A stretch of DNA of 64,000 nucleotides, taken from assembly GCA_001805965.1 (NCBI GenBank), contig MHHG01000005.1:5279-69278 (forward strand), given 5' to 3'. Below the pieces are notes generated by a model, which saw only the letters and a list, made by a program, of their open reading frames with translations, ran no database searches and had not been told where the DNA came from. This document shows positions 1 through 64,000 of the stretch, piece by piece (position 1 is the stretch's first letter; each line of letters begins with the position of its first letter). The position numbers were made by a program, and so were the translations under genes. This DNA comes from Omnitrophica WOR_2 bacterium RIFOXYA2_FULL_38_17. Its GTDB lineage: Bacteria; Omnitrophota; Gorgyraeia; Zapsychrales; Zapsychraceae.

Positions 1-1
1 T

Positions 2-919
2 GCTAAATGTAATTATTGTTATGCTACTTACTATGAACGTCCTGGTAATGATTTACCATTAATTGATATTAATAGGATAATAGACGATTTATCAGCAGCC
101 GGAACATTCAGGATCAATTTTGTTGGTGGAGAACCGTTAGTCAGAGATGATATCCACCAAATTATTTCTTATGCCAAAGATAAAAATATCAATTGTGCTC
201 TTACCACAAATGGACTATTAGTTAAACAAAATATCAAAACGCTTAAATTGCTTGACTCATTATGTTTCAGCATTGATGGCTGTGAAATAAATAATGACCT
301 TAACAGGGGGAAAGGTTCCTACAAAAAGGCTATCGAAGGATTGGAAATATGTAAAAATGAGAACATAAAAGTACAATTAAGCGCCGTACTAACAAAACAT
401 ACAGTAAATGATGTTGAACATATGGTAAACCTTGCTAGAAAGTATGATTGCAAAGTAGGATTTACAACATTAATTAGCCAGAATAGAGGACATAAAACTT
501 TTGATAATGATCTTCAGGCTGATATTGAACAGACAAAAAGTGCACTTAGACAGATAATTTTGCTGAAGGAAAATAATGCCCCGATATTGTTCTCTGTCGA
601 AACGTATAAAAACAGTTTATTATGGCCGGATTATAAGAAGGATATTTATTTCAAAGAAGAACCGGATTTTAAATATCCAAAATGTTATGCAGGAAAATAT
701 TTTTGTATTATTGATTACAACGGAGATATTTATCCTTGTCCTCAATTGATCGGAATATTTAAACCAAATAATATTCTAAAAAACGGATTTAAAGATGCTT
801 TTGATACTGCATCAAAGCATAGTTGTAATGCATGCTCAATGCCTTGTTCAAACGAATTTAGCATGTTTTTTGATCTTAACCCAAGAGTAATGTTCGACCT
901 ATTCATCAACAGGGAATGA
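2..919 (+). CDS. Radical SAM/SPASM-domain protein, 5' partial (start lies upstream of the window)
   Basis: The reading frame runs in from position 2 (AKCNYCYA..., the CxxC remainder of the CX3CX2C motif). It has the FVGGEPLV motif and a Cys-rich C-terminal SPASM-like segment (CYAGKYFC...YPCP...CNACSMPC). It is the same frame as track ORF 248..919 with no stop before it. Confidence 0.7.
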   Translation, partial: AKCNYCYATYYERPGNDLPLIDINRIIDDLSAAGTFRINFVGGEPLVRDDIHQIISYAKDKNINCALTTNGLLVKQNIKTLKLLDSLCFSIDGCEINNDLNRGKGSYKKAIEGLEICKNENIKVQLSAVLTKHTVNDVEHMVNLARKYDCKVGFTTLISQNRGHKTFDNDLQADIEQTKSALRQIILLKENNAPILFSVETYKNSLLWPDYKKDIYFKEEPDFKYPKCYAGKYFCIIDYNGDIYPCPQLIGIFKPNNILKNGFKDAFDTASKHSCNACSMPCSNEFSMFFDLNPRVMFDLFINRE

Positions 920-925
920 ATCAGT

Positions 926-1909
926 ATGTCTTTTTATAATAGAATAAAATCAGTTAATAGTTATATTAACGGTAAAACAACATCAGGCAATGTTTACCGC
1001 CTCGTAATAGAAATCAGCAATGCATGCAATCTGAAATGTTCAATGTGCCCAAGAAATAACATGGAACGTAAAGTTGAATTTATGACCAGCCAAGCATTTG
1101 AATCTATTATTAAAGACAATAAAGAAACTCTTGAATTTGTAAGCTTAAATGGTTACGGTGAACCTTTAATGCACCCGGAACTTTCAAGGTTCTTGAATAT
1201 TTGCAAGACATATAAGATTAAATCTGGCATTTCAACAAACTGCACCTTGCTTGATGAAAAAAGATCAAGAGAACTGCTAGAAAATCCCCCTGATTTAATT
1301 ATTCTTGCAATTGATGGAGCCACATCTGAAACTTATGAGGAGGTAAGGGTTGGTGCAAAATTTGACATTGTAATTAAAAATGTTAAACGTTTCCTGGGTA
1401 TGCGGAAAGGATACAACAAGAAACCTTTCGTAGTTCTCCAGTTTATTTATATGACAGAAACAAAATCACAAATTAACAAATTCAAAGGACTTTTTAACGG
1501 ATATGATTATGATTCGATTAGAATACGACAGTTAACACATTCCGGACGGAACAGGACAGATTCAAACTATAACAATTCTATGGGTTCTTGTTCATGGATA
1601 TGGAACGAACCAATGATATTGAGCGATGGAACTCTTGTCCCTTGTTGCCAAGATGTTAATGGCATTCTTAAATTAGGGAACATATTTAATGATCCCTTAA
1701 GTACGCTGTGGAATACTGGCTCTATTAATTCATTAAGGGAGAAGCATTCTTGTAATTTGCGCAAAACAATAAATTTATGCGAGCAATGTAATATGTATCA
1801 GCCCAGCTGGCCATTATTATTATGCAGCACCTTGTTTAACACAAAAGACCTAAATATGATCTTACCCTATGTTGAAACAATGCTTTCAATGCACAGATAT
1901 TGCAAATAA
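926..1909 (+). CDS. Radical SAM/SPASM-domain protein
   Basis: ISNACNLKCSMCPRN is a CX3CX2C motif. The GYGEPL motif is present. The C-terminal Cys cluster (LVPCCQDVNG, CNL...CEQCNMY) is SPASM/twitch-like. Confidence 0.7.
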   Translation: MSFYNRIKSVNSYINGKTTSGNVYRLVIEISNACNLKCSMCPRNNMERKVEFMTSQAFESIIKDNKETLEFVSLNGYGEPLMHPELSRFLNICKTYKIKSGISTNCTLLDEKRSRELLENPPDLIILAIDGATSETYEEVRVGAKFDIVIKNVKRFLGMRKGYNKKPFVVLQFIYMTETKSQINKFKGLFNGYDYDSIRIRQLTHSGRNRTDSNYNNSMGSCSWIWNEPMILSDGTLVPCCQDVNGILKLGNIFNDPLSTLWNTGSINSLREKHSCNLRKTINLCEQCNMYQPSWPLLLCSTLFNTKDLNMILPYVETMLSMHRYCK

Positions 1910-1918
1910 GGAACTTAA

Positions 1919-3283
1919 TTGAAACAAAAAGTCTTATTAGTTACTTCTCCGGCTATTCAAAAGAACAATTTTTGGACTTGTTCAATAACCAGCCCAATTG
2001 GCAGCATAATGCCTCCATGTGACTTGGCTTCAATAGCAGCTGTTTTACGTAAGAATAATATCGAGCCCAAAATACTCGAGATGCGTCATTTTAAAGACCC
2101 AATTCAAGCATTAAAGAATGAGGTCGCCGTTTTTCAACCTGATGCAATAGTCACTAATATTGGAACTGCCTCCGCAATTGAGGATTTTGAGATATTAGCA
2201 GCAGCTAAAGATACTGTTGAAAAACGTATTTGTTTCTGCTTTCATGCAATGGCGCTACCGGATGAACTGTTTGAAAAAGGGGCTACACATATTCTTGCCG
2301 GAGACCCTGAATATAGCATTGTAGCGGCAGTTCGTGGAGAGACCCTTGAAAAAGGCCTTTGGACAAAAGAAACAATCAAGAGAGAACCTGCCTGGATATC
2401 AGACCTTGATTCACTTCCTTTCCCGGCTTTAGACCTGATTGATATTGATGCATATCATGCACTTATCATGGGTAAAAATAGATTTGCGATATTGCTAAGC
2501 AATAGGGGGTGCCCTTATGAATGTCCGTATTGCGTTCTTCCGTTTCTATTTGGGCATAAGTTTAGAACAATGTCTGTTGATCGAGTAATTTCTGAGATCG
2601 AGCACAACATAAAGGAATTCGGCATCCGCTCATTTTTCTTTATTGATTCTGCCATCAATATAAATCCTCAATGGACCATGGAATTCTGTAAAGAAATACA
2701 AAGAAGAAACCTTAAGATACGCTGGTGCAGCAATATGAGAATTCCCCCTGTAACGAAAGAACTTTTGTATGAAATGAAAAAAGCAGGTTGTTTTCGTCTA
2801 TTCTATGGAGTAGAGGACCTTGACCTTTTAGAAAGATTGGACCGAAGAACAACAACAACTGCAACAAAAGAAGCTTTTGCATTAACTAGATCAGCAGGCA
2901 TAGAAACTGTTGCGTTTATAATTTTATTTCCAGATATTGATACAAATGAGAAAGTTATGGCGAAACGTATTATAAAAATGGTCTCAGACCTAAAAGCAGA
3001 TGCTATTCAGTGCAATATTGCAATTCCATATCCCGGCTCAAAAATGTATAATGAGTATATTGATAAATACAATATGTCAAAAAACTGGCAATTATATGAT
3101 CCTGCGGGAAATAAATACCCTTATAAAAGCAAACTGGATCTAGTAAAAACCAGACAATTGATATATTTGGGATTTTTCTTAAAAAATCCGATATATGTTT
3201 GGAATATAGTCAAGAACGCTAGCCTGCGCTCAATATTTACTTTTTTAAAAAATGCAACAATAGTGCTTTTCAATAGAAAATAA
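1919..3283 (+). CDS. Class B (B12-binding domain) radical SAM protein
   Basis: The N-terminal region looks like a B12-binding domain. The radical SAM motif is LSNRGCPYECPYC (CX3CX2C). A TTG start is supported by an AAGGA RBS 6 nt upstream. Confidence 0.65.
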   Translation: MKQKVLLVTSPAIQKNNFWTCSITSPIGSIMPPCDLASIAAVLRKNNIEPKILEMRHFKDPIQALKNEVAVFQPDAIVTNIGTASAIEDFEILAAAKDTVEKRICFCFHAMALPDELFEKGATHILAGDPEYSIVAAVRGETLEKGLWTKETIKREPAWISDLDSLPFPALDLIDIDAYHALIMGKNRFAILLSNRGCPYECPYCVLPFLFGHKFRTMSVDRVISEIEHNIKEFGIRSFFFIDSAININPQWTMEFCKEIQRRNLKIRWCSNMRIPPVTKELLYEMKKAGCFRLFYGVEDLDLLERLDRRTTTTATKEAFALTRSAGIETVAFIILFPDIDTNEKVMAKRIIKMVSDLKADAIQCNIAIPYPGSKMYNEYIDKYNMSKNWQLYDPAGNKYPYKSKLDLVKTRQLIYLGFFLKNPIYVWNIVKNASLRSIFTFLKNATIVLFNRK

Positions 3284-3287
3284 TATA

Positions 3288-4685
3288 ATGCGAATTATTC
3301 TACTATCACCACCATATTTACCGGAATACATGAGAAACGCCCGCTGTGATTTTGTTTCCATCTCTGCAACGCAATGGTACCCAATATTACTTGGTTATTG
3401 CGGAGCCTATCTGGAATACGAAGGACATACTGTAAAACTTATTGATGCCCCTGCCGCAGGATTAAACCATTCTCAAACAAAAATAATGATAGAAGAATGG
3501 TGCCCCAATCTTATCGTTCTTTATACCGGCAGAATGAGCGAAGACAATGACATCGCATTTGCTGAATCAATTATTGGATCAGTTAAATGTGACTGTGTTA
3601 TTGTGGGCCCTTATGCAAATATTGATCCTAAGGCTACTTTATCAAAATCAAAGATCATTAATAAGCTGGTAGCTGGAGAATTTGAACATCCTGTCGGGGA
3701 AATAGCTGGAGGCGTTGATCTTGGAAGCATTAAAAATCTGATATTCCGGAATGATGATACTATTCAAATAAACCCTACAAGAGAATATCTCACTACTGCA
3801 CAGCTTGATGAAATACCTTTCGTTTCAAGATTTTTTAGCAAGCAGCTCGATGAAAAATGGTACAAAACCCCATCTGAGTATTATCCTTATATTGACATTC
3901 TGACAGGAAGAGGCTGTAAATATGGACAATGCACTTACTGTTTGTGGGTTAATAGTTACGTTAAAGGCTCCACATATAACACAAGAAGCATAAACAATGT
4001 AATTGAAGAGTTTAAATATATTGAAAAAGAACTTCCTCATATCAGATCAGTTATGATACAAGATGATACTTTTACTGAAACAAGAGCAAGAGAGTTTAGC
4101 GATCAAATAATCAATTATGATATAAAGCTCCCATGGTCTTGTTATGCCCGAGCAAACATGAGCTACGGAACGATGCTCCTCATGAAAAAAGCTAATTGCA
4201 GGAATATCCACGTTGGTTATGAATCTGGCGACCCAAACATCCTGACCAGAATAAAAAAGGGGATTAGCATTGAAAGAATGATACGCTTTTCTCAAGATGC
4301 AAAAAAAGCCGGCTTACGAGTTCATGCTGATTTTGCGTTTGGATTTCCCGGAGAAACACCTGAAAACGCAAAAAAAACTGTTGAGTTAGCTTATAGAATG
4401 AACCCTCACACTTGCCAATTTCAAATAATGATACCCTTTCCAGGTACTCCATTTTATGACGAAATGAAGAAAAATGGATGGCTCAATAAGGATGGGCAAC
4501 CAGACATGCCGCAGTTCACAAATGACCAGATCAGAGAAGTTGCTAAATATGCATACAAAAGACTTTATATAAGTCCTAATTATTTGATCAAATGCATATG
4601 CCACCCATATGAGCACTTTTTTGCTAGAATAAAAGCCATTTCGCGAGCGATACCTGCATTATTCTGGAAAAAGTGGTCTTTATAA
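3288..4685 (+). CDS. Class B (B12-binding domain) radical SAM protein, variant CX4CX2C motif
   Basis: The motif ILTGRGCKYGQCTYC has C-x4-C-x2-C spacing. It is preceded by an N-terminal B12-binding-like domain. It is a paralog of 1919..3283 and of 43366..44805. Confidence 0.6.
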   Translation: MRIILLSPPYLPEYMRNARCDFVSISATQWYPILLGYCGAYLEYEGHTVKLIDAPAAGLNHSQTKIMIEEWCPNLIVLYTGRMSEDNDIAFAESIIGSVKCDCVIVGPYANIDPKATLSKSKIINKLVAGEFEHPVGEIAGGVDLGSIKNLIFRNDDTIQINPTREYLTTAQLDEIPFVSRFFSKQLDEKWYKTPSEYYPYIDILTGRGCKYGQCTYCLWVNSYVKGSTYNTRSINNVIEEFKYIEKELPHIRSVMIQDDTFTETRAREFSDQIINYDIKLPWSCYARANMSYGTMLLMKKANCRNIHVGYESGDPNILTRIKKGISIERMIRFSQDAKKAGLRVHADFAFGFPGETPENAKKTVELAYRMNPHTCQFQIMIPFPGTPFYDEMKKNGWLNKDGQPDMPQFTNDQIREVAKYAYKRLYISPNYLIKCICHPYEHFFARIKAISRAIPALFWKKWSL

Positions 4686-4775
4686 AATACTTTGTTTTTA
4701 TTATACGAATGATCATCACAAAATTACCTCATATATTCCTTGCATAGATTTTAATAATAGTAATAATATTAATTA

Positions 4776-6449
4776 ATGTTAAGTAAACTCATCCAAAAAC
4801 ACAAATTGATCATTGTTACATTAGCTTTAGTTCTTTCAACAATATTGCTAAAAAGAATATCTTATAGCTTTATTTTTCCTATTTTGTTCTTTTTGGGAAT
4901 TTCAAACAAAAAAGATATCTCTTACAGAAGAGGGCTGATCTTGCTAGCTTTCACAATTGTAGCAATAGGAATGTTCTCTTATGTAATGAACAATTCATTA
5001 GGCCGAGATGAAAACATGTATCTAACTTCATCCAAACTAATGGCATCCCAATCTTTGTACACTGATTTCGCATATTTCCAAATGCCCTATTTCCCGATCA
5101 TCACAGGCAATCTTTTTAAATTATTTAAAATTACCCATTATTTACTATTTGGAAGAATAATTGCTTTTGCCGCCATATTTTCATCTTCAATATTTATTTA
5201 CCTGATCTCAATTAAGCTTACAGGAAGTAAGTTCATATCGCTTACAAGCATGCTGATATTTTCTTTGAATGAAACAATTGTTAGGGCCTGCGGCTATGCA
5301 TGGAATCATGTTATGCCGATTACTTTTCTTTTAATTGCTTTACATTTTTATTTGAACAGCTACGTTGAGAACTCAAGATACAGGAGATTGTTTTTTTGCG
5401 GATCCTTTGCTGCTCTAGCTTCTGGAACAAAACTTTTCTATATTTCAACAACAATACCACTATTAATTTTTACTATATTCTATCCAAAGAAAATATCATA
5501 TAAGAATTATCTTAGAACTGAACTAACATCATTTATTTCTGGATTATTTGTTGGGTCATTTCCTATTTTTTATTATCTGTTTCGTAACCCCGAGATATTT
5601 ATTTTTAATAATTTCAAATATCACGATCTAAATTCACTATGGTACAAAGAAATTGGAACTTTTTCGCCAATATCCTTAAAACAAAAATTATACGCCGCAA
5701 AAGTTCTTTTGTTAAACAACTCAAATTTTTTTCCAACAGCAATAACAATCTTTTTTATAATAACCCTCTTGGTTTCTTTGACAAAACGAGAGAAGCCTAA
5801 TCTAAATTTTAAAATTAATTATATTGGCCTTTCTGCTTCAATGCTTATATTTGCGATAATTGTCGTATTTTTGCCTTCACCAATCCAAGAACTGTACTTT
5901 ATATTGCCATTTACTTTAATGCTATTCTTAACATTATGCTTTTACAACTCAATACCAAACCACTGTAATATTTATTTCAGAAGCATTTTTCTAGCAACAT
6001 CAATTATAGTTATGTTTTCTGGTGGACCTAGGCTCTTTCGTTATGCAGATGGGAGAACTTTTAGAACAGAGGGTTGGCGGGGCATGATAGTGCACCAAAC
6101 AGCAAATGAGATCAAAAAGAACATTCCTAACATGAAATCAATTGACTGCATCGCAACATTATCGCCTTTATACGCAATAGAATCTCAAACAAATATATAT
6201 AATGAATTTTCAACTGGACCCTTTTTGTATCGTGTCGGCCATTTTATTGATAAAAAGCTATTAGCAAGATATAAAGGAACATCAAAGATCCATTTGAATA
6301 CTTTTTTAGATGCTCAAGAACCTAAAGCTATCCTCGTCGGACACGATAAGCTAGTTGAGCAGCCCTTTATCGATTATGCTAATTCAAGAGGATATTTAAA
6401 GGTCGACAAGGATTTTGATGGCTTAACTTTATACATTTTAAACAAATAA
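4776..6449 (+). CDS. Polytopic membrane protein, GT-C-fold glycosyltransferase-like (ArnT/PMT-like)
   Basis: It has at least 10 predicted TM helices and an early loop with GRDENMY (a DE-type motif). Its size and topology resemble GT39/GT83 enzymes. Confidence 0.45.
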   Translation: MLSKLIQKHKLIIVTLALVLSTILLKRISYSFIFPILFFLGISNKKDISYRRGLILLAFTIVAIGMFSYVMNNSLGRDENMYLTSSKLMASQSLYTDFAYFQMPYFPIITGNLFKLFKITHYLLFGRIIAFAAIFSSSIFIYLISIKLTGSKFISLTSMLIFSLNETIVRACGYAWNHVMPITFLLIALHFYLNSYVENSRYRRLFFCGSFAALASGTKLFYISTTIPLLIFTIFYPKKISYKNYLRTELTSFISGLFVGSFPIFYYLFRNPEIFIFNNFKYHDLNSLWYKEIGTFSPISLKQKLYAAKVLLLNNSNFFPTAITIFFIITLLVSLTKREKPNLNFKINYIGLSASMLIFAIIVVFLPSPIQELYFILPFTLMLFLTLCFYNSIPNHCNIYFRSIFLATSIIVMFSGGPRLFRYADGRTFRTEGWRGMIVHQTANEIKKNIPNMKSIDCIATLSPLYAIESQTNIYNEFSTGPFLYRVGHFIDKKLLARYKGTSKIHLNTFLDAQEPKAILVGHDKLVEQPFIDYANSRGYLKVDKDFDGLTLYILNK

Positions 6450-6468
6450 TATTTTTCAGGAGATCTTC

Positions 6469-7335
6469 ATGAAACACTTGTTTATCGCATTACGGCCAAA
6501 GCACTGGATAAAAAATATGTTTATTTTTTTACCGCTTATATTTGGAAAAAAATTATTCATAAGCCCCTTGAACACTAATACTGTGCTGGCATTTTTCTTA
6601 TTTTCTATAGCAGCTAGTGCTGTATACCTGATGAATGACATAATTGACTGCGAAAAGGACAAAAAACATCCCGCAAAAAAAATGAGGCCCATTGCTGCAG
6701 GAAAGGTCAGCACTAATAAAGCAGTTATAACCTCAATTCTTCTGGGCTCAATAGCTATAGCAGGAGCATCTTTATTAAGCATTAAATTCTGTTCTATTAT
6801 CATGATCTATTTGATCGCAAATATAATATATTCAAAATTATTAAAAGAAGCTGTCATCATTGACGTATTTTGCATCGCTATATTCTTTTTTCTTCGTGTT
6901 TTAGCGGGAGGCATCATAGCAGAGACTGAAATATCTCATTGGCTTTTAATAATGACCACTTTAATAGCTTTGTTTTTAAGTTTGAACAAAAGAAGGCAGG
7001 AGCTGTTGATCACTGACCAAAATCTACAAGACAGAAGAGTCGTTCTTGATAAGTACAACACATATTTTATAGATCAAATGATCGCCGTTATTACTTCATC
7101 AGTTGTTATTTCATACATGCTTTACACTGTTGATGAAAGAACTGTAAGCGTATTTGGCACTAAAAATTTAATTTATTCTGTGCCGTTCGTATATTATGGC
7201 ATTTTTAGATATTTATATTTAATTCACAAAGCAAACGCTGATGGTGACCCTACAAAATTGTTTTTATCTGATTTTAAAATGCAGTTAAATGTTATATTGT
7301 GGCTTATCGTTTGCTCAGTTGTGATATATTTTTAA
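6469..7335 (+). CDS. UbiA-family prenyltransferase, decaprenyl-phosphate phosphoribosyltransferase-like
   Basis: The N-terminus LRPKHWIKNMFIFLPLIFG and the NDIIDCEKD (NDxxDxxxD) motif are typical of the Rv3806c/DPPR synthase subfamily. An AGGAG RBS sits upstream. Confidence 0.6.
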   Translation: MKHLFIALRPKHWIKNMFIFLPLIFGKKLFISPLNTNTVLAFFLFSIAASAVYLMNDIIDCEKDKKHPAKKMRPIAAGKVSTNKAVITSILLGSIAIAGASLLSIKFCSIIMIYLIANIIYSKLLKEAVIIDVFCIAIFFFLRVLAGGIIAETEISHWLLIMTTLIALFLSLNKRRQELLITDQNLQDRRVVLDKYNTYFIDQMIAVITSSVVISYMLYTVDERTVSVFGTKNLIYSVPFVYYGIFRYLYLIHKANADGDPTKLFLSDFKMQLNVILWLIVCSVVIYF

Positions 7336-7369
7336 AATGGTCTTAAAACTAACTTTGTAAGGAGAAAAT

Positions 7370-8407
7370 ATGAAGGTGCTTGTAACAGGTGGTTCAGGAT
7401 TTTTAGGCATAAACATGATAAGAAAACTTCTAGAGAAGGGCATAGAAGATATAGTATCTTTAGATCTGATCAAATTTGACTATCCGGAAATAGATAAGAT
7501 CAAAACCATAGTTGGAGATATCCGGAACATTGTTGATGTAGAAAAAGCTATGTCTGATATTGATATAGTAATTCACACTGCTGCCGCATTACCTTTATAC
7601 ACAAAAGAGGAGATTTACACAATTGATGTCGAGGGCACTCGAACACTCCTAAAAACTGCTCATAAGTTCAATGTCGATAGATTCATCATGATATCTTCAA
7701 CAGCAGTTTATGGAATACCAGACCATCATCCTTTGTATGAAGACGATAAACTTATTGGAGTTGGCCCATATGGTGAAGCTAAAATTAAAGCAGAAGAAGT
7801 CTGTTTTGAATTTAAGAAAAAAGGCATGTGTATCCCTATTCTTAGGCCAAAGTCCTTTATTGGCCCTGAAAGGCTTGGAGTTTTTGCACTCTTCTATGAT
7901 TGGGCCAAAGATGGCAAAGGTTTCCCCATGATCGGAAGCGGAAATAACAGATACCAACTCTTTGATGTAGAGGATCTTTGTGATTCAATTTATCTTTGCA
8001 TGACCAAAGAAAAATCTATAGTTAACGACATCTACAATGTTGGCGCTAAGGAATTCACTACAATGAAAGAAGATTACCAGGCAGTATTGGATAAAGCAGG
8101 CTTTGGCAAGAAGATCATAGGTTTTCCTGCCTGGCCAATGATAACCATATTAAGAATACTTGAATTCTTCAAATTGTCCCCATTGTATAAATGGGTGTAC
8201 GAAACTGCTTGTGAAGATTCATTTGTTTCAATAGAAAAAGCCGAACAAAAGCTCGGGTTCAAACCAAAGTATTCCAACAAAGATGCATTATTGAGAAATT
8301 ACAAATGGTACCTTGATAACTTTAAGAATTTTGAAGGTGCTTCGGGTATCTCCCATAGGGTTCCTTGGAAACAGGGGATATTGAGATTTTTTAAAATCTT
8401 TTTTTAA
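7370..8407 (+). CDS. NAD-dependent epimerase/dehydratase (extended SDR)
   Basis: The Rossmann motif VLVTGGSGFLG is present, with a YxxxK region and a strong AAGGAG RBS. Confidence 0.7.
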   Translation: MKVLVTGGSGFLGINMIRKLLEKGIEDIVSLDLIKFDYPEIDKIKTIVGDIRNIVDVEKAMSDIDIVIHTAAALPLYTKEEIYTIDVEGTRTLLKTAHKFNVDRFIMISSTAVYGIPDHHPLYEDDKLIGVGPYGEAKIKAEEVCFEFKKKGMCIPILRPKSFIGPERLGVFALFYDWAKDGKGFPMIGSGNNRYQLFDVEDLCDSIYLCMTKEKSIVNDIYNVGAKEFTTMKEDYQAVLDKAGFGKKIIGFPAWPMITILRILEFFKLSPLYKWVYETACEDSFVSIEKAEQKLGFKPKYSNKDALLRNYKWYLDNFKNFEGASGISHRVPWKQGILRFFKIFF

Positions 8408-8417
8408 AATATTATTT

Positions 8418-9968
8418 ATGCAAAAAAACATTCTTTATAAAATTGATAAAAACAGTTATTCAATATTAAATTTGTTTTTATTGTCAATTTGCGGAATACT
8501 TCTTGTTTTATTCTTAACACCATCTGGCCTGTATCTTTCCAACGATTCTGTTTCCTATATATGCACCTCAAGGAATATTCTAGCTGGCAAAGGAATAATG
8601 ATCGCTAATAAATCAAATATATTAGTACCCTTACCGTATTTTCCTCCGCTTGTTCCAATGACATTCTCTTTGTTCGGATCGTTAAACAATGATCTGCTGT
8701 ATGTTGCCAGAATATTAAATGCCTTTTGTTTTGGATCAACTATCTTTTTAGTAGGTTTTATTGTTAATAAATTCTCAAATTCGAGAATATTATATCTACC
8801 GGCCTCACTGTTTATCTTGCTCTCTTTGCACCTTGTAAGAATCCACACTTGGCTTTGGAGTGAACCACTTTTCTATATATTCATGACATCAAGCTTTCTG
8901 TCCCTAGCAATTTATTATGATGAAAAATCATTAAAGGCATTTTATATATCAGCAATTTGTGCATCTCTGGCATTCTCAATACGTTATGCAGGTGTCATGG
9001 TAGTCATATCTAATTGTTTAGCTATTATGCTTATAACAACTAAAAAACCTTCTAAAAGATTTAAACAATCCTTCCTTTACGGATTGATTGGCGTTTCCTT
9101 TACATTCACATGGGTTATTTTTAGTAAATATTTTCAAACCATGCACTCAGGCAAAAAATTGATAGTTGATTCATCGTACTTGTTTAATTTCGAAAGCGGA
9201 TTATCTGTTATAAGCGAATGGTTCTTGCCTGGCAGAATTTCATTTCCAATATTTGGAGCTATTTTATTCTTATTATTCCTTATCATATTTTTTAAACAAC
9301 TATACCTTAACTTTAAATCACCGAACAAAACAAATTTCATTACAATAATTTCTGGCTTATATATAATTTCTTATATTTCTTTTCTTTTGATAATTAACCT
9401 TTATACTTTAATACTTTTTGACCCTAGAATCGTATCTTCATTGTTTATAGCTTCAATAATATTCATTTTCACAATTAAATCTAACAATTCACAACCTTTA
9501 TTCAATGCTAGTTCAATTTTGATTTATATTATGCTGTCTATATTAATTTCTTATCCAATACGTATATTAAGGCATGTGAAATATGCACAAAATAAAAACA
9601 TGTCTGTTTTAAACAAGTACAAGAACAATCATAAAGTTCTTGAAGAACTTGACTCATTGCCAAACAATTCTTTGATCTACACGAATATCCCAGGATTGTT
9701 TAAGCTATTCACTTCAAAAGCAGTAAGACAAATACCAAATAAATCGATGACGATTTATGCTGCAGACAATAAGAGGATCCTTGGTGAAACAGATGAATTC
9801 TTGAGCTCTATAAGAAGCAAAAACGTTTTTATTGTATATTTTGAAGATATTGAGTTTAAGGAAACAATGTATTCAGAAGAATACCTAAGAAAACATTTAA
9901 ACATTGATTTTATTAAATCTTTTGATGGTGTTTCAATTTACAAATCAAGAACAAATCTACCGTTATGA
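8418..9968 (+). CDS. Polytopic membrane protein, possible GT-C glycosyltransferase
   Basis: It has many TM helices over a 516-aa length and sits in the glycan island. Its stop overlaps the next start in an ATGA arrangement. Confidence 0.35.
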   Translation: MQKNILYKIDKNSYSILNLFLLSICGILLVLFLTPSGLYLSNDSVSYICTSRNILAGKGIMIANKSNILVPLPYFPPLVPMTFSLFGSLNNDLLYVARILNAFCFGSTIFLVGFIVNKFSNSRILYLPASLFILLSLHLVRIHTWLWSEPLFYIFMTSSFLSLAIYYDEKSLKAFYISAICASLAFSIRYAGVMVVISNCLAIMLITTKKPSKRFKQSFLYGLIGVSFTFTWVIFSKYFQTMHSGKKLIVDSSYLFNFESGLSVISEWFLPGRISFPIFGAILFLLFLIIFFKQLYLNFKSPNKTNFITIISGLYIISYISFLLIINLYTLILFDPRIVSSLFIASIIFIFTIKSNNSQPLFNASSILIYIMLSILISYPIRILRHVKYAQNKNMSVLNKYKNNHKVLEELDSLPNNSLIYTNIPGLFKLFTSKAVRQIPNKSMTIYAADNKRILGETDEFLSSIRSKNVFIVYFEDIEFKETMYSEEYLRKHLNIDFIKSFDGVSIYKSRTNLPL

Positions 9969-10882
9969 CAAAAGACAATCCACTTATCAGTGTGATCATG
10001 CCCACTTATAACAGATCAACAATAGCTGGCAATGCTGCTATTAGCGTTCTACAACAATCATATAATAATATTGAACTTATCATCGTTGATGATGGTTCAT
10101 CTGATGGGACTAAAGATATCATAAAAGCCCTAAATGATACTCGGATAAAATATATAAGACACGAGACAAACAAGGGCGGCTCAGCCGCAAGAAACACTGG
10201 CATAAAATCATCTAAGGGTGATTATTTATCCTTTATTGATGATGACAATATTTGGATGCCTGAAATTTTAGAGCTGCAATACAAGACCTTTTCTAATTCT
10301 TCACCAGATATCGGCATAGTCTATGTTTGGCAAGAAGTTCGCTCGCTTGAAAACAATGAATTGCTTTGGAAAACTCAGCCAACATTAAAAGGCAATTTAA
10401 AAGGACAATTTCTTTACGGACAAGGAATTGGGGGAATGAACTTTTTAACAAGAAGAGAGTGCTTGAATAAAATAGGCCTTTTTGATGAAAATCTAAAAGC
10501 CTGTCAGGATTGGGACCTTCTTAAAAGGCTCTCTGAACATTATTCCTTTGATTTTATTCCTAAGGAACTTGTTGTTTATTATATCCATCCTGAGAGGATA
10601 TCAACCAATTTAGAGAGCTTGATCCTTGGAAGAACAAGAATGGTTGAGAAGTACTTAGATGAATTCAAATTACACCCTGAGGTTTTAACTACTCATTATA
10701 AGCGAATTGGAAAAATGCATTGCATTAATGGCACGTGGAAACATGGCTTTGAATGGTTCAGAAAGGCGATTGAGGTCAATATGCTTTCTATATTTAAAAT
10801 AATCGCATGGTTAGCAATTGATTATCCGCGGTTAAAACTTTTTTCAAGGGATAAGTACTTTAAAAAATACATAATAGATTAA
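9965..10882 (+). CDS. Family 2 glycosyltransferase
   Basis: ISVIMPTYNR...ELIIVDDGSSDGT is the GT2 signature. A DxD motif (IDDD) is present. Confidence 0.8.
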   Translation: MTKDNPLISVIMPTYNRSTIAGNAAISVLQQSYNNIELIIVDDGSSDGTKDIIKALNDTRIKYIRHETNKGGSAARNTGIKSSKGDYLSFIDDDNIWMPEILELQYKTFSNSSPDIGIVYVWQEVRSLENNELLWKTQPTLKGNLKGQFLYGQGIGGMNFLTRRECLNKIGLFDENLKACQDWDLLKRLSEHYSFDFIPKELVVYYIHPERISTNLESLILGRTRMVEKYLDEFKLHPEVLTTHYKRIGKMHCINGTWKHGFEWFRKAIEVNMLSIFKIIAWLAIDYPRLKLFSRDKYFKKYIID

Positions 10883-10923
10883 ATAAGACGCTAATTGTTA
10901 GCAGAACGTAAAAATACAACATA

Positions 10924-11940
10924 ATGAAAATATTATATATTTCTAATCATAACCCCCATTTTGATAATACTAATGTTTTCAGAGAAGACGCTATAAAGCA
11001 ACTCGGGCATGAATTGATATTTTTTGAAGATAGAAGCTTTTTGTTCCCTGGTAGGCTCAGGGACTCATGTGAATTTATAAGGAATATTGACTTAAATTTT
11101 ATCGGAAATAAACTTATCAAGACAATTAAAGAAAACTCACCTGATGTTTGTCTATTTGTGGGAGGGGGGGCTTTTAAAACCCAGGTCTTTAAAGATATTC
11201 AGGATTTAAATGTTAAGTCTATTTTATTGACAACTGATCCTTTAAATAGCTTGTATACTGAGCATATTAGCAAGAATGCATTTTATTTTGACCATATATT
11301 TTACTCTGGCACAGAAGCCAAAACCCTTCTTGATAAATTAGGATATTATAATTCTTCATGGCTGCCCTTTGCCTGTAGTCCAAACTTTCACAAACCAGTA
11401 CTTTTAAATGATGAAGAAAATAAAATATACAAGAAAGACATTGCTTTCGTAGGTTCATACTACAAAAACAGAGAACAAGTATTTGAATCAATAGCTGATC
11501 TTAATTTAGGTATTTGGGGCCCATCTTGGTCAAAAGTAAATAAAAGTTCAAAATTGGCCGTTAAGGCAATTGATACCCGGTTAAATTATACTGAGTGGAT
11601 AAAAATTTACAGCGCTGCCAAAATAGTTGTTGTTTCTCATTATAATGATGGCAAAACACCTTGCTTTCAAGCTAGCCCTAAAATCTTTGAAGCTTTAGCT
11701 TGTAAAAGCTTTCTCTTAGTTGATAAACAAAAGGACGTTTTAGATATTTTTAAAGACAGAAAACATTTAGTGTTCTTCGAGGATCCAAATGATCTAAGAC
11801 AAAAGATCCTCTATTACTTAGACAGCGATAAAGAAAGAAGTTTTATTGCTGAAAACGGCTATAAAGAAGTTTTAATGTCACACACGTATAAAAGAAGAAT
11901 TGAAGATCTATTAAAGATCATCGATACAGATCAATTATGA
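10924..11940 (+). CDS. CgeB-family / DUF3880-like glycosyltransferase-related protein
   Basis: A C-terminal region with FEALACKSFLL resembles the CgeB family. It sits between GT2 and GT4 genes. Confidence 0.45.
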   Translation: MKILYISNHNPHFDNTNVFREDAIKQLGHELIFFEDRSFLFPGRLRDSCEFIRNIDLNFIGNKLIKTIKENSPDVCLFVGGGAFKTQVFKDIQDLNVKSILLTTDPLNSLYTEHISKNAFYFDHIFYSGTEAKTLLDKLGYYNSSWLPFACSPNFHKPVLLNDEENKIYKKDIAFVGSYYKNREQVFESIADLNLGIWGPSWSKVNKSSKLAVKAIDTRLNYTEWIKIYSAAKIVVVSHYNDGKTPCFQASPKIFEALACKSFLLVDKQKDVLDIFKDRKHLVFFEDPNDLRQKILYYLDSDKERSFIAENGYKEVLMSHTYKRRIEDLLKIIDTDQL

Positions 11941-13052
11941 TCACAAAGAAAAACATAATACATTTAATCCCAACATTAGGTGTTGGCGGTGCCGAAAAGG
12001 TCATACTACACATATGCAAGAATTACGACAAAGAAAAATACAAAATAACTGTTATTTACTGGTTAGATTCTGAAGAATTACTGGACCAAATCAAAGAAAC
12101 AGGGGTTGAAGTAATAAAATTAACCATGAAAAAGACCATTTCATTTGAAATGGTCTTTAAATTAAGCAAAATTCTTAAAAACATATCCGCAGACTTACTT
12201 CATACTCATTTTTTTGATAGCGATCTAATTGGTTTTTTTTCATCATTATTATGTAATGTGCCACAAGTAATCCATATTCATTCGTATCCTTATCCAATAG
12301 AAACTAAACATTGTATTAGGTATAAAATCATATCTTTGTTTTGCAAGAAAATATTGTGTGTTTCTGAAATTGTTAAAGATCATGTAATTAAAAAAACCCG
12401 TATTAATCCTTCAAATGTTATGGTTATTCATAATGGCATTGAAATTGACGATATTTATGACAGTCTTAGCAATCAAAATATCTTAAAAACAAGGACCTCC
12501 TTTGGCATTGCAAAAGACGCAATCATCCTTGGAAACGTTGGCCGTTTGATTGCAAAAAAAGGACAAAAATATTTGATTCAAGCAATGCCACTTGTCTTAA
12601 AAAAATATCCTAATATTAAATTAATAATTGTTGGAGATGGCCCGTTAAAATCCGACTTAACACAATTAGTTAATTCGTTATCACTGGAAAATGTTGTGAT
12701 TCTGGCAGGAGAACTGAAGAACATACCCGTTCTTTTAAATGTCTTTGATTTCTTCATATTCCCATCTATCAATGAATCCCTTGGGATAGCAGTTATCGAA
12801 GCTATGGCAGCTGGTAAACCTATCATAGCAATTAAGGATACCGGCGTATCCGAATTAATCGCTAACAACGAAGAAGGCTTATTAATTAATCCAGAGAATG
12901 AAAATGAAATTGCAGATGCAATAATTTATATGATCGAGAATCCTGTAAAAACAAAAGAATTCGGGTTAAAAGCGAAAGAAAAAGCAAAAATGTTCAGTGC
13001 TGCTATAATGGTATCTAAAATACAAAATGTTTATGATGAAATTTTATCTTGA
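11937..13052 (+). CDS. GT4 family glycosyltransferase
   Basis: TLGVGGAEKV is at the N-terminus. The C-terminal motif ESLGIAVIEAMAAGKPIIA is the GT4 EX7E motif. Its start overlaps the previous stop (ATGA). Confidence 0.8.
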   Translation: MITKKNIIHLIPTLGVGGAEKVILHICKNYDKEKYKITVIYWLDSEELLDQIKETGVEVIKLTMKKTISFEMVFKLSKILKNISADLLHTHFFDSDLIGFFSSLLCNVPQVIHIHSYPYPIETKHCIRYKIISLFCKKILCVSEIVKDHVIKKTRINPSNVMVIHNGIEIDDIYDSLSNQNILKTRTSFGIAKDAIILGNVGRLIAKKGQKYLIQAMPLVLKKYPNIKLIIVGDGPLKSDLTQLVNSLSLENVVILAGELKNIPVLLNVFDFFIFPSINESLGIAVIEAMAAGKPIIAIKDTGVSELIANNEEGLLINPENENEIADAIIYMIENPVKTKEFGLKAKEKAKMFSAAIMVSKIQNVYDEILS

Positions 13053-13061
13053 ACCTGAAAT

Positions 13062-14183
13062 ATGAACATATTATACATTCATAACAAAGCACAAATCAGT
13101 GGAGGGGAAAAGAGCCTTATTAATCTTTGGGAAAATATGGATAGGGAAACCTTTAATCTATTCTTAGCTATACCAGAAGAAGGCAAGTTATCTGAATACG
13201 CAAGATCTTTAAATATAAAGGTCTTTCTATTAAAAATACCTCAACTAAACCTATTGCATTGCTTCTCAATTTTTCGTGCACATAATAGCTTGATTTCATT
13301 AATAAAAAAAAACAAAATCGACTTAATACATTCCTATTCACCGAGAAACAATATTTTGGGCGCAATAGCTGCAAAGCTGCTTAGAAAACCAATAATCTGG
13401 CATGAAAGAAATCTACCCTTTGATAATGAAAAAGACATATCAAGACAATTACTGTTCTTACCTGATATAATAATCTGTAATTCCGGAGCGGTTGCTAAAC
13501 GTTTTGAAATAAAAGACAAGGTCCCGGACAAAGTAAAAACAATATTGAATGGCGTCAATGTAAAAAGATTTTCAGCAAACAGCGATACTATGACATTTCG
13601 CCACAAATTTAATCTTGATAAAAGAAAAGTTGTTGGCATTATTTCAAATCTTAATAAAAGAAAGAATGTCGAATATTTTATTGATATCGCAGCAAAGCTT
13701 GCTCAAAAAAGGAAGGATGTTCAATTTGTTATTGTCGGAGACACTTTTGAGGAGCAAAATAACAGATTTGAAGAGCTTAATAAACTAATATCAAATTTTG
13801 GGCTGGAAGATCAATTTACTTTAACAAAGTTTGTTGATAACACTTATGAAATATTGTCTTGCTTCAATATTGCAGCACATGTTACCGAAAGAGAAGCATG
13901 CTCAAGAGCTATTCTGGAATCCATGGCCTGCGGAAAGGCAGTAGTTGCACTGAATGAAGGCGGCAACCCTGAACTTATTGAAAATAATATATCAGGGATC
14001 TTAGTTGAACCAAGGAATTTAGATAAATTTACTGATACACTTAACAAGCTTTTAGATAATGATGTTTTATGCTCACAATTAGGAGAAATGGCCAGAAAAA
14101 GGATCACTGAGTTGTTCGATATAAATATAAACACTAAACTAACTGAAGATCTATATAAACAGCTTTATAAGGACAATGAATGA
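13062..14183 (+). CDS. GT4 family glycosyltransferase
   Basis: GGEKS is at the N-terminus. The C-terminal motif is REACSRAILESMACGKAVVA. Confidence 0.75.
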   Translation: MNILYIHNKAQISGGEKSLINLWENMDRETFNLFLAIPEEGKLSEYARSLNIKVFLLKIPQLNLLHCFSIFRAHNSLISLIKKNKIDLIHSYSPRNNILGAIAAKLLRKPIIWHERNLPFDNEKDISRQLLFLPDIIICNSGAVAKRFEIKDKVPDKVKTILNGVNVKRFSANSDTMTFRHKFNLDKRKVVGIISNLNKRKNVEYFIDIAAKLAQKRKDVQFVIVGDTFEEQNNRFEELNKLISNFGLEDQFTLTKFVDNTYEILSCFNIAAHVTEREACSRAILESMACGKAVVALNEGGNPELIENNISGILVEPRNLDKFTDTLNKLLDNDVLCSQLGEMARKRITELFDININTKLTEDLYKQLYKDNE

Positions 14184-15307
14184 AATTAGGAATCGACGCA
14201 AGAGAAATACAGGATGGGGTTTATACAGGTATTGGCCGTTCTCTCTACAACTTCATAAAATACTTTTTATCGCAGAATAATGATGACCAACTAGTTTTAT
14301 TCTCTAGTAAGAAGTTAAGGCTAGGGCCCAATAAGAGGTTCAAAAATATTGTAATACCTGGGAACATTATTATTTTATGGGATCAAGTTGCCCTGCCAAT
14401 GGCAATTAATCAAGAACAAATAGATATTTTCTATTCGCCTTATTACAAAGTGCCTCTTAATGCAAAATGTATCGTTGTAAGCGCCATACTTGACCTTATG
14501 TATATCATTTATGAAAAATATAAAAACAATTTGAATTTCTTTTCGGAATCTTATTATAAGCATTTTGGAAAGCTTTATGCAGACAGGTCAGATATTATAT
14601 TAACTTGCTCTGAGTATTCAAAGAAGGACATTATAAATATTTTTTCTGTTGATCCTGAAAAGATAAAGGTAATACCTTTGAGCGTTAGTGATATTTATAA
14701 AACAGAAAATGAGTCCGGGAAGATCTCAGCAGCTAAAGCAAAGTACGGAATAGAAGGCAGATATATCTATTATATAGGCAACTTCAAGCATCATAAGAAT
14801 GTTGAAAACCTCATAATTGCCTTTAGAAAGATTTTACCTAAATTTAAGGACCTGAAACTTGTTTTAGCTGGTCCAAAAACCCATCTATATCAACAATACT
14901 TGTCATTAATACATGTGCTTTCGATTCAGGATAGCGTAATATTTACTGGAAAGATACTCCCGGAAGATGAGCCGCACCTTCTTTACAATGGTGCTGAAGT
15001 ATTTGTATTTCCTTCGCTTTATGAGGGATTTGGGATACCCCCAATTGAAGCAATGGCATGCGGAACACCTGTTATTTCCTCAAATTTAACTTCACTGCCG
15101 GAAGTTATCAGTAGCGCCGGCATTCTGGTTGATCCTTTCAACACTGATGATCTTGCAGCAGCAATTTCTAGCATATTAAGCAACAATAGCCTTAAAGATG
15201 TTTTAATTGAAAAGGGGTTCAAACTTGCTGAGAAATTCTCTCAGGAAAATGTTTCAAAACAATATTATGAGTTCTTTAAAAAACTGTTAAGGAATAAGGA
15301 TAATTAA
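14180..15307 (+). CDS. GT4 family glycosyltransferase
   Basis: The motif EGFGIPPIEAMACGTPVISS is present. Its start overlaps the previous stop (ATGA). Confidence 0.8.
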   Translation: MKLGIDAREIQDGVYTGIGRSLYNFIKYFLSQNNDDQLVLFSSKKLRLGPNKRFKNIVIPGNIIILWDQVALPMAINQEQIDIFYSPYYKVPLNAKCIVVSAILDLMYIIYEKYKNNLNFFSESYYKHFGKLYADRSDIILTCSEYSKKDIINIFSVDPEKIKVIPLSVSDIYKTENESGKISAAKAKYGIEGRYIYYIGNFKHHKNVENLIIAFRKILPKFKDLKLVLAGPKTHLYQQYLSLIHVLSIQDSVIFTGKILPEDEPHLLYNGAEVFVFPSLYEGFGIPPIEAMACGTPVISSNLTSLPEVISSAGILVDPFNTDDLAAAISSILSNNSLKDVLIEKGFKLAEKFSQENVSKQYYEFFKKLLRNKDN

Positions 15308-15320
15308 CCACATATAAACC

Positions 15321-16457
15321 ATGAAATCACTGTTTATTGTCAATGATTTTCCGCCGATATTGGGTGGCCAATCAACATATTACTACAACTTGTGCAGAGC
15401 CTTACCAAAGGATTCCTTTATCGTTCTTGCTCCTAAATGGGGCAAATACAAAGAATTTGATTCTAATCAAGATTTTACAATTATTAGAAAATCTTATTTA
15501 ACAAAGATACCTTTTTTAGAAAAAGCTTTTAAGATCATCCTTCCATTTTTTTATGCATTACCAATAATTTCCAAAAAAGATATAAAACGGATCCATTGTG
15601 CCCATGTCTTATCTACAGGGGTAGTAGGCTTATTGTTAAAAATACTCTTTAAAAAAGAATATTTTCTGTATACTCATTCTGCGGATATCATGTCTTATCA
15701 ACACATTCCACTAATTAAAAAGCTGCTTGTTACTATCTTGAAGAATGCATCTAAAATAATGGCCAATAGCAATTTTACACATGACAAACTGATTGAACTT
15801 GGCGTAGAAAAGGAAAAAATAATCATTTCTCATCCGTTAATAGACTTCAATGACTACACTAAAGAGACTAATTTAAGCAATATCGTGCAGAAATATGACC
15901 TGAAAGGGAAAAAAGTTATTCTTAGCGTAAACCGCCTTATTGAAAGAAAAGGCAATGATATGGTAATCAGGGCTATTCCTATCATTAAAAGGGAAATAGC
16001 AAATGTAGTTTACCTTATTGTTGGATCAGGACATTATTTATCGACCTTGAAGTCCTTGGTTAAAACATATAATTTAGTTTGTACTGTTATTTTTCTTGAA
16101 TCAATTACCAACTTGGAAATAATAGATCTCTATAAGGCATGTAACGTCTTTGTTATGCCTAGCAGGATTAGCGAAAAAAAGGGCGACGCAGAAGGTTTTG
16201 GTATCGTATTTTTAGAAGCAAATGCCTGCGGGATCCCGGTTATAGGGGGGAGATCAGGAGGGATTCCCGATGCTGTTATTGATAATAAAACCGGAATACT
16301 TGTAGATCCTCTAAGTGTTGATGAAATTGCTAAGGCAATAATTCAACTGCTAAAAGACGAGCATTTAGCAAAACAACTTGGCGAATTCGGGAAGAACAGG
16401 GTTAAAGAAGAATTCGATTGGAGAAACGGGGCAAAAGAAGTATCAAATCTTTTCTAA
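15321..16457 (+). CDS. GT4 family glycosyltransferase
   Basis: The motif EGFGIVFLEANACGIPVIGG is present. Confidence 0.75.
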   Translation: MKSLFIVNDFPPILGGQSTYYYNLCRALPKDSFIVLAPKWGKYKEFDSNQDFTIIRKSYLTKIPFLEKAFKIILPFFYALPIISKKDIKRIHCAHVLSTGVVGLLLKILFKKEYFLYTHSADIMSYQHIPLIKKLLVTILKNASKIMANSNFTHDKLIELGVEKEKIIISHPLIDFNDYTKETNLSNIVQKYDLKGKKVILSVNRLIERKGNDMVIRAIPIIKREIANVVYLIVGSGHYLSTLKSLVKTYNLVCTVIFLESITNLEIIDLYKACNVFVMPSRISEKKGDAEGFGIVFLEANACGIPVIGGRSGGIPDAVIDNKTGILVDPLSVDEIAKAIIQLLKDEHLAKQLGEFGKNRVKEEFDWRNGAKEVSNLF

Positions 16458-16467
16458 TTAATATTTT

Positions 16468-17619
16468 ATGATAAAAGTTCTGCACATAATCACTAGGCTT
16501 GATATCGGAGGATCTGCTACAAATACTATAGACACTGTAGCTAGATTAGATAAATCTAAATATCATGTATCTCTTGTCAGTGGAAAAACCATTGACCCTG
16601 ATGGTGTAATTGAAGAAAAGCTCATCAATTATAATATGGATTATACTTTTATTAATGAACTGCGTCGTGAAATCAATCCCTTCCTGGATATCATATCCCT
16701 TATTAAGCTTTGCGATCATATAAAGAAAGGGAACTACGATATTGTTCATACCCATTCATCAAAAGCTGGAATACTGGGCCGCTGGGCTGCTAAGTTAGCA
16801 GGGGCTAAACATATAGTTCACACTCCGCATGGGCATGTTTTTCATAGTTACTTCAGCAGGCTTTTAACTGCAGTATTCTTGTTAGTTGAAAAATTTACCG
16901 CAAAATTCACAGACAAAATCATTACATTGACAATAAAAGGAAAACTTGAACACATTAAATATGGTATCGCAAAGCCAAGCAAATTTGTTCAAATATACAG
17001 CGGTGTGGATTTCAATAGAATAAGCATTAACAATGATTTTTCACAAAAAATTAAAAATGATCTAAAAATCGATAATGACAATATAGTTTTCGGAACTGTA
17101 ACTAGATTAGAGCCTATTAAAGGAAATGATTGCTTAATCGAGGCAATGGCTGAAGTTGTTAAAAACATCCCAAATTCACTATTAGTAATTGTTGGGGATG
17201 GCGCTGAGAGACAAAACCTCATTGAGCTAGCAGAATCATTAAATATTATTGATAAAGTGAGGTTTGCTGGATTCAGGCATAATAAATATGACTTTATAAA
17301 TATTTTTGACATTTTTGTTCTAAGCTCGCTTAACGAGGGAATGGGAAGAGCAATACTTGAAGCTATGTATTTAAAAAAACCGGTTATTGCAAGCGATACG
17401 GGTGGGATTCCAGAGCTGGTAGCTGAAGGTAAAACTGGTATGCTAGTTACACCTGGCGATTCTAATGCTTTGTCAGAAGCAATGATCACTTTAGCAAAAA
17501 ACAAAGAGCAGATTGTGGATTTTGGTGACAGCGGAAATAAATTAGCAAATGATTTGTTCAGCCTAGATACAATGATATCCAAAATTGAGGATTTATACGA
17601 AAGCCTTTTAAACAAATGA
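16468..17619 (+). CDS. GT4 family glycosyltransferase
   Basis: DIGGSATN is at the N-terminus. The C-terminal motif is EGMGRAILEAMYLKKPVIASDTGGIPE. Confidence 0.75.
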   Translation: MIKVLHIITRLDIGGSATNTIDTVARLDKSKYHVSLVSGKTIDPDGVIEEKLINYNMDYTFINELRREINPFLDIISLIKLCDHIKKGNYDIVHTHSSKAGILGRWAAKLAGAKHIVHTPHGHVFHSYFSRLLTAVFLLVEKFTAKFTDKIITLTIKGKLEHIKYGIAKPSKFVQIYSGVDFNRISINNDFSQKIKNDLKIDNDNIVFGTVTRLEPIKGNDCLIEAMAEVVKNIPNSLLVIVGDGAERQNLIELAESLNIIDKVRFAGFRHNKYDFINIFDIFVLSSLNEGMGRAILEAMYLKKPVIASDTGGIPELVAEGKTGMLVTPGDSNALSEAMITLAKNKEQIVDFGDSGNKLANDLFSLDTMISKIEDLYESLLNK

Positions 17620-18305
17620 TCGTTTCAATACATCAGCCACAATACTTGCCCTGGTTAGGATATTTTGACAAACTTATCCGTTCAGATGTTTTTATTTTGC
17701 TTGATAATGTACAGTTTAAAAAGAACGATTGGCAGAACAGAAATAGAATAAAGACCTCTCAAGGTGCTAAGTGGATAACTGTCCCTGTAATTCATGATTT
17801 CGGGCAAGTTATTTCTGAAACGAAGATAAACAATACTGTTAACTGGAAAGAAGAGCACATAAAAACACTAACTGTTAACTATAGTAAAGCTATGTATTTT
17901 AAAAAATACATACCTTTATTTGAAGAAGCATATAGTCAAGATTGGGAATTTTTATCTGACATAAATATTTATTTTATTAAAAAGCTTGCTAAAGTATTAT
18001 GTATTGACACAAAGATCGTAAGAGCCTCTGATTACGATACAACTGATGATAGAACGGTCAGGCTTGTGGACCTGTGCAAGACTTTTAAGGCAGATACATA
18101 TTTATCTGGCATTGACGGAAAAAAATACATGGATTTTGAAATATTTGAGCAAAACAATATAAACATTGTGACTCAGGAATATAATCACCCGGTTTATTCA
18201 CAACTATTTTGTAAAAAAAACACCAATGCTTTTGAGCCAAATATGTCAATAGTAGATCTGATCTTTAACTGCGGCGAAGAGAGCAAAGATATAATATCAA
18301 CATAA
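17616..18305 (+). CDS. WbqC-like family protein
   Basis: The N-terminus MIVSIHQPQYLPWLGYFDKL is diagnostic of the WbqC family. Its start overlaps the previous stop (ATGA). Confidence 0.75.
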   Translation: MIVSIHQPQYLPWLGYFDKLIRSDVFILLDNVQFKKNDWQNRNRIKTSQGAKWITVPVIHDFGQVISETKINNTVNWKEEHIKTLTVNYSKAMYFKKYIPLFEEAYSQDWEFLSDINIYFIKKLAKVLCIDTKIVRASDYDTTDDRTVRLVDLCKTFKADTYLSGIDGKKYMDFEIFEQNNINIVTQEYNHPVYSQLFCKKNTNAFEPNMSIVDLIFNCGEESKDIIST

Positions 18306-18324
18306 TGCGTTTTGGGAGACAGGA

Positions 18325-19365
18325 ATGAAAATATTAATTACAGGCGGCGCAGGAATGGTGGGTTCTCATTGTGCTGAATATTTCGTTAAGAAAAAACATA
18401 AAGTAACGATTATTGACAATTTAATGCGTTCTAAAATATTCGGTTCCGACACAAAGTCAGTTGAATATAATTGGAATTACTTAAAAACGATTAAAAATAT
18501 AAAACTGATAAAAAAAGACGTGAGAGATAGTGCCTCAATGGCCAGAATATTCAAAGATGAAAAGCCGGATGTTGTTATTCATGCCGCTGGACAGCCCGGC
18601 GTAAGATATTCCCTGGATAATCCTCTTGAAGACTGCACAATAAATTCTAATGGCACGATCTCGGTACTTGAAGCTTTGCGCAACGCAAACAAGAAAGGAA
18701 TATTCATATACACATCTTCTAACAAGGTTTATGGCAACAATGTCAATAAAGTACCTCTAAAAGAGAGCAAAATGCGTTATGATTTCAAGCTCTCGCAAGG
18801 CATAAATGAATGTTTCAGCATTGATCTTACTGGGCACACTCCATATGGTGTATCAAAGCTATCTGGCGATCTCTATGCTCAAGACTATGCCCATGCTTAC
18901 GGTCTTAAAACAGGCGTCTTTAGAATGAGCTGCATATATGGGACACGTCAGTTTGGATTTGAGGACCAGGGATGGCTTGCATGGTTTGCAATAAGGTACT
19001 TTCTTGGGAAGCCGATCACAATTTATGGGAACGGAAAACAGATACGCGATATTCTTTGGGTTGAAGACCTTGCAAAAGCTTTTGACTCATTTATAAAAAG
19101 TGAGCATAAAAGTGAAGTTTTCAATATGGGCGGCGGAACAAAAAATACGCTTTCCCTTCTAGAATTAACGAACATTTTAGAGGATATTTCCGGTAAAAAA
19201 ATTAAAATAAAATATGCTGATTGGAGAAAATTCGATCAAAAGGTTTACATTTCGGACATATCAAAAGTAAATAAACTTTTAAAATGGAGACCTTCTGTAT
19301 CACCTCGTGAAGGAGTCGCGAGACTTTATAATTGGGTTTCTCAAAACCCAAGACTTTTCAAATAA
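18325..19365 (+). CDS. NDP-sugar epimerase (extended SDR, CDP-paratose 2-epimerase / UDP-Glc 4-epimerase family)
   Basis: The Rossmann motif ILITGGAGMVGSH is present, with a YxxxK motif (YGVSKLSGD). Confidence 0.7.
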   Translation: MKILITGGAGMVGSHCAEYFVKKKHKVTIIDNLMRSKIFGSDTKSVEYNWNYLKTIKNIKLIKKDVRDSASMARIFKDEKPDVVIHAAGQPGVRYSLDNPLEDCTINSNGTISVLEALRNANKKGIFIYTSSNKVYGNNVNKVPLKESKMRYDFKLSQGINECFSIDLTGHTPYGVSKLSGDLYAQDYAHAYGLKTGVFRMSCIYGTRQFGFEDQGWLAWFAIRYFLGKPITIYGNGKQIRDILWVEDLAKAFDSFIKSEHKSEVFNMGGGTKNTLSLLELTNILEDISGKKIKIKYADWRKFDQKVYISDISKVNKLLKWRPSVSPREGVARLYNWVSQNPRLFK

Positions 19366-19408
19366 TCTTTTATGAAAAAGCCTTGGCAAAAATACAGGAG
19401 ATAAACAT

Positions 19409-20026
19409 ATGAACATATTAGCCATTGGTGCACACCCAGATGATATTGAATTAGGTTGTGCCGGGACTCTGTTGAAATACACAAGATCAGGAGACAATGT
19501 TTATTTGCTGGTTCTTAGTGACGGGTCCAAGGGAGGGGATTGCTCGGTCAGAAAACTAGAACAAATAGAAGCCAGCAATATTATGGGTGCTAAAGAATTG
19601 ATATGGGGCGATTGGAATGATACTGAATTTGACGTGACAAATGAGAATGTTGAATATATTGAGAATATCATAAAGAGGCTACAGCCGGATGAGATCTATG
19701 TCAACTATTTCGACGATTCTCACCAGGATCATAGAGCCCTTGCGCAGTGTGTAATATCTGCAACCAGATATTGCAAAAGAGTCCTTTTTTACGAGGATTA
19801 CACCTCTCAAAATTTTGAACCTAATATTTTCGTTGATATTAGTGAGGTGCTTAATGAAAAATTCAGACTAATGAAAACCTTTAAATCCCAGCTAGAAAAA
19901 AATACATCTGATGAGCCAACAATGCTTGAAAATATAAGATCCGTAGCAAGATTCAGGGGCTTTCAGGCAAAGATAAATTTCGCAGAAGGATTTATGCCTC
20001 TAAGATACATTAAGTTAATAAACTAA
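19409..20026 (+). CDS. PIG-L / LmbE family N-acetylglucosaminyl deacetylase
   Basis: ILAIGAHPDDIELGCAGTL is the PIG-L signature. An HQDH motif is present. Confidence 0.8.
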   Translation: MNILAIGAHPDDIELGCAGTLLKYTRSGDNVYLLVLSDGSKGGDCSVRKLEQIEASNIMGAKELIWGDWNDTEFDVTNENVEYIENIIKRLQPDEIYVNYFDDSHQDHRALAQCVISATRYCKRVLFYEDYTSQNFEPNIFVDISEVLNEKFRLMKTFKSQLEKNTSDEPTMLENIRSVARFRGFQAKINFAEGFMPLRYIKLIN

Positions 20027-20038
20027 TAATTTCTGATC

Positions 20039-21097
20039 ATGAAATATAATATCCCACATTCTAAACCCACTATAAGTTCAAAAGACATATCCTCAGTACT
20101 GAAAACTCTTAGGGCTAAACAAATATCTCAAGGCCCTATGGTAGAGAAATTCGAGAAGTCTTTCTCAAAATATCATAATTTAAAAGGTTCCGTTGCTTTA
20201 AGCTCCGGAACTGCAGCAATTCACTTATCGCTATTAGCATTAGGGATACAAGATGAGGATGAAGTTATTGTCCCTTCTTTCGTATGCAGCGCTCTTCTGA
20301 ATGCTGTCCTGTATACTGGTGCAAAGCCCGTTCTTGCTGATGTCAACAATCATGATTTTAATTTATCAATAGACTCGGCCAAAAATGCCCTAACGAAAAG
20401 AACAAAAGCTATTATTGTTCCTCATATGTTTGGTCTTCCAGCGGACATAAAAGACCTTGTTAGGCTAGGGATTCCGGTTATTGAGGATTGCGCTCAATCA
20501 TTAGGGGCAGAATACAACAAACAGAAAGTCGGCAGCTTTGGCGCGGTCAGTGTTTTCTCTTTTTATGCAACAAAGGTGATCGCAACTGGAGAGGGAGGAA
20601 TGGTTTCCTCTAACAATGCAAGATTATTAAGTAAGATCTCAGATATGCGAGAATACGATAAAAAGAAATTTTGTAAATTAAGCTTTAACTATAAAATGAC
20701 TGATATACAAGCAGCTCTTGGCCTATCTCAAATGGAAAAGCTTCCTACGTTCATTAGAGGACGTAGATCAATTGCCAGAAAATATAATAATGCCTTTACT
20801 GACTGCCATTTGCAAATACCAACAAGTTTGCCTGGCAAAGACCATATATATTATAGGTATGTTATTAATCTCGGAAGATCTTCTGCAGACACAATAAGAA
20901 CTCTGAATAAAAAAGGGGTCCATTGTGCCTGTCCAATCTTTGAGCCTTTACACAAACAAATGAACATGGATGCAAAATATTTTCCAAATTCCCAAGAGTT
21001 ATTTAAGAACACCTTATCCTTGCCGATATATCCATCTTTATCAAAGCAAGAAGTGGACTTCATTATTCAAAGTTTAAAAAACTCACTTGAAAAATAA
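20039..21097 (+). CDS. DegT/DnrJ/EryC1/StrS family sugar aminotransferase
   Basis: Typical length and motifs are present (…FYATKVIATGEGGMV…). It has a PLP-dependent fold. Confidence 0.8.
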   Translation: MKYNIPHSKPTISSKDISSVLKTLRAKQISQGPMVEKFEKSFSKYHNLKGSVALSSGTAAIHLSLLALGIQDEDEVIVPSFVCSALLNAVLYTGAKPVLADVNNHDFNLSIDSAKNALTKRTKAIIVPHMFGLPADIKDLVRLGIPVIEDCAQSLGAEYNKQKVGSFGAVSVFSFYATKVIATGEGGMVSSNNARLLSKISDMREYDKKKFCKLSFNYKMTDIQAALGLSQMEKLPTFIRGRRSIARKYNNAFTDCHLQIPTSLPGKDHIYYRYVINLGRSSADTIRTLNKKGVHCACPIFEPLHKQMNMDAKYFPNSQELFKNTLSLPIYPSLSKQEVDFIIQSLKNSLEK

Positions 21098-23684
21098 AAT
21101 GCCAAAGTTGCAAATTCAAACTAGATCAACAAAAACAACCTTTAAGCTTATAGCTTTCCTTTTTTTGATCCTTTGCGGGTTAGGCCTGATAATATATTCA
21201 GCCTCATTCAATGGTGAATTTGTATTTGATGACCTAGAATTTGTTTTGAACAATAACTATATTACAGATTACAGCAGAATAAGTAATTTCTGGGAAAGAG
21301 AAGCCTTTCCTAGAACAAGATTGCTTCCGATCTATTCTTTTGCCTTAAATTACCAAATCAATCAATTGAATGTTTTTGGTTATCACGTGTTTAATTTTAT
21401 TATTCATATAATTACAACAATTTTTGTCTGGTGGTTTTCATATTTAATATTTTCTTTGCCAGTTTTTAAAAATGAAGAGTTCTCAAAACATAAACACGCT
21501 ATTTCATTTATATCTGCATTACTGTTCTTGTCTCATCCAATCCAAACTCAAGCAGTCACATATATAACCCAACGATTTGCATCAATGGCAACTCTTTTTT
21601 ATATGGGATCAATGTGCTTTTATCTTAAAGGCAGGATGCTCAAGAATAGACCGCGTTTACCGATCGTTTTTTATTTATTATCGGCTTTTTTTGCAATTTG
21701 TGCAATGTTATCAAAAGAAATATCAATAACGATCCCTTTTAACATGTTGTTCGTTGAATATTTTTTAATTAATATCCCTAAATCCGGGATTTCTGTTAAA
21801 GATCCAAAATCTTTATCAAGCTTTCTGATTCCAATAAAAATCTTTGTTTTGCCCATTGCAGCATTTATTGCCGGGTTCAACTTTCTTTTTCGAAACACGA
21901 TATTCGGATTACTATCGATAGTTCTAAAATCTGAATCACATACCGGAGAGATTATAACCTTTGGAAAATATATTTTGACACAGCCACGGGTATTCGTTAA
22001 ATATTTAAGGTTACTTTTTCTCCCGATTTATCAGAATCTGGATTATGATTTTCAGCTATCAAAATCTATTTTTGAATTTTCCACTTTTTCTAGTTTTATA
22101 ATTCTTATTTGCTTATTAATATTTGCATTAAAAATCAGAAATAAATACCGGCTAGCTTCCTTCGGGATTTTCTGGTTTTTTATAACTCTTTGGGCGAATC
22201 TTGTCCCTAGATCAAACTTGATATTTGAGCATAAACTTTATTTGGTTTCTGTCGGGTTTTGTATTGCATTAAGTTTTTGCATCTTTAATTTTTTCAAAAA
22301 TCCCAAAACATCATTAACTGCCAGCATGGTTATAGTTATTATTTTTTCATTCATGACATTCAAGAGGAATGAAGTATGGAAAACCGAGATTTCTTTATGC
22401 AAGGATGTCGTATCAAAATCACCGAATAAACTAAGGCCTAATCAGAACATGGGCAGTGCTTATACTAAAAAAGGTTATTATGATGAGGCTCTTGTTTATT
22501 TAAGTAAATCCTTATCCATAGATCCAAAGGATGTTAAATCATACACAAATAGGGGAGCAGTTTATTACCACAAAAGACAATTTCAGCTAGCTTTAAACGA
22601 TCTAAACAAAGCTGTTGAGATCGATCCTGAATATTTTGGAAGTTATGTAAATAGGGGCTTGGTCTTTCAGGAGATTGGCAAGCATCAATTAGCATTCAAT
22701 GATTTCACTAAAGCCCTTCAAATAAAACCAAATTTAAGGCTGGGATATGTAAGCCGCGGCAACCTTTTAAACCTTACTGGCCATTATGATTATGCTATTC
22801 AGGATTTTAATCAGGCGATATCAATTTCCCCTCATTATGATGATGCTTACAACGGAAGAGGGGTGACCTATTTTAAACTGAACAGACATCAAGAAGCCCT
22901 TGCTGACTTTAATAAAGCCATCACTATTAATCCATATTCAAGCAAAGCGTACTTAAACAGGGGATATTTTTATTTTTTAAGAAATAATGACGATCAGTCC
23001 TTATCCGACTTAAACAGATCTATTGAGCTTAATGATAGCTATGCAATGGCATATAATAATCGAGGCATCTTATTCAGAAAAATGAAAATGTATAATGAAG
23101 CAATAAAAGATTTTAACAAATCAATTGATTTAGACCCTAATCAAGCCAATGCGTTCAATAACAGGGCAACAGTTTATTATATGCAGAATAAATACAGCTT
23201 AGCTCTATCAGATTATAACCAAGCTTTAAAAAATAATCCCGGGTATGACAGGACATACAACAACAGAGGGGTGCTTTTTGTTGCTGCAAAACAATATGAG
23301 AATGCTATTTCTGACTTTACCCAGGCAATTAAACTGAACAGTGCGGATTCGAACGCTTATCTAAACAGGGCAGCTGTTTACTATTATACAAAAGAGTATT
23401 CATCATCTGTTAATGATTACAGTCATATAATTAATAATAATCTTAATAATGTGATTGCACTTTTTAACAGAGGCGTTGCTTCATATTCTAACGGAGACTA
23501 CACTAATGCCGCATTAGATTTTGACAAAGCGATCGAGCTTAAAGGGGATTTTGCAAAAGCATTTTGGATGAGATCAAATACTTATAAATACTTAGGACTT
23601 ATGCAAAAAGCAGAAAAAGATCTAGATACTTCAAAAAGCTTAGGAATTAAGATTGAAGAGCAAAAAATAGATATTATTCACTAG
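21087..23684 (+). CDS. TMTC-like protein: N-terminal PMT_2/DUF1736 polytopic membrane domain plus C-terminal TPR repeats (protein O-mannosyltransferase-like)
   Basis: The first ~420 aa are TM-rich, with an FDD loop motif. They are followed by ~12 TPR units with repeated AxxNRG/AYxNRG patterns. An alternative start at 21099 lies just after the DegT stop. Confidence 0.6.
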   Translation: MKNKMPKLQIQTRSTKTTFKLIAFLFLILCGLGLIIYSASFNGEFVFDDLEFVLNNNYITDYSRISNFWEREAFPRTRLLPIYSFALNYQINQLNVFGYHVFNFIIHIITTIFVWWFSYLIFSLPVFKNEEFSKHKHAISFISALLFLSHPIQTQAVTYITQRFASMATLFYMGSMCFYLKGRMLKNRPRLPIVFYLLSAFFAICAMLSKEISITIPFNMLFVEYFLINIPKSGISVKDPKSLSSFLIPIKIFVLPIAAFIAGFNFLFRNTIFGLLSIVLKSESHTGEIITFGKYILTQPRVFVKYLRLLFLPIYQNLDYDFQLSKSIFEFSTFSSFIILICLLIFALKIRNKYRLASFGIFWFFITLWANLVPRSNLIFEHKLYLVSVGFCIALSFCIFNFFKNPKTSLTASMVIVIIFSFMTFKRNEVWKTEISLCKDVVSKSPNKLRPNQNMGSAYTKKGYYDEALVYLSKSLSIDPKDVKSYTNRGAVYYHKRQFQLALNDLNKAVEIDPEYFGSYVNRGLVFQEIGKHQLAFNDFTKALQIKPNLRLGYVSRGNLLNLTGHYDYAIQDFNQAISISPHYDDAYNGRGVTYFKLNRHQEALADFNKAITINPYSSKAYLNRGYFYFLRNNDDQSLSDLNRSIELNDSYAMAYNNRGILFRKMKMYNEAIKDFNKSIDLDPNQANAFNNRATVYYMQNKYSLALSDYNQALKNNPGYDRTYNNRGVLFVAAKQYENAISDFTQAIKLNSADSNAYLNRAAVYYYTKEYSSSVNDYSHIINNNLNNVIALFNRGVASYSNGDYTNAALDFDKAIELKGDFAKAFWMRSNTYKYLGLMQKAEKDLDTSKSLGIKIEEQKIDIIH

Positions 23685-23745
23685 AACAACGAACTGCTCA
23701 CAAAACCTTTTTTAATATTATTATTATAAATCTAATTCTTCCACC

Positions 23746-23774
23746 TTGCAAAAGTTGTTCTTTCATAATATAAT
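23746..23774 (+). promoter_or_regulatory. Sigma70-like promoter TTGCAA-N17-TATAAT upstream of citrate synthase
   Basis: The hexamers and their 17-nt spacing were read directly. It lies ~55 nt upstream of the gltA start. Confidence 0.45.
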
Positions 23775-23827
23775 ACCATCTCATTTGATTAGAATTAATT
23801 ATTTTTATGATAGTAACAGGAGAAATT

Positions 23828-25165
23828 ATGAAAAATACAGCAAAATTAATAGTTGATGGCAAAGAATATGAGTTACCAATAGTTGTTGGTACGCATGGAG
23901 AAAAAGGCATTGATATATCAAATTTACGCTCTGAAACCGGCTACATTACTCTTGATAGTGGTTTTGCAAACACTGGGTCATGCAAAAGTGCTATTACCTT
24001 CCTTGATGGTGAAAAGGGAATCCTTCGATATAGGGGAATACCTATTGAACAGTTAGCAAGTAAATCAACATTTATTGAAACAGCGCACCTGCTTATTTAC
24101 AATCATCTTCCTACACAAGATGAGTTGGACAATTTCTCAAGATTATTTACAAAACACGCTATGATTCATGAAGATATGAAGGATTTCTTTACAGGATATC
24201 CTTCAACCGGTCACCCTATGGGTATTCTTTCAGCACTTGTTGGAGCATTATCTGCTTTTTATCCTGAATTGGTTAAACCAAATCCTTCTAAAGAAGAGAT
24301 TGACATACTAATTGTTGAACTGCTTTCAAAAGTCAGAACGATCTGTGCTTTTTCCTATAAAAAATCAATAGGTGAACCAATCGTTTACCCTAGACATGAT
24401 CTGAGATATATACCTAACTTCCTTAACATGATGTTTTCATCACCTAATATTGATTATAAAATAGAAAAAGTTGTTGTTGATGCTCTTCAATCAATTCTTA
24501 TATTACATGCTGATCATGAGCAGAATTGCAGCACTTCAACAGTTCGAATGGTTGGAAGTTCCTGGGCGAATCTTTTTGCTTCCCTGTCAGCGGGAATTAA
24601 CGCTTTATGGGGTCCTTTACATGGTGGCGCCAATCAAAGCGTTCTTGAAATGTTACAACAAATTAAGGATGATGGCGGTGATTTAAAGAAGTATATTAAT
24701 AAAGCCAAAGATAAAAATGACAACTTTAGATTAATGGGATTTGGGCACAGAGTATATAAGAATTTTGACCCAAGGGCAAAGATCATTAAAAAAAGAGTGG
24801 ATGCCTTACTTAAAAAAATGGGCATTCATGATCCATTGTTGGATATTGCTGTACGCCTTGAGGAAATCGCTCTCAAAGACGAATACTTTATTGAAAGAAA
24901 GTTATATCCAAATGTTGATTTCTATAGTGGGATTGCATATCAGGCTATCGGAATTCCAGTCAAGATGTTCCCTGTAATGTTCGCAATAGGAAGACTTCCT
25001 GGATGGATCGCACATTGGAAAGAAATGATCGAGGATCCAACTTCAAGAATATGCCGTCCTCGACAAATATATACAGGCAACGATGTGAGGGATTATATTC
25101 CAATTGAAGCCAGACAATATCTAAAAGATCAAAAAACTAAAAACAAAAAAGAAAAAGCTAGCTGA
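23828..25165 (+). CDS. gltA: Citrate synthase
   Basis: GFGHRVYKNFDPRA and other citrate synthase motifs are present. The start is chosen at the ATG preceded by an AGGAG RBS (the track ORF begins at 23807). Confidence 0.85.
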   Translation: MKNTAKLIVDGKEYELPIVVGTHGEKGIDISNLRSETGYITLDSGFANTGSCKSAITFLDGEKGILRYRGIPIEQLASKSTFIETAHLLIYNHLPTQDELDNFSRLFTKHAMIHEDMKDFFTGYPSTGHPMGILSALVGALSAFYPELVKPNPSKEEIDILIVELLSKVRTICAFSYKKSIGEPIVYPRHDLRYIPNFLNMMFSSPNIDYKIEKVVVDALQSILILHADHEQNCSTSTVRMVGSSWANLFASLSAGINALWGPLHGGANQSVLEMLQQIKDDGGDLKKYINKAKDKNDNFRLMGFGHRVYKNFDPRAKIIKKRVDALLKKMGIHDPLLDIAVRLEEIALKDEYFIERKLYPNVDFYSGIAYQAIGIPVKMFPVMFAIGRLPGWIAHWKEMIEDPTSRICRPRQIYTGNDVRDYIPIEARQYLKDQKTKNKKEKAS

Positions 25166-25192
25166 TTATTTTAAGTTTATATAATAGTTACT

Positions 25193-25233
25193 TGGGTGAA
25201 CTTTAATAAAGATCACCCATAGCTTTTATTTAA
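25193..25233 (+). terminator. Possible intrinsic terminator after gltA
   Basis: Inverted repeat TGGGTGA...TCACCCA is followed by a T-rich tract (AGCTTTTATTT). Confidence 0.3.
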
Positions 25234-25256
25234 TTCACAAAAAAGGATTATTATTT

Positions 25257-26717
25257 ATGTTTAAACATGTATCATTCATTCCATATGCAACTTTTAAAAA
25301 AGATATATCAATAATCCTTATTACAGCCGATCAATTAAAGAACCGATCTTTTAATTTTACTGATAAAGACTTAAGCAGGTCTTTGATTGGCCTGTTTGAA
25401 TCAAAAATCTTTACAGGGGATCCTGGACAAACATATCCATTAGCCTTAAATAAAAGATTCTTTCTTTTAGTCTCATTAGGCGCCCAAAAAGACATCACAT
25501 CAACAAGCCTCAAAATTTTAATAAAAAATTCACTATTATCCCCAAATTTAAAAGATGCGAAAAATATCGAGTTAATTTGCCATGACCAGAAAGGATCAAC
25601 AATTAAATGCGCAATTGAGGGAGCCCTTCTAGGCACTTATTCATGGAACAAATATAAATCAAAAACAGTCGATAAAAATAATATTGATGAAAAGAACCTT
25701 TATATCATTTCTACTAAAAATAAAGATCTTGAATCTAATATCACGATATGCGAAAGCACTAATTTCACTCGCGATCTTGTAAATGATAACGCGGACTTTA
25801 TCACATCTGCATTCTTAGAAAAGACCATTCTATCTCTAGTTAAAGGTCGCAAGAATATTTCTGTCGAAATACTAAACAAAAAAGAACTTAAAGCCAAAGG
25901 CCTAAATCTTCTTTTAGGCGTTAACCAAGGCAGCAATAAAGAGCCCAAGTTAATTATAGTAAAATACACAGGATCAGATAAAAAAGATAAATATACTGCT
26001 CTTGTTGGAAAAGGAATAACTTTTGATTCTGGCGGCTTAAACCTAAAGCCAACAGGAAGCATTGAAACAATGAGAGAAGACATGGGTGGAGCTGCGGCAG
26101 TCATAGGCACTCTTAAGAATGCACTTGCTTTAAAGATCAAGAAAAATATTATATTTGCTGTTGGCTTAGCTGAGAATGCAATTGGTTCAGGATCCCAGAA
26201 ACCTGGCGATGTTGTTATAAGTTATTCAAAAAAATCAGTTGAAATTGCAAATACAGATGCTGAAGGCAGATTGGTTCTTGCGGATGCCATTTCATACATT
26301 ATAAAAAATTATGAGCCGGAGCGCTTAATTAATATTGCAACATTAACCGGAGCATGCGTGATCGCGCTTGGATATGATTATTCAGGGCTTATCTCAAATG
26401 ATGATATTCTTACAAAAAACATTTTAAAATCATCCATTGAAACAGATGATAGGGCCTGGCATTTACCAAATTATCCCGAGTTAAAGGATTCTGTTAAATC
26501 AAATATAGCAGATATAAAAAATCTGGGTTTTCCAAAAGGCATAGCCGGGACACTTACTGCTGCTGAATTCTTGAGACAGTTTGTTGGCGACACAAAGTGG
26601 GCTCACATAGATATTGCCGGAACAGCCTTTGTCGAAGGGACTTCAAGAATGTATTACGGGCACGGAGCAACTGGAGCTGGCGTTCGATTACTAACTAATT
26701 ATTTACAAAACAATTAA
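25257..26717 (+). CDS. pepA: Leucyl aminopeptidase (M17 family)
   Basis: NTDAEGRLVLADA is the M17 active-site signature. Confidence 0.85.
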   Translation: MFKHVSFIPYATFKKDISIILITADQLKNRSFNFTDKDLSRSLIGLFESKIFTGDPGQTYPLALNKRFFLLVSLGAQKDITSTSLKILIKNSLLSPNLKDAKNIELICHDQKGSTIKCAIEGALLGTYSWNKYKSKTVDKNNIDEKNLYIISTKNKDLESNITICESTNFTRDLVNDNADFITSAFLEKTILSLVKGRKNISVEILNKKELKAKGLNLLLGVNQGSNKEPKLIIVKYTGSDKKDKYTALVGKGITFDSGGLNLKPTGSIETMREDMGGAAAVIGTLKNALALKIKKNIIFAVGLAENAIGSGSQKPGDVVISYSKKSVEIANTDAEGRLVLADAISYIIKNYEPERLINIATLTGACVIALGYDYSGLISNDDILTKNILKSSIETDDRAWHLPNYPELKDSVKSNIADIKNLGFPKGIAGTLTAAEFLRQFVGDTKWAHIDIAGTAFVEGTSRMYYGHGATGAGVRLLTNYLQNN

Positions 26718-26754
26718 CAATACTTCAGTAATATCTTAATGTATGGAGATTTCC

Positions 26755-28158
26755 ATGAACTATAGAATAGAAAATGATTCTTTAGGTAACATAAAAGTCC
26801 CTGATAATAAATACTACGGGTCGCAAACCGCACGGGCAATTGAAAACTTTAAAATAGGCTCCGAGCAATTGCCGTATTCCTTTATAAAAGCTTTGGCTTT
26901 AATAAAAAAAGCTGCCGCAATCTCCAATGCAGAATTAGGCTTACTGTCAAAAACAAAATCGGAACTGATCTCAACGGCTGCTGATGAGATAATTGCAGGT
27001 AAACTTCGTGATAATTTTCCTATATTCGTATGGCAAACAGGCAGCGGAACTCAAACTAATATGAACGTTAATGAAGTCATTGCTAACAGGGCTATCGAAC
27101 TCTCTGGCGGGAAGCTTGGAAGCAAAGATCCGATTCACCCTAATGACGATGTAAACAAGTGCCAGTCTTCAAACGATGTTTTTCCAACAGCAATGCACTT
27201 ATCAAGTGTCGAAGAGATAATAACTAAACTTATTCCTTCAATTTCAAAACTACGTGACACACTTCTAAAAAAAAGTAAAAAATTCAAGGATATTATAAAA
27301 ATAGGCCGGACACATCTTATGGATGCAACACCATTAACCTTAGGAGATGAATTCTCAGCCTATGCACATCAGCTTTCAAATGCTTTAGACAGAATTAAAA
27401 GCACCCTACCAAGATTATATGAATTACCTATAGGCGGGACTGCTGTCGGGACAGGGCTTAACGCTCATCCTAAGTTCGCCGCTAAAGTAGTGAGCAAAAT
27501 TTCAAATTTTACTAGTTTGCCATTTGTAAGCTCGCCTAACAAATTCGAAGCGATCGCAGCTCATGATACTATTGTTGAATTTAGCGGAATACTGAAAACA
27601 ATTGCAGTTTCCCTCATGAAGATAGGAAACGATGTAAGATGGCTCGGCAGTGGCCCTAGATGCGCAATAGGTGAAATTAATTTGCCTGCTAATGAACCAG
27701 GCAGTTCGATTATGCCGGGTAAAGTCAATCCAACACAATGTGAAGCTTTGACAATGGTATGTGCGCAGGTTCTTGGAAACGATACTACGATAAACATTGC
27801 AGGTTCAAGCGGTAATTTTGAGCTTAATGTTTTTAAACCTGTAATAATATATAATCTTTTGCAATCTATCACTCTTATTTCCGATGCATCAATCAGCTTC
27901 AGTAAAAACTGCGTTGAGGGACTGACTGCAAACATTGCTAATATAAACAATAATTTAAATAAATCTTTAATGCTTGTGACTGCACTGAATCCTCACATCG
28001 GCTATGACAAAGCAGCTAAAGTAGCTCAAAAAGCGTATTGCGAAGGTATTACATTAAAAGAGGCAGCAATTTCTCTTAAATATTTAACTGCTGAAAAATT
28101 CGACAAACTTGTCAATCCTAAGGATATGATAAAACCTCTAAAAAACAAAAAGAAGTAA
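26755..28158 (+). CDS. fumC: Fumarate hydratase class II
   Basis: [28 protein letters not shown]...[11 protein letters not shown] is near-identical to the canonical FumC signature region. The start is at the ATG 7 nt after a GGAG RBS (the track ORF begins at 26743). Confidence 0.85.
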
Positions 28159-28171
28159 ACTATAAATTTCT

Positions 28172-28708
28172 ATGAATTTCCTCGAGTTAGTTAAAAAAAG
28201 ACAAAGCTGCAGAAAATACCTACCAGGTATAATTAAAAAAGAAACCATGGTTAGATGCCTTGAAGCTGCAAGACTTGCACCTTCAGCCTGCAATTCCCAA
28301 CCATGGCATTTTATAGTCGTAAACACTCCTGAAATTAAGGATAATCTTGCGGAAAAAGCATTTTCAGGAATTTACAAAATGAATGCTTTTGCAAAGCAAG
28401 CCTCTGCATTAATTGTTGTTGTACGAGAGCGTTCCCAATTTTCAGCAAAATTGGGATCTTATTTCAGAGGTGTTCAATACAGCCTTATTGATCAGGGAAT
28501 TGCATGCGAACACCTGATTCTACAGGCTGAAGAAGAGGGGCTAGCCACTTGTTGGATCGGATGGTTTAATGAAAAAGCTGTTAAGAAGTTCCTTGGTGTA
28601 CCCAAGATCCAGAAGATTGATACAATAATAAGTATCGGTTTCGCAGAAAACACTGAGATAAGAAATAAGATCAGAAAAGATATTTTGGAAATGGCTGACT
28701 TTAAATAA
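28172..28708 (+). CDS. Nitroreductase family protein
   Basis: Fold motifs RQSCRKY...APSACNSQPW are present. Confidence 0.7.
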   Translation: MNFLELVKKRQSCRKYLPGIIKKETMVRCLEAARLAPSACNSQPWHFIVVNTPEIKDNLAEKAFSGIYKMNAFAKQASALIVVVRERSQFSAKLGSYFRGVQYSLIDQGIACEHLILQAEEEGLATCWIGWFNEKAVKKFLGVPKIQKIDTIISIGFAENTEIRNKIRKDILEMADFK

Positions 28709-28743
28709 AACCAAATATTCTCTGTAAAGAATCAACATAATCC

Positions 28744-28788
28744 TTGACGAATCAATATCTTACAGCTAATATTGTATTCAATATTGAA
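28744..28788 (+). promoter_or_regulatory. Sigma70-like promoter TTGACG-N17-TAATAT with an adjacent perfect 12-bp palindrome TTCAATATTGAA
   Basis: The hexamers are at 28744-28749 and 28767-28772. The palindrome is at 28777-28788, ~45 nt upstream of the pilZ-like gene. Confidence 0.45.
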
Positions 28789-28831
28789 TGAGTAAACATA
28801 AATAGAAAACCTAAATAGCCAAAAATAATTA

Positions 28832-29209
28832 ATGTCTAAAATACAAAAATCAGGTCAAGAACGTCGATATTGCCCAAGAGCCAAGCGAATTATGAGCATT
28901 GAATATCGCCTGGTATCTACAAAAAGAAAATCTGCTGATAAAAATTGGCATCTTTCAATTACTCAAGACATGAGCTGTAATGGACTGACCTTTTATGCTG
29001 AACAAGAGTTTAAAAAAGATGAGCTTCTTGAAGTCCAGGTTATTATGTCTGGAATACTGGAAATATATAAAGGAAAATGCAGGGTCGTGCGAGCTGAAAA
29101 GAAGAATACAGGAGCCAATTTTTTGACAGCAATAACATTCGAACAAAAAGCATCAAAAGCTCCCGAAAAAGAAGCTAAACCCAAGAAAAAAAACGTCAAA
29201 AAGATTTAG
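28832..29209 (+). CDS. PilZ domain protein (c-di-GMP receptor-like)
   Basis: The RRYCPR (RxxxR) and DMSCNG (DxSxxG) motifs are present at typical spacing. Confidence 0.6.
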   Translation: MSKIQKSGQERRYCPRAKRIMSIEYRLVSTKRKSADKNWHLSITQDMSCNGLTFYAEQEFKKDELLEVQVIMSGILEIYKGKCRVVRAEKKNTGANFLTAITFEQKASKAPEKEAKPKKKNVKKI

Positions 29210-29239
29210 TTTATAAAATAATATTTAAAAGTCATAACA

Positions 29240-29269
29240 CCTTCGGATTTGTATCCCGGAGGTTTTTTT
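29240..29269 (+). terminator. Intrinsic terminator/attenuator hairpin between the PilZ gene and rseC-rnf
   Basis: The stem CCTTCGG / CCGGAGG (one G-U wobble) is followed by TTTTTTT. Confidence 0.45.
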
Positions 29270-29294
29270 AGGTCAAATCCTAAAACCAGTTCAT

Positions 29295-29723
29295 ATGAAT
29301 AAAAGGGACGCTAAGGTTAAGCACTCCGGCATAATTACAAAGATCGATAACGACCTTATTACTGTTAATATAGTTAATGCTTCCGCTTGTTCTAGTTGTC
29401 ACGCAAAAAGTCAATGTTCTTTATCAGAAAAACAAAACAAACTGATTAATGTTAAATATATTACCGATTACTCATCATTTAAAGTGGGCGATAGTGTTTC
29501 GGTATTAATAGAGCTATCAATTGGCTTTAAAGCCATATTTATCGGTTATTTATTACCATTTTTTATTTTATTGATAACTTTAATAGCATCTTTCATGTTC
29601 ACCCAAAATGAGGTAACTTCTGGACTTATATCTATATCCATGTTGATCCCTTATTATTTTGGTGTTTATTTTTTTAGAAATCGTCTTATTAAAAATTTTG
29701 AATTCAGCATAGAACCAATTTAA
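29295..29723 (+). CDS. RseC/MucC-family protein (SoxR-reducing system / Rnf-associated)
   Basis: There is an N-terminal Cys cluster (ASACSSCHAKSQC) followed by two TM helices. Its position directly upstream of rnf is typical. Confidence 0.65.
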   Translation: MNKRDAKVKHSGIITKIDNDLITVNIVNASACSSCHAKSQCSLSEKQNKLINVKYITDYSSFKVGDSVSVLIELSIGFKAIFIGYLLPFFILLITLIASFMFTQNEVTSGLISISMLIPYYFGVYFFRNRLIKNFEFSIEPI

Positions 29724-29744
29724 ATTTAATTATTTTATCGAAAT

Positions 29745-30626
29745 ATGCAAAGCACATTAAAATACGCAATTTTATCATTAAGTACCATTGGTACTGTATC
29801 CGCGATCATTCTTTATTTCATTGCACAAAAGTTCAAAGTTATAGAAGACCCGAGGATTGATGATGTTGAACAAGTTTTGCCTTTAGCGAATTGTGGTGGC
29901 TGCGGATATCCCGGATGCAGGAATTTTGCAGAAGCTTGTGTCAACAAACATGATCTTGCCTGTTTATATTGTCCAGTTGGTGGTCCTGCTACGATGCAAA
30001 AAATAGCTAAAATTCTGGGACTAGAAGCTGGCGAGCAAATACCAATGATAGCTGTAGTAAGATGTTCAGGTTCACCTGAAAATAGGCCAAAAACAACAAT
30101 TTATGACAGCGTAAAAAATTGTCTAATAGCTTCAAGTGTTTATAGTGGCGATACAGGCTGTGAATATGGGTGCTTGGGCCTTGGAGATTGTGTTGCTTCT
30201 TGTTTATTTGATGCAATACATATAAACGAAAAAACTAGTTTGCCAGAAGTTGATCAAGATAAATGCACCGCATGTAACGCATGTGTTAAAGCATGTCCAA
30301 AGAAAATTATTGAACTCAGAAAAAAAGGGCCTAAAGATAGGCGTGTTTTTGTATCTTGCATAAATAAAGAAAAGGGAGCCATTGCTAGAAAAAGCTGTAA
30401 AGTTGCCTGCATTGCCTGCATGAAATGCCAAAAAGAATGCCCTTTTGATGCAATCACTGTAGAGAATTTTCTTGCTTACATAGATTTTGAAAAATGTAAA
30501 CTGTGCAGAAAATGTGTCGCTGTCTGTCCAACTTCGGCGATCTTAGAAACAAATTTTCCACCAAAAAAAGATTCAGAGCTTAATAAAGAACCAATTGTTA
30601 CTCAAGAAAATAATACAAATGTCTAA
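29745..30626 (+). CDS. rnfB: Rnf complex subunit B (Fe-S)
   Basis: There is an N-terminal TM helix, CGGCGYPGC, and several CxxCxxCxxxCP ferredoxin motifs. Confidence 0.8.
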   Translation: MQSTLKYAILSLSTIGTVSAIILYFIAQKFKVIEDPRIDDVEQVLPLANCGGCGYPGCRNFAEACVNKHDLACLYCPVGGPATMQKIAKILGLEAGEQIPMIAVVRCSGSPENRPKTTIYDSVKNCLIASSVYSGDTGCEYGCLGLGDCVASCLFDAIHINEKTSLPEVDQDKCTACNACVKACPKKIIELRKKGPKDRRVFVSCINKEKGAIARKSCKVACIACMKCQKECPFDAITVENFLAYIDFEKCKLCRKCVAVCPTSAILETNFPPKKDSELNKEPIVTQENNTNV

Positions 30627-31962
30627 AGGTTTAAAAACATTTCCAGTCGGTGGTGTTCATTCATGTGATAACAAGCTTTCTGCGTCCAAGCAGATAGAAT
30701 CAGTCGCTTTGCCAACTATTGTAAGTATTCCGTTATCTCAACATATCGGTGCTCCTGCTATGCCTATAGTAAAACCTCTTGATAAGGTTAAAGTTGGCCA
30801 GCTTATAGCAAAGGCAAGCGGTTTTGTTTCGGCAAATATTCACTCCTCAGTTTCTGGAACTGTTAAGAAAATCGATGATGTTCCTGACTCATGTGGATAT
30901 AAAAGGCCTGCAGTTATTATCGATGTTGAAGGCGATATCTGGGAAGAAAATATAGATAGAACGGATTCTTTATTAAAGGAAATAATATTTGATCAAAAAT
31001 CCATTATAGAAAAGATCCAAGCGGCAGGAATAGTCGGCCTTGGTGGCGCAACTTTTCCTACACATGTCAAATTATCTGTACCAAAAGGAAAGACCTGTGA
31101 GTACCTTTTGATAAATGGTGTAGAATGCGAGCCGTATCTAACAAGTGATCACAGATTGATGCTTGAGAAGACAGAAGAGATTTTTGTAGGCATTATAATA
31201 GTAATGAAAGCACTTGGTGTTCCTAAAGCAATAATTGGCATTGAAAACAATAAAAAAGATGCAATTGATAAAATGTCAGCGATCTCTAATAATTATAAAG
31301 GCATTTCAGTGCAAGCATTAAAGGTTCAATATCCTCAGGGCGGAGAAAAGCAGCTTGCCAAAGCCTTAATTAATAGGGAAATCCCCGCACCGCCAGGATT
31401 GCCAATTGACGTTGGCTGTGTTATTCAAAATGTCGGTACAATTTATGCTATATATGAGGCCGTCCAAAAAAACAAGCCTTTGATAGAACGAGTTGTTACA
31501 ATTACCGGAAAATCGATTAAAAAGCCTTCAAATTTTTTAGCCAGGATAGGAACTCCCATAAGTATTTTAATTCAGGCTACAGGAGGACTTCCAGAAGATA
31601 CCGGCAAAATTATAAGTGGTGGCCCAATGATGGGCAAAGCAATAAACACTACGGATATTCCCGTATCTAAAGGTACTTCCGGCATCCTTGTTTTACCTGA
31701 GGAACTGTCAAACAGGAAAAATGCAAATAACTGCATACTTTGCGCAAAATGTGTTTCCGTATGTCCGCTCGGATTAGAACCGTATCTTTTATCAAAGCTT
31801 TCTTTAAAATCCTTGTTTGACAAAGCAGAAAATGAGCAGGTTGTAAATTGTATAGAATGCGGTTGCTGCAGTTATAATTGCCCGGCTAAGATACCTTTGT
31901 TAGATTTCATTAGATTAGCCAAGACAACTGTAATGAAAAATATTAGGAATAGAGTAAAATAA
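30619..31962 (+). CDS. rnfC: Rnf complex subunit C
   Basis: The RnfC/NqrA-like N-terminus is present, with two C-terminal 4Fe-4S motifs (CILCAKCVSVCP, CIECGCCSYNCP). The ATG at 30619 overlaps the rnfB stop (the track ORF begins at 30595). Confidence 0.8.
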   Translation: MSKGLKTFPVGGVHSCDNKLSASKQIESVALPTIVSIPLSQHIGAPAMPIVKPLDKVKVGQLIAKASGFVSANIHSSVSGTVKKIDDVPDSCGYKRPAVIIDVEGDIWEENIDRTDSLLKEIIFDQKSIIEKIQAAGIVGLGGATFPTHVKLSVPKGKTCEYLLINGVECEPYLTSDHRLMLEKTEEIFVGIIIVMKALGVPKAIIGIENNKKDAIDKMSAISNNYKGISVQALKVQYPQGGEKQLAKALINREIPAPPGLPIDVGCVIQNVGTIYAIYEAVQKNKPLIERVVTITGKSIKKPSNFLARIGTPISILIQATGGLPEDTGKIISGGPMMGKAINTTDIPVSKGTSGILVLPEELSNRKNANNCILCAKCVSVCPLGLEPYLLSKLSLKSLFDKAENEQVVNCIECGCCSYNCPAKIPLLDFIRLAKTTVMKNIRNRVK

Positions 31963-32960
31963 TGAATAATAACCTTTTAAAAGTATCCTTATCGCCACAT
32001 ATTTCAGGAAAAGGATCTGTAAAATCCATAATGTACGGGGTAATTATAGCTTTAATGCCTGCATTTATAGCAGGCTTGTACTTTTTTGGTATAGGGGCGC
32101 TTAGGGTCACTTTAACTGCAGTAGTTGCATGCGTGCTTTTTGAATACGTTATACAAAAATATCTTCTCAAAGTAGAATCAACAATTTCCGATGGATCCGC
32201 AATTATTACTGGCCTGCTTCTGGCATACAACGTCCCAAGTAATTTACCTCCAAATATCATAATACTTGGAAGCTTAGTAGCTATTGGAATAGCAAAGATG
32301 TCTTTTGGAGGATTAGGCAACAATCCGTTTAATCCCGCTTTGGTCGGCAGAGTTTTCTTGCTGATATCTTTTCCAGTCGATATGACTAGCTGGCCAAAAC
32401 CTATTCTGACAAGGGCATCTGCTATCGACGCTGTTACTGCAGCAACACCGCTTGCAATAGTAAAAGAAGGACTTGCTGGCGGTACACCTTATTCAAAACT
32501 GCTAACACAAATACCATCATACTGGGATCTGTTCATCGGCAACGTAGGTGGATGCATCGGTGAGGTTTCTGCCTTAGCATTGATAATTGGCCTTTTTTAT
32601 ATGTTGTACAAAAAAATTATTACATGGCATATTCCAGTCTCAATGACCGGTTCAATTTTTATTTTTACAGGAATTATGTGCCTGATAAATCCACAGTCTA
32701 ATGCAGACCCGTTTTTTCATATCCTGACTGGTGGTGTTTTGCTAGGTGCTATCTTTATGGCAACAGATATGGTTACTTCGCCTATGACCCCTAAAGGTAT
32801 GCTTATTTTCGGATCAGCCATTGGTATTTTAACTGTGATTATTCGAGTATTCGGAGCATATCCTGAAGGGGTATCTTTTTCTATCTTGATCATGAATGCC
32901 TTCGTGCCGTTAATAAATAAATTTTGCAAGCCAAAACGCTTTGGAGAAATAATAAAATAA
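31962..32960 (+). CDS. rnfD: Rnf complex subunit D (NqrB-like)
   Basis: It is a polytopic membrane protein with the conserved FMATDxVTSP motif. Confidence 0.8.
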   Translation: MNNNLLKVSLSPHISGKGSVKSIMYGVIIALMPAFIAGLYFFGIGALRVTLTAVVACVLFEYVIQKYLLKVESTISDGSAIITGLLLAYNVPSNLPPNIIILGSLVAIGIAKMSFGGLGNNPFNPALVGRVFLLISFPVDMTSWPKPILTRASAIDAVTAATPLAIVKEGLAGGTPYSKLLTQIPSYWDLFIGNVGGCIGEVSALALIIGLFYMLYKKIITWHIPVSMTGSIFIFTGIMCLINPQSNADPFFHILTGGVLLGAIFMATDMVTSPMTPKGMLIFGSAIGILTVIIRVFGAYPEGVSFSILIMNAFVPLINKFCKPKRFGEIIK

Positions 32961-33538
32961 TGGCTAATAAAGAATCAACATTTATAAATATGGTAGCTAC
33001 ACTGTTCATCGTGACATTCATTTCATCAGCGGCTGTAGGCTATGTATATGAAGCTACCAAAGAGCCTATTGCGCAAGCAAGGCTTGAGAAAAAAACTATT
33101 GCTATACGGGCAGTCGTGCCTGATTTTGACAATAAACCCATTGATGAAACATATACTATAAATTCCAATGTCGGGCCATTATCCTGTTACCCTGCAAAAC
33201 AGGGAGGTCAATTAGTCGGAACTGCTATTGAAGCAATTACGAATAAAGGCTTTGGGGGAACAGTGAAATTAATGGTAGGTCTTCTTCCAAACGGCGTAAT
33301 TAAAGATATTGCTGTTCTTGAGCACAAAGAGACTCCGGGCCTTGGGGATAAAATGGATAAAAGCAAATCTGATTTTAGTATTCAATTTAACGGCAAAGAT
33401 CCCTCTAAAATGAAATTAACCGTATCAAAAGATGGTGGTGATATAAACGCAATAACTGCCGCTACGATCAGCTCTAGGGCCTTTTGTGATGCTGTTCAAA
33501 CAGCATACACTTCATATATGAAAGAAGGAAAACAATGA
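32960..33538 (+). CDS. rnfG: Rnf complex subunit G (FMN-binding)
   Basis: An FMN-binding domain is present with the …ITAATISSRA motif. The in-frame ATG at 32960 overlaps the rnfD stop (the track ORF begins at 32924). Confidence 0.75.
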   Translation: MANKESTFINMVATLFIVTFISSAAVGYVYEATKEPIAQARLEKKTIAIRAVVPDFDNKPIDETYTINSNVGPLSCYPAKQGGQLVGTAIEAITNKGFGGTVKLMVGLLPNGVIKDIAVLEHKETPGLGDKMDKSKSDFSIQFNGKDPSKMKLTVSKDGGDINAITAATISSRAFCDAVQTAYTSYMKEGKQ

Positions 33539-34143
33539 ACCAGTGGGATAATTTTAAAAAAGGTTTTTTAAAAGAAAATCCTGTTTTTGTATTGTTGCTT
33601 GGATTGTGCCCTACTCTAGGGGTGACCACATCAGCCTTAAACGGCCTTGCAATGGGTCTTGCAACAGCCTTTGTACTAGTAATGTCAAACAGTGTAATTT
33701 CCCTGATTAAAAACCTGATCCCTAGTAAAGTCAGAATTCCATCTTTCATTGTTGTAATAGCTTCTTTTGTTACTATTGTTGACCTTGTTATGGCAGGCTA
33801 TGCTCCGGCACTGCATGCAAAATTAGGATTATTTATTCCCCTTATAGTTGTCAATTGCATTGTTCTTGGAAGAGCCGAAGGCTTTGCATCAAAGAACAAT
33901 TTACTTTCATCTTTAATTGACGGAGCCAGCATGGGCCTTGGTTTCGCATTTGCATTAACAATTTTAGGCGGAATAAGAGAGCTGCTGGGAGGGGGAGCTT
34001 TCTTCGGGCATAAATTTATAACAGGTGATGGGATACTTATCTTTGTTTTGGCCCCGGGAGCATTTATTGTTTTGGGATATTTGATCGCAATAGTTAATAT
34101 AATCAACAAATCAAAAGCGAAAGCTCATTGCAGCACTGACTAA
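33535..34143 (+). CDS. rnfE: Rnf complex subunit E
   Basis: It is NqrD/RnfE-like, with LGLCPTLGVTT. Its start overlaps the previous stop (ATGA). Confidence 0.8.
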   Translation: MNQWDNFKKGFLKENPVFVLLLGLCPTLGVTTSALNGLAMGLATAFVLVMSNSVISLIKNLIPSKVRIPSFIVVIASFVTIVDLVMAGYAPALHAKLGLFIPLIVVNCIVLGRAEGFASKNNLLSSLIDGASMGLGFAFALTILGGIRELLGGGAFFGHKFITGDGILIFVLAPGAFIVLGYLIAIVNIINKSKAKAHCSTD

Positions 34144-34153
34144 GGAATATTAA

Positions 34154-34726
34154 ATGGAATATTTTTCAATAATAATATCTGCGATATTCGTAAACAATAT
34201 AGTCCTTACACAATTCTTAGGGATATGTCCCTTTTTAGGCGTCTCAAATAAAGTTGAAACAGCTTTAGGAATGGGTGGTGCTGTTTTATTCGTAATGACC
34301 CTTTCAACAATAGTCACCTATTTAGTCCAAAATTACATTCTAGTACCTTTAAACATCGGATATCTTCAGACGATCACTTATATTCTTGTAATAGCTGCGC
34401 TTGTCCAAATGGTCGAAATCATACTTAAAAAAGTTAGTCCCGCATTATATCAAGCGTTAGGCGTATTTTTGCCCTTAATAACAACAAATTGCACCATTCT
34501 GGGAGTTGCTATTCTTGTCATTCAAAAAGAATATAATCTTATTGAAAGCGTATTATTTGCTATCTCAAATGCCTGTGGCTTTGCTTTAGCCCTTATTATC
34601 TTCTCAGGACTCCGTGAAAACCTGGATCTTGTTGAGATTCCTGAAGCTTTAAAAGGGGTTCCCATAGCTCTAATTATAGCAGGCCTCTTATCATTGGCTT
34701 TCATGGGTTTTGCAGGCATAGTATAA
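34154..34726 (+). CDS. rnfA: Rnf complex subunit A
   Basis: It is NqrE/RnfA-like, with FLGICPFLGVS. Confidence 0.8.
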   Translation: MEYFSIIISAIFVNNIVLTQFLGICPFLGVSNKVETALGMGGAVLFVMTLSTIVTYLVQNYILVPLNIGYLQTITYILVIAALVQMVEIILKKVSPALYQALGVFLPLITTNCTILGVAILVIQKEYNLIESVLFAISNACGFALALIIFSGLRENLDLVEIPEALKGVPIALIIAGLLSLAFMGFAGIV

Positions 34727-34751
34727 ATTTCTATTATAATTAATAACTATC

Positions 34752-35597
34752 ATGAATAAAATTATTGAGAAAATCCAATTATCCGAATTAGTCTATCAAT
34801 TAAAAGTAGAAGCACCACTTATTGCAACTGAGAGAAAACCTGGACAATTTATACTGCTTTTGCTATCTGAGGAGGGAGAGCGCATTCCTTTAACTATATC
34901 TGATGCAGACCCCAAAAAAGGATCTATAACATTGATCTTTCAGGTCGTTGGAAAGACAACCCACCTTCTGGCAGAGCTCAACAAAGGTGATTTTATAGCA
35001 AATTTAGTTGGGCCACTGGGAACACCAACTCATATTGAAAACTTTGGTTCAGTTGTTTGTGTCGGAGGCGGGATTGGGGCTGCTCCATTATATCCAATTG
35101 TGCAAGGCCTAAAAAATGCTGGAAACAAGGTCACTGTTATTTTAGGTGCAAGAAACAAAGAACTTTTAATATTAGAGAATAAAATGAAAGCATCTTCTGA
35201 TGAACTAATTATATGTACAGATGATGGCTCATATGGCAGAAAATGTCTTGTTACAGAACCATTAAAAGAGCTTTGTGAACAAAACAATAAACCTGACCTG
35301 GTTGTCGCTATCGGTCCTCCTATAATGATGAAGTTTTGTTCAGAAACCACACGGCCTTTTAACGTATCAACAGTAGTATCATTAAATACAATAATGGTCG
35401 ATGGCACGGGAATGTGCGGTGGCTGCAGGGTCATTGTTGGTGATAAAACAAAATTCGTTTGCGTTGATGGCCCTGAATTTGATGGCCATTTAGTCGATTT
35501 TGATAATATGATGAACCGGCTGAACGCTTATAAAAAACATGAAAACTCAGACCATCATCAATGCCATATTGATCTAAAAATTAAAGATAAAGAATAA
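34752..35597 (+). CDS. NfnA/SudB-like ferredoxin-NADP oxidoreductase small subunit (PyrK-like FAD/2Fe-2S)
   Basis: It has an FAD/NAD-binding fold and a C-terminal CGGCRV...C cluster motif. It is paired with a GltD-like subunit downstream. Confidence 0.65.
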   Translation: MNKIIEKIQLSELVYQLKVEAPLIATERKPGQFILLLLSEEGERIPLTISDADPKKGSITLIFQVVGKTTHLLAELNKGDFIANLVGPLGTPTHIENFGSVVCVGGGIGAAPLYPIVQGLKNAGNKVTVILGARNKELLILENKMKASSDELIICTDDGSYGRKCLVTEPLKELCEQNNKPDLVVAIGPPIMMKFCSETTRPFNVSTVVSLNTIMVDGTGMCGGCRVIVGDKTKFVCVDGPEFDGHLVDFDNMMNRLNAYKKHENSDHHQCHIDLKIKDKE

Positions 35598-35599
35598 CT

Positions 35600-37087
35600 A
35601 TGGCTTACGTACCACCTAAAAAATTAGCCCATGATGCAAAATTACTGCTTGAAGAATTGAAATCAAAAAAAGAACCTTTAACTCCAAAAGACAGAATTTC
35701 AATTCCACCTCAAGAAATGCCTGCTCAAAACCCAAATGATCGCAATGAAAATATGAACGAAGTTGCTCTTGGATATTTTGCTGAGCAAGCAAAGCTAGAG
35801 GCTATGAGATGTCTACAATGCAAAAATGCACCTTGCATTGAAGGCTGTCCAGTAAGAATAGATATACCGGCATTTATCAAAGCCATAACTCAGGAAGACT
35901 TTAAAAAAGCTATCGGAATAATAAAGAACAACAGCTTACTTGCAGCTGTATGTGGAAGAGTATGTCCACAAGAAACACAATGCCAAGAACCATGCACTGT
36001 AGGAAAATCCCTAAAAGACGTTAATAAAGCTGTTTCAATCGGCAGATTGGAAAGATACGTCGCAGATTGGGAAAGACTCCAAAAAAATATAGCTGAGCCT
36101 GTAATCAAGCCAACTACTGGGAAAAAAGTAGCAATAGTCGGCTGCGGTCCTGCAGGCATTACAGTTGCCGCGGATGTAAGAAGAGAAGGCCATGCAGTGA
36201 CAATATTCGAGGCTTTTCACAAAACAGGCGGTGTTCTTGTTTACGGTATACCTGAGTTCCGACTTCCAAAGAAGATCGTCCAAGAAGAAGTGGATTTTTT
36301 AAAAAAAATGGGTGTTGTAATTAAAACTAATTTTATTGTAGGAAGAACAAGAAAACTGACTGACCTTATGGGAAAAGATGGTTATGATGCTGTCTTCATC
36401 GGCTCGGGTGCCGGATTACCAAGATTTATGAATATTGAAGGAGAGAACCTTGTCGGCGTTTTTTCAGCAAATGAATATTTAACCCGATCTAATTTAATGA
36501 AGGCTTATGATAGAGAACATGCTGATACTCCAATTTTTGATTCAAAGATAGTCGCCGTATTAGGGGGCGGAAATGTTGCGATGGATGCTGCAAGAACAGC
36601 TTTAAGGATCGGAGCAAAAGAAGTTCATCTTATATATCGCAGGACAGAATCCGAAATGCCGGCAAGAGTTGAAGAGGTAACCCACGCAAAAGAAGAAGGC
36701 GTGATATTCCACATTTTACAGAATGCTAAACGAATTATTGGCGATCAGACCGGCAATGTAAAAGCGATCGAATGTTTAAAATATAAACTTGGTGAGCCAG
36801 ATGATTCAGGCAGAAGAAGGCCTGTTGTAATTGATGGCAGTGAATTCATTATTGACGTTGATACAGTTATTGTTGCAATTGGCAATGATTCCAATCCATT
36901 GATCAAACAAACAACTCCATCGCTTGTAACAAATAAGTGGTGCAATATTGTTGTTGACGAAAACTGTAAAACATCAATTGACGGCATTTATGCCGGTGGC
37001 GATATTGTATTGGGTGCTGCAACAGTAATTCTGGCAATGGGACAGGGCCGCATAGCTGCTAGGTCTATTAATGAATATTTAAAGTAG
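35600..37087 (+). CDS. NfnB/SudA/GltD-like NADPH-dependent oxidoreductase large subunit
   Basis: Two N-terminal 4Fe-4S motifs are present (CLQCKNAPC..GCP; CGRVCP). The Rossmann motif is VAIVGCGPAG, and a second FAD/NAD site is also present. Confidence 0.75.
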   Translation: MAYVPPKKLAHDAKLLLEELKSKKEPLTPKDRISIPPQEMPAQNPNDRNENMNEVALGYFAEQAKLEAMRCLQCKNAPCIEGCPVRIDIPAFIKAITQEDFKKAIGIIKNNSLLAAVCGRVCPQETQCQEPCTVGKSLKDVNKAVSIGRLERYVADWERLQKNIAEPVIKPTTGKKVAIVGCGPAGITVAADVRREGHAVTIFEAFHKTGGVLVYGIPEFRLPKKIVQEEVDFLKKMGVVIKTNFIVGRTRKLTDLMGKDGYDAVFIGSGAGLPRFMNIEGENLVGVFSANEYLTRSNLMKAYDREHADTPIFDSKIVAVLGGGNVAMDAARTALRIGAKEVHLIYRRTESEMPARVEEVTHAKEEGVIFHILQNAKRIIGDQTGNVKAIECLKYKLGEPDDSGRRRPVVIDGSEFIIDVDTVIVAIGNDSNPLIKQTTPSLVTNKWCNIVVDENCKTSIDGIYAGGDIVLGAATVILAMGQGRIAARSINEYLK

Positions 37088-37134
37088 AGCTGCATCAAAA
37101 CACAAAGGCTTTTAAGATAGCATCCTTAAAAACT

Positions 37135-38163
37135 ATGAATTCAAATAATAAATCTAAACTCGCAAGATTTTGGGAACAAATTGAAAAAGATACAATAAAG
37201 TGCACTCTATGCCCAAGACATTGTATTTTGAAGAATGGCCGATCTGGATTCTGTTTTGTAAGGCAAAACCTATCAGGAAAAATGGTCCTTATAACATACG
37301 GAAGAAGCAGCGGATTTTGTATTGATCCTATTGAAAAAAAACCTCTTAATCATTTCTATCCTGGAAGTAAAATCCTTTCATTCGGCACGGCCGGTTGCAA
37401 TTTAGGATGTAAATTCTGCCAGAATTGGGACCTAAGCAGATCCAGGGAATTTGACAGAATGACTGAAAAAGCTTCACCTGCAGAAATAGCTTTAGCAGCA
37501 AAAACCCATGATTGCAAAAGTGTTGCTTTTACATATAATGACCCAATTATATTTGCAGAATATGCAAGTGACACAGCAATTGAGTGCCATAAACTTGATA
37601 TAAAAACAGTTGCTGTAACTGCCGGATATATCACCGATGAGGCAAGGCCTTATTTTTTTGAACATATTGATGCCGCAAATGTGGATCTAAAGAGCTTTTC
37701 TGATGATTTTTATGAGAAATACTGTTCGGGACAGATTGAGCCTGTGTTGAAAACATTAGTATATCTTAAGGAAAGAACTGATGTGTGGTTTGAGATCACT
37801 AATTTGATAATTCCAGGCTTAAATGATACTGACCAAGAAATCAAGAATATGACAAAATGGATATTTACGAATCTGGGGAAGAATGTTCCACTGCATTTTA
37901 GCGCTTTTCATCCAATTTATAAAATGACCGATAGAAAAGCAACTCCAGAGGAAACTCTGATAAAAGCTAGGGATATTGCCCTGGATTCGGGATTACAACA
38001 TGTATATACCGGCAATATCCATCATAAAGAAAGCTCCAGCACTTATTGTTCAAATTGTAAGAACCTCTTAATTGAAAGAGACTGGTACACGATCGGAGAA
38101 TATAATTTAGTTAATAATAACCATTGTCCAAACTGTTCAACTGTTTGTGCCGGCATATTTTGA
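37135..38163 (+). CDS. AmmeMemoRadiSam-system radical SAM enzyme (PFL-activase-like)
   Basis: The N-terminal motif CTLCPRHC is followed by the radical SAM motif CNLGCKFCQNW. The C-terminal Cys pairs are CSNC...CPNC. Confidence 0.7.
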   Translation: MNSNNKSKLARFWEQIEKDTIKCTLCPRHCILKNGRSGFCFVRQNLSGKMVLITYGRSSGFCIDPIEKKPLNHFYPGSKILSFGTAGCNLGCKFCQNWDLSRSREFDRMTEKASPAEIALAAKTHDCKSVAFTYNDPIIFAEYASDTAIECHKLDIKTVAVTAGYITDEARPYFFEHIDAANVDLKSFSDDFYEKYCSGQIEPVLKTLVYLKERTDVWFEITNLIIPGLNDTDQEIKNMTKWIFTNLGKNVPLHFSAFHPIYKMTDRKATPEETLIKARDIALDSGLQHVYTGNIHHKESSSTYCSNCKNLLIERDWYTIGEYNLVNNNHCPNCSTVCAGIF

Positions 38164-38174
38164 GAAAACAAATA

Positions 38175-38936
38175 ATGAGAATATTAAGCTGGAACGTCAA
38201 CGGAATAAGGGCAATTGAAAAGAAGGGTTTTCTTGATTTTCTGCAAAAGGAATCTCCCGACATTTTATGCCTTCAAGAAACAAAATGTAACCCAGAGCAG
38301 CTAACAGACAAGCTTTTAGCTCCCAAAGAATACAAGAGCTATTGGTCATCAGCTGAAAAGAAAGGTTATAGCGGGGTCTGTATTTATACAAAGGAAGAAC
38401 CTGTTTCTGTAAAACACGGCTTTGGGATTGAAGAATTTGACTCAGAAGGAAGGATTTTAATTTTAGAGTTTAAGGACTTTGACCTGTTTAATATTTACTA
38501 TCCCAATGGCGGCGCAGCGAACAAACGTGTTCCTTACAAACTGGATTTCTATAAAGCTTTTCTTGATCATGCAAATAAACTCAAGAAGAAAGGCAAAAAG
38601 CTTATTATTTGTGGTGATGTTAATACTGCTCACAATGAGATAGACCTAGCCAGACCAAAGAGCAATGAAAATAATACCGGATTCCTTCCAGAAGAAAGAG
38701 CTTGGATAACAAAGTTCATTGATAATGGATTTATTGATACTTTTCGCCAATTCAACAATGAGCCTGGACATTATACCTGGTGGGACTATAAGACAAAAGC
38801 CAGGGAGCGCGACGTAGGATGGCGTATAGATTACTTTTTTATAACTGAAAATTTACTTTCAAAATTAAAAAAAGCATTTATAATGAAATATATTCTTGGC
38901 TCTGACCACTGTCCGACAGGAATTGAGCTCCAATAA
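38175..38936 (+). CDS. xth: Exodeoxyribonuclease III
   Basis: MRILSWNVNGIRA and the ...GDVNTAHNEIDL... catalytic motifs are present (the track ORF begins at 38124). Confidence 0.85.
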   Translation: MRILSWNVNGIRAIEKKGFLDFLQKESPDILCLQETKCNPEQLTDKLLAPKEYKSYWSSAEKKGYSGVCIYTKEEPVSVKHGFGIEEFDSEGRILILEFKDFDLFNIYYPNGGAANKRVPYKLDFYKAFLDHANKLKKKGKKLIICGDVNTAHNEIDLARPKSNENNTGFLPEERAWITKFIDNGFIDTFRQFNNEPGHYTWWDYKTKARERDVGWRIDYFFITENLLSKLKKAFIMKYILGSDHCPTGIELQ

Positions 38937-38991
38937 TTAACAGAAAAACAAATCAAGCTTCTTATAAAACCAGCAATCAAAAGAATACAAT

Positions 38992-39564
38992 ATGCCAGCT
39001 AAATCAAATGAATCTGATCTTAAATCACTTGCAAAGAAACTATCAGAATATGTTGAATCAACTTTTGAACAACTATGCAAAACATCTTTCATCGGTGAAC
39101 CAGAGATAATCGTTAAAGATATTATTGAATACAAAACCCGCATGCGGTTATTTGGCCTTGAAAAATTTAATGGTCCTTGCTATATCTCAGCTGTAAATCT
39201 ATATTTAAACGATAATGAACTGAAAAAGGACCATGCCCTTGGAGCAGTTATTCTGTATATTGAGGAATCAGTTGCTTCAGGCCTACTTAAAGCAACCGGA
39301 CAAAAAGGCATAGATTGTGAGGATTTTGACTCTATAACAAACTATACTGGGGAATTCTGCAGCAATATTGTCAGTCAGTTCAAGAATCACCTTATATCCT
39401 CAGGTTACACCAACATAGTTATGTCTGCACCTTCTAATCATCAGGATGATATACCCCTAGGTGTTAATTTTAAATTTTCTGAGAACAAGTATTGCGAACT
39501 TAGCTTTGTCTTGAAAAAAGAACCGGCAATAAAAGTAGATTTCACAATAGGGCCAGCGAAATAA
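38992..39564 (+). CDS. Hypothetical protein (possible CheX/CheC-like fold)
   Basis: It is a 190-aa ORF with no firm motif. The assignment is weak. Confidence 0.3.
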   Translation: MPAKSNESDLKSLAKKLSEYVESTFEQLCKTSFIGEPEIIVKDIIEYKTRMRLFGLEKFNGPCYISAVNLYLNDNELKKDHALGAVILYIEESVASGLLKATGQKGIDCEDFDSITNYTGEFCSNIVSQFKNHLISSGYTNIVMSAPSNHQDDIPLGVNFKFSENKYCELSFVLKKEPAIKVDFTIGPAK

Positions 39565-39598
39565 TTAAAATAAAAATAAATTAATTAGAGAATAACAA

Positions 39599-39772
39599 AT
39601 GTCAATATTTTATGATCCCCTTAAAAAAAAGCCGCGTAAATGGGTATTTATCACTTTAGTATCAATACCATTTATTCTAATGCTTATTACCTTGGTAATA
39701 GGTAAATACAAAATTAAAAAGAATTCAAACAAGCCTGAAGAACAAGTAGAAGATATTTTAGAAAAATTTTAA
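39599..39772 (+). CDS. Small hypothetical single-pass membrane protein (57 aa)
   Basis: An ATG ORF is not in the track. It has a central hydrophobic helix (WVFITLVSIPFILMLITLVIG) flanked by Lys-rich segments. Confidence 0.3.
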   Translation: MSIFYDPLKKKPRKWVFITLVSIPFILMLITLVIGKYKIKKNSNKPEEQVEDILEKF

Positions 39773-39847
39773 TTTCTATATGCAAGATTCGCGCATAAAG
39801 AAAATAATTCCCTTCCTAAATCCATTATTAATCAATGATACTAAGTC

Positions 39848-40177
39848 ATGTTAACATATAAAACAGTTTTAGCTTTAATGTTGTTTGGCATGATTTATCC
39901 ACTTATTTTCCTTTTCTGGCATGCAAAAAAAAGCAGTTACAGAAAGCATATAACATATGCAAACATAGCTTCTGGCTTAACAGTGGTATATTTGCTATTA
40001 TCACACATTCCGTTTAACTTCAAACTATGGGTTATCTTCTGGAAAATCACACTTTTAGCATCATCAAGCTATAATTGGAGAAAAAAGACCATTACAGCTC
40101 AGTTATTTTTAGTGCAATTCTTTGCAGGTATTTATGTGTTTTACCTGCTTTTTACTCATAAACCCTTATATTTTTAG
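39848..40177 (+). CDS. Hypothetical small membrane protein
   Basis: It has three predicted TM segments and no homology motif recognised. Confidence 0.35.
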   Translation: MLTYKTVLALMLFGMIYPLIFLFWHAKKSSYRKHITYANIASGLTVVYLLLSHIPFNFKLWVIFWKITLLASSSYNWRKKTITAQLFLVQFFAGIYVFYLLFTHKPLYF

Positions 40178-40204
40178 CAAATCATTGTTATTTTTTACTT
40201 TTTT

Positions 40205-40232
40205 TGTAACTTTTCTTTTCAAATTGCGTTTA
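40205..40232 (+). promoter_or_regulatory. ECF-sigma-type promoter motif TGTAAC-N16-CGTTTA upstream of the ECF sigma gene (possible autoregulation)
   Basis: A -35 AAC core and a -10 CGT core with a 16-nt spacer resemble SigW/SigE-class promoters. Confidence 0.35.
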
Positions 40233-40234
40233 AA

Positions 40235-40855
40235 ATGTTGGAGAGAGGGGAACAAAGCAAACTAGAGAGCTTTATGGAGAAAAAAGACGAACAACTGATA
40301 ATAGAATATCAGCAAGGTAATGATGAGAACGCTTTAGTAACACTCTTTAACCGCTATAAAACTCATATATTGAACTTTGCTTTAAGAATATTGGGCAATA
40401 GGGCTGATGCTGAGGATGTTACAAGTGATTGCTTTTTAACGCTCTTTAAAAAAAGATACATATATCGGGCAAAAGTAAAATTTTCAACTTGGCTTTTTAC
40501 TGTTGCGAGAAATTTATGTATCAATAGAATCAGAAAACGAAAAAAGCTTGGTTCTATGTGGTTTAAAAAAGACAGTAACAATTACGAGCAGTGGGATGTA
40601 ACTGATGAAAAAGACGCTGCAGATACTGAGCTTGAAAAAACAGAGGCTTCAATAATGGTAAGAAAGGCCATCCTAAAACTTGCTGAAGAACAAAAAGAGG
40701 CTCTCATTTTACGAGAATATCATAATATGAACTATGCTGAGATATCACAAATAATGAACTGCTCTTTAGAAAAAGTTAAAATCCTTATATTCAGGGCTAG
40801 AGAACAGCTAAAAATCGAACTATCATCCTTCGTATTGGAGGGAGAAAATGACTGA
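40235..40855 (+). CDS. ECF (sigma-70 family) RNA polymerase sigma factor
   Basis: Region 2 (…LFNRYKTHILNFALRILGNRADAEDVTSDCFL…) and region 4 (YAEISQIMNCSLEKVKILIFRAREQLK) are present. The more likely start is the ATG at 40274, preceded by a GAGAG RBS, because the first ATG sits only 3 nt after the putative -10 element. Confidence 0.8.
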   Translation: MLERGEQSKLESFMEKKDEQLIIEYQQGNDENALVTLFNRYKTHILNFALRILGNRADAEDVTSDCFLTLFKKRYIYRAKVKFSTWLFTVARNLCINRIRKRKKLGSMWFKKDSNNYEQWDVTDEKDAADTELEKTEASIMVRKAILKLAEEQKEALILREYHNMNYAEISQIMNCSLEKVKILIFRAREQLKIELSSFVLEGEND

Positions 40856-43223
40856 ACATATAGAATATAAAAAAATAATATCTATTTATTTTGATGGAGA
40901 AGCAACCCCTCAAGAAAAAACAATAATAGAGAAGCACATATCAGAATGTGAAGATTGCAGAAAGTATCACGAAGAGCTCCATAAACTCTCCAAAAAAATA
41001 AAAAAATGGGGCAATGAATCCCTCTCTCCCGATCTGGAACAAAAAATCAATAGTAATATGATAAATATTACAAATCGGGAGGTCAAGAAAATGAAAACAC
41101 CAAGTTCAATGCTTAAAACAAGTGTCGGCGGTGGAGTAGTAGTTACCTTATTAATTTGTGTTTTTGCCCTTCATAACTACTCACAAAGAAGCCTTCAGGC
41201 CAGAGTTAGAGATGCTTCAATTTATCTGGCTGCAGAAAGATCAGATGCAGCAAAAACAAATCAGTACGAGCCCTATTATCTAGAGGTAGACACCAAGCTA
41301 AAAAAAGATAATCTCAGCGCAATAAAGCCATTCAAAAAAGCATCACCTATCATTAAAGAGGAAGAAAAGACTATCAATTTTAAGTCCGAAAAACCAGTTT
41401 CTCAAAAAGGATCAGATAAATATGAGCCGTATTACCTGGCAACTGATTATGATATTGTCAAAAATGAAACTATTACCGAAACATATTCTATGCCAGGCGA
41501 AAGTGATAAATTGACCTTATCTGAAAAACAAGTATATAAGGTCAAGGATTTGGGTGCAGGCAGTATAAGCCCGTCACAGCCTGCATTTGCTTTTGGAAGT
41601 TCTGATGAAGGAAGAGCGGTTGCAAGAACACGAAGCTCAGCCGGAATGCAAACAATGATGTATGGTTCAGCTGCCATTGCAGATCATGAAATGGGAATTT
41701 CTGACGGTTATTATTATAGGCAAAAATCAATTATGCCTTATCCTGTTAATCCTTACGTTCAACAGCCATACAATACCGAGCAATATGATAGTATCGTGGA
41801 AAATGAGTTTCTTGACGTTTCTGAAAATCCGCTTTCAACTTTCTCTATTGATGTGGACACTGCATCATACAGTAATGTCAGAAGGTTCCTGAATTCAAAT
41901 CAAATGCCACCCGAAGATGCGGTCAGAATAGAAGAGATGATCAACTATTTTTCATATAATTATCCGGCGCCTCAAGGCAACAAGCCATTTTCAATTAATA
42001 CAAATGCCTCAGTATGTCCATGGAACACAAACCACCAATTAGTATCAATTGGATTGCAGGGAAAAGTTTTTGAAGGCAATGAAATCCCCCCCAGTAATTT
42101 GGTATTCCTTATAGATGTGTCCGGGTCAATGAACCAGCCTAACAAATTACCTTTATTAAAATCAGCTTTTTTAATGATGGCTAACCAACTGTCATCAAAT
42201 GAAAGGGTAGCTATTGTTGTATATGCTGGAGCCGCTGGAATAGTTCTTGAATCAACACCAGGCTCAAACAAGCAAAGAATAACTCAAGCCATTAACGACC
42301 TTTCTGCAGGGGGTTCAACTGCCGGCGGCGCAGGGATCCAGCTTGCGTATAAAATAGCTAGAGAGAATTTTATCGATGGTGGAAATAACCGTGTGATTCT
42401 GGCAACCGATGGTGATTTCAATGTGGGAGTTTCATCAAATTCTGAGCTAGTACGTATGATAGAAAAGGAAAGAGAAGCGGGCATATTTTTAACGATCCTT
42501 GGGTTCGGAACAGGCAATTATAAAGATTCGAAAATGGAACAAATTGCCAATAAGGGTAATGGGAACTATTACTATATCGACACACAGAAAGAGGCAAGGA
42601 AAGTGCTTGTCAATGAACTGGGTTCAACACTTTTTACAATTGCTAAGGATGTTAAGATCCAGATAGAATTCAATCCGGCACAAATCAGATCTTATAAACT
42701 TATTGGCTATGAAAACAGATTGCTTGCAAAAGAGGACTTTAATGACGACACAAAAGATGCAGGCGAGTTAGGCGCGGGGCATACAGTAACTGCACTTTAT
42801 GAAATCATCCCTGTTGATCCTGAAAAGGAGACCAGAAAAGTCGACGAACTTGCTTATCAAGTGAAAAAGATCATACCAAGCGCTGATCTTATGACCGTTA
42901 AATTAAGATACAAAGAGCCTAATGGCGTTACTAGCAACTTAATTAAACAAACAGTAAACAAGAATGATATCGCACCAAGTCCTAGAGGTGATCTTCAGTT
43001 TGTTTCAGCAGTTGCCGAATTTGGATTGATATTAAGAAATTCAAAGCACCGAGCAAATGCTTCATACGAGAATGCACTAAGAAATGCCAGAGAAGCAATC
43101 GGAAAAGATGTTTATGGGTACAGGGCTGAGTTAATAGACCTTATTGAAAAAGCCAAGATGATCGATTCAAGGGTCTACAGCGATGATTATGAATCTAACA
43201 CCGGAATGCAGTTTAAAAGGTGA
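40848..43223 (+). CDS. Anti-sigma factor (zinc-finger ZAS N-terminus, single TM) fused to an extracytoplasmic VWA domain (YfbK-like)
   Basis: The N-terminal ZAS motif HISECEDCRKYHEEL is followed by a TM helix (VGGGVVVTLLICVFAL). The VWA MIDAS motif LIDVSGSM is present downstream. The start overlaps the sigma gene by 8 nt. Confidence 0.7.
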   Translation: MTEHIEYKKIISIYFDGEATPQEKTIIEKHISECEDCRKYHEELHKLSKKIKKWGNESLSPDLEQKINSNMINITNREVKKMKTPSSMLKTSVGGGVVVTLLICVFALHNYSQRSLQARVRDASIYLAAERSDAAKTNQYEPYYLEVDTKLKKDNLSAIKPFKKASPIIKEEEKTINFKSEKPVSQKGSDKYEPYYLATDYDIVKNETITETYSMPGESDKLTLSEKQVYKVKDLGAGSISPSQPAFAFGSSDEGRAVARTRSSAGMQTMMYGSAAIADHEMGISDGYYYRQKSIMPYPVNPYVQQPYNTEQYDSIVENEFLDVSENPLSTFSIDVDTASYSNVRRFLNSNQMPPEDAVRIEEMINYFSYNYPAPQGNKPFSINTNASVCPWNTNHQLVSIGLQGKVFEGNEIPPSNLVFLIDVSGSMNQPNKLPLLKSAFLMMANQLSSNERVAIVVYAGAAGIVLESTPGSNKQRITQAINDLSAGGSTAGGAGIQLAYKIARENFIDGGNNRVILATDGDFNVGVSSNSELVRMIEKEREAGIFLTILGFGTGNYKDSKMEQIANKGNGNYYYIDTQKEARKVLVNELGSTLFTIAKDVKIQIEFNPAQIRSYKLIGYENRLLAKEDFNDDTKDAGELGAGHTVTALYEIIPVDPEKETRKVDELAYQVKKIIPSADLMTVKLRYKEPNGVTSNLIKQTVNKNDIAPSPRGDLQFVSAVAEFGLILRNSKHRANASYENALRNAREAIGKDVYGYRAELIDLIEKAKMIDSRVYSDDYESNTGMQFKR

Positions 43224-43302
43224 TCATATAAATAATTAAGGGGAACGCGTCTTCGAAATGACGCATTCCGCAATATTAAACATTATTATAAACCTCCAAG
43301 CT

Positions 43303-43338
43303 AAAAAAGGGGAAGAGCCGAAAACTCTTCCCCTTTTT
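43303..43338. terminator. Bidirectional intrinsic terminator between convergent genes
   Basis: An A-run is followed by a perfect 9-bp stem GGGGAAGAG / CTCTTCCCC with a 7-nt loop and then TTTTT. Confidence 0.7.
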
Positions 43339-43365
43339 AATCTATTAAAACAGGCAAAACTATTT

Positions 43366-44805
43366 CTAAAAGAAGCTTAAAAGCTTAGACGCAAAATAAC
43401 TAATAAATGCTTTGAACCCATAAAGCTTACGAAGCAGATCCCCAAAAGAACGGATTGAAATAAGCATCTTCCACATTTGCGATGGTCTTAAATAAAATTC
43501 TTTAAGTGCTATATCAATAAAGCCATCAATTTCTTTATTGCTTAACTGAGGATAACTGACCAAAGTTTTTTGTTCGCGCCCTTCAGTAAGCCATTGTTCC
43601 CAATCATCCACTAATAAATATTTATTTTTTTTTGCCCAATCATACATAACAGTACCCGGATAAACAGCTATTCCCGTAAATTGAACAGTATCCATTGGTA
43701 TTGATTTTGCAAAATCAACTGTCGCCCTAGCTGTTTCGCGAGTTTCACCAGGAGCACCAAACATAAAACACCCATGTACAGTAAATCCTAGTTGCTCGGC
43801 CCTAACTGCAAATTTTCGGGCCATATCGACGCTCACACCACCTTTACAAACAGCTTTTAAGCCTTCATCATAACCAAATTCAAAACCCACCATAAGCATT
43901 CTGCAGCCAGCTTTTTTCATTAATGGAAGAATTTCCAGGTCCGTATCGACTCTAGCATTACAGGACCATGATATCTTTCTATTTAGTCCCCGATTTAAAA
44001 TCTCATTACAAACATCAACAACATGCTGTTTGTCTGCAGTAAAAGTATCCGTTTCAAACATTATTTCCCTGATCTTAGGATGAACCTTAAGGTCATATTC
44101 CATTTCATCAACCACTTTTTTGGCATCTCGCATTCTAAGCGTATAACCATACATTGTGCGAGGATCACGGCAAAAAGTACATCCGTTGTTACATCCTCTA
44201 CCGGTAAGAATAGTCAAAAAAGGATATTTCTTTCCCGCATCTGGATACCATTCAGGCTCAATTAATTGCCATGCTGGAAAAGGAAGAAGGTTTACATCAA
44301 TCTGAGGCCTGTTTGGATTGTTTACAATAATGTTCTGGTCAAAATAGGATAGCCCTGGGATTTTCTTTAAATCAACTCCTTGGGCCAGGTCTCGCAACGT
44401 GAAATCATATTCAGCTCTTAATATATAATCAACGACGCCTTTGCCTAATTCAAATGTATTATCAACCTCTGCAGAAACATGCTGCCCGACAAATGCCACT
44501 TTACAACTGATCTGATCCTTGATAGCTTTTGCCTGTCCAATATCGTTATATATTGATGGGGTTGTGGCATGTACGACAAGTAGCTCTGCTCCAAATTCTT
44601 TTACTACTGAATAAGATTGCTCCGGTGTTAGATTTCTTGCAGCTGCTTCGACAAATAAAACTTCATGCCCATTGTCTATAAGAATTTGAGCAGCTATCAA
44701 TAAATATTCTGGATGCCTTTGCACTCGTCCACGCGATTTTGCAGCCCATCGTGCAACTCGGACAAAATCATCACCATAAGAAGGATTTAATATTGCAACT
44801 TTCAT
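43366..44805 (-). CDS. Class B (B12-binding domain) radical SAM protein
   Basis: ILTGRGCNNGCTFC is a CX3CX2C motif, preceded by an N-terminal B12-binding-like domain. It is a paralog of the two B12-radical SAM genes at 1.9-4.7 kb. Confidence 0.65.
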   Translation of the reverse strand: MKVAILNPSYGDDFVRVARWAAKSRGRVQRHPEYLLIAAQILIDNGHEVLFVEAAARNLTPEQSYSVVKEFGAELLVVHATTPSIYNDIGQAKAIKDQISCKVAFVGQHVSAEVDNTFELGKGVVDYILRAEYDFTLRDLAQGVDLKKIPGLSYFDQNIIVNNPNRPQIDVNLLPFPAWQLIEPEWYPDAGKKYPFLTILTGRGCNNGCTFCRDPRTMYGYTLRMRDAKKVVDEMEYDLKVHPKIREIMFETDTFTADKQHVVDVCNEILNRGLNRKISWSCNARVDTDLEILPLMKKAGCRMLMVGFEFGYDEGLKAVCKGGVSVDMARKFAVRAEQLGFTVHGCFMFGAPGETRETARATVDFAKSIPMDTVQFTGIAVYPGTVMYDWAKKNKYLLVDDWEQWLTEGREQKTLVSYPQLSNKEIDGFIDIALKEFYLRPSQMWKMLISIRSFGDLLRKLYGFKAFISYFASKLLSFF

Positions 44806-45027
44806 ATTTTATTGGAGTTTTTAATGATACAAAAATAAAACTATAAACATAGTAAGAGTATAAATATATAAATGCAAGCACATTTTGATTTTCACAAGAA
44901 AACCAGCTTTATTGCGGCAATTTTTATCATATAGTGAACTTTATTATCTATTAATTGAACAGAATAATTATATTGCTATAATTAAACCTAGTAATTTTAT
45001 TAATACTTAAAAACCGGCTTTAAATAT

Positions 45028-45939
45028 ATGAATCGAACCAAGTTGACAATATTAATTTTGTTCTTGTTTGCATCCAACGTTAGCGCAGAAATAATCAAGC
45101 TTCATAATGGTGATATTATTGATGCTAAAGTCATAAGAAGAGATTCTGATTCTTTTACCGTAAATATTGGAGGGGTTGAAATAACTTACTGGCAGGATGA
45201 TGTTGAATCAACAGACAGTAATACTCAAGATCAGGGATATAAACAAAATTTAACTGACAATAAGGACACTAATTCTTTTTTAAATCCTGACGATATTTCC
45301 CAAATTTATGACGATTTTAATGATGAATCTGAAACAAGAGACCCATCTTCCGATATAGACATAATCATAAATGATGAAGTTGGCGATATATCAAGAAACA
45401 GTAAATGTTCACATGATATTAAAACGATCTACACAAAAACAGTGCCCGGATATTTAATTTTTAAAGCTGTTACTGAAACTAACATATCAAAATGTCTACA
45501 AGCGGCAAATATGGCTGGAGCAGTAATGGAAGTGTATATTGATGCCGATAATGATAGGTCAACAGGGCAGAATACTTTCTGGGGAAAAATTCCAGGCTTT
45601 GAGTTTCATATCAAACTTTTAGCAGGCATTGATTATGGGAATCAAGGATTCATAACAGAGGGCAGGTTAAATAATCAAGATCCAATAGATTTCTTTGCAA
45701 GCCATGATGTAGGGGATTGCACGGATAGCTCTTTGTGCTTTACAAAGATAATCAACAGCCTTGACAATGATGCGATCAGTAATTCTGAACTTGGTGATAA
45801 TTTTATATCCGCAAAAATACCTATTGAAAAACTTGGATTAACCCCCGGAAAAAAAATCAGACTTATCTTTAGAGAATCTGGCTCAAAAGATATTAAAGAA
45901 GGAAGCTTTTCTCAAGAAAAGTATTTGATTTTAAAATAA
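45028..45939 (+). CDS. Hypothetical secreted acidic protein
   Basis: A signal peptide MNRTKLTILILFLFASNVSA is present. The protein is Asp/Ser/Asn-rich and no domain was recognised. Confidence 0.4.
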   Translation: MNRTKLTILILFLFASNVSAEIIKLHNGDIIDAKVIRRDSDSFTVNIGGVEITYWQDDVESTDSNTQDQGYKQNLTDNKDTNSFLNPDDISQIYDDFNDESETRDPSSDIDIIINDEVGDISRNSKCSHDIKTIYTKTVPGYLIFKAVTETNISKCLQAANMAGAVMEVYIDADNDRSTGQNTFWGKIPGFEFHIKLLAGIDYGNQGFITEGRLNNQDPIDFFASHDVGDCTDSSLCFTKIINSLDNDAISNSELGDNFISAKIPIEKLGLTPGKKIRLIFRESGSKDIKEGSFSQEKYLILK

Positions 45940-46067
45940 TTATATAGTTCTTTTTAATACATTATTTACAGCATTAGTTGAAAAAAACGTTCAATTGCAT
46001 TAGAATACTTTTTCATAGAACTCATCAATAAGATCATCCATTAACTATTTTATTCAAGGGGTAAAAA

Positions 46068-46598
46068 ATGGACATGTTGAAAACAATTCTTGACCGCAGA
46101 AGCATTAGAAAATATACTGGAGACCCGGTAAGCCGCGATAAATTAATATCTCTAGCAAAAGCCGGGATGGCAGCACCAACCTCAAGAGATACACGCCATT
46201 TTAATTTTATAATTGTTGATGATGAATCAGTTATTAATAAATTGCTTGAAGGGTTGCCTTATTCAAAGATGATGGCAACTGCAAAACATGCAATTATTGT
46301 AACTAGTGACCTTTCAATAGCACATGGGGGCGCAGAAACAGATTATTGGATACAGGACTGTTCTGCTGCAGCTCAAAACATTACTCTGGCTGCAACTGCG
46401 CTTGGCCTTGGCGCATGTTGGACTGCAGCTCATCCCAGAGAAGAAAGAGTAAACTTCGTAAAGAAGGTTATTGAATTACCTCAGAATGTAAATCCATTGT
46501 GTGTAATTGCTGTCGGTATTCCAACAGGTGAAGAAAAGCCAAGAGATAAATTTGATCCATCACACGTCTTTTTTAACAAATGGGGGAAATTATCGTAA
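46068..46598 (+). CDS. Nitroreductase family protein
   Basis: ILDRRSIRKY…AAQNITLAATALGLGACW is the nitroreductase signature. Confidence 0.75.
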   Translation: MDMLKTILDRRSIRKYTGDPVSRDKLISLAKAGMAAPTSRDTRHFNFIIVDDESVINKLLEGLPYSKMMATAKHAIIVTSDLSIAHGGAETDYWIQDCSAAAQNITLAATALGLGACWTAAHPREERVNFVKKVIELPQNVNPLCVIAVGIPTGEEKPRDKFDPSHVFFNKWGKLS

Positions 46599-46635
46599 TT
46601 TTATAAAAAGTATTTTATTTATTAAATTTAAAAAT

Positions 46636-46673
46636 GGTCATGGCTTTCTAGGTGTTAAGGCCTGACCTTTTTT
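46636..46673 (+). terminator. Possible intrinsic terminator after the nitroreductase gene
   Basis: The imperfect stem GGTCA...TGACC is followed by TTTTTT. Confidence 0.35.
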
Positions 46674-46687
46674 CATCAAATAGAATA

Positions 46688-46716
46688 TTGACTCGTGAGC
46701 ACTATTTCCATATAAT
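46688..46716 (+). promoter_or_regulatory. Consensus sigma70 promoter TTGACT-N17-TATAAT upstream of acnA
   Basis: Both hexamers match the consensus exactly with a 17-nt spacer. It lies ~55 nt upstream of the acnA start. Confidence 0.55.
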
Positions 46717-46771
46717 ACGTTTCATTCAGCCATAAGTATAATGTAAATATCATGTTAGGAAACCATTTATT

Positions 46772-49453
46772 ATGAGCAGCTTTAATAAAAATAAAATCTT
46801 CAAATTATTAAACACGAAATCTGGAAAATATAAGATCGCTTCCTTTTCTAAACTAGACAAGCTTGTCTCAGGAAACATAGGCAAACTGCCTTTTTCTATA
46901 AAAATAATTCTTGAAAGTGCTTTAAGAAATTTTGATAATTTTCAAATAACAGAAAAAGATATTAAAAATATATTAAGCTGGACTCCAAAATCAAAAGCAG
47001 TTAAAGAAATTGCTTTTAAACCAGCTCGTGTAATCTTACAGGATTTTACAGGTGTTCCTTGTGTTGTTGACCTTGCAGCATTGCGTTCAGGAATGAAGGC
47101 GCTCGGAGGGGATATCAGCAAGATAAATCCTCAAGTACCTTGCGACCTTGTAATTGACCATTCTCTTCAAATTGATGCTTTTGGAAGCAAAAGTGCATTA
47201 GATAAAAATGTATCTTTAGAGTTTAAACGAAACAAGGAAAGATATGAGTTCTTAAAGTGGGGGCAAGAGACTTTTAAGAACTTTAGAGTTGTTCCGCCTT
47301 CAACTGGAATTATTCATCAGATAAACCTTGAATATATAGCCAAAGGCATAATAAAGAAAATTGATGAAAAAGATGATACATTGATCTATCCGGATAGCTG
47401 CATAGGAACGGATAGCCACACTACAATGATAAATGGGCTTGGAATCGTTGGATGGGGTGTCGGCGGGATAGAAGCAGAGGCTGTTATGCTGGGAGAGCCA
47501 ATTTACATGCTATTGCCTGAAGTCGTTGGATTCGAATTAACTGGCCGTCTTAACGAAAATGTAACAGCTACCGACATGGTGCTTACAGTGGTTGAAATGC
47601 TAAGAAAGAAGGGTGTTGTTGGTAAATTTATTGAATTTTATGGTAATGGCCTTAAACATTTAAGCCTGCCGGATAGGGCAACAATATCGAACATGTGCCC
47701 TGAATATGGCGCAACCATAGGGATTTTCCCTATTGATGATGAAACATTAAAATATTATAGGCTTACTGGAAAAACTGAGCTTGAAGTTGACTTAATTGAG
47801 CATTACTTCAAAGAACAACAAATGTTCTATTATGAAAATTCTAAGCCTCCCAAATATAGTGAGAACGTTACCTTAGACCTATCGACCGTACAGTTGAGCC
47901 TCGCAGGGCCACGCCGACCACAGGATAGGATTCTTGTTGGAAAGCTGAAAGATTCTTTCAATAAGACAGTTAATGACATAGGCGTTAAAGCACCAATTAC
48001 AGAAGAAAGCAAAAAAGAAACACCTTTGAACCTGAAAAATGGATCAGTAGTTATTGCATCCATAACAAGCTGTACGAACACTTCAAATCCATCTGTTTTG
48101 ATTGGTGCAGGATTACTTGCAAAAAAAGCTTGTGAAAAGGGTTTAACAGTCCCAGATTTTGTTAAAACAAGTTTTGCCCCTGGATCACAAGTCGTTGAAG
48201 AGTACTTGAGCAGCTCTGGCTTATTAACATATCTTGAAAAATTAAAATTCCATATCGTCGGATATGGATGTGCAACTTGTATAGGAAATAGCGGGCCGCT
48301 AGCAGATCCAATCGTTAAAGAGATCAACCAGAAAAAGTTAATTGTTTCAAGTGTTTTGAGCGGGAATAGGAATTTTGAAGGACGTATAAACCCGCATACA
48401 AAAGTTAATTATCTAGCTAGCCCCGCTTTAGTCGTAGCTTATGCGCTTGCAGGAACGGTTGATATTAATTTGGAAATTGACCCCTTGGGTAAAAACAAGA
48501 ACGGTGAAAACATTTTCCTAAAAGATATATGGCCGGAACAGTCAGAGATAAATTCAGTAATTTGCAAGAATGTAAAACCTTCGTCATACAAAAAAAGGTA
48601 CAAAAATATAGATCATAGCAATTTGAAATGGAACACTATTAAAACAAGCAAATCAAATCTTTATCCCTGGAAAAAAACAAGCACCTATATCCAGGAACCA
48701 CCATTTTTCATAGAAATGGAAAAGTCACCAGGCCCTATAAAACCCGTAGAAGGGGCGCGAGTACTTGTAAAAGTCGGTGATTCAATAACAACAGACCATA
48801 TATCACCAGCTGGTTCAATTTCAAAAGATTCTCCAGCAGGAAAATATTTATTAAGTCTGGGGGTCAAAGAAAGTGATTTTAATAGTTATGGCTCTCGAAG
48901 AGGAAATGATAAGGTCATGACAAGAGGGACTTTTGCTAATATAAGATTAAAAAATGAACTCGCTTTAGGGACTGAAGGTTCATGGACAACCCATTTCCCA
49001 TCAAAGACCGTAATGAGTATTTACGATGCTTCATGCAAATATAAGGAAGCCCATACCCCTCTTTTGGTCCTGGCTGGAAAAGAGTATGGTACTGGTTCAT
49101 CCCGTGATTGGGCAGCAAAAGGCACTGCCCTATTAGGAGTCAGAGTTGTACTTGCTCAAAGCTACGAGAGGATTCATAGGAGCAACTTAGCTGGAATGGG
49201 CATACTGCCACTTGAATTCATAGAAGGAGAATCCGCTTCCTCGCTTGGGCTAGAAGGTGATGAAGTTTTTAACTTTATGGGAATAAATGACAACCTTAAG
49301 CCGCGAAGCATATTAAAAGTCGTTTCAGAATCGCCTTCAGGTAAAATAAATAATTTCAAAGCGATTGTTCGTCTCGATACACCAGTTGAAATAGATTATT
49401 ACAGGAATGGCGGAATCCTACAGACCGTTCTAAGAAAGCTAAGCAAGGCGTAA
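46772..49453 (+). CDS. acnA: Aconitate hydratase A
   Basis: Its 893-aa length and aconitase motifs (…[10 protein letters not shown]…, CATCIGNSG, …[10 protein letters not shown]…) match the AcnA/IRP class. Confidence 0.85.
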
Positions 49454-49482
49454 ACCAATATTTCACAAACCGGAGAATCATT

Positions 49483-50883
49483 ATGGCTAAAACAATGTAT
49501 CAAAAAATATGGGATTCACATTTAGTAAAAGAATCTCATGGGGATATTTGCATAATATATGTAGATAGACAACTAGTTCATGAAGTTACAAGCCCGCAAG
49601 CCTTTGAGGGCTTAAGGCTTTCTGGCAGAAAAGTGCGTCATCCGGAAAATACTTTTGCGACAATGGACCACAACACATCGACAAAAACAAAAGAGCTCTC
49701 TGATATGGAAGAAACTTCTCAGATCCAAATTAATGCTCTTGCAAATAATTGTAAAGAATTTGGTGTAAATTTATATGATCACTTACATCCAGACAATGGA
49801 GTGGTGCATATTTTTGCGCCAGAATTAGGGATAACACAGCCCGGCATGGTTATTGTTTGCGGCGATTCGCATACTGCAACACATGGAGCTTTTGGCTCTT
49901 TAGCCTTCGGTATCGGAACTTCCGAAGTCGAACATGTCCTCGCCACACAAACTTTACAGCAAAACCCTTCGAAGACAATGCTAATAAATGTAAAAGGTGA
50001 GCTAGCAAAAGGTGTGGGAGCAAAAGATATCATCTTATATATTATTGGATTGATCGGAACTGCCGGTGCAACAGGATATGTAATCGAATACGCGGGTGAT
50101 ACGATCGAGGCTCTTTCAATGGAAGAAAGAATGACAATTTGTAATATGAGCATTGAAGCTGGTGCACGTGCGGGAATGATAGCTCCAGACCAAACAACAT
50201 TTGATTACATTAAAGGTCGTGATCTTGCCCCTAAAGGTGATCAATATAAAAAAGCAGTTGAATACTGGAAGACACTAAAAACAGACAAAGGTGCTGTATT
50301 TGATAAGACTTTGGAAATAAATGCATCTGATATAAAACCCCAAGTAACGTGGGGAACAAGCCCTGGTCAAGTAGTATCTATTGATGATACTGTTCCATAC
50401 CCAGAGAATTTTAAAGATCCTACTGATGCTTCAGCAGCAAAAAAAGCGCTTGAGTACATGGGCTTAAAATCAGGATCAAAAATGTCTGATATTTCTATCA
50501 ATTATGTGTTCATTGGTTCATGTACTAACGGACGTATTGAGGATTTGCGAAAAGCAGCAAATATTCTAAAAGGCAAAAAAGTGTCAAACAATGTAACTGC
50601 TTTAGTTGTTCCCGGTTCTGGTAGAGTAAAACGCCAAGCGGAAGAAGAAGGGCTGGATAAGATTTTTATCGAAGCTGGCTGCCAATGGAGATTTGCTGGT
50701 TGCTCAATGTGCCTGGCAATGAACGATGATAAAATGAGCGCAGGTGACAGATGCGCTTCAACAAGCAATCGCAACTTTGAAGGCAGACAAGGTGCTGGTA
50801 GCCGCACTCACCTGGTAAGCCCGCAAATGGCCGCAGTTGCTGCAATTGAAGGTAAAATTGCTGACGTAAGAAAATATTTATAG
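49483..50883 (+). CDS. leuC: 3-isopropylmalate dehydratase large subunit
   Basis: It is collinear with E. coli LeuC, including the motif [12 protein letters not shown]…[37 protein letters not shown]. Confidence 0.85.
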
Positions 50884-50917
50884 AACTAATCTCTGAAAAA
50901 TATACGAGGATAATATT

Positions 50918-51532
50918 ATGGAACCTTTTAAAAAACATACCGGAATTGCTGCCCCATTAGATAGGGCCAATATCGATACTGACGCAATTATACCGAAACA
51001 ATTCTTAAGATTGATCAAAAGGACAGGTTTTGGCAAACATCTGTTTCATGAACTAAGATATCTTGATTATGAAGGCAAAAAAGATAATCCGGATTTCGTT
51101 TTAAACAAACCAGAATATAAAAATTCAACCGTTTTACTCGCAAGGGACAACTTTGGATGTGGATCTTCACGCGAACATGCGCCTTGGGCATTATATGACT
51201 ATGGTTTCAGGGTTATAATCGCTCCAAGCTTCGCTGATATTTTTTACAATAATTGTATTAAAAACGGCATTCTTTTGGTACGCTTAAAGGAAGAAGAGGT
51301 GGATTCTATCTTTGATGAGATCACTTCTAAGCCCGGGACCACAGTAACAGCAGATCTTGGATCTCAAGCAGTAACAACTTCAGGTCGAAAAAAATATACT
51401 TTTGATATACATCCTTTTGCAAAAGACTGTTTATTAAAGGGATTAGATCATATCGGATGGACCTTACAGTTCAGCGATCAAATTAACTCTTATGAAGAAA
51501 AAATAAAAAAAGAAAAACCCTGGATCGTTTAA
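50918..51532 (+). CDS. leuD: 3-isopropylmalate dehydratase small subunit
   Basis: LeuD motifs are present (GIAAPLDRANIDTDAIIPKQFL…GCGSSREHAPWAL). Confidence 0.85.
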   Translation: MEPFKKHTGIAAPLDRANIDTDAIIPKQFLRLIKRTGFGKHLFHELRYLDYEGKKDNPDFVLNKPEYKNSTVLLARDNFGCGSSREHAPWALYDYGFRVIIAPSFADIFYNNCIKNGILLVRLKEEEVDSIFDEITSKPGTTVTADLGSQAVTTSGRKKYTFDIHPFAKDCLLKGLDHIGWTLQFSDQINSYEEKIKKEKPWIV

Positions 51533-51556
51533 CTGTTTGATTTTAAGGAATTTTAT

Positions 51557-52621
51557 ATGTCAGGAAACACTTTCGGAAAAATTTTCAAAATAACGACCTT
51601 TGGAGAAAGTCACGGCCCTGCTATCGGCGTTGTCATTGATGGCGTCCCCCCAGATATAAAAATCTCTGAATCTGACATACAGCATGAATTGAATAGGAGG
51701 CGACCTGGTCAAAGCGATATTACCAGTCAAAGAGACGAACGTGACATTGCCGAAATACTTTCTGGCGTCTTTGAAGGAAAAACGACCGGATGCCCCATAG
51801 CAATTGTTATTCGTAACAAGGACCACAATTCTAATGACTACACCGATATTAAAGACGTTTTCAGGCCCGGACATGCAGATCACACATTCTTTGCAAAATA
51901 TGGCATAAGAGATTTTAAAGGCGGCGGACGCTCTTCAGGCAGAGAAACAGCTGCAAGGGTTGCCGCAGGAGCAATAGCTAAACAGATCCTAAGAGACCAA
52001 GGTATCAGCATTGTAGCTTATACTCTTTCTATTGCTGGTATTCGAGCAAACAATATTGACACTTCTGTAATTGAAAAGAATCCTGTTAGGGCTCCTGACC
52101 TTGAAGCAGCAAAATTAATGGTCGAAAAGATAAATGAAGCAAGAAAGAACAATGATTCTGTAGGTGGGGTCATTGAAGCAATCGTTCACGGATGCCCACC
52201 AGGCCTTGGAGACCCTGTTTTTGACAAGCTGACCGCGCGTTTAAGCTACGCAATCATGTCAATTGGAGCAACTAAAGGCATTGAATTCGGAACAGGCTTT
52301 GAAGCTACATCAATGCTAGGAAGCGAGCATAATGATAATTTGTATTTGGATGGAGATAAGATCAGAAGCACAACAAACCATGCAGGAGGGATCTCGGGTG
52401 GCATTTCAAACGGAGCTAACATAGTTCTGCGTGTTGCAATCAAACCCACATCTTCAATTGCACAAACACAACAAAGCGTTACAGTTTCAGGTAAAAACAC
52501 TAGCCTTGAAATAAAAGGACGTCACGATCCATGCATTTGTCCTAGAGTAGTATGCGTAATTGAAGCTATGATCGCAATAACGCTGCTAGATTCTTTATTG
52601 CTTCAGAAAACAATATCTTAA
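51557..52621 (+). CDS. aroC: Chorismate synthase
   Basis: The N-terminus [24 protein letters not shown] is present, with the [18 protein letters not shown] motif. Confidence 0.9.
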
Positions 52622-52642
52622 AACCAACATATATTTTATATT

Positions 52643-53500
52643 ATGTCAGACCCAAAAAATGTTTTAGTTACAGGCTGCTCTAGTGGTTTTGGTCTAATTA
52701 TAGCTACACATTTAGCCAGCTGCGGGCACAAAGTAATAGCTACCATGCGAAACCTTGAAAAACAAGGCGATTTATTAGAAACAGCCAAAGAACTTCAAGT
52801 AAACATAGAAACCCTTCATTTAGATGTAACTGACAACAGTTCTATTTCAGTAGTAAAAGATCATCTGGCTTCGAATTATGGGAACCTTGATGTCTTGATC
52901 AACAATGCAGGCTTTGGCATGGCTGGATTCTTTGAAGACCTTACAGAAAATGATATTCGCAATCAAATGGAAACAAACTTCTTTGGAGTTCAAAATGTTA
53001 CTCGCCAAATGTTGCCACTATTAAAACAAAAAGCAGGCTCAAAAATTATTAATATTTCGAGCGTTTCAGGATTTACAGCATCTCCGGCATTTAGTGCCTA
53101 TTGCTCGAGTAAATGGGCTTTGGAGGCTTTCACTGAAAGCTTAAGATTTGAATTACGATTCTTTGGTGTTGATGTCCTATTAATTGAGCCGGGATCATAT
53201 AAAACAAAGATATTTTTTGAAAACGCAAGGGTAGCAACTAATTTCTATAACAAAGAGAGTTCTTACTACCAATTGTCACAACATTTAAAGAATACAATTG
53301 ATTCAAGCATATCAAAGAACACTAAAGACCCAAAAGATATTGCAAGGCTTGCTGAGCAGCTTATTAATCAAAAAAATCCCCCTTTCAGGAATATTCCCGA
53401 TCTTTCATCAAAACTGATTTATATATTTAGGAAATACTCGCCTTTTTGGTTATATAGCTGGATAATTGAAAAGGCTATGCTTCAAAAATGCAAACAGTAG
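52643..53500 (+). CDS. SDR family oxidoreductase
   Basis: VLVTGCSSGFG is the SDR Rossmann motif. The YCSSK catalytic motif is present. Confidence 0.75.
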   Translation: MSDPKNVLVTGCSSGFGLIIATHLASCGHKVIATMRNLEKQGDLLETAKELQVNIETLHLDVTDNSSISVVKDHLASNYGNLDVLINNAGFGMAGFFEDLTENDIRNQMETNFFGVQNVTRQMLPLLKQKAGSKIINISSVSGFTASPAFSAYCSSKWALEAFTESLRFELRFFGVDVLLIEPGSYKTKIFFENARVATNFYNKESSYYQLSQHLKNTIDSSISKNTKDPKDIARLAEQLINQKNPPFRNIPDLSSKLIYIFRKYSPFWLYSWIIEKAMLQKCKQ

Positions 53501-53520
53501 GAATTTTGTAAACAAAATTC
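53501..53520. repeat. Perfect 20-bp palindrome GAATTTTGTAAACAAAATTC (9-bp arms)
   Basis: Read directly. It lies immediately after the SDR stop and upstream of a promoter-like element for the Na/Pi transporter gene. Confidence 0.6.
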
Positions 53521-53529
53521 TGTTAAATC

Positions 53530-53558
53530 TTGACTTGGCATTAAAATTAATATAATAT
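53530..53558 (+). promoter_or_regulatory. Sigma70-like promoter TTGACT-N15/17-TATAAT/TAATAT upstream of the Na/Pi cotransporter gene
   Basis: The -35 hexamer is at 53530-53535. The -10 hexamer is TATAAT at 53551 or TAATAT at 53553. Confidence 0.4.
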
Positions 53559-53614
53559 TACGCTGTTTTTCAACCAACTCAACGAAAACATATTGATCCA
53601 GATGGAGTGACTAA

Positions 53615-55285
53615 ATGACTGACAATTTTTTCTTTTTATTGATCGGTGGGCTTGGTTTTTTCTTCTTCGGGATGAAAACAATGTCTGAAGGCCTAAAAAA
53701 AGTTGCAGGTGAAAAACTAAAAGGCTTTCTTCACAATGCTACAAAGCTGCCGATTATTGGTGTCGCTGTTGGAGCTTTCGTAACATGCCTTATTCAATCC
53801 TCCAGCGCAACAACTGTTATGGTTGTTGGTTTTGTTAATGCCGGTTTACTATCATTAAAACAAGCCATATCTGTCATTATGGGAGCCAATATTGGTACAA
53901 CCTTTACAGCATGGCTGGTTTCTTCTATGAGCATCTTTGAAATAACAGCATATGCGCTTCCCTTTGTAGGAATAGGTTTTGCAATTATGACATTAGCACC
54001 CACAAAGAAGAATAAATCCTGGGGTGAAGTAATGTTAGGATTAGGAATTCTTTTTATCGGCCTTCATTTTATGAAGGATGCTTTTGGCCCGCTCAAAAGC
54101 AGCGAAACTGCTAAAAATATTATTATTTCGTTCAGTGGAAATCCATGGCTTGGAGGGTTAGTAGGAATGGTCTTTACTTTTCTTTTGCAAAGCTCCAGTG
54201 CTACCATTGCAATCGTCCAAGTCCTTGCATACAACGGTATTATTGATTTTAATGCAGCTGTTCCATTAATATTAGGGGGTAACATAGGCACAACTATCAC
54301 CGCACAACTTGCAGCCATTGGAACAAACCTTAACGCAAGGCGTTCTGCAATGTCCCACACATTATTCAATGTTATTGGTGTTCTATATATGCTTATTTTC
54401 ATATCAATGGGATTCCTTGATAAAGGCTTGAATATTTTTTTACCCGGAAAGATAAATGCCGCTAATATCATGTTCTGTATTGCAATCGCTCATAGCGCAT
54501 TCAACGTTATAAATACAATAATATTTCTGCCTTTTATTTCACTTTTGGAGAAAGCAAGCATTTGGCTGGTACCTAAAAAAGTGGACTCAATTGATTTCGG
54601 AACCCAATATCTTGAAAAGCATCTTCTTGATACCCCTCCTTTGGCACTAGAACAAATCTATAATGAAACAATCTATATGCTTAGCGTAGCTAAAAAAGCT
54701 GTCAGTGGGGCAGTAAACAGTTTCTTTAATAGTGACCTTAAGCTCGTTGATAAAGTTATTGAGCTTGAAACTGTAACAGATAATCTTCAGTCAGATATTA
54801 CACAGTATATAGTAGATCTTTCACAAAGAGATCTTTTACCTGAAGAATCTGCACAGTTACCAGTTTTGATACACAATGTAAACGACATAGAAAGAATCGG
54901 TGATCACTCTCAAGACTTTGCTCAGCTTGCAAAAAGGATCATAGATGACCAGCTCGTGTTCTCTGAAGCTGCGACAAAAGAAATAAAAATAATGTCTGAT
55001 CAAATTGAAGAAATGCTCGCTGAAACATCAAAAGCTCTCATCAATAACGATATTGATATTGCAAAAAGAATAGTATTAAGAGAAAGCCACATAAACAACC
55101 TTCAGGATGAATTCAAGCTATCACATATAGAAAGACTGAACGAAAACAATTGCCATCTAAATTCAGGTTTTATATTTTTAGAGTTAATCGACTCGCTTGA
55201 AAAGATAGGGGACAGGCTCACAAATATCGCGCAAAGTGTTATAGGCAGAATGAAATGGGTGCTTGTTCACAAAGAAGAGAATTGA
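53615..55285 (+). CDS. Na/Pi cotransporter family protein with C-terminal PhoU-like domains
   Basis: Two repeated Na/Pi-cotransporter TM modules are present (…QSSSATTVMVVGFVNAG…, …QSSSATIAIVQVLAYNG…). The C-terminal region is helical and PhoU-like. Confidence 0.75.
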   Translation: MTDNFFFLLIGGLGFFFFGMKTMSEGLKKVAGEKLKGFLHNATKLPIIGVAVGAFVTCLIQSSSATTVMVVGFVNAGLLSLKQAISVIMGANIGTTFTAWLVSSMSIFEITAYALPFVGIGFAIMTLAPTKKNKSWGEVMLGLGILFIGLHFMKDAFGPLKSSETAKNIIISFSGNPWLGGLVGMVFTFLLQSSSATIAIVQVLAYNGIIDFNAAVPLILGGNIGTTITAQLAAIGTNLNARRSAMSHTLFNVIGVLYMLIFISMGFLDKGLNIFLPGKINAANIMFCIAIAHSAFNVINTIIFLPFISLLEKASIWLVPKKVDSIDFGTQYLEKHLLDTPPLALEQIYNETIYMLSVAKKAVSGAVNSFFNSDLKLVDKVIELETVTDNLQSDITQYIVDLSQRDLLPEESAQLPVLIHNVNDIERIGDHSQDFAQLAKRIIDDQLVFSEAATKEIKIMSDQIEEMLAETSKALINNDIDIAKRIVLRESHINNLQDEFKLSHIERLNENNCHLNSGFIFLELIDSLEKIGDRLTNIAQSVIGRMKWVLVHKEEN

Positions 55286-55286
55286 C

Positions 55287-55943
55287 CTAGTACGCCATTC
55301 CCATCCTGTTCCTCAAGAATTCTTCTTTGCTTTTACAAGTCAAATAAATGTTTGATTTCTTTTGTTCTCCTAAAGAATCATATCTCCTTGAGCCATATTC
55401 ATGACCGGAAAATATAATAGTTGAATCATCCAATTTCAACAATTTTTTATAAAGAGTATTATACATCTGATTGGCATCACCTCCATAGAGGTCACATCTT
55501 CCACACCCATCAATAAACAAGGTATCACCAGTAATTAATATATTTTCATGTTTGATACATTGCGAACCTGGAGTATGCCCGGGAGTATGAATAAATTCAA
55601 ATTCAATGCTGCCTATTGCAATTATTGCCCCATCATCAAGGCATTTGACATTTTTATGTTGAGAGCCTAAGAAAGATGATTCGCTCTTTGAAATATAAAT
55701 AGGGACATTGCATTTGGATTGAAGATCGTCAACTGCATTTACATGGTCCGCATGATCATGTGTAACAAAAATAGCTATTATTTTATAACCTTTATCTTTT
55801 GCCTTGTTTAAAATATATTCTGCATCCCAAGCAGGGTCAACAACTGCAATTTCCTTCGATTTTTGATCACCAAGAAAATATAAAAAATTCGACATTGGTC
55901 CCACTTCAAATTGCTCTAATATCATGCCTTGTGGTAATTGCAT
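55287..55943 (-). CDS. MBL-fold metallo-hydrolase (glyoxalase II-like)
   Basis: THDHADH is the HxHxDH metal-binding motif. The length is typical. Confidence 0.75.
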   Translation of the reverse strand: MQLPQGMILEQFEVGPMSNFLYFLGDQKSKEIAVVDPAWDAEYILNKAKDKGYKIIAIFVTHDHADHVNAVDDLQSKCNVPIYISKSESSFLGSQHKNVKCLDDGAIIAIGSIEFEFIHTPGHTPGSQCIKHENILITGDTLFIDGCGRCDLYGGDANQMYNTLYKKLLKLDDSTIIFSGHEYGSRRYDSLGEQKKSNIYLTCKSKEEFLRNRMGMAY

Positions 55944-56098
55944 TTAACCTCCAATTATCCTATCTAGTTGTAAATTTAACAATATTATATATATCATAAT
56001 GTTTTCAGTAAACACACAATATTTAAATATTGTTCTTTTTTTAAGTTGACACTAATATATACTTATCTATAATGTAAAAAATTGTAATAATTACATAA

Positions 56099-57817
<1,719 letters not shown>

Positions 57818-57840
57818 ACACCTAACTAGAAGGAGAACAT

Positions 57841-59019
57841 ATGCGAAAAATTTCAATCTCCGATCTCATAACAAAAAGTATAGACCGGACAAAATTCATC
57901 CTTTTTGATCCGATTTCTTTAAAGAAATGGCTCTATTTGTTATTTATCGCTTACATGGCAGGTGCAATTGGCGGTGGAAGCGGTAGTGGAGGAGGTAATA
58001 ATTTTAGCCCAAGAGAGCGGAACTCAGAAGCTTCCACTAAACAAGAATTTGTAGTTGTTCAAAATAGTAATGTTGATTATAGTCAGCCTATTACGGAAAC
58101 GCAGCAAGTAGAATATCTCGACGAAGAATCTGGATCTTTAAACATGCAGAATAGATCCAAAAATTTTAATTTTGCCAATATGTTTTCGGGAATGTCTCTA
58201 ATCGGCTATATTTTTATATTTATTGGGATCATTATTATTATAGCCCTTATCGTTCTATTTACCTGGCTTTCATCAAGATTCAAATTTATCTGGTTTAATT
58301 CCATTCATAACGACGTTTATGATATTGTTGAACCATTCGGAAGATATCGCGTAGCAGGAAATTCTTTGTTTAAAGTAATGCTTGTTATATCAGTAATTGG
58401 CCTGTTATCTTTTGCAATAATAACTTTTATAACCCTATTCTCAATTCACTCAGCAGGGGCTTTTGATAAGAATTTTGATTGGACATTTTTAATTGGCCTC
58501 AAAATATTTATTGCCCCAATTTTGATATTACTCTCAGTTATTGTGTTTTTTGCGATTTTAACAGTCTGTATTGACCATTTTGTTGTAACTATTATGGCTA
58601 TGGATAAGTGCTTATTTGGTGAGGCCTGGGGGAAATTTGCCAGAATATATAAAGAAAACACTAAAGATTTCTGGCTATATATTCTTGTCCTTATAGGTTT
58701 AGGCATTGCAACCGGAATAATTGCTACAATAATTGCAGTGATCGTGATCATTGCCTTAATGCTGATAGCTGTGATCGTTTTTGGGCTTCTGTTTGTTCTA
58801 TTCCAAATGATAATGAAGGCAAAAATTATATTCGCCATTGTAGCCTTCGCCTTAGGAGTTCCTTTTGCTTTAATAGCCTTTTTAATAATTACATCTATTG
58901 GCTTACCTTTTGCTGTTTTCTTTAGGAACTTTTCATTATATTTTATTTCAAGTCTTGACTGCGGTTATTCACCTTTGGCTTTAGACAATTTTGATGATAT
59001 TAAAACTATAAACTTGTAA
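57841..59019 (+). CDS. Hypothetical polytopic membrane protein with Gly/Ser-rich linker
   Basis: A strong AAGGAGA RBS is present. An N-terminal helix is followed by GGGSGSGGGNNF and then ≥6 TM helices. No family was recognised. Confidence 0.45.
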   Translation: MRKISISDLITKSIDRTKFILFDPISLKKWLYLLFIAYMAGAIGGGSGSGGGNNFSPRERNSEASTKQEFVVVQNSNVDYSQPITETQQVEYLDEESGSLNMQNRSKNFNFANMFSGMSLIGYIFIFIGIIIIIALIVLFTWLSSRFKFIWFNSIHNDVYDIVEPFGRYRVAGNSLFKVMLVISVIGLLSFAIITFITLFSIHSAGAFDKNFDWTFLIGLKIFIAPILILLSVIVFFAILTVCIDHFVVTIMAMDKCLFGEAWGKFARIYKENTKDFWLYILVLIGLGIATGIIATIIAVIVIIALMLIAVIVFGLLFVLFQMIMKAKIIFAIVAFALGVPFALIAFLIITSIGLPFAVFFRNFSLYFISSLDCGYSPLALDNFDDIKTINL

Positions 59020-59032
59020 AAAAGGAGAGACA

Positions 59033-59620
59033 ATGACAGGAACGCAAAAAAGAACTTTAGGCGTAGCTATAGCAAGTTTGGTTTGTGGCTGTTTTTTCAT
59101 TATTCCCTTATTAGGATTTCTACTATCCATTGCAGCTATTGTTCTTGGAATTGTTGCTTTGGTAAAAATAAATAAGAACCAAGAAATGTACCAAGGAAAA
59201 GGACTCGCAATAAGTGGTATTGTCCTTGGTGGGCTTGGTATCTTAATATTGCCTGTAATAGCTTTATTAGCCGCTATTGCAATACCAAATTTACTCAGAG
59301 CAAGAATATCAGCAAATGATGCGCTTGCACAAAGCACACTACGCTCCTTAGCAACTGCATCAGAAACTTACATGACAGCTAATAACGGTGCATATCCTCT
59401 AAGTATTTATGACCTGACCGATGCTGTTCCTCCTTACATCAACACAAATTATTGCGACCAAACCCTGGCAGGATATTCATATGATTGTAATTTTAATGCA
59501 GAAGAATATTCATTTAAGGCAATTCCTGTTAATGAAGGGACCTCAGGCTCTAAAACATATACTATTGTAACCGGGGGAATAATGTCTGAAGAGAATACCC
59601 CTTCAGAGTATTCTTATTAA
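59033..59620 (+). CDS. DUF4190-like membrane domain fused to a type IV pilin / T2SS pseudopilin-like segment
   Basis: The N-terminal DUF4190-like pattern is CGCFFIIPLLG…GIVALVKINKNQEMYQGKGLAISGIVLG. It is followed by AIAIPNLLRARISANDALAQSTLRSLATA, which matches the conserved pilin alpha-1 helix. The GFTLIE prepilin cleavage motif is absent. Confidence 0.5.
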   Translation: MTGTQKRTLGVAIASLVCGCFFIIPLLGFLLSIAAIVLGIVALVKINKNQEMYQGKGLAISGIVLGGLGILILPVIALLAAIAIPNLLRARISANDALAQSTLRSLATASETYMTANNGAYPLSIYDLTDAVPPYINTNYCDQTLAGYSYDCNFNAEEYSFKAIPVNEGTSGSKTYTIVTGGIMSEENTPSEYSY

Positions 59621-59639
59621 ACTTAATTCATAAGTTATA

Positions 59640-61469
59640 TTAGCTAGTTTTGGGAATAGGGACTAATTGAGGGAAAATAGAAGCATTCTCAGACATAAAT
59701 TGTTCTAGTTTTATCTTAAAATGTTTAAGTTCTTCAATAGCCTGTTCTCTGTAATCTTGAGTTTCTTTGACCATTTTAGGAAACAATTCAAAGTAATAGT
59801 TAATTCCATCAATAAGATTATCTTTAAACTCAACCAGGACATTCATTTTCTTTTCTGTAGGCTCACACAGGCATTTTTTAGATTCTTGAATAAAATTATC
59901 AACATACATTCTCAATTCCTGAATGAACATATTTGGTCGTACTTTTGAATTAAGAATGTTAATTCTTCCATAGATATGATCAACCATTTCAGTAAGAGTA
60001 AACACTTTTGAAAAATAGGCTAGGTTTGGCCCCGGACAAATAGCTGTATTAAATTTTGTATTATCCTTATCTAGTCCGCATTTCTTTAGCGCAGACGCTC
60101 CCAGATCATGACAGATGCATGCTTTTTCAACAATACTTTGAAATTTTTCTTTAAAGATCTCCGGCTCTAATTTTAAACCAATTAGTTCTTCTAGTTTTAA
60201 TTTCTGATACTGCCTTGAAGCCGTACAAATAGGCTTTTCAGTAAATTCCGTATTTGTAACTAAATGCCCTTTAAAACAGGGACTGCCGGGCTCACCTTTT
60301 TCAATACGTTCTTTTTTTGCTATTTCACTGAGAGAGCTCTTTAAGTTGTTAAAAAGAACCCCTAGTGGCGAAACATGGCTTAAAAATAGATCTTTTTCAT
60401 CAGCTTGAACCAATTTATCCAAAGTTACTTTATCAACAGTAGTAGCTTCTGGCACAAGAAGAAAGGGGGTACCCCAGCCAGTTTTTACCACATTATAATG
60501 ATCCGCTAAAAACTCATCCTCATTTGCTGTACCTATTCCGCCTTGGGCTGTAATTTTCAGTTCGTGAGGAGTTTGAAACGTTTTTCTATTGTTTAATTTT
60601 AAAGCTTTATTATAAATTTCGTGGAGATTAGCTACCAATTCATCTCTTTTGTTTTTAAACTCTTCTAATATTGGCCCTAATAAAAACCCGTTACTTGCAA
60701 AAGCATGTCCGCCGCAATTCAATCCGGACTCAACTCTATATTCAGATATCCAAAGACCTTTCTTCGCAAAGAACTTACCCTGGATGATAGAAGACCTGTA
60801 ATCGCTAACTTTAAGGATTATTTTCTTTTTTATAAAACCACTTGCATTAGCATAAAAATCTTCAAATTTTTCTACATAAGTATAAAGCGTCCTGTTGATT
60901 CCAGCAGAGAAGACTATGGCAGAATTTAATGTGCTTTTTGCATATCCTCTGAGGGCAGAAAGAGCATCAGAAAATTCATCTGGCAAGACAGCTGCATTCT
61001 TATCATAATTTATCCTATCAAGCTTTGTCATAATATTTACATCAATGCTTCCGGGCTCCATTGCTGACTTAAGCTCATCTTGAAGCTTCTTTTTTAGCTC
61101 AGGGTCTTGCTCACTTAGCATTTTCTTATATTTATTTTTAAGGTGGGATGTATCCTTAAGAAGTTCAAAATATTTTGTTATTTCACTATTTGGCTCAAAT
61201 ACACTTGAACGCACTTTTTCAAAATCACTTTTCACCATTTTATCAAGTAAGTTTAAATAAGCAGTGATTCTACGTGCACGATAGTCTTCATCAAATTTTT
61301 TAATAGGAACATACTCTTCTTTTATCAGGCCACTATAATATTTCCTCATTTCCTCGATCATAGAATCATCCACAAGAGAAATGACTGAGGATATGCCATA
61401 TTTAGCAACTTTGACAGGAGTGTCAATTGTGAAACCTGTACCCATTACAGGGATATGAAATGAATGCAT
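59640..61469 (-). CDS. Hypothetical 609-aa protein (possible TIM-barrel-like core with Cys-rich C-terminal half)
   Basis: It is a long uninterrupted ORF containing GLNCGGHAF and QGGIGT segments, plus Cys motifs (CICHDLG…C, CPGPN, CLCEP). No confident family assignment could be made. Confidence 0.4.
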   Translation of the reverse strand: MHSFHIPVMGTGFTIDTPVKVAKYGISSVISLVDDSMIEEMRKYYSGLIKEEYVPIKKFDEDYRARRITAYLNLLDKMVKSDFEKVRSSVFEPNSEITKYFELLKDTSHLKNKYKKMLSEQDPELKKKLQDELKSAMEPGSIDVNIMTKLDRINYDKNAAVLPDEFSDALSALRGYAKSTLNSAIVFSAGINRTLYTYVEKFEDFYANASGFIKKKIILKVSDYRSSIIQGKFFAKKGLWISEYRVESGLNCGGHAFASNGFLLGPILEEFKNKRDELVANLHEIYNKALKLNNRKTFQTPHELKITAQGGIGTANEDEFLADHYNVVKTGWGTPFLLVPEATTVDKVTLDKLVQADEKDLFLSHVSPLGVLFNNLKSSLSEIAKKERIEKGEPGSPCFKGHLVTNTEFTEKPICTASRQYQKLKLEELIGLKLEPEIFKEKFQSIVEKACICHDLGASALKKCGLDKDNTKFNTAICPGPNLAYFSKVFTLTEMVDHIYGRINILNSKVRPNMFIQELRMYVDNFIQESKKCLCEPTEKKMNVLVEFKDNLIDGINYYFELFPKMVKETQDYREQAIEELKHFKIKLEQFMSENASIFPQLVPIPKTS

Positions 61470-61639
61470 AAAACTAACCTTTTTATCTTATTGTAATAAA
61501 TAATTTATTATATATTACCTTGATTATTAATAATTTCAAGTTTTAAAAGTTTTAATAATATTTTATGGAAATTGCAATATTTGATTATTTGTATTAGAAT
61601 GTTTTCCTAGTCAAAACACAATAACACTATTTTTTTTAT

Positions 61640-62701
61640 ATGAAAACATTAAATTATGATCAACTAGCTGAAAACAGCATCAGAGAGGTATCTTTGGATA
61701 AAGAAACAGCTCTTTCTATATTATCATCCAAAGATATTGAACTGCTTTCTTTAATTAACGCCACATTTAAAGTAAGAAAAGAGTACTTTGGAAAAACAAT
61801 CTCAATACACATTATAAACAACATTCAAAATGGTTATTGCCCTGAAGACTGCAAATACTGTGCGCAATCAAAGAATTCCAATGCCAAAATAGATTCTTAT
61901 CCTATAAAATCTGATAAGGAAATTATAAACGAAGCTGAAGAAGCTTATCACAAAGGTGCATTTAGGTATTGCATGGTTTCATCGGGAAAATCACATAATG
62001 CTGAACGAATTGAACATATTGCGGCTTTGATAAAAAACATAAAATCATCATATAAAATTGAAGTATGTATTTCAGCAGGGATCCTAGATAAAAATAAATT
62101 GAGCATACTTAAAGCTGCCGGAGCGGATAGGATCAATCATAACATCAACACATCCGAAGCACTTTACCCAAGCATCTGCACTACACACAAATATTCAGAC
62201 AGATTGAACACAATACAGCTTGCCAAGGAAATAGGCCTTCAAGTTTGTAGCGGCATAATTATTGGAATGGGCGAATCCCCTGAAGATATAATTGAAATGG
62301 CTTTAACTCTTAACAAATTAAGAGTAGAATCTATTCCTGTAAATTTCTTTATTCCAATTGAGGGCACCAGAATAGATAACTCATCGCTGCTTGACCCTGA
62401 ATATTGTTTGCGCATTTTATGTCTTTTTAGATTATTGAATCCAAAAGCAGACATAAGAATTGCTGCCGGACGGGAATTGCACTTGAGAGATATGGAAACA
62501 ATGTCCTTTTATATCGCTAATTCCCTGTTCTTAGAAGGGTATTTAAATACGGCAGGATCAAAAAGGAACAAAACATATCAGATGATAAAGGATGCCGGCT
62601 TTACTTTAAACTCTGACATATCCTTAAATGAATTGTTAAAGAAAGAATCAAATTTTATTGAGGCGCATTCAATAGAATTTTCTAAAACTGTTAAGAATTA
62701 G
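61640..62701 (+). CDS. bioB: Biotin synthase-like radical SAM enzyme
   Basis: The motifs YCPEDCKYCAQS, FRYCMVSSG, INHNINTSEALY and VCSGIIIGMGE all align with BioB signature regions. Confidence 0.7.
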   Translation: MKTLNYDQLAENSIREVSLDKETALSILSSKDIELLSLINATFKVRKEYFGKTISIHIINNIQNGYCPEDCKYCAQSKNSNAKIDSYPIKSDKEIINEAEEAYHKGAFRYCMVSSGKSHNAERIEHIAALIKNIKSSYKIEVCISAGILDKNKLSILKAAGADRINHNINTSEALYPSICTTHKYSDRLNTIQLAKEIGLQVCSGIIIGMGESPEDIIEMALTLNKLRVESIPVNFFIPIEGTRIDNSSLLDPEYCLRILCLFRLLNPKADIRIAAGRELHLRDMETMSFYIANSLFLEGYLNTAGSKRNKTYQMIKDAGFTLNSDISLNELLKKESNFIEAHSIEFSKTVKN

Positions 62702-62725
62702 CTCGTCAAGGAGAATGAATAAATC

Positions 62726-63664
62726 ATGGAGAACGTTATTATCATAGGCTCCGGCCCAGCAGCTCACACGGCTGCCATTTATTGTGGCCGTGCAAACTTA
62801 AAGCCTTTACTTTTTGAAGGAATGATGGCGGGAGGCGTTGCAGCCGGTGGGCAACTAACAACAACGACTGAAATAGAGAACTTTCCGGGTTTCCCTGAAG
62901 GCATTGATGGCTCAGCATTAATGTTAAGAATGAGAAAGCAATCTCTCAATTGTGGAGCGACAATCCAAACATCAACTGTAGATAAAGTTGCACTGTCCAA
63001 GAAACCGTTCAAAATATATTCCGGAAAACAGATTTTTAATACAAAATCGCTGATTATAGCAACTGGTGCTACGGCAAAAAGGCTGAATATTCCGGGACAG
63101 GAGAAACTTTGGCAACGAGGTATCTCAGCCTGCGCGGTTTGCGACGGCGCCTTACCAATTTTTAGGGACAAAACCCTGGTTGTAATTGGAGGGGGTGACT
63201 CTGCTATTGAGGAAGCCATCCATTTGACGAAATTTGCATCAATCGTTAAGGTTGTTGTAAGAAGAGATGTTTTAAGAGCTTCCAAAGCAATGCAAGATAA
63301 GCTTTTTAAAAATGATAAAATAGAAGTTCTTTGGAATACAAACGTTCTTGAAGCATATGGGGACAAGGCCTTAAAAGAATTAAAGATATTAAACAACCAG
63401 ACAAATGAAGAGTCAATGATTGAAGCTAGTGGTTTATTCTTTGCCATTGGACACACTCCGAATACAAGTTTTATTGAAAACCAGATTAAAACAGATGCTT
63501 TAGGGTATATCGTCACAAAACCAGGCTCAACTGAAACGGATATTCCTGGTGTTTTTGCTTGTGGCGATGTTCAAGATAGTAAATATAGACAAGCCATTAC
63601 AGCCGCTGGTTCAGGTTGCATGGCTGCTCTGGAAGTTGAGAAATATTTAAATGAAGCAAGTTAA
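62726..63664 (+). CDS. trxB: Thioredoxin-disulfide reductase
   Basis: VIIIGSGPAAHTAAIY is the Rossmann motif. The redox-active site CAVCDG is present, with a second NAD(P)-binding GGGDSA. Confidence 0.9.
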   Translation: MENVIIIGSGPAAHTAAIYCGRANLKPLLFEGMMAGGVAAGGQLTTTTEIENFPGFPEGIDGSALMLRMRKQSLNCGATIQTSTVDKVALSKKPFKIYSGKQIFNTKSLIIATGATAKRLNIPGQEKLWQRGISACAVCDGALPIFRDKTLVVIGGGDSAIEEAIHLTKFASIVKVVVRRDVLRASKAMQDKLFKNDKIEVLWNTNVLEAYGDKALKELKILNNQTNEESMIEASGLFFAIGHTPNTSFIENQIKTDALGYIVTKPGSTETDIPGVFACGDVQDSKYRQAITAAGSGCMAALEVEKYLNEAS

Positions 63665-63665
63665 C

Positions 63666-64000
63666 ATGAACATTAAATTAGCCTTAAAAATATATTTTTC
63701 TACGTTTTATGTAGCATTGACCCTTGCGGCCACTTCATTTGCTTTAGATATAACTGACGAAGCGAAAGATCTGTACATTGAGAATAGAAATAGTGTTTAT
63801 CAAGTTCAGATAGTCAATGTTGCTACCGGTAAAAAATCTACAATCGGTTCAGGCTTTCAAATAAGCAAAGATGGGCATATTGCAACAAATTATCATGTCG
63901 TATCTTTAGCTATAAACTCCCCTGAGAGCTATCGCGTAGAATTCATAAAAAGTGACGACACAGTTGGTTCCGCAAAAATACTCGACATAGATATAGTCCA
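63666..64000 (+). CDS. Trypsin-like serine protease (HtrA/DegP family), 3' partial
   Basis: A signal peptide is followed by the …GSGFQISKDGHIATNYHVV… protease-domain start. The ORF runs off the window end. Confidence 0.6.
   Translation, partial: MNIKLALKIYFSTFYVALTLAATSFALDITDEAKDLYIENRNSVYQVQIVNVATGKKSTIGSGFQISKDGHIATNYHVVSLAINSPESYRVEFIKSDDTVGSAKILDIDIV

Follow-up and report, generated by a model that had tools for sequence, protein, structure and literature searches.

Gene content of the region

The window analysed here is a 64,000-nucleotide stretch of an Omnitrophica contig, and ORF calling placed 20 consecutive + strand ORFs (g1 to g20) at positions 2-23684 of it. These are the same twenty genes that the first-pass annotation had described, together with the small gaps between them and four ATGA overlaps; the overlaps are real and lie at 9965, 11937, 14180 and 17616. 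Nearly all of its family calls were borne out by profile-HMM comparison with Pfam and NCBIfam. The features are as follows.

1..919, +, g1, SPASM-type radical SAM enzyme (3' 305 codons of a 340-aa protein, cut by the window edge)
926..1909, +, g2, radical SAM enzyme with SPASM domain (PF04055 and PF13186 SPASM, E 7.6e-10)
1919..3283, +, g3, AprD4-like radical SAM enzyme of class-B-like architecture (NCBIfam and PDB AprD4)
3288..4685, +, g4, HpnJ-like radical SAM enzyme, the module signature gene (TIGR03471 HpnJ)
4686..4775, no strand, intergenic gap of 90 bp, the largest within the island (gap table)
4776..6449, +, g5, GT-C fold membrane glycosyltransferase, ArnT-like (AF2 and Foldseek)
6469..7335, +, g6, UbiA-family polyprenyl-phosphate phosphoribosyltransferase, PPPRS/DPPR synthase type (NF008977, PF01040)
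7370..8407, +, g7, extended SDR of GalE/HpnA type (PF01370, E 1.7e-36)
8418..9968, +, g8, polytopic membrane protein with at least 8 TM helices (PMT_2, TM count)
9965..10882, +, g9, GT2 glycosyltransferase, WcaA-like (PF00535, E 1.4e-34)
10924..11940, +, g10, Glyco_trans_1_2 (CgeB-family) glycosyltransferase (PF13524, E 1.1e-26)
11937-13052, 13062-14183, 14180-15307, 15321-16457 and 16468-17619, +, g11 to g15, five GT4 glycosyltransferases (PF00534, E 1e-32 to 4e-43)
17616..18305, +, g16, WbqC-family protein (PF08889, E 1.8e-76)
18325..19365, +, g17, NDP-sugar 4,6-dehydratase/4-epimerase-type SDR (PF16363, PF01370)
19409..20026, +, g18, PIG-L/LmbE-family deacetylase, BshB1-like (PF02585, E 4e-24)
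20039..21097, +, g19, DegT-family sugar aminotransferase, PseC/LegC-like (PF01041, E 6e-91)
21099..23684, +, g20, PMT-like GT-C membrane domain plus TPR (called start ATG at 21099, 861 aa)

The genes had been taken as a co-directional island beginning at position 1. Co-directionality sets no island apart, because approximately 60 of the 63 window genes, the housekeeping genes directly after 23684 among them, share the + strand. Position 1 is not a true start but reflects where the window was cut: g1 is truncated there, and upstream of the window the source contig carries seven further module genes and one GT4 gene. Promoter and terminator scans gave results at chance level only. The 90-bp gap is likely the seam at which a radical SAM module (unit A) gives way to the glycan genes further downstream (g6-g8, unit B; g9-g19, unit C; g20, unit D). 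At one locus elsewhere (L092), a GT2/GT4 operon of g9/g10/g11-like genes (homologs of g9-g12) begins with a g5 homolog and has no radical SAM gene. We conclude that the 23.7-kb stretch is the tail of a widespread, hitherto undescribed gene module and not a single system.

The radical SAM module

Unit A comprises window positions 1-4685 and approximately 8.6 kb upstream, and is a 12-gene module of which g1 to g4 are the 3' end. Its gene order is GT2, radical SAM, GDSL, HpnA-like SDR, methyltransferase, 13-TM protein and B12-type radical SAM, followed by g1 to g4. The radical SAM quartet is genuine, in that all four proteins match Pfam radical SAM families and g2 has a SPASM domain. The g1 protein matches Radical_SAM and Fer4_12, has 9dfu, viperins and BlsE as PDB relatives, and in full length (L090, 8972-9994) carries a CX3CX2C motif plus six C-terminal cysteines. 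The closest solved relative of g2 is BtrN (4m7t, E 9e-12), an aminocyclitol dehydrogenase. Similarity of g3 to AprD4 amounts to 113 bits in NCBIfam, below cutoff, and to 100 bits against the PDB entry 6fd2 (residues 30-383), with a CX3CX2C motif at 198. The g4 protein matches HpnJ over its full length (315 bits; cutoff 578) and has 1496 homologs at E<=1e-10, with identities of 55-69% across phyla; its conserved CX4CX2C motif is non-canonical, and C210, C215 and C218 are invariant. The earlier description of g3 and g4 as B12-dependent did not stand, as Pfam finds a B12-binding domain in neither; AprD4, their nearest solved relative, has been reported to be active without cobalamin.

The module SDR is HpnA-like (186 bits, below the equivalog cutoff), and the upstream radical SAM enzyme u1 has BlsE as its nearest characterised relative. 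The module GT2 is best matched among solved structures by the membrane GT2 6yv7, and more weakly by ArnC and ceramide glucosyltransferase, without close similarity to ArnC/GtrB-type polyprenyl-phosphate glycosyltransferases. No family was detectable for the 636-aa u5 and "memA" membrane proteins, whose GT-C nature is thus not demonstrable, and no flippase was identified. No unit A protein reached a curated NCBIfam cutoff, and therefore every function is assigned by analogy.

Conservation across genomes

We found 80 g4 loci, almost all from MAGs and sampled within 10 kb of g4; 79 are independent and represent more than 15 phyla, and of these 40 extend for 8 kb or more downstream and 42 for 8 kb or more upstream. 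Across the 79 loci, g4 is accompanied by genes for a GT2 and a methyltransferase, for an SDR and a radical SAM enzyme of twitch/SPASM type, and for large membrane proteins of GT-C type. ORF clustering of all 80 loci recovered the GT2 of approximately 400 aa in 51, the methyltransferase in 46, the SDR in 44 and the SPASM-type radical SAM in 37, and gene-order maps agree with these partners. A Planctomycetota locus (L009) has the same gene order as the source contig, and reduced versions are present in Abyssobacteria (L007) and Deltaproteobacteria (L008). Almost every locus holds large polytopic membrane proteins, some of which score above or close to the threshold of Pfam PMT_2 or YfhO; three clusters of these (c14, c23 and c33) are mutually homologous (99.6%), and c23 matches the g5 family (94.8%, hhalign). 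A FA_desaturase-like gene adjoins g4 in 8 loci.

The core of the module, as we define it from these comparisons, holds two radical SAM enzymes (one of twitch/SPASM type and the HpnJ-like g4), a SAM methyltransferase, an HpnA-like SDR and a membrane GT2 of approximately 400 aa, together with large membrane proteins, one or two per module, that are usually of the PMT_2-type GT-C class. An extended form, to which unit A belongs, adds the radical SAM enzymes u6 (B12-type), g3 (AprD4-like), g2 (BtrN-like) and g1 (a second SPASM protein), so that a module may hold up to six radical SAM enzymes alongside its own glycosyltransferases. We regard g2 (best-hit orthologs in 15 of the g4 loci) and g3 as optional members, and g1, whose relatives adjoin g4 in 28-37 of the 79 loci, as an optional "extension" member.

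The downstream genes do not share this distribution. Relatives of UbiA, g8, WbqC and PIG-L occur in 0 of the 79 independent loci, GT4 genes in 3 (L050, L052, L083), and DegT and a g20-like protein in 2 each. The coupling of the radical SAM quartet to a GT4/WbqC/LmbE/DegT/TPR set, as originally proposed, thus fails the conservation test (0-3 of 79 loci). Only in a near-identical Omnitrophota relative (L071/L072, 82-95% identity) do the radical SAM and downstream glycan genes again lie side by side, and by the gene-neighbourhood check set beforehand the radical SAM-GT4 linkage is not conserved beyond it. The idea that radical SAM enzymes alter a lipid-linked sugar, also proposed at first, survives in altered form, because the conserved partners are the module's own glycosylation machinery (GT2, SDR, methyltransferase and GT-C, mostly upstream of the window).

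The downstream glycan genes

The AF2 model of g5 (pLDDT 81, pTM 0.84) is most similar by Foldseek to ArnT (5f15, E 2e-7, TM 0.59-0.61), followed by ALG12, STT3, AftA and Pmt4. Its place is that of the module's terminal GT-C in other phyla, and its close homologs accompany glycan genes; possibly it belongs to unit B. In that unit, g6 exceeds the cutoff of NF008977, decaprenyl-phosphate phosphoribosyltransferase (285.9 bits against 234). The g7 protein, with the motifs TGGSGFLG and YGEAK, is a candidate epimerase of polyprenyl-P-pentofuranose, like ORF13 of Citrobacter youngae O2. The g8 protein, which matches PMT_2 below the gathering score (E 5e-4) and weakly resembles the LA_3751/3752 putative glycosyltransferase family, is probably a GT-C that uses the g6/g7 product.

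All of the more specific NCBIfam matches in unit C fall below cutoff: g9 to WcaA (110 bits), g11-g15 to stp2, BshA and GlgA-like families, g17 to dTDP-glucose 4,6-dehydratase (160 bits) and GalE (148 bits), g18 to BshB1 (127 bits; cutoff 182.5) and g19 to PseC (263 bits; cutoff 423.5). The g20 protein fuses a membrane domain of approximately 430 aa to about 12 TPR repeats, confirming the TMTC-like architecture noted at first. We classify unit D as a PMT/TMTC-like GT-C-TPR transferase, plausibly with a protein as acceptor.

Proposed role and alternatives

The reading that we prefer, and to which we give about an even chance, is that the region combines several separable units, of which unit A, by analogy with its relatives, would build a radically tailored lipid-linked sugar that is transferred outside the cytoplasm. 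The module GT2 would attach a sugar to a carrier lipid, for which polyprenyl phosphate is the most likely candidate. At the cytoplasmic face, the SDR, methyltransferase and radical SAM enzymes would remodel it, in an order and by chemistry that might include oxidation, deoxygenation, methylation and HpnJ-type ring contraction. The tailored sugar would then be flipped, and a GT-C would pass it to an envelope acceptor. In the source organism the unit C glycan may carry decorations from both unit A and unit B, but any such link is lineage-specific and no property of the module.

A single pathway, in which all 20 genes and those upstream cooperate, the radical SAM enzymes tailor the GT2/GT4 glycan and the PMT-like g20 attaches it to protein, appears to us possible but doubtful. 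The genes are tightly spaced on one strand, glycan genes flank the module on both sides (including the upstream GT4), the arrangement is kept in the close Omnitrophota relative, the three loci named above have GT4 genes close to the module, and GT-C side-chain modules described in the literature are often found within the gene cluster for the glycan that they decorate. Against this, the downstream families are absent from, or rare in, the 79 loci; the operon at L092 does without radical SAM genes; the g20 family, with 36,489 cluster representatives, is very large and not context-specific; the entire window is co-directional; and Pfam/NCBIfam annotation of the window found no priming transferase, flippase, polymerase or ABC exporter. 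It is unlikely, in our estimate, that unit A is instead a paralogue of the hopanoid HpnI/HpnJ/HpnA route that makes a membrane-lipid head group and no GT-C donor: the GT2 would glycosylate a membrane lipid, the HpnJ-like enzyme would contract the sugar to a cyclitol, and the other radical SAM enzymes and the methyltransferase would decorate head group or lipid. The full-length HpnJ homology of g4, the HpnA-like SDR and weak HpnI, ceramide glucosyltransferase and GT21 signals in the module GT2 support this route, yet every Hpn match is far under its equivalog cutoff, ORF clustering did not find squalene-hopene cyclase or hopanoid genes among the conserved neighbours of g4, and the module has no HpnK-type deacetylase. 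The route also leaves the persistent GT-C/PMT_2/YfhO-type proteins unexplained, because proteins of these types use lipid-phosphate donors outside the cytoplasm.

We consider it very improbable that the SPASM and B12-type enzymes have nothing to do with sugars and serve in RiPP maturation or cofactor biosynthesis. Weak NCBIfam matches (40-120 bits) to mycofactocin, sactipeptide and ranthipeptide maturases, NirJ, AhbC/D and MoaA point that way, but all are 3- to 10-fold under cutoff, and the conserved partners are the glycosylation genes, with neither peptidases nor exporters nor cofactor genes among them. HpnJ, AprD4, BtrN and BlsE, the nearest relatives that are solved or curated, instead suggest action on sugars or cyclitols. 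The peptide cross-linking once suggested is unsupported, because the intergenic gaps of the island and of the upstream module hold no free-standing small ORF, including upstream of position 1, where the first-pass annotation had advised looking for a precursor-peptide gene.

Comparison with known systems

The HpnJ and HpnA likenesses of unit A, with the desaturase-like gene beside g4, also fit a membrane-lipid head-group pathway; lipid-linked sugars are the substrates of both HpnJ and archaeal calditol synthase (PMC13459092). Unit B resembles a pentofuranose side-chain system of known kind. Its parts list is that of the published three-component Citrobacter system of UbiA-type synthase, GalE-like epimerase and GT-C (PMC11127046), matching the earlier proposal that these proteins make and use a polyprenyl-phosphate sugar; the phosphatase and flippase of the Citrobacter system are absent from unit B. 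Unit C, likewise of known kind, is a conventional cytoplasmic Leloir glycosyltransferase and amino-sugar assembly set. The module of this uncultured Omnitrophica happens to adjoin ordinary surface-glycan genes.

Four units within the 20-gene stretch

Examination of the 20 back-to-back plus-strand ORFs at window 2-23684 (g1 to g20), which the first-pass annotation had read as one functional island joining a radical SAM quartet to a set of glycan genes, confirmed much of the local detail. Neighbouring genes are separated by -4 to 90 bp, all four ATGA overlaps (9965, 11937, 14180 and 17616) are real, and nearly all of the family calls were supported by profile searches against Pfam and NCBIfam. 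The proposed coupling of the radical SAM genes to the downstream glycan genes was contradicted by neighbourhood co-occurrence across 79 independent loci, and the same test ruled out a single 20-gene operon as the conserved unit. We divide the stretch as follows:

1-4685, plus strand: g1 to g4, the window part of unit A, a radical SAM module that continues upstream
4686-4775: 90-bp gap, the predicted seam between unit A and the downstream genes
Downstream of the gap to 23684, plus strand: unit B (g6 to g8, possibly with g5), unit C (g9 to g19) and unit D (g20)

Position 1 is the edge of the window and not a boundary of the island, and g1 is cut there. Identical sequence was found in several metagenome assemblies and in the MAG GCA_003500255.1 (annotated Candidatus Omnitrophica). 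With the upstream genes included, the module holds six radical SAM genes rather than four, within a 12-gene block that starts approximately 8.6 kb before window position 1. The genes upstream of the window are, in order:

1: GT4, seen only in part
2: membrane GT2, 393 aa
3: u1, radical SAM enzyme, 357 aa
4: u2, GDSL-like protein
5: SDR, 325 aa, HpnA-like at 186 bits
6: UbiE-like methyltransferase, 250 aa
7: u5, 636 aa, 13 TM helices, without a family
8: u6, B12-binding radical SAM enzyme, 501 aa, followed by g1

Metagenome scans for sequence 5' of the upstream GT4 gene returned nothing useful. Assemblies of the same population differ from one another: compared with L001 and L004, the u2 gene is missing or truncated in L002, L003 and L005, and in the NCBI MAG L003 the g5 gene is split into 307 and 145 aa and only 361 aa of g8 are left. 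Either the GT-C genes are decaying at strain level or the assemblies are in error.

Co-directionality did not hold up as a mark of an island either, as the same strand continues after g20 into housekeeping genes (citrate synthase, an M17 peptidase, fumarase, the Rnf complex, aconitase and ThiC) and only three genes in the 64 kb lie on the minus strand. The steady rise in cumulative GC skew fits a single replichore of a genome whose genes are strongly co-oriented. The minus-strand genes and the further radical SAM genes of the housekeeping part are:

37135-38163, plus strand: radical SAM gene
43366-44805, minus strand: radical SAM gene, 479 aa
55287-55943, minus strand: gene
59640-61469, minus strand: 609-aa ORF without a Pfam match at E<=1e-5

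The 64 kb yielded neither a tRNA nor an Rfam family, and promoter and terminator scans gave counts equal to the shuffled expectation and were uninformative. Base composition does not shift across the region, which therefore carries no compositional sign of recent transfer. In part, therefore, the island as first read was produced by the position of the window and by strand bias. The region was worth following up, though the proposed coupling is not the reason; the lesson is that a window edge and a uniformly co-directional genome make unrelated units resemble one island.

Conservation of the module across phyla

Homologs of g4, the HpnJ-like signature gene of unit A, number approximately 1,500 at E<=1e-10, and the best 120 of these are 55-69% identical and come from many phyla. 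The comparison covered 80 loci of species-representative genomes, extending as far as 10 kb to each side of g4, and 3 more obtained by exact look-up. The independent loci numbered 79 (flanking sequence reached 8 kb or more downstream in 40 and upstream in 42), and three approaches, namely best-hit BLAST, a permissive phmmer census and all-against-all clustering, gave concordant results.

The partners of g4 are a GT2 of approximately 400 aa (51 loci), a methyltransferase (46 loci), an HpnA-like SDR (44 loci) and a radical SAM enzyme of the u1/g1 type (37 loci), with radical SAM enzymes of the u6, g3 and g2 types and a small second GT2 (15 loci) being rarer. Gene-order maps revealed a recurrent order of GT2, radical SAM, SDR, methyltransferase, (membrane protein), g4, (membrane protein). 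Members of over 15 phyla, anaerobic and for the most part uncultured, carry the module; among these are Planctomycetota including anammox bacteria, Omnitrophota, Desulfobacterota, Chloroflexota, Elusimicrobiota and Nitrospinota. The full version with six radical SAM genes is present in Planctomycetota, a second Omnitrophota lineage, Firestonebacteria and Kuenenia, and one planctomycetotal locus (L009) has nearly the same gene order as the source.

The genes downstream of the 90-bp gap do not travel with g4. Relatives of g6 (UbiA), g8, g16 (WbqC) and g18 (PIG-L) were found in none of the 79 independent loci, GT4 genes in 3, DegT in 2 and a g20-like protein in 2. Adjacency of the module to the downstream genes recurs only in a near-identical Omnitrophota MAG (L071/L072), and one of the few homologs of g5 heads an operon of g9-, g10- and g11-like glycosyltransferases that has no radical SAM gene. 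For the proposed coupling, this is the outcome that the first-pass annotation had itself named as refuting. We placed the predicted seam at 4686-4775 on the basis of these two lines of evidence.

Several individual loci merit mention. A contig assigned to a Candidatus Woesearchaeota archaeon (L059, a DPANN MAG) carries two g4-type genes with 47% identity along with u6-type, SPASM-type, GT2, SDR and methyltransferase genes, reflecting either inter-domain transfer or mis-binning. In eight loci, which include Nitrospinota and Acidobacteriota MAGs, a gene of the FA-desaturase family (approximately 267 aa; cluster 16, in L066, L073, L076, L089, L033 and others) lies directly upstream of g4; in those lineages it may point to a lipid substrate or to an alternative step that depends on oxygen. 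The anammox bacterium Candidatus Kuenenia sp. (L083) has the extended module. The S-layer O-glycan of K. stuttgartiensis contains a methylated HexNAc and an unexplained 174-Da unit, without assigned biosynthetic genes (PMC5088730), and the paper describing it names no radical SAM gene cluster.

The radical SAM enzymes

Profile searches identified g1 to g4 as radical SAM enzymes, with a SPASM domain in g2. No module protein reached a curated NCBIfam cutoff, and functions are therefore assigned by analogy. The alignment of g4 with HpnJ (TIGR03471) is full length and scores 314.8 bits, under the equivalog cutoff of 577.6; HpnJ is genetically required for contracting the glucosamine unit of bacteriohopanetetrol glucosamine to a cyclitol ether (PMC13459092). 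The g3 protein matches AprD4, a sugar diol dehydratase, over nearly its full length (100 bits). The closest solved relatives of g2 and u1 are BtrN, an aminocyclitol dehydrogenase, and BlsE, a glucuronate decarboxylase, respectively; g1 matches viperin-like enzymes and BlsE, and u6 matches TokK, AprD4 and OxsB. Sugar or cyclitol rings are the substrates of the nearest characterised relatives of the module's radical SAM enzymes.

The first-pass annotation had called g3 and g4 B12-dependent, which is not demonstrated: the B12-binding family PF02310 was undetected in both by Pfam, is often weak but present in many g4 orthologs, and is present in u6. The g4 family has an altered cluster motif, CX4CX2C, whose cysteines C210, C215 and C218 are invariant in 25 sequences (alignment A1; residues 210-218 correspond to window 3915-3941). 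In the module's remaining five radical SAM enzymes the motif is the canonical CX3CX2C.

Glycosyltransferase and membrane proteins of the module

In the module GT2, one TM segment is predicted at the N-terminus and at least two at the C-terminus; the protein contains the DxD and ADD motifs but not QxxRW. Its best solved relative is the membrane GT2 6yv7, with weak matches to ArnC and ceramide glucosyltransferase; its scores against ArnC/GtrB are marginal (21-25 bits), and that of a representative (L007) against HpnI is 27.7 bits, where the cutoff is 310.

Polytopic membrane proteins of 450-850 aa, between one and three per locus, are encoded at almost every g4 locus. Those located 3' of g4 are GT-C proteins of the PMT_2 or YfhO type, and they group into a single superfamily (hhalign 99.6%), to which the family of g5 is a distant relative (94.8%). 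GT-C enzymes use lipid-phosphate-linked donors at the outer face of the membrane. The label "GT-C-like" for g5 is borne out by its predicted structure (pLDDT 81, pTM 0.84), which matches ArnT best (TM approximately 0.6), followed by ALG12, STT3/PglB, AftA and Pmt4. BLAST and jackhmmer searches found almost no relatives of u5, g5 and g8 in the 80 loci, so that profile-profile comparison was needed, and u5 and memA are still unplaced. These two, u5 (L001 3195-5105) and the memA proteins of cluster 11 (12 loci), are 636-680 aa in length with 11-15 TM helices, match nothing in Pfam or NCBIfam, do not convincingly resemble the GT-C clusters in profile comparison, and are possible flippases, polymerases or novel transferases.

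Genes downstream of the module

Units B, C and D are of known kinds. In unit B, g6 is a UbiA-type decaprenyl-phosphate phosphoribosyltransferase (NF008977, 285.9 bits, passing the cutoff of 234). The extended SDR g7 (PF01370, E 1.7e-36) has the motifs TGGSGFLG (TGxxGxxG) and YGEAK (YxxxK) and is a candidate GalE-like epimerase. The match of g8 to PMT_2 is weak and sub-threshold.

Unit C, whose family matches all fall under equivalog cutoffs, comprises generic Leloir glycosyltransferases and amino-sugar tailoring genes: a GT2 (g9), a CgeB-family Glyco_trans_1_2 protein (g10), five GT4 proteins (g11 to g15), WbqC (g16), a dehydratase/epimerase-type SDR (g17), PIG-L/LmbE (g18) and DegT (g19).

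For unit D, the TMTC-like label given to g20 is supported by a membrane domain with a GT-C fold of the PMT type, followed by a C-terminal array of about a dozen TPR repeats (TPR_1, E 7.6e-82, 9 stretches). The N-domain has no Pfam match even at E<=10, including PMT, PMT_2 and DUF1736, and these three are not among the 25 most frequent families for 25 g20 homologs; in a search of the family profile against PDB sequences, TPR matches swamped the result. The GT-C-TPR family is very large (36,489 cluster representatives), and its members are found in many different settings. The acceptor, by analogy with PMT and TMTC, could plausibly be a protein. For this organism, a coherent though unproven picture would have unit C build a backbone, with units A and B each supplying a lipid-linked donor for GT-C decoration.

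Proposed role of the module

From the observed gene association, folds and homologies we infer a carrier, a chemistry and an acceptor for unit A that together resemble the Arn and Gtr pathways. A GT2 would load a sugar onto a lipid carrier; the sugar would be remodelled at the cytoplasmic face, including a rearrangement of the HpnJ type and, in extended versions of the module, deoxygenation, oxidation and methylation; the product would then be flipped; and a GT-C protein would transfer it to an acceptor in the envelope. This scheme is the best supported because the radical SAM enzymes have sugar-acting relatives and are accompanied by an HpnA-like SDR, a membrane GT2 and GT-C proteins. We give its general outline an even chance of being correct, and our confidence in any single step is much lower. 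A more specific reading, that the module represents an undescribed class of envelope modification in which a carbocyclic or otherwise radically rearranged, methylated sugar is assembled on a lipid carrier and installed on the cell surface by GT-C proteins, is tentative and less likely than not. We know of no bacterial surface glycan for which such radical rearrangement chemistry is established; that the product chemistry is itself new has a real, though less than even, chance.

The main competing explanation, which we regard as unlikely, is that unit A makes a membrane-lipid head group in parallel to HpnI/HpnJ. The desaturase neighbours of g4 and the similarities to Hpn proteins favour such a pathway, and the GT-C proteins speak against it. 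Within 10 kb of g4, neither squalene-hopene cyclase nor hpn genes formed a conserved neighbour cluster. It is very unlikely that the radical SAM enzymes are peptide maturases or cofactor enzymes, as their scores are 3- to 10-fold below the family cutoffs (the best RiPP maturase match, to the mycofactocin maturase, is 119 bits where the cutoff is 265) and their partner genes are of the wrong kind. A small precursor-peptide gene, for which the first-pass annotation had proposed a search, did not appear in any gap of the window part or the upstream module: all ORFs of at least 40 aa in 1-23800 overlap large genes, and the gaps of the upstream module are 60 bp or shorter. We rejected a RiPP system, there being no precursor gene and the wrong partners, and likewise cofactor biosynthesis, for which scores were far under the cutoffs and no cofactor genes were nearby.

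The phyla with the g4 module dominate anoxic sediments, groundwater and anammox reactors, and no member of the module has a curated name. If the Arn/Gtr-like mechanism is correct, radical SAM chemistry would join the small set of extracytoplasmic routes by which surface glycans are diversified, with ring contraction, deoxygenation and C-methylation as candidate reactions. HpnJ-like enzymes would have a role where hopanoid genes are absent, and the new sugar structures would be potential biomarkers.

Comparison with known systems

Unit B resembles the three-component pentofuranose system of Citrobacter youngae O1/O2 (Kelly et al., PNAS 2024; PMC11127046), in which a UbiA-type polyprenyl-phosphoribose synthase, a flippase and a GT-C are joined by an optional GalE-like SDR, the epimerase for the lipid-linked ribofuranose, and the GT-C adds pentofuranose to the finished glycan in the periplasm. 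It was described for O antigens and is related to mycobacterial DPPR/DPA-Emb/Aft arabinan synthesis. Unit B shares the synthase (g6), a GalE-like SDR (g7, compare the epimerase ORF13) and GT-C-type proteins directly alongside (g8 and g5), and it likewise sits among Leloir glycosyltransferase genes. It differs in having no phosphoribose phosphatase (no PRP/PAP2-type domain by Pfam in the 20 genes; g6 is 288 aa with a UbiA domain only) and no MATE or SMR/GtrA-type flippase (no such Pfam family and no free small ORF in 1-23684), and in belonging to an uncultured Omnitrophica bacterium. Genes g6 to g8 extend this recently described system to a candidate phylum. The Leloir glycosyltransferases and nucleotide-sugar tailoring genes of g9 to g19 are like those of a Wzx/Wzy- or ABC-dependent O-antigen or capsule locus; no priming phosphoglycosyltransferase, Wzx/Wzy or ABC exporter was found in the 20 genes or the sampled rest of the window. 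Compared with eukaryotic TMTC1-4 and PMT proteins, g20 lacks the Pfam PMT or DUF1736 match in its N-domain and belongs to a very large bacterial family.

For unit A, the hopanoid pathway comprises HpnI (GT2), HpnK (deacetylase), HpnJ (ring contraction to the BHT cyclitol ether) and HpnA (SDR). The module shares with it a full-length HpnJ-like g4, an HpnA-like SDR, a membrane GT2 as first gene and, plausibly, a lipid-linked hexose or hexosamine as substrate class. Its scores, however, are approximately half of the equivalog cutoffs, its conserved neighbours include no HpnK, cyclase or other hpn gene (PIG-L genes were present in 0 of 79 loci), and it has components absent from the Hpn pathway, namely a methyltransferase, GT-C proteins and between one and five more radical SAM enzymes. 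AprD4, BtrN and BlsE, which belong to aminoglycoside and nucleoside antibiotic pathways, act on sugar or cyclitol rings; AprD4 works with an SDR partner, and the module too has an SDR. Identities to these enzymes are low, and the module enzymes are found with envelope glycosylation machinery of anaerobic environmental phyla rather than in an antibiotic gene cluster.

In the Arn pathway, which adds L-Ara4N to lipid A, and in Gtr/YfhO-CsbB systems, a GT2 makes a polyprenyl-phosphate sugar that is flipped and then transferred by a GT-C enzyme. Unit A has both a membrane GT2 and GT-C proteins of the PMT_2/YfhO type, the neighbouring g5 is structurally closest to ArnT, and, as in Arn, the tailoring enzymes lie within the same operon; they are radical SAM enzymes rather than enzymes of the ArnA/B/D type, and no flippase was identified. 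Literature searches found no description of the module, nor is there a curated model for it. In its general logic, a GT2 and a GT-C with tailoring enzymes, unit A is of a known kind. What sets it apart is its set of radical SAM enzymes, the range of phyla that carry it and the absence of an earlier description.

Follow-up and report, generated by a model that had tools for sequence, protein, structure and literature searches.

Radical SAM genes in an Omnitrophota surface-glycan island: a conserved cassette that may remodel a membrane-bound sugar

The stretch of DNA analysed here (the window) comprises 64,000 nucleotides from the uncultured Omnitrophota bacterium RIFOXYA2_FULL_38_17. Positions 1-4685 carry four consecutive radical SAM (rSAM) genes, which we confirmed as real: their plus-strand open reading frames lie back-to-back with intergenic gaps of 4 to 9 nt, and in a Pfam profile search each exceeded the 29.5-bit cut-off for PF04055 (Radical_SAM; E values for genes 1 to 4, 5e-19, 1.5e-14, 6.5e-16, and 9e-16). 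The features discussed below are as follows.

2..919, + strand: gene 1, rSAM protein with a twitch/SPASM-like C-terminal Fe-S domain; accessory cassette member; 5'-truncated
926..1909, + strand: gene 2, 327 aa, rSAM protein with a twitch/SPASM-type auxiliary-cluster domain; accessory cassette member
1919..3283, + strand: gene 3, 454 aa, AprD4-like rSAM protein with an N-terminal Rossmann/B12-binding-like domain and CX3CX2C; accessory cassette member
3288..4685, + strand: gene 4, 465 aa, HpnJ-like rSAM protein with an N-terminal B12-binding-like domain and CX4CX2C; core cassette member
3915..3941, + strand: CX4CX2C codons of gene 4, C210-K-Y-G-Q-C215-T-Y-C218
4776..6449, + strand: polytopic membrane protein, 557 aa, directly 3' of gene 4; weakly GT-C/PMT_2-like

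We recovered the 10 kb upstream of the window from contigs identical to the window sequence. This DNA encodes a GT4 protein and then, in order, a GT2 (393 aa), an rSAM protein of 357 aa (rSAM357), a GDSL-like protein, an HpnA-like SDR (325 aa), a class I SAM methyltransferase (250 aa), a 636-aa polytopic membrane protein, and a B12-type rSAM protein of 501 aa (PF02310 plus PF04055), followed by genes 1, 2, 3, and 4 and then by GT-C-like membrane proteins. The first-pass annotation had described a tandem quartet; the four genes stand, but the run is longer, with a contiguous fifth rSAM gene (the 501-aa protein) immediately preceding gene 1 and a sixth (rSAM357) five genes further upstream. Genes 1 to 4 are the last, 3' genes of an operon-like block of about 12 genes, which lies in a cell-envelope glycan locus. 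The upstream junctions are overlaps or gaps of 4 to 11 nt, with the exception of one 60-nt gap, and therefore no short precursor ORF fits between the genes. The first-pass annotation had pointed out that a precursor gene beyond the window edge would escape notice; reading the upstream 10 kb revealed none.

The window edge does cut gene 1, as first noted: the open reading frame lacks its 5' part, and the full-length protein has 340 aa, with CNAKCNYC at residues 34-41 (from the identical contigs; L001:8972-9994). CX3CX2C had been claimed for both genes 1 and 2. It is present in gene 2 (CNLKCSMC, residues 34-41), whereas the window holds only the CX2C part of gene 1 (..AKCNYC), the first Cys being encoded upstream. 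GEPL strings were found in both genes, as had been reported, and judging by their position they look to us like the glycine-rich SAM-binding ("GGE") motif. Both proteins also carry the C-terminal Fe-S extensions of SPASM/twitch type behind the label "SPASM pair," but the label itself goes too far: gene 1 falls below the PF13186 (SPASM) cut-off of 21.5 bits (17.0 bits, compared to 39.4 bits for gene 2), and five conserved C-terminal Cys were found in each family's orthologue alignment, not the seven of a full SPASM pattern. These are Cys 263, 281, 310, 313, and 317 in gene 1 (kept in 10-11 of 11 orthologues) and Cys 222, 240, 241, 285, and 288 in gene 2 (9 of 9), forming a C...GX4C hairpin plus CX2C that resembles the twitch domain of BtrN. 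On these patterns the domains look twitch-like rather than full SPASM, and each would bind one auxiliary cluster.

BtrN, the twitch rSAM dehydrogenase of butirosin biosynthesis (PDB 4m7t), is the top PDB sequence match of gene 2 (9e-12) and shares the hairpin, the CX2C, and a single auxiliary-cluster layout, but the match spans only ~95 core residues, and gene 2 exceeds BtrN in length and conserves a fifth Cys. For gene 1, the top PDB sequence matches are 9dfu (an uncharacterised rSAM core-domain protein), viperin-type enzymes, GDGT-MAS, and BlsE, all covering the core domain only. BlsE is also the nearest characterised relative of rSAM357. The likeness of gene 1, gene 2, and rSAM357 to sugar enzymes rests largely on the common rSAM core (E 1e-9 to 1e-14), and non-sugar rSAM proteins score alike: MftC, the top NCBIfam match of gene 1 (119 bits versus a cut-off of 265); a tungsten-cofactor oxidoreductase maturase, that of gene 2 (116 bits versus 380); and AhbD for rSAM357. 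PDB matches for these three proteins also include SkfB, MoaA, and GDGT-MAS.

Genes 3 and 4 had been assigned N-terminal B12-binding-like domains, and this assignment holds: their AlphaFold2 models match class-B-type rSAM structures over the full length, and PF02310 is matched by 36/40 gene 3 family members and 29/30 aligned gene 4 family members, although the window's own copies of both genes show no PF02310 match at E<=0.01. Gene 3, whose cluster motif is CPYECPYC (CX3CX2C), has AprD4 of apramycin biosynthesis as its top match in both sequence and structure, with the same two-domain architecture (NCBIfam NF033070, 2e-32, 113 bits, cut-off 500; PDB 6fd2, 1.4e-27 across residues 30-383; model pLDDT 91.8, Foldseek E 3e-28, TM 0.77). 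Identity to AprD4 is nevertheless 21%, and this locus has no aminoglycoside cluster. AprD4 is a 1,2-diol dehydratase that binds no cobalamin (PMC12931638); because it has the same fold, a B12-binding-like fold does not imply cobalamin use by gene 3 or 4, even though the B12-binding Pfam model still recognises most relatives of gene 3. C-methylation, which the first-pass annotation had expected from class B membership, is likewise not the best guess, since the closest characterised relatives are the non-methylases AprD4 (gene 3) and HpnJ (gene 4).

Gene 4 is, by sequence, an HpnJ-like paralogue. It matches TIGR03471 (HpnJ) at 1e-93 and 315 bits (cut-off 578) and aligns over its full length with annotated Paraburkholderia HpnJ (34% identity, E 6e-79), in which the cluster motif reads GRGCR-SKCTFC. 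Its AlphaFold2 model (pLDDT 89.0) matches MgmA, AprD4, TsrM, OxsB, CysS, and TokK over the full length; AprD4, which acts on a sugar, is among the top two. Residues 210-218 read GRGCKYGQCTYC (CX4CX2C), encoded by tgt aaa tat gga caa tgc act tac tgt, which is free of homopolymer runs. The four-residue spacing is genuine. All of the 120 best homologues, 55-69% identical and drawn from many phyla, share CX4CX2C, and the identical protein occurs on 8 contigs from eight independent assemblies in 4 source collections; a sequencing error masking CX3C is thereby ruled out. Among the 150 best cluster representatives, 19 carry RGC-x-[WY]-G-x-C-x-[FY]-C as their signature, most of the closest full-length representatives among them, and nearly all of the remainder have CX3CX2C. 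The spacing is conserved in, and diagnostic of, the gene 4 subfamily. It is not new to rSAM enzymology: CX4CX2C is already known in the B12-type rSAM proteins OxsB, GenK, and GenD1, and the crystal structure of OxsB shows it still binding the SAM-cleaving [4Fe-4S] cluster (PMC9204698, PMC4340712). The same role would be expected in gene 4, which shares the class-B-type scaffold. Gene 4 differs from these three in the conserved signature of its insertion (C-x-[WY]-G-x-C) and in their unrelated pathways, and it is 13-14% identical to OxsB in structural alignment.

A conserved core of GT2, rSAM357, SDR, methyltransferase, and gene 4 is found in the same order in many uncultured phyla, among them Planctomycetota, Chloroflexi, Lentisphaerae, and Aminicenantes, as well as in other metagenome-assembled genomes (MAGs). 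We counted co-occurrence at 58 gene 4 loci flanked by 8 kb or more of sequence: 67% have a GT2 orthologue, 55% the methyltransferase, 47% the SDR, and 34% rSAM357, with all four in 18/58 and at least one in 47/58. The 501-aa B12-rSAM protein and genes 1 to 3 make up an accessory tailoring set that some of the loci carry (genes 1, 2, and 3 together in only 4/58). The GT2 family is small, its 269 matches being 46-62% identical and sharing their contigs with gene 4 homologues. It often matches PF13506 (Glyco_transf_21), the Pfam model of HpnI and ceramide glucosyltransferase; compared directly, the GT2 matches HpnI marginally (E 3e-4 over 107 residues). It also has weak matches to ArnC. Family assignments of the cassette members all fall below curated NCBIfam cut-offs. 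The position of the large membrane protein is kept across loci, with no detectable sequence homology. The cassette is thus widely conserved in uncultured lineages, and uncharacterised.

The setting is a surface-glycan island. Downstream of gene 4 lie GT-C-like proteins, an SDR, a GT2, a GT1-like gene, five GT4 genes, WbqC, a 4,6-dehydratase, PIG-L, a DegT aminotransferase, and a UbiA-type decaprenyl-phosphate phosphoribosyltransferase (286 bits versus a cut-off of 234). The UbiA and GT-C genes adjoining gene 4 here are not conserved at other loci, and in most other genomes the core cassette lies outside any large GT4-rich island. The 557-aa protein, separated from gene 4 by a 90-nt AT-rich spacer, scores 17.4 bits against PMT_2 (PF13231; cut-off 26.1) and is a possible transferase for the cassette product, its membership in the cassette being uncertain. 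PMT_2 proteins occur after the gene 4 orthologue at a Planctomycetota locus (715 aa; 26.7 bits, above the cut-off) and before the GT2 at a Deltaproteobacteria locus (634 aa, 29.7 bits); hhalign detected no homology among the three membrane proteins.

Given that the nearest characterised relatives of most cassette rSAM proteins are carbohydrate or cyclitol enzymes (HpnJ, AprD4, BtrN, BlsE, and viperin), we propose, with a probability of roughly 0.6, that the cassette remodels a membrane-bound sugar and not a peptide. In the mechanism that we infer, the membrane-embedded GT2 would transfer a hexose or a hexosamine to an acceptor anchored in the membrane (lipid or polyprenyl phosphate), and the sugar would then be remodelled by radical chemistry at the cytoplasmic face. 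Gene 4 could, in the manner of HpnJ, abstract a hydrogen and rearrange the carbon skeleton, for instance by ring contraction to a cyclitol; gene 3 could perform an AprD4-type 1,2-diol dehydration (deoxygenation) finished by an SDR; gene 2, a BtrN-type C-H oxidation; and gene 1 and rSAM357, a dehydration or decarboxylation of the viperin or BlsE type. Methyl groups may come from the 501-aa enzyme and the SAM methyltransferase, and the envelope would then display an extensively modified sugar head group. The data fit lipid, polyprenyl phosphate, and soluble nucleotide sugar alike as the acceptor. The logic of GT2, lipid-carrier tailoring, and large polytopic transferase resembles the Arn system (ArnC, undecaprenyl phosphate modification, and the GT-C protein ArnT), and two other phyla have GT-C proteins of PMT_2 type beside the cassette; in contrast, Arn enzymes are absent here, the tailoring would be radical-based, and the GT-C link is weak and not conserved in sequence.

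The rSAM enzymes, SDR, and methyltransferase might instead turn a soluble NDP-sugar into an uncommon monosaccharide (deoxy, branched, or methylated), which island glycosyltransferases, the GT2 being one among them, would put into an O-antigen- or capsule-like polymer. The position of the block within an island holding a 4,6-dehydratase, DegT aminotransferase, WbqC, and five GT4 genes agrees with this route, as do the matches to AprD4, BtrN, and BlsE, whose substrates are soluble glycosides or nucleosides. We nonetheless find it doubtful, because gene 4 is most often accompanied by a membrane GT2 from a small, dedicated family; HpnJ, the closest characterised relative of gene 4, acts on a lipid-linked sugar beside its own GT2; the core cassette elsewhere mostly lies outside GT4-rich islands; and a nucleotidyltransferase gene is not among the conserved core members.

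It is unlikely that the B12- and SPASM-type enzymes methylate, cyclise, or cross-link the hydrocarbon chains of membrane lipids, with the GT2 merely adding a head group, after the model of HpnP/HpnR, GrsA/B, Tes/GDGT-MAS, and the proposed ladderane enzymes (reviewed in PMC13459092). Weak matches to TIGR04072 ("lipid biosynthesis B12-binding/radical SAM protein"), HpnR, and GDGT-MAS point this way, but they score below the sugar-enzyme matches and far under cut-offs. The nearby UbiA prenyl-type transferase is not conserved with the cassette and matches a glycan-donor pathway enzyme. Moreover, the cassette occurs in MAGs of DPANN archaea and Saccharibacteria (CPR), groups whose lipid biosynthesis is generally known to be limited.

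Gene 4 might also be a divergent true HpnJ, the cassette making a hopanoid side chain of the cyclitol-ether type. HpnJ, for which a sugar ring contraction has been proposed (PMC9204698), is the top family of gene 4, and the bacteriohopanepolyol side chain system of Burkholderia and Paraburkholderia shares much with the cassette: a B12-binding-like N-terminal domain on an rSAM core, proposed chemistry on a lipid-bound sugar, and pairing with a membrane GT2, as annotated HpnJ adjoins hpnI in Paraburkholderia. HpnA is the top NCBIfam match of the upstream SDR (186 bits), the HpnI-type Pfam model often picks up members of the GT2 family, and the host phyla Planctomycetota, Acidobacteriota, and Desulfobacterota include hopanoid producers (PMC12324291). 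We consider this reading very unlikely, however, given that gene 4 reaches about half of the equivalog cut-off at 34% identity, with a one-residue insertion (Gly) in the cluster loop. HpnH, HpnG, HpnK, and squalene-hopene cyclase were not seen in the window and annotated neighbourhoods, and for rSAM357 the AhbD/NirJ/MoaA models outscore HpnH (75 bits versus a cut-off of 225). The cassette adds rSAM357, a methyltransferase, and up to four more rSAM proteins, is found only in uncultured lineages, DPANN and CPR included, and shares the window with a second HpnJ-like gene that has the canonical CX3CX2C.

Maturation of a nearby-encoded RiPP precursor, cross-linked by the SPASM enzymes and C-methylated by the B12 enzymes, is already largely refuted along with the HxsBC/PqqE-like idea of the first-pass annotation, for although genes 1 and 2 have sub-threshold matches to MftC, WgkB, PqqE, sactipeptide, and ranthipeptide maturase models and RiPP clusters commonly hold B12-rSAM C-methylases, those models all score 2- to 6-fold under cut-offs, the junctions of the upstream 10 kb and rSAM run are too tight for a precursor gene, the neighbours (10 kb upstream and 60 kb downstream read) are glycosyltransferases and sugar enzymes, the cross-phylum partners are GT2, SDR, and methyltransferase with no peptide, and the cassette block yielded neither a RiPP recognition element nor a protease or peptide exporter. 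The window also encodes an Rnf complex, as would suit an anaerobe that can provide low-potential electrons.

The 5' end of the window carries four tandem radical SAM (rSAM) genes, separated by spacers of 6, 9, and 4 nt:

Gene 1: 2-919, + strand, rSAM gene cut by the 5' edge of the window (full protein, 340 aa)
Gene 2: 926-1909, + strand, rSAM ORF
Gene 3: 1919-3283, + strand, rSAM ORF
Gene 4: 3288-4685, + strand, rSAM ORF

Each matches the Pfam Radical_SAM model (PF04055) at 55 to 70 bits against a cut-off of 29.5, and each has the three-cysteine motif that together with PF04055 defines the superfamily, gene 4 through a CX4CX2C variant. The motif lies at residues 34-41 in gene 1, 34-41 in gene 2 (CNLKCSMC), 198-205 in gene 3 (CPYECPYC), and 210-218 in gene 4. 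The tandem arrangement described in the first-pass annotation is therefore sound, with the caveat that the window contains only the CX2C half of the gene 1 motif; its full-length form, CNAKCNYC, was read from contigs with an identical gene 2. Pairwise identity among the rSAM genes is only 25 to 30%, chiefly in the core domain, so they represent distinct families and a recent tandem duplication can be rejected.

We obtained the 10 kb upstream of the window from contigs carrying the exact gene 2 protein. Reading toward gene 1, this DNA encodes the following:

First, a GT4
Second, a GT2 of 393 aa
Third, an rSAM protein of 357 aa (rSAM357)
Fourth, a GDSL-like protein
Fifth, an SDR of 325 aa (top NCBIfam match HpnA, 186 bits)
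Sixth, a class I SAM methyltransferase of 250 aa
Seventh, a polytopic membrane protein of 636 aa with no family match
Eighth, a B12-binding rSAM protein of 501 aa (PF02310 and PF04055), directly 5' of gene 1

Because this DNA adds the contiguous 501-aa rSAM gene and the nearby rSAM357, what appeared as a quartet is five rSAM genes in a row with a sixth close by. The 372-aa GDSL-like protein between rSAM357 and the SDR (L001:2702-3820, on a contig bearing the identical locus, upstream of the window) has a sub-threshold Pfam match; this insertion was found only at this locus and in one close Omnitrophota relative (L079), and gene calling in two assemblies of the same locus (L002 and L003) leaves it out or breaks it up.

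Peptide maturation had been proposed for this run, with a precursor gene perhaps lying 5' of gene 1. The upstream junctions are overlaps or gaps of 4 to 11 nt, except for one 60-nt gap, and so leave no space for such a gene; no precursor peptide ORF could be accommodated in the gene gaps of the window run or the 10 kb upstream, and the recovered sequence rules out a precursor gene 5' of gene 1. Full-length gene 1 also scored below the cut-off of every RiPP maturase model, with MftC (TIGR03962) the best at 119 versus 265 bits, followed by PqqE (TIGR02109; 66 versus 381 bits) and HxsB (TIGR03978; 54 versus 370 bits); sacti- and ranthipeptide maturase models were among those compared. RiPP maturation by these rSAM genes is thus largely refuted.

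The description of genes 1 and 2 as a SPASM pair survived in part. Gene 2 exceeds the Pfam SPASM cut-off (PF13186; 39.4 versus 21.5 bits), but gene 1 falls below it (17.0 bits). We defined a SPASM domain of the PF13186/TIGR04085 type by a score above 21.5 bits together with seven conserved C-terminal cysteines (CX9-15GX4C ... CX2CX5CX3C ... C). Alignments of orthologues from related loci contain five conserved cysteines per family and lack the CX2CX5CX3C block in both, which places genes 1 and 2 outside the SPASM family with its two auxiliary clusters. A twitch domain of the BtrN/MoaA type was defined by a beta-hairpin C...GX4C followed by a CX2C pair (or by three cysteines, with an open site), conserved across orthologues. 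Both sequences contain this pattern, gene 1 as C263...G276-x4-C281, then C310-x2-C313, plus C317, and gene 2 as C222...G235-x4-C240(C241), then C285-x2-C288; these cysteines are kept in 9-11 of the 9-11 orthologues aligned. BtrN, the best PDB match of gene 2, has the same cysteine layout. A twitch-like domain with a single auxiliary cluster is therefore predicted for both C termini and fits them better than SPASM.

Genes 3 and 4 had been assigned N-terminal B12-binding-like domains, and this assignment held. A search of the window copies with PF02310 returned no match at E ≤ 0.01, and the same model matched 29 of 30 aligned members of the gene 4 family and 36 of 40 of the gene 3 family. AlphaFold2 models built from the family alignments (pLDDT of 91.8 for gene 3 and 89.0 for gene 4) aligned over their full length with two-domain, class-B-type rSAM structures. 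For gene 3 the clear top match was AprD4 (E 3e-28, TM 0.77), followed by TsrM, MgmA, and OxsB; for gene 4 the matches were MgmA, AprD4, TsrM, OxsB, CysS, and TokK. Given the family-level PF02310 matches and the full-length structural matches, we regard the domain as real, and by predicted fold both genes belong to class B. AprD4 has a B12-binding-like fold yet binds no cobalamin (PMC12931638), so cobalamin binding by genes 3 and 4 is putative, neither fold nor sequence motif being a guide to it.

The cluster motif of gene 4, GRGCKYGQCTYC, has four residues between the first two cysteines. A sequencing error can be ruled out: its codons, tgt aaa tat gga caa tgc act tac tgt, are clean and free of homopolymer runs, an identical protein is recorded on eight contigs (NCBI, JGI, ENA, and Logan; one record is named as a Candidatus Omnitrophica MAG protein), and the spacing is present in 120/120 of the best homologues, which are 55 to 69% identical to gene 4. 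Homologues with a named source among these 120 come from Chloroflexota, Tectomicrobia, Abyssobacteria, Elusimicrobia, Planctomycetota, Lentisphaerae, Proteobacteria, and others. When we searched 1.8 billion cluster representatives exhaustively and inspected the best 150, the signature RGC-x-[WY]-G-x-C-x-[FY]-C was found in 19, including most of the closest full-length ones, and nearly all of the remainder had CX3CX2C. Since the homologues share it, CX4CX2C is a conserved marker of a gene 4 subfamily. The spacing that had been flagged as anomalous is thus genuine but not novel: it is already known from OxsB (crystal structure), GenK, and GenD1, and RadicalSAM.org contains a CX4CX2C megacluster (PMC9204698, PMC4340712, PMC9477430). 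One 482-aa cluster representative (P0241) shares 59% identity with gene 4 and retains none of the three cluster cysteines (SRGSKYDQGTYY), and its first ~29 residues are similar to the gene 1 N terminus; it looks like a decayed, fused cassette remnant from a related organism.

Most of these rSAM proteins have a carbohydrate or cyclitol enzyme as their nearest characterised relative:

Gene 4: HpnJ, for which ring contraction of a lipid-bound glucosamine is proposed
Gene 3: AprD4, which dehydrates a sugar 1,2-diol
Gene 2: BtrN, which oxidises an aminocyclitol
rSAM357: BlsE, which decarboxylates a glucuronide
Gene 1: viperin and BlsE

AprD4 is the best PDB match of gene 3 by sequence and fold alike, and gene 3 scores 112.7 bits against the cut-off of 500 of the AprD4 family model (NF033070). 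Every family score of the cassette members lies below its curated cut-off, and none of these proteins is claimed by a curated NCBIfam model. For genes 1 and 2 and rSAM357 the similarities are mostly to the shared core domain, and rSAM models unrelated to sugars score about equally. An assignment of rSAM357 as HpnH was rejected (75 bits versus a cut-off of 225; the AhbD, NirJ, and MoaA models score higher).

We then compared one genome per species, labelling each ORF by whichever protein of the present locus it matched best. Relatives of gene 4 are encoded at 80 loci, all in MAGs or SAGs, from Planctomycetota (many of them Phycisphaerae), Omnitrophota, Chloroflexi, Desulfobacterota, Nitrospirae/Nitrospinota, Elusimicrobia, Lentisphaerae, Acidobacteriota, Myxococcota, Firestonebacteria, Saccharibacteria, and DPANN archaea (including Woese- and Altiarchaeota and Aenigmatarchaeota). 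Many phyla show the gene order GT2, rSAM357, SDR, methyltransferase, gene 4. Across the 58 loci that have 8 kb or more of flanking sequence, gene 4 is accompanied by the GT2 in 67%, by the methyltransferase in 55%, by the SDR in 47%, and by rSAM357 in 34%; 18 of these loci have all four partners, and 47 have one or more. Relatives of genes 1 to 3 occur together in 4/58 loci (any one of the three in 21/58), relatives of the 501-aa rSAM occur at a subset of loci, and one Planctomycetota locus has the full set in a slightly changed order. Gene 4 thus belongs to the conserved core, and genes 1 to 3 and the 501-aa rSAM are accessory tailoring enzymes.

In several phyla the position between the methyltransferase and the later rSAM genes is taken by a large polytopic membrane protein of 636 to 668 aa (L001:5557-7467, upstream of the window; L012:7968-9974; L008:2978-4933), and a family of ~650-aa membrane proteins adjoins gene 4 in 14 loci. 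Comparisons of the 636-aa protein with this family and with PMT_2/GT-C proteins by BLASTP, family HMM, and hhalign gave nothing significant; the dissimilar Omnitrophota protein in the shared slot could reflect extreme divergence or non-orthologous replacement.

Downstream of gene 4 are two GT-C/PMT_2-like membrane proteins, a UbiA enzyme scoring above the decaprenyl-phosphate phosphoribosyltransferase cut-off (286 versus 234 bits), an SDR, a GT2, a GT1-like gene, and a TPR protein, together with a run of further glycan genes. Two groups stand out:

6469-9968: UbiA-family protein with two GT-C/PMT_2-like polytopic proteins and an SDR as neighbours; similar to an arabinan-type pathway for a polyprenyl-phospho-pentose donor
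11937-17619: five consecutive GT4 genes (371 to 383 aa each), then WbqC, a sugar 4,6-dehydratase, a PIG-L-family deacetylase, and a DegT aminotransferase; suggests an amino-sugar module of the O-antigen or capsule type

Housekeeping genes, including TCA-cycle enzymes and an Rnf complex, begin at ~23.8 kb. The locus is a cell-envelope glycan island and not a RiPP locus. Membership of the UbiA, GT-C, and SDR proteins in the same conserved system was rejected: no orthologues of UbiA288, GTC557 (the 557-aa GT-C-like protein at 4776-6449), or GTC516 lie beside gene 4 at the 80 other loci, and matches to SDR345 do so at only a few of them.

The best-supported reading is an rSAM sugar-tailoring cassette acting on a membrane-anchored sugar, its steps being those we infer from the sugar chemistry of the relatives and from the pairing of the GT2 with the HpnJ-like gene 4, which resembles the hpnI-hpnJ pairing. 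We put the general claim, tailoring of a glycan or glycolipid and not of a peptide, at a probability of roughly 0.6 to 0.7. A specific lipid-linked mechanism of the HpnJ type is a more tentative proposal, somewhat against the odds. The GT2 family is small (269 matches, 46 to 62% identical, on the same contigs as gene 4 relatives) and often matches Pfam Glyco_transf_21 (PF13506), a model covering HpnI and ceramide glucosyltransferase; direct similarity between the GT2 and HpnI amounts to just E 3e-4 over 107 residues, so that the link to HpnI rests on these family-level matches.

Several rival readings are less likely. The cassette might instead tailor a soluble NDP-sugar or modify a lipid chain. 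Alternatively, gene 4 may be a divergent true HpnJ. It is 34% identical from end to end to an annotated Paraburkholderia graminis HpnJ whose gene adjoins hpnI. The motif of that protein is GRGCR-SKCTFC; by comparison gene 4 carries one inserted residue, and it scores 314.8 bits against the equivalog cut-off of 577.6 of the HpnJ model (TIGR03471). None of the hopanoid genes shc, hpnH, hpnI, and hpnK was found in the window, the upstream 10 kb, or the annotated neighbourhoods of three homologues; HpnJ-like context here is limited to a generic GT2 and an HpnA-like SDR.

A broader and rather unlikely extension of the sugar-tailoring reading is that the core cassette, joined here by four further rSAM enzymes, produces envelope glycoconjugates of a class not seen before, in hopanoid-free uncultured anaerobes among the Omnitrophota, Planctomycetota, Chloroflexota, Elusimicrobiota, CPR bacteria, and DPANN archaea. 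Radical chemistry would rearrange a lipid- or carrier-bound sugar, perhaps into a carbocyclic cyclitol (compare the hopanoid cyclitol ethers or archaeal calditol), with deoxygenation and methylation to follow. If the cassette acts as its relatives suggest, HpnJ- or calditol-type radical sugar remodelling would extend beyond hopanoid producers and Sulfolobales, offering uncultured anaerobes, including episymbiotic CPR and DPANN lineages, a widespread route to surface head groups that withstand acid and hydrolases; studies of lipid and glycan biomarkers would gain a genetic handle, and six different rSAM enzymes would form a compact set working on one scaffold. The literature we searched on HpnJ homologues, Omnitrophota rSAM enzymes and glycosyltransferases, and B12-rSAM enzymes with O-antigen, in which journal coverage was incomplete, gave no account of the cassette. 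The enzyme superfamilies and the CX4CX2C variant are known; what appears new is an HpnIJ-like module that carries additional radical enzymes and lies away from hopanoid genes. At present this is a sound correction of the annotation (glycan and not peptide context, a known motif variant, a larger cassette) and not a demonstrated new system.

At 29745-37087 a complete Rnf-type operon (RnfB-like ferredoxin, then C, D, G, E, A) precedes an NfnAB/sulfide-dehydrogenase-like pair, consistent with a strict anaerobe that can draw on low-potential ferredoxin to reduce rSAM clusters. An AmmeMemoRadiSam-system rSAM enzyme is encoded at 37135-38163 (TIGR04337, 563 versus 220 bits), and with it the rSAM genes number six in the window and eight in the locus, two of them just upstream. 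A second HpnJ-like, B12-type rSAM gene (43366-44805, - strand, 479 aa), which shares 30% identity with gene 4 from end to end, stands by itself, with an ECF sigma/anti-sigma pair on one side and an unannotated ORF on the other; it scores 338 bits against the HpnJ cut-off of 578 and has a canonical CX3CX2C motif (CNNGCTFC). A conserved CX4CX2C subfamily beside a CX3CX2C paralogue in the same genome is a handy pair for enzymology.

Follow-up and report, generated by a model that had tools for sequence, protein, structure and literature searches.

A candidate pentofuranose cassette with a single putative SDR-type epimerase in a surface-glycan locus of an Omnitrophota bacterium

In the 64-kb stretch of Omnitrophota DNA analyzed here (the window), we found a four-gene cassette that probably makes a lipid-linked pentofuranose from PRPP, epimerizes it with one SDR and attaches it to a surface glycan. 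The genes, all on the plus strand, encode a polytopic protein of GT-C fold and ArnT-like architecture (GT-C1, 4776-6449, 557 aa), a UbiA-family polyprenyl-phosphate 5-phosphoribosyltransferase of the Rv3806c type (PPPRS or DPPRS, 6469-7335, 288 aa), an extended SDR with a GalE-like fold (7370-8407, 345 aa) and a second polytopic protein, probably of the PMT_2/ArnT-like superfamily (GT-C2, 8418-9968, 516 aa). An earlier, sequence-only reading had described this module, and the open reading frames lie exactly where it placed them. The gaps inside the cassette measure 19, 34 and 10 bp, and the end of GT-C2 overlaps by 4 bp with a GT2 gene (9965-10882, plus strand). This GT2 gene is the first of seven Leloir-type glycosyltransferase genes recognized by Pfam (one GT2, one Glyco_trans_1_2 and five GT4; 9965-17619, plus strand), which presumably build the acceptor glycan. 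Within the cassette, a search for promoters and terminators gave nothing convincing: promoter-like sites numbered 27 where 33 were expected, and terminator-like sites 3 where 3.4 were expected.

Phosphoribosyltransferase and GT-C proteins

Judged by its sequence, the cassette UbiA protein belongs with the phosphoribosyltransferases of the Rv3806c type rather than with the prenyltransferases of quinone, heme or chlorophyll synthesis. We assign it as a DPPRS because it scores above a curated cutoff, aligns with Rv3806c over its full length and carries all motifs needed in ORF15 and Rv3806c. It reached 285.9 bits with the NCBIfam equivalog model NF008977 (decaprenyl-phosphate phosphoribosyltransferase; cutoff 234), compared with 30 bits or less for the named heme o synthase, UbiA and chlorophyll synthase (BchG) models and at most 62 bits for a generic prenyltransferase model. 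Residues 7-286 correspond to residues 20-299 of the Rv3806c structure 8j8j (E 6.6e-38). Catalytic residues of loops II and IV have been named for ORF15 and Rv3806c (PMC11127046). The loop II motif NDxxDxxxD appears as NDIIDCEKD at residues 56-64, aligned with NDVRDVEAD of 8j8j, and the loop IV Arg and Glu lie in NKRRQEL, where KRRQE aligns with KRYAE. An RPKHWIKN motif is located near the N terminus, a simple hydropathy scan showed seven hydrophobic segments, and the 288 residues include neither a fused phosphatase nor another extra domain. There is virtually no chance that the protein is instead an aromatic or quinone prenyltransferase of the MenA, UbiA, heme o or chlorophyll type with unrelated neighbors. 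It does match the general Pfam UbiA family; however, this identity is effectively refuted by the DPPRS score, the Rv3806c alignment and the gene context, i.e., a glycan locus in which the gene sits between two GT-C genes.

Structure models assign the GT-C fold to both polytopic proteins. The AF2 model of GT-C1 (pLDDT 81, pTM 0.84) features a membrane domain and a small C-terminal alpha/beta domain. Its best Foldseek match in the PDB was ArnT (5f15, E 2.2e-7, TM 0.59-0.61), followed by GT-C enzymes only, namely ALG12, STT3, DPY19, AftA, AglB, PglB, Pmt4, AftB and Emb. The GT-C2 model is of low confidence (pLDDT 58, pTM 0.65), but 32 of its 32 best Foldseek matches were GT-C enzymes, and the Foldseek matches of the two proteins include AftA and AftB. 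Both models end in a mixed alpha/beta domain of about 100-110 residues. Moreover, hhalign related the GT-C1 and GT-C2 families to each other with 97 % probability (E 1.2e-10). Conserved residues of the first extracytoplasmic loop include E79 and Y82, both without exception in the GT-C1 family, and, in the GT-C2 family, a strictly conserved Y47 and an almost strictly conserved D43; the two motifs align with one another. The cassette proteins share an acidic residue-x-x-Tyr in this loop with ArnT/PMT_2 enzymes (GT83/GT39-like). The sequence-only reading had made itself dependent on the type of the UbiA homolog and on the fold of the two membrane proteins; it stands on both counts, because the former is of the DPPRS type and the latter both have the GT-C fold.

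At sequence level, the window GT-C proteins gave no match to solved GT-C structures. Against Pfam PMT_2 they scored 17.4 and 20.7 bits, below the gathering cutoff of 26.1 (GT-C1: E 0.005). An exhaustive HMMER search with GT-C2 retrieved 22,438 relatives, with E<=1e-30 for 4,959, and the best 150 of the 22,438 were mostly full-length. About half of the sampled family members (21 of 41, window protein included) matched PMT_2 at E<=0.01, the best with E 3e-11. GT-C2 also matched the NCBIfam LA_3751/LA_3752 putative glycosyltransferase family (E 3.7e-8, under the cutoff). Most likely, GT-C2 is the pentofuranosyltransferase of the cassette.

A single SDR and the proposed pathway

We propose the SDR as a candidate NAD-dependent polyprenyl-phospho-pentofuranose epimerase. 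It matches PF01370 (E 1.7e-36) and, in agreement with its earlier assignment as an extended SDR, bears the corresponding signature, a Rossmann GxxGxxG (GGSGFLG) with a catalytic Ser-Tyr-Lys (YGEAK). Bacterial, archaeal and rhizobial relatives keep T6, G7, G10, G13, S109, Y134 and K138 without exception, and S110 almost always. The protein also has a conserved C-terminal extension, SHRVPWKQGILRFFKIFF. Identities are 69-76 % across Omnitrophota, Spirochaetota, Margulisbacteria/Saganbacteria, Kiritimatiellales, Peregrinibacteria and others, and about 50 % for haloarchaeal relatives. Rhizobium sp. CCGE531, whose system is among those listed by Kelly et al. (PMC11127046), has an SDR that is 30 % identical and carries the same family-specific C-terminal extension.

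As the sequence-only reading had noted, a DprE1 homolog is missing from the window. Pfam found no DprE1-type or FAD_binding_4 protein among the open reading frames of at least 120 aa not nested in longer ones, and a DprE1-like protein from a DPPRS locus in Bacteroidota, used as tblastn query, had no match at E<1. With a DprE2-like query, the sole tblastn match in the window was an unrelated adh_short gene (52643-53500, 25 %, E 7e-6). The best reading is still the one already suggested, in which the lipid-linked pentose or the route of epimerization differs. The absence of DprE1 has precedent, because a single SDR replaces DprE1/E2 in systems described by Kelly et al. (PNAS 2024; PMC11127046). 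These "three-component" pentofuranose systems consist of a PPPRS, a flippase of small MATE or SMR type and a GT-C transferase. In Citrobacter youngae O2, the single GalE-like SDR ORF13 turns undP-ribofuranose into undP-xylofuranose (PMC11127046).

Phosphatase genes (HAD, PHP, PAP2) were not found in the window, and Pfam detected no flippase genes (SMR, EamA, GtrA, MATE, Wzx) in the open reading frames that it covered. A small multi-TM open reading frame was not found either, and tblastn of the window with SMR proteins from locus L012 and from Rhizobium was negative. From this it follows that these two defining components must be encoded elsewhere.

The UbiA enzyme, as its family membership suggests, would transfer ribofuranose-5-phosphate from PRPP to polyprenyl phosphate at the cytoplasmic face of the membrane. 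A phosphatase encoded outside the window might then take off the 5-phosphate. With tightly bound NAD, the SDR could epimerize polyprenyl-P-ribofuranose at the membrane surface by oxidation and re-reduction of one ring hydroxyl. By analogy with ORF13, we favor polyprenyl-P-xylofuranose, the C3 epimer, as the product, with arabinofuranose, the C2 epimer, as the alternative. The donor would cross the membrane via an unlinked flippase. Finally, GT-C2 and possibly GT-C1, as their fold and the gene order suggest, would add the pentofuranose to the glycan made by the downstream GT2 and GT4 enzymes.

It is conceivable, if rather unlikely, that the single SDR acts instead as a 2'-epimerase which converts polyprenyl-P-ribofuranose to polyprenyl-P-arabinofuranose in a DPA-like manner, with both GT-Cs as arabinofuranosyltransferases. 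Such chemistry is plausible for a GalE-type enzyme that oxidizes and re-reduces, the sequence favors neither C3 nor C2, and the AftA and AftB fold matches fit this assignment. In addition, the nearest plasmid-borne UbiA relative (Chondrinema, 39 %) comes from a locus of DprE1/DprE2 type that also has several GT39-like genes; this UbiA lineage therefore serves Araf elsewhere. However, all surveyed systems of known glycan pair Araf with DprE1/E2 homologs and Xylf with an ORF13-type SDR (PMC11127046), and a single-SDR 2'-epimerase is documented nowhere in the literature searched.

Linkage of the SDR and UbiA genes and possible cassette exchange

Gene neighborhoods connect the SDR to the phosphoribosyltransferase. 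UbiA is the commonest neighbor family of the SDR (19 of 86 loci) and by far the commonest among non-housekeeping neighbors; conversely, related UbiA genes of Omnitrophota, Spirochaetales and haloarchaea have the SDR family as their commonest neighbor. The SDR adjoins UbiA in five of six genome loci with related UbiA genes, where gene order varies, and on three haloarchaeal plasmids, with a spacing of about 3 kb on a fourth. The pair recurs in Bacteria and Archaea in varying order and orientation. One locus (L064) has UbiA, SDR and a polytopic protein in the same order as the cassette. Related loci add HAD phosphatases, either as separate proteins or, as in ORF15, fused to UbiA, or PHP phosphoesterases, together with small transporters (SMR/EamA or GtrA) and PMT_2-type GT-C genes.

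These neighborhoods also bear on whether the SDR belongs to the pentofuranose pathway at all. Were it to act on another substrate, the donor would be polyprenyl-P-ribofuranose itself, the situation in C. youngae O1 (PMC11127046). Among the 80 metagenome loci that the SDR query recovered (69-76 % identical SDRs), UbiA is near the SDR in 14 and not seen in the other 66, although many of the 80 contigs are too short to reveal neighbors. Two long genomic contigs have an SDR relative among housekeeping genes, and a Parvarchaeota UbiA locus lacks the SDR. Nevertheless, we consider a mere bystander role improbable, given the prevalence and recurrence of the UbiA-SDR pair; furthermore, Ribf-only systems of the literature are without an SDR (PMC11127046). 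The role of the SDR may be wider or different, since about 80 % of its close relatives have no adjoining UbiA and many are found among housekeeping genes.

The sequence-only reading treated the four genes as a single module, which holds only in part. In another Omnitrophota MAG (L009), the same four genes are kept in order with 86, 93, 95 and 87 % amino-acid identity. Their linkage is nevertheless unequal: a GT-C1 homolog (35 % identity) occurs in a syntenic glycan locus, L016, without UbiA or SDR. There, the GT-C1 homolog is followed by a flavoprotein and a GT2 gene, then by GT2, GT1_2, GT4 and GT4. The GT2, Glyco_trans_1_2 and GT4b proteins of the window are 58, 50 and 49 % identical to products of genes 3' of the L016 GT-C1 homolog. 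UbiA, SDR and GT-C2 look like an exchangeable unit, because L016 carries the flavoprotein and GT2 in the position that they occupy in the window. GT-C1 is at least in part a component of the conserved locus backbone.

Relation to known pentofuranose systems

The pathway type has been known since 2024, and the cassette is a further example rather than a new kind. It probably represents a cassette for pentofuranose side chains or caps within a large locus for surface glycan, and its type is that of a 'three-component system plus auxiliary epimerase'. Like ORF12-ORF15 of C. youngae O2, it combines a UbiA-type PPPRS bearing the same catalytic motifs, a GalE-like SDR (GxxGxxG, YxxxK; ORF13 compared by description) instead of DprE1/E2, and adjoining GT-C transferases in a glycan locus with Leloir glycosyltransferases. 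Unlike C. youngae O2, its host is an uncultured Omnitrophota bacterium and its PPPRS lacks the fused HAD phosphoribose-phosphatase domain; unlike three-component systems, it has neither a separate phosphatase nor a MATE/SMR flippase gene. Its two GT-Cs carry the small alpha/beta C-terminal domain, whereas ORF12 (GT136, compared by description) has a beta-rich, Ig-like CBM at residues 503-652 (PMC11127046).

With the mycobacterial DPA pathway (Rv3806c, Rv3807c, DprE1, DprE2, Rv3789, Emb/Aft), the cassette shares a homologous first enzyme and the logic of a lipid-linked pentofuranose donor for extracytoplasmic GT-Cs. In contrast to that pathway, it has no DprE1 flavoenzyme, DprE2-type classical SDR, PAP2 phosphatase or GtrA-like protein, and the fold of its GT-Cs resembles ArnT and STT3 more than Emb. 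The view that such an arrangement is uncommon outside Actinobacteria did not hold. UbiA relatives occur on 89 plasmids (Rhizobium, Sinorhizobium, Bacteroidota, haloarchaea, Lactococcus, Legionella, Vibrio, cyanobacteria) and in genomes of Omnitrophota, Spirochaetales and Parvarchaeota. On haloarchaeal megaplasmids (Haloterrigena sp. KLK7, Natronococcus, Halostagnicola), uncharacterized loci contain the same SDR family (49-50 % identity) adjoining a DPPRS homolog (34-38 %) and two GT-C genes, as in the cassette; unlike the cassette, they also have a PHP phosphoesterase gene and one for an LPG_synthase_TM membrane protein.

We may speculate, with low confidence, that this SDR clade comprises single-subunit polyprenyl-phospho-ribofuranose epimerases independent of DprE1/E2, possibly 2'-epimerases that give an arabinofuranose donor. 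If so, many uncultured phyla, and archaea as well, would owe a core envelope glycan to this clade, and the window would hold a minimal form of the pathway that uses unlinked, general phosphatase and flippase functions.

Layout and membrane enzymes of the cassette

On the forward strand at window positions 4776-9968, four ORFs of 557, 288, 345 and 516 aa are separated by gaps of 19, 34 and 10 bp. The fourth overlaps the downstream GT2 gene by 4 bp. The window has a G+C content of 33 %, at which ORFs of these lengths are far beyond chance. The tight spacing fits one transcription unit, as do promoter-like and terminator-like matches within the block that do not exceed shuffled expectation. Another Omnitrophota MAG (L009) keeps all four genes in order, with amino-acid identities of 86, 93, 95 and 87 %, and public records hold identical protein copies in Omnitrophica WOR_2 MAGs, labelled 'hypothetical protein' or 'epimerase'. 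In one MAG of the same organism (L006, GCA_003500255.1), the first gene is called in two pieces of 307 and 145 aa (8409-9981) and the fourth as a 361-aa fragment (12415-13500). Both are intact in the window, and the broken calls probably are assembly or frameshift differences.

The second gene (6469-7335) encodes a UbiA homolog. Its score with the NCBIfam equivalog model of decaprenyl-phosphate phosphoribosyltransferase (DPPRS), 285.9 bits, exceeds the cutoff of 234. Its residues 7-286 align with residues 20-299 of the M. tuberculosis structure 8j8j (E 6.6e-38), and its motifs RPKHWIKN, NDIIDCEKD and KRRQE correspond to RPRQWVKN, NDVRDVEAD and KRYAE of Rv3806c. Mutagenesis in Rv3806c and in ORF15, the HAD-fused enzyme of Citrobacter youngae, showed that these three motif positions matter (PMC11127046). 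A quinone-type prenyltransferase is contradicted by the NCBIfam scores, since the models of heme o synthase, 4-hydroxybenzoate prenyltransferase and chlorophyll synthase each gave less than 30 bits. We rejected this reading, and it can be dismissed for practical purposes. The sequence-only reading had placed the protein with DPPRS-type enzymes and not with quinone, ubiquinone or chlorophyll prenyltransferases, and both the scores and the 8j8j alignment bear this out.

The same reading had expected a GT-C fold for the two large polytopic proteins, and structure comparison agrees. The AlphaFold model of GT-C1 (4776-6449) is confident (pLDDT 81, pTM 0.84). Its closest PDB structure is ArnT (E 2.2e-7, TM about 0.6), followed by ALG12, STT3, DPY19, AftA, AglB, PglB, Pmt4, AftB and Emb, with the first non-GT-C protein not before rank 36. 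The model of GT-C2 (8418-9968) is weak (pLDDT 58); its best 32 structure matches are GT-C enzymes without exception. GT-C2 belongs to a very large family (22,438 representatives, 4,959 at E<=1e-30), and half of the members sampled match Pfam PMT_2. Profiles of both families gave no sequence-level match to solved structures, where fold comparison alone worked. The two families are homologous to each other across the N-terminal core (hhalign 97 %, E 1.2e-10), with D43-x-x-x-Y47 of GT-C2 aligned to E79-x-x-Y82 of GT-C1.

The glycan locus closes with an 865-aa TPR protein (21087-23684) that has about eight hydrophobic segments in residues 1-430. We considered this N-terminal membrane domain as a third GT-C and rejected it, as it had no Pfam match and an hhalign probability of 0.2 % against the GT-C2 profile. 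The domain may resemble a ligase, polymerase or transferase.

The putative epimerase and its association with UbiA

The third gene (7370-8407) encodes an extended, GalE-like SDR (PF01370, E 1.7e-36) in which GxxGxxG and the Ser-Tyr-Lys set are both intact. It reached no NCBIfam cutoff, the closest model being HpnA (95.9 bits, cutoff 367). Identity within the SDR family is 69-76 % across many phyla, whereas the UbiA proteins of the same loci share just 35-63 %; the strong conservation of the SDR spans very distant phyla (loci L007, L008, L020-L099). The C-terminus has a hydrophobic moment of 0.55, in the top 4 % of windows within the protein, and this conserved, moderately amphipathic extension fits a lipid-linked substrate, although it is only suggestive. 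An SDR of Rhizobium sp. CCGE531, a strain listed among pentofuranose systems (PMC11127046), is 30 % identical to that of the window, and both carry the C-terminal extension HR-x-x-x-K/D-Q-x-I/A-L. The same rhizobial locus encodes a second SDR without the extension.

A search of genome contigs with the single UbiA protein gave six loci, and sampling was widened with plasmids and metagenomes. An extended SDR of the window type directly adjoins UbiA, in either order, in five of the six, which belong to Omnitrophota and Spirochaetales; in the sixth locus, that of a Parvarchaeota archaeon, a PHP phosphoesterase takes the place of the SDR. Four haloarchaeal plasmids encode an SDR 49-50 % and a UbiA 34-38 % identical to those of the window, adjoining each other except on one plasmid with about 3 kb between them. 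In Haloterrigena the pair occurs together with a PHP protein, two GT-C genes and an LPG_synthase_TM protein that could be the flippase. A PHP-domain phosphoesterase replaces the HAD/PAP2 phosphatase beside a DPPRS-type UbiA in archaeal and a few bacterial loci, namely the Haloterrigena plasmid (L018, NZ_CP149788.1), the Parvarchaeota locus (L014) and L087. In the phage collection, the sole UbiA match was an unannotated 6.6 kb record, different from the phage cited in PMC11127046. The arrangement had been called uncommon outside Actinobacteria; with UbiA relatives found on plasmids, it is not rare there.

Rhizobial symbiosis plasmids (L101, pNGR234a 299625-307690; L019, Rhizobium sp. CCGE531) carry a related, more elaborate cluster. 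It encodes an SDR that shares the C-terminal extension and a further SDR, along with an SMR protein and the small hypothetical protein behind it, a GMC oxidoreductase, a hypothetical membrane protein of 658 aa and a UbiA fused to HAD. On pNGR234a it lies close to nodS/nodU.

Starting from the SDR, UbiA lay beside it in 14 of 80 metagenome loci and was its most recurrent neighbour family (19/86 loci). The remaining recurrent neighbours are housekeeping genes and reflect lineage synteny. The SDR might function independently of a pentofuranose pathway, since the majority of close SDR relatives lie away from UbiA; given its adjacency to UbiA in five of the six genome loci, we regard such independence as quite improbable. 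The SDR stands alone on two long genomic contigs, and in most SDR loci it is found alone beside housekeeping genes (deoxyhypusine synthase, rpsI/rplM, rpsB-tsf-pyrH-frr). The SDR clade with the diagnostic C-terminal extension is likely a DprE1-independent epimerase partner of polyprenyl-phosphate phosphoribosyltransferases (PPPRS) in many bacterial phyla and haloarchaea.

Accessory genes and apparent cassette exchange

Loci with UbiA and SDR together and enough flank were tallied for accessory genes. They encode HAD phosphatases, as stand-alone proteins of 153-197 aa or within a 432-aa UbiA fusion like ORF15, a PHP phosphoesterase, small SMR/EamA-like or GtrA-like membrane proteins, and one to four large polytopic proteins, part of them matching PMT_2. 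Among the window ORFs of at least 120 aa and not nested inside a longer ORF, Pfam scans found no FAD_binding_4/DprE1-type protein, no PAP2, HAD or PHP phosphatase, and no SMR, EamA, GtrA, MATE or Wzx-type transporter. A hydropathy scan of the window found no small multi-TM ORFs, and tblastn against it with DprE1-like, PHP, LPG_synthase_TM, SMR and GMC proteins of related loci was negative. The sole window match of a DprE2-like query was an unrelated classical SDR (52643-53500; 25 %, E 7e-6), a neighbour of chorismate synthase. ORFs, Pfam and tblastn thus confirm the initial observation of a four-gene module without DprE1. Two window proteins without Pfam match have no tie to the cassette, namely a soluble 609-aa protein (59640-61469, minus strand) and a 303-aa protein (45028-45939) whose hydrophobic N-terminal segment is possibly a signal peptide.

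In L016 (8001-16064), a related glycan locus, a 35 % identical GT-C1 homolog is followed by a 423-aa flavoprotein (Amino_oxidase/NAD_binding_8), a 254-aa GT2, another GT2, a Glyco_trans_1_2 protein and two consecutive GT4 proteins. Identity to the window counterparts is 58 % for the GT2 after the 254-aa one, 50 % for Glyco_trans_1_2 and 49 % for the latter GT4, and flavoprotein plus 254-aa GT2 occupy the exact position of UbiA-SDR-GT-C2. By this positional swap, UbiA-SDR-GT-C2 looks like an exchangeable unit of donor synthesis and transferase, and a single backbone locus would take up differing lipid-linked donor cassettes. GT-C1 is at least in part a component of that conserved backbone. In another locus (L023), a 521-aa flavoprotein lies between UbiA and a PMT_2 GT-C.

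Upstream of the cassette (window 248-4685 and L001 1-4451), we found five radical SAM genes, a UbiE-like methyltransferase gene and, among them, a 636-aa protein without Pfam match. Two radical SAM proteins are SPASM-type and one, upstream of the window, is B12-binding; the other two have B12-binding families as best NCBIfam matches (AprD4-like, 112.7 bits, cutoff 500; HpnJ-like, 314.8 bits, cutoff 577.6). The HpnJ-like gene is kept beside GT-C1 in L009. Such a load of radical chemistry is unusual for a glycan locus.

A probable three-component pentofuranose system

Kelly, Duong, Nothof, Lowary and Whitfield (PNAS 2024) described a UbiA-like PPPRS with fused HAD phosphatase in C. youngae O1/O2 that converts PRPP to undP-ribofuranose, proposed to be flipped by a small transporter; a GT-C enzyme, the GT136 founder, adds ribofuranose (Ribf) to the O antigen in the periplasm (PMC11127046). 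ORF13, a single cytoplasmic GalE-like SDR, alone decides for xylofuranose (Xylf) instead of Ribf (PMC11127046). ORF13 of C. youngae O2 belongs to locus MH325884.1 and has homologs in C. youngae O8 and Stenotrophomonas maltophilia. In their survey, Xylf-containing glycan systems had an ORF13 homolog and arabinofuranose (Araf) systems DprE1/E2 homologs, and some systems had several epimerases or GT-Cs and separate phosphatases (PMC11127046). Our literature search found no paper on a different mechanism.

By analogy, we read the cassette as an additional three-component pentofuranose system. A variant already described for this pathway would account for the absence of DprE1. The sequence-only reading had proposed a different pentose or epimerisation route, and this is the reading we favour; it is not a new kind of route, as a published variant exists. 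Compared with the C. youngae systems, the window PPPRS is minimal, phosphatase and flippase are not linked to the cassette, the two ArnT-like GT-Cs lack a CBM, and the SDR comes from a very conserved, widespread, uncharacterised clade.

From its family membership, the UbiA enzyme would form polyprenyl-P-Ribf-5-P from PRPP and polyprenyl-P. An unlinked phosphatase would then remove the phosphate, which is plausible because a PRP-dead C. youngae mutant retained some product formation and Rv3807c is a stand-alone enzyme. The SDR may epimerise the lipid-linked sugar at the membrane surface in an NAD-dependent manner, with Xylf favoured by precedent and Araf possible; a single-SDR route to Araf nevertheless seems unlikely to us, the surveyed Araf systems having DprE1/E2 homologs. 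After transport by an unlinked flippase, GT-C2, and perhaps GT-C1, would transfer the pentofuranose to the glycan presumably made by seven downstream Leloir glycosyltransferases.

The cassette reveals no new kind of pathway. It adds Omnitrophota, in which we know of no cultured, glycan-characterised members, to the range of the lipid-linked pentofuranose glycosylation pathway, which was defined only recently. The link between SDR, UbiA and GT-C yields a short list of enzymes for biochemistry, and it provides an annotation rule, by which a surface glycan decorated with xylo- or arabinofuranose is predicted wherever a member of this SDR clade adjoins a DPPRS-type UbiA and a GT-C.
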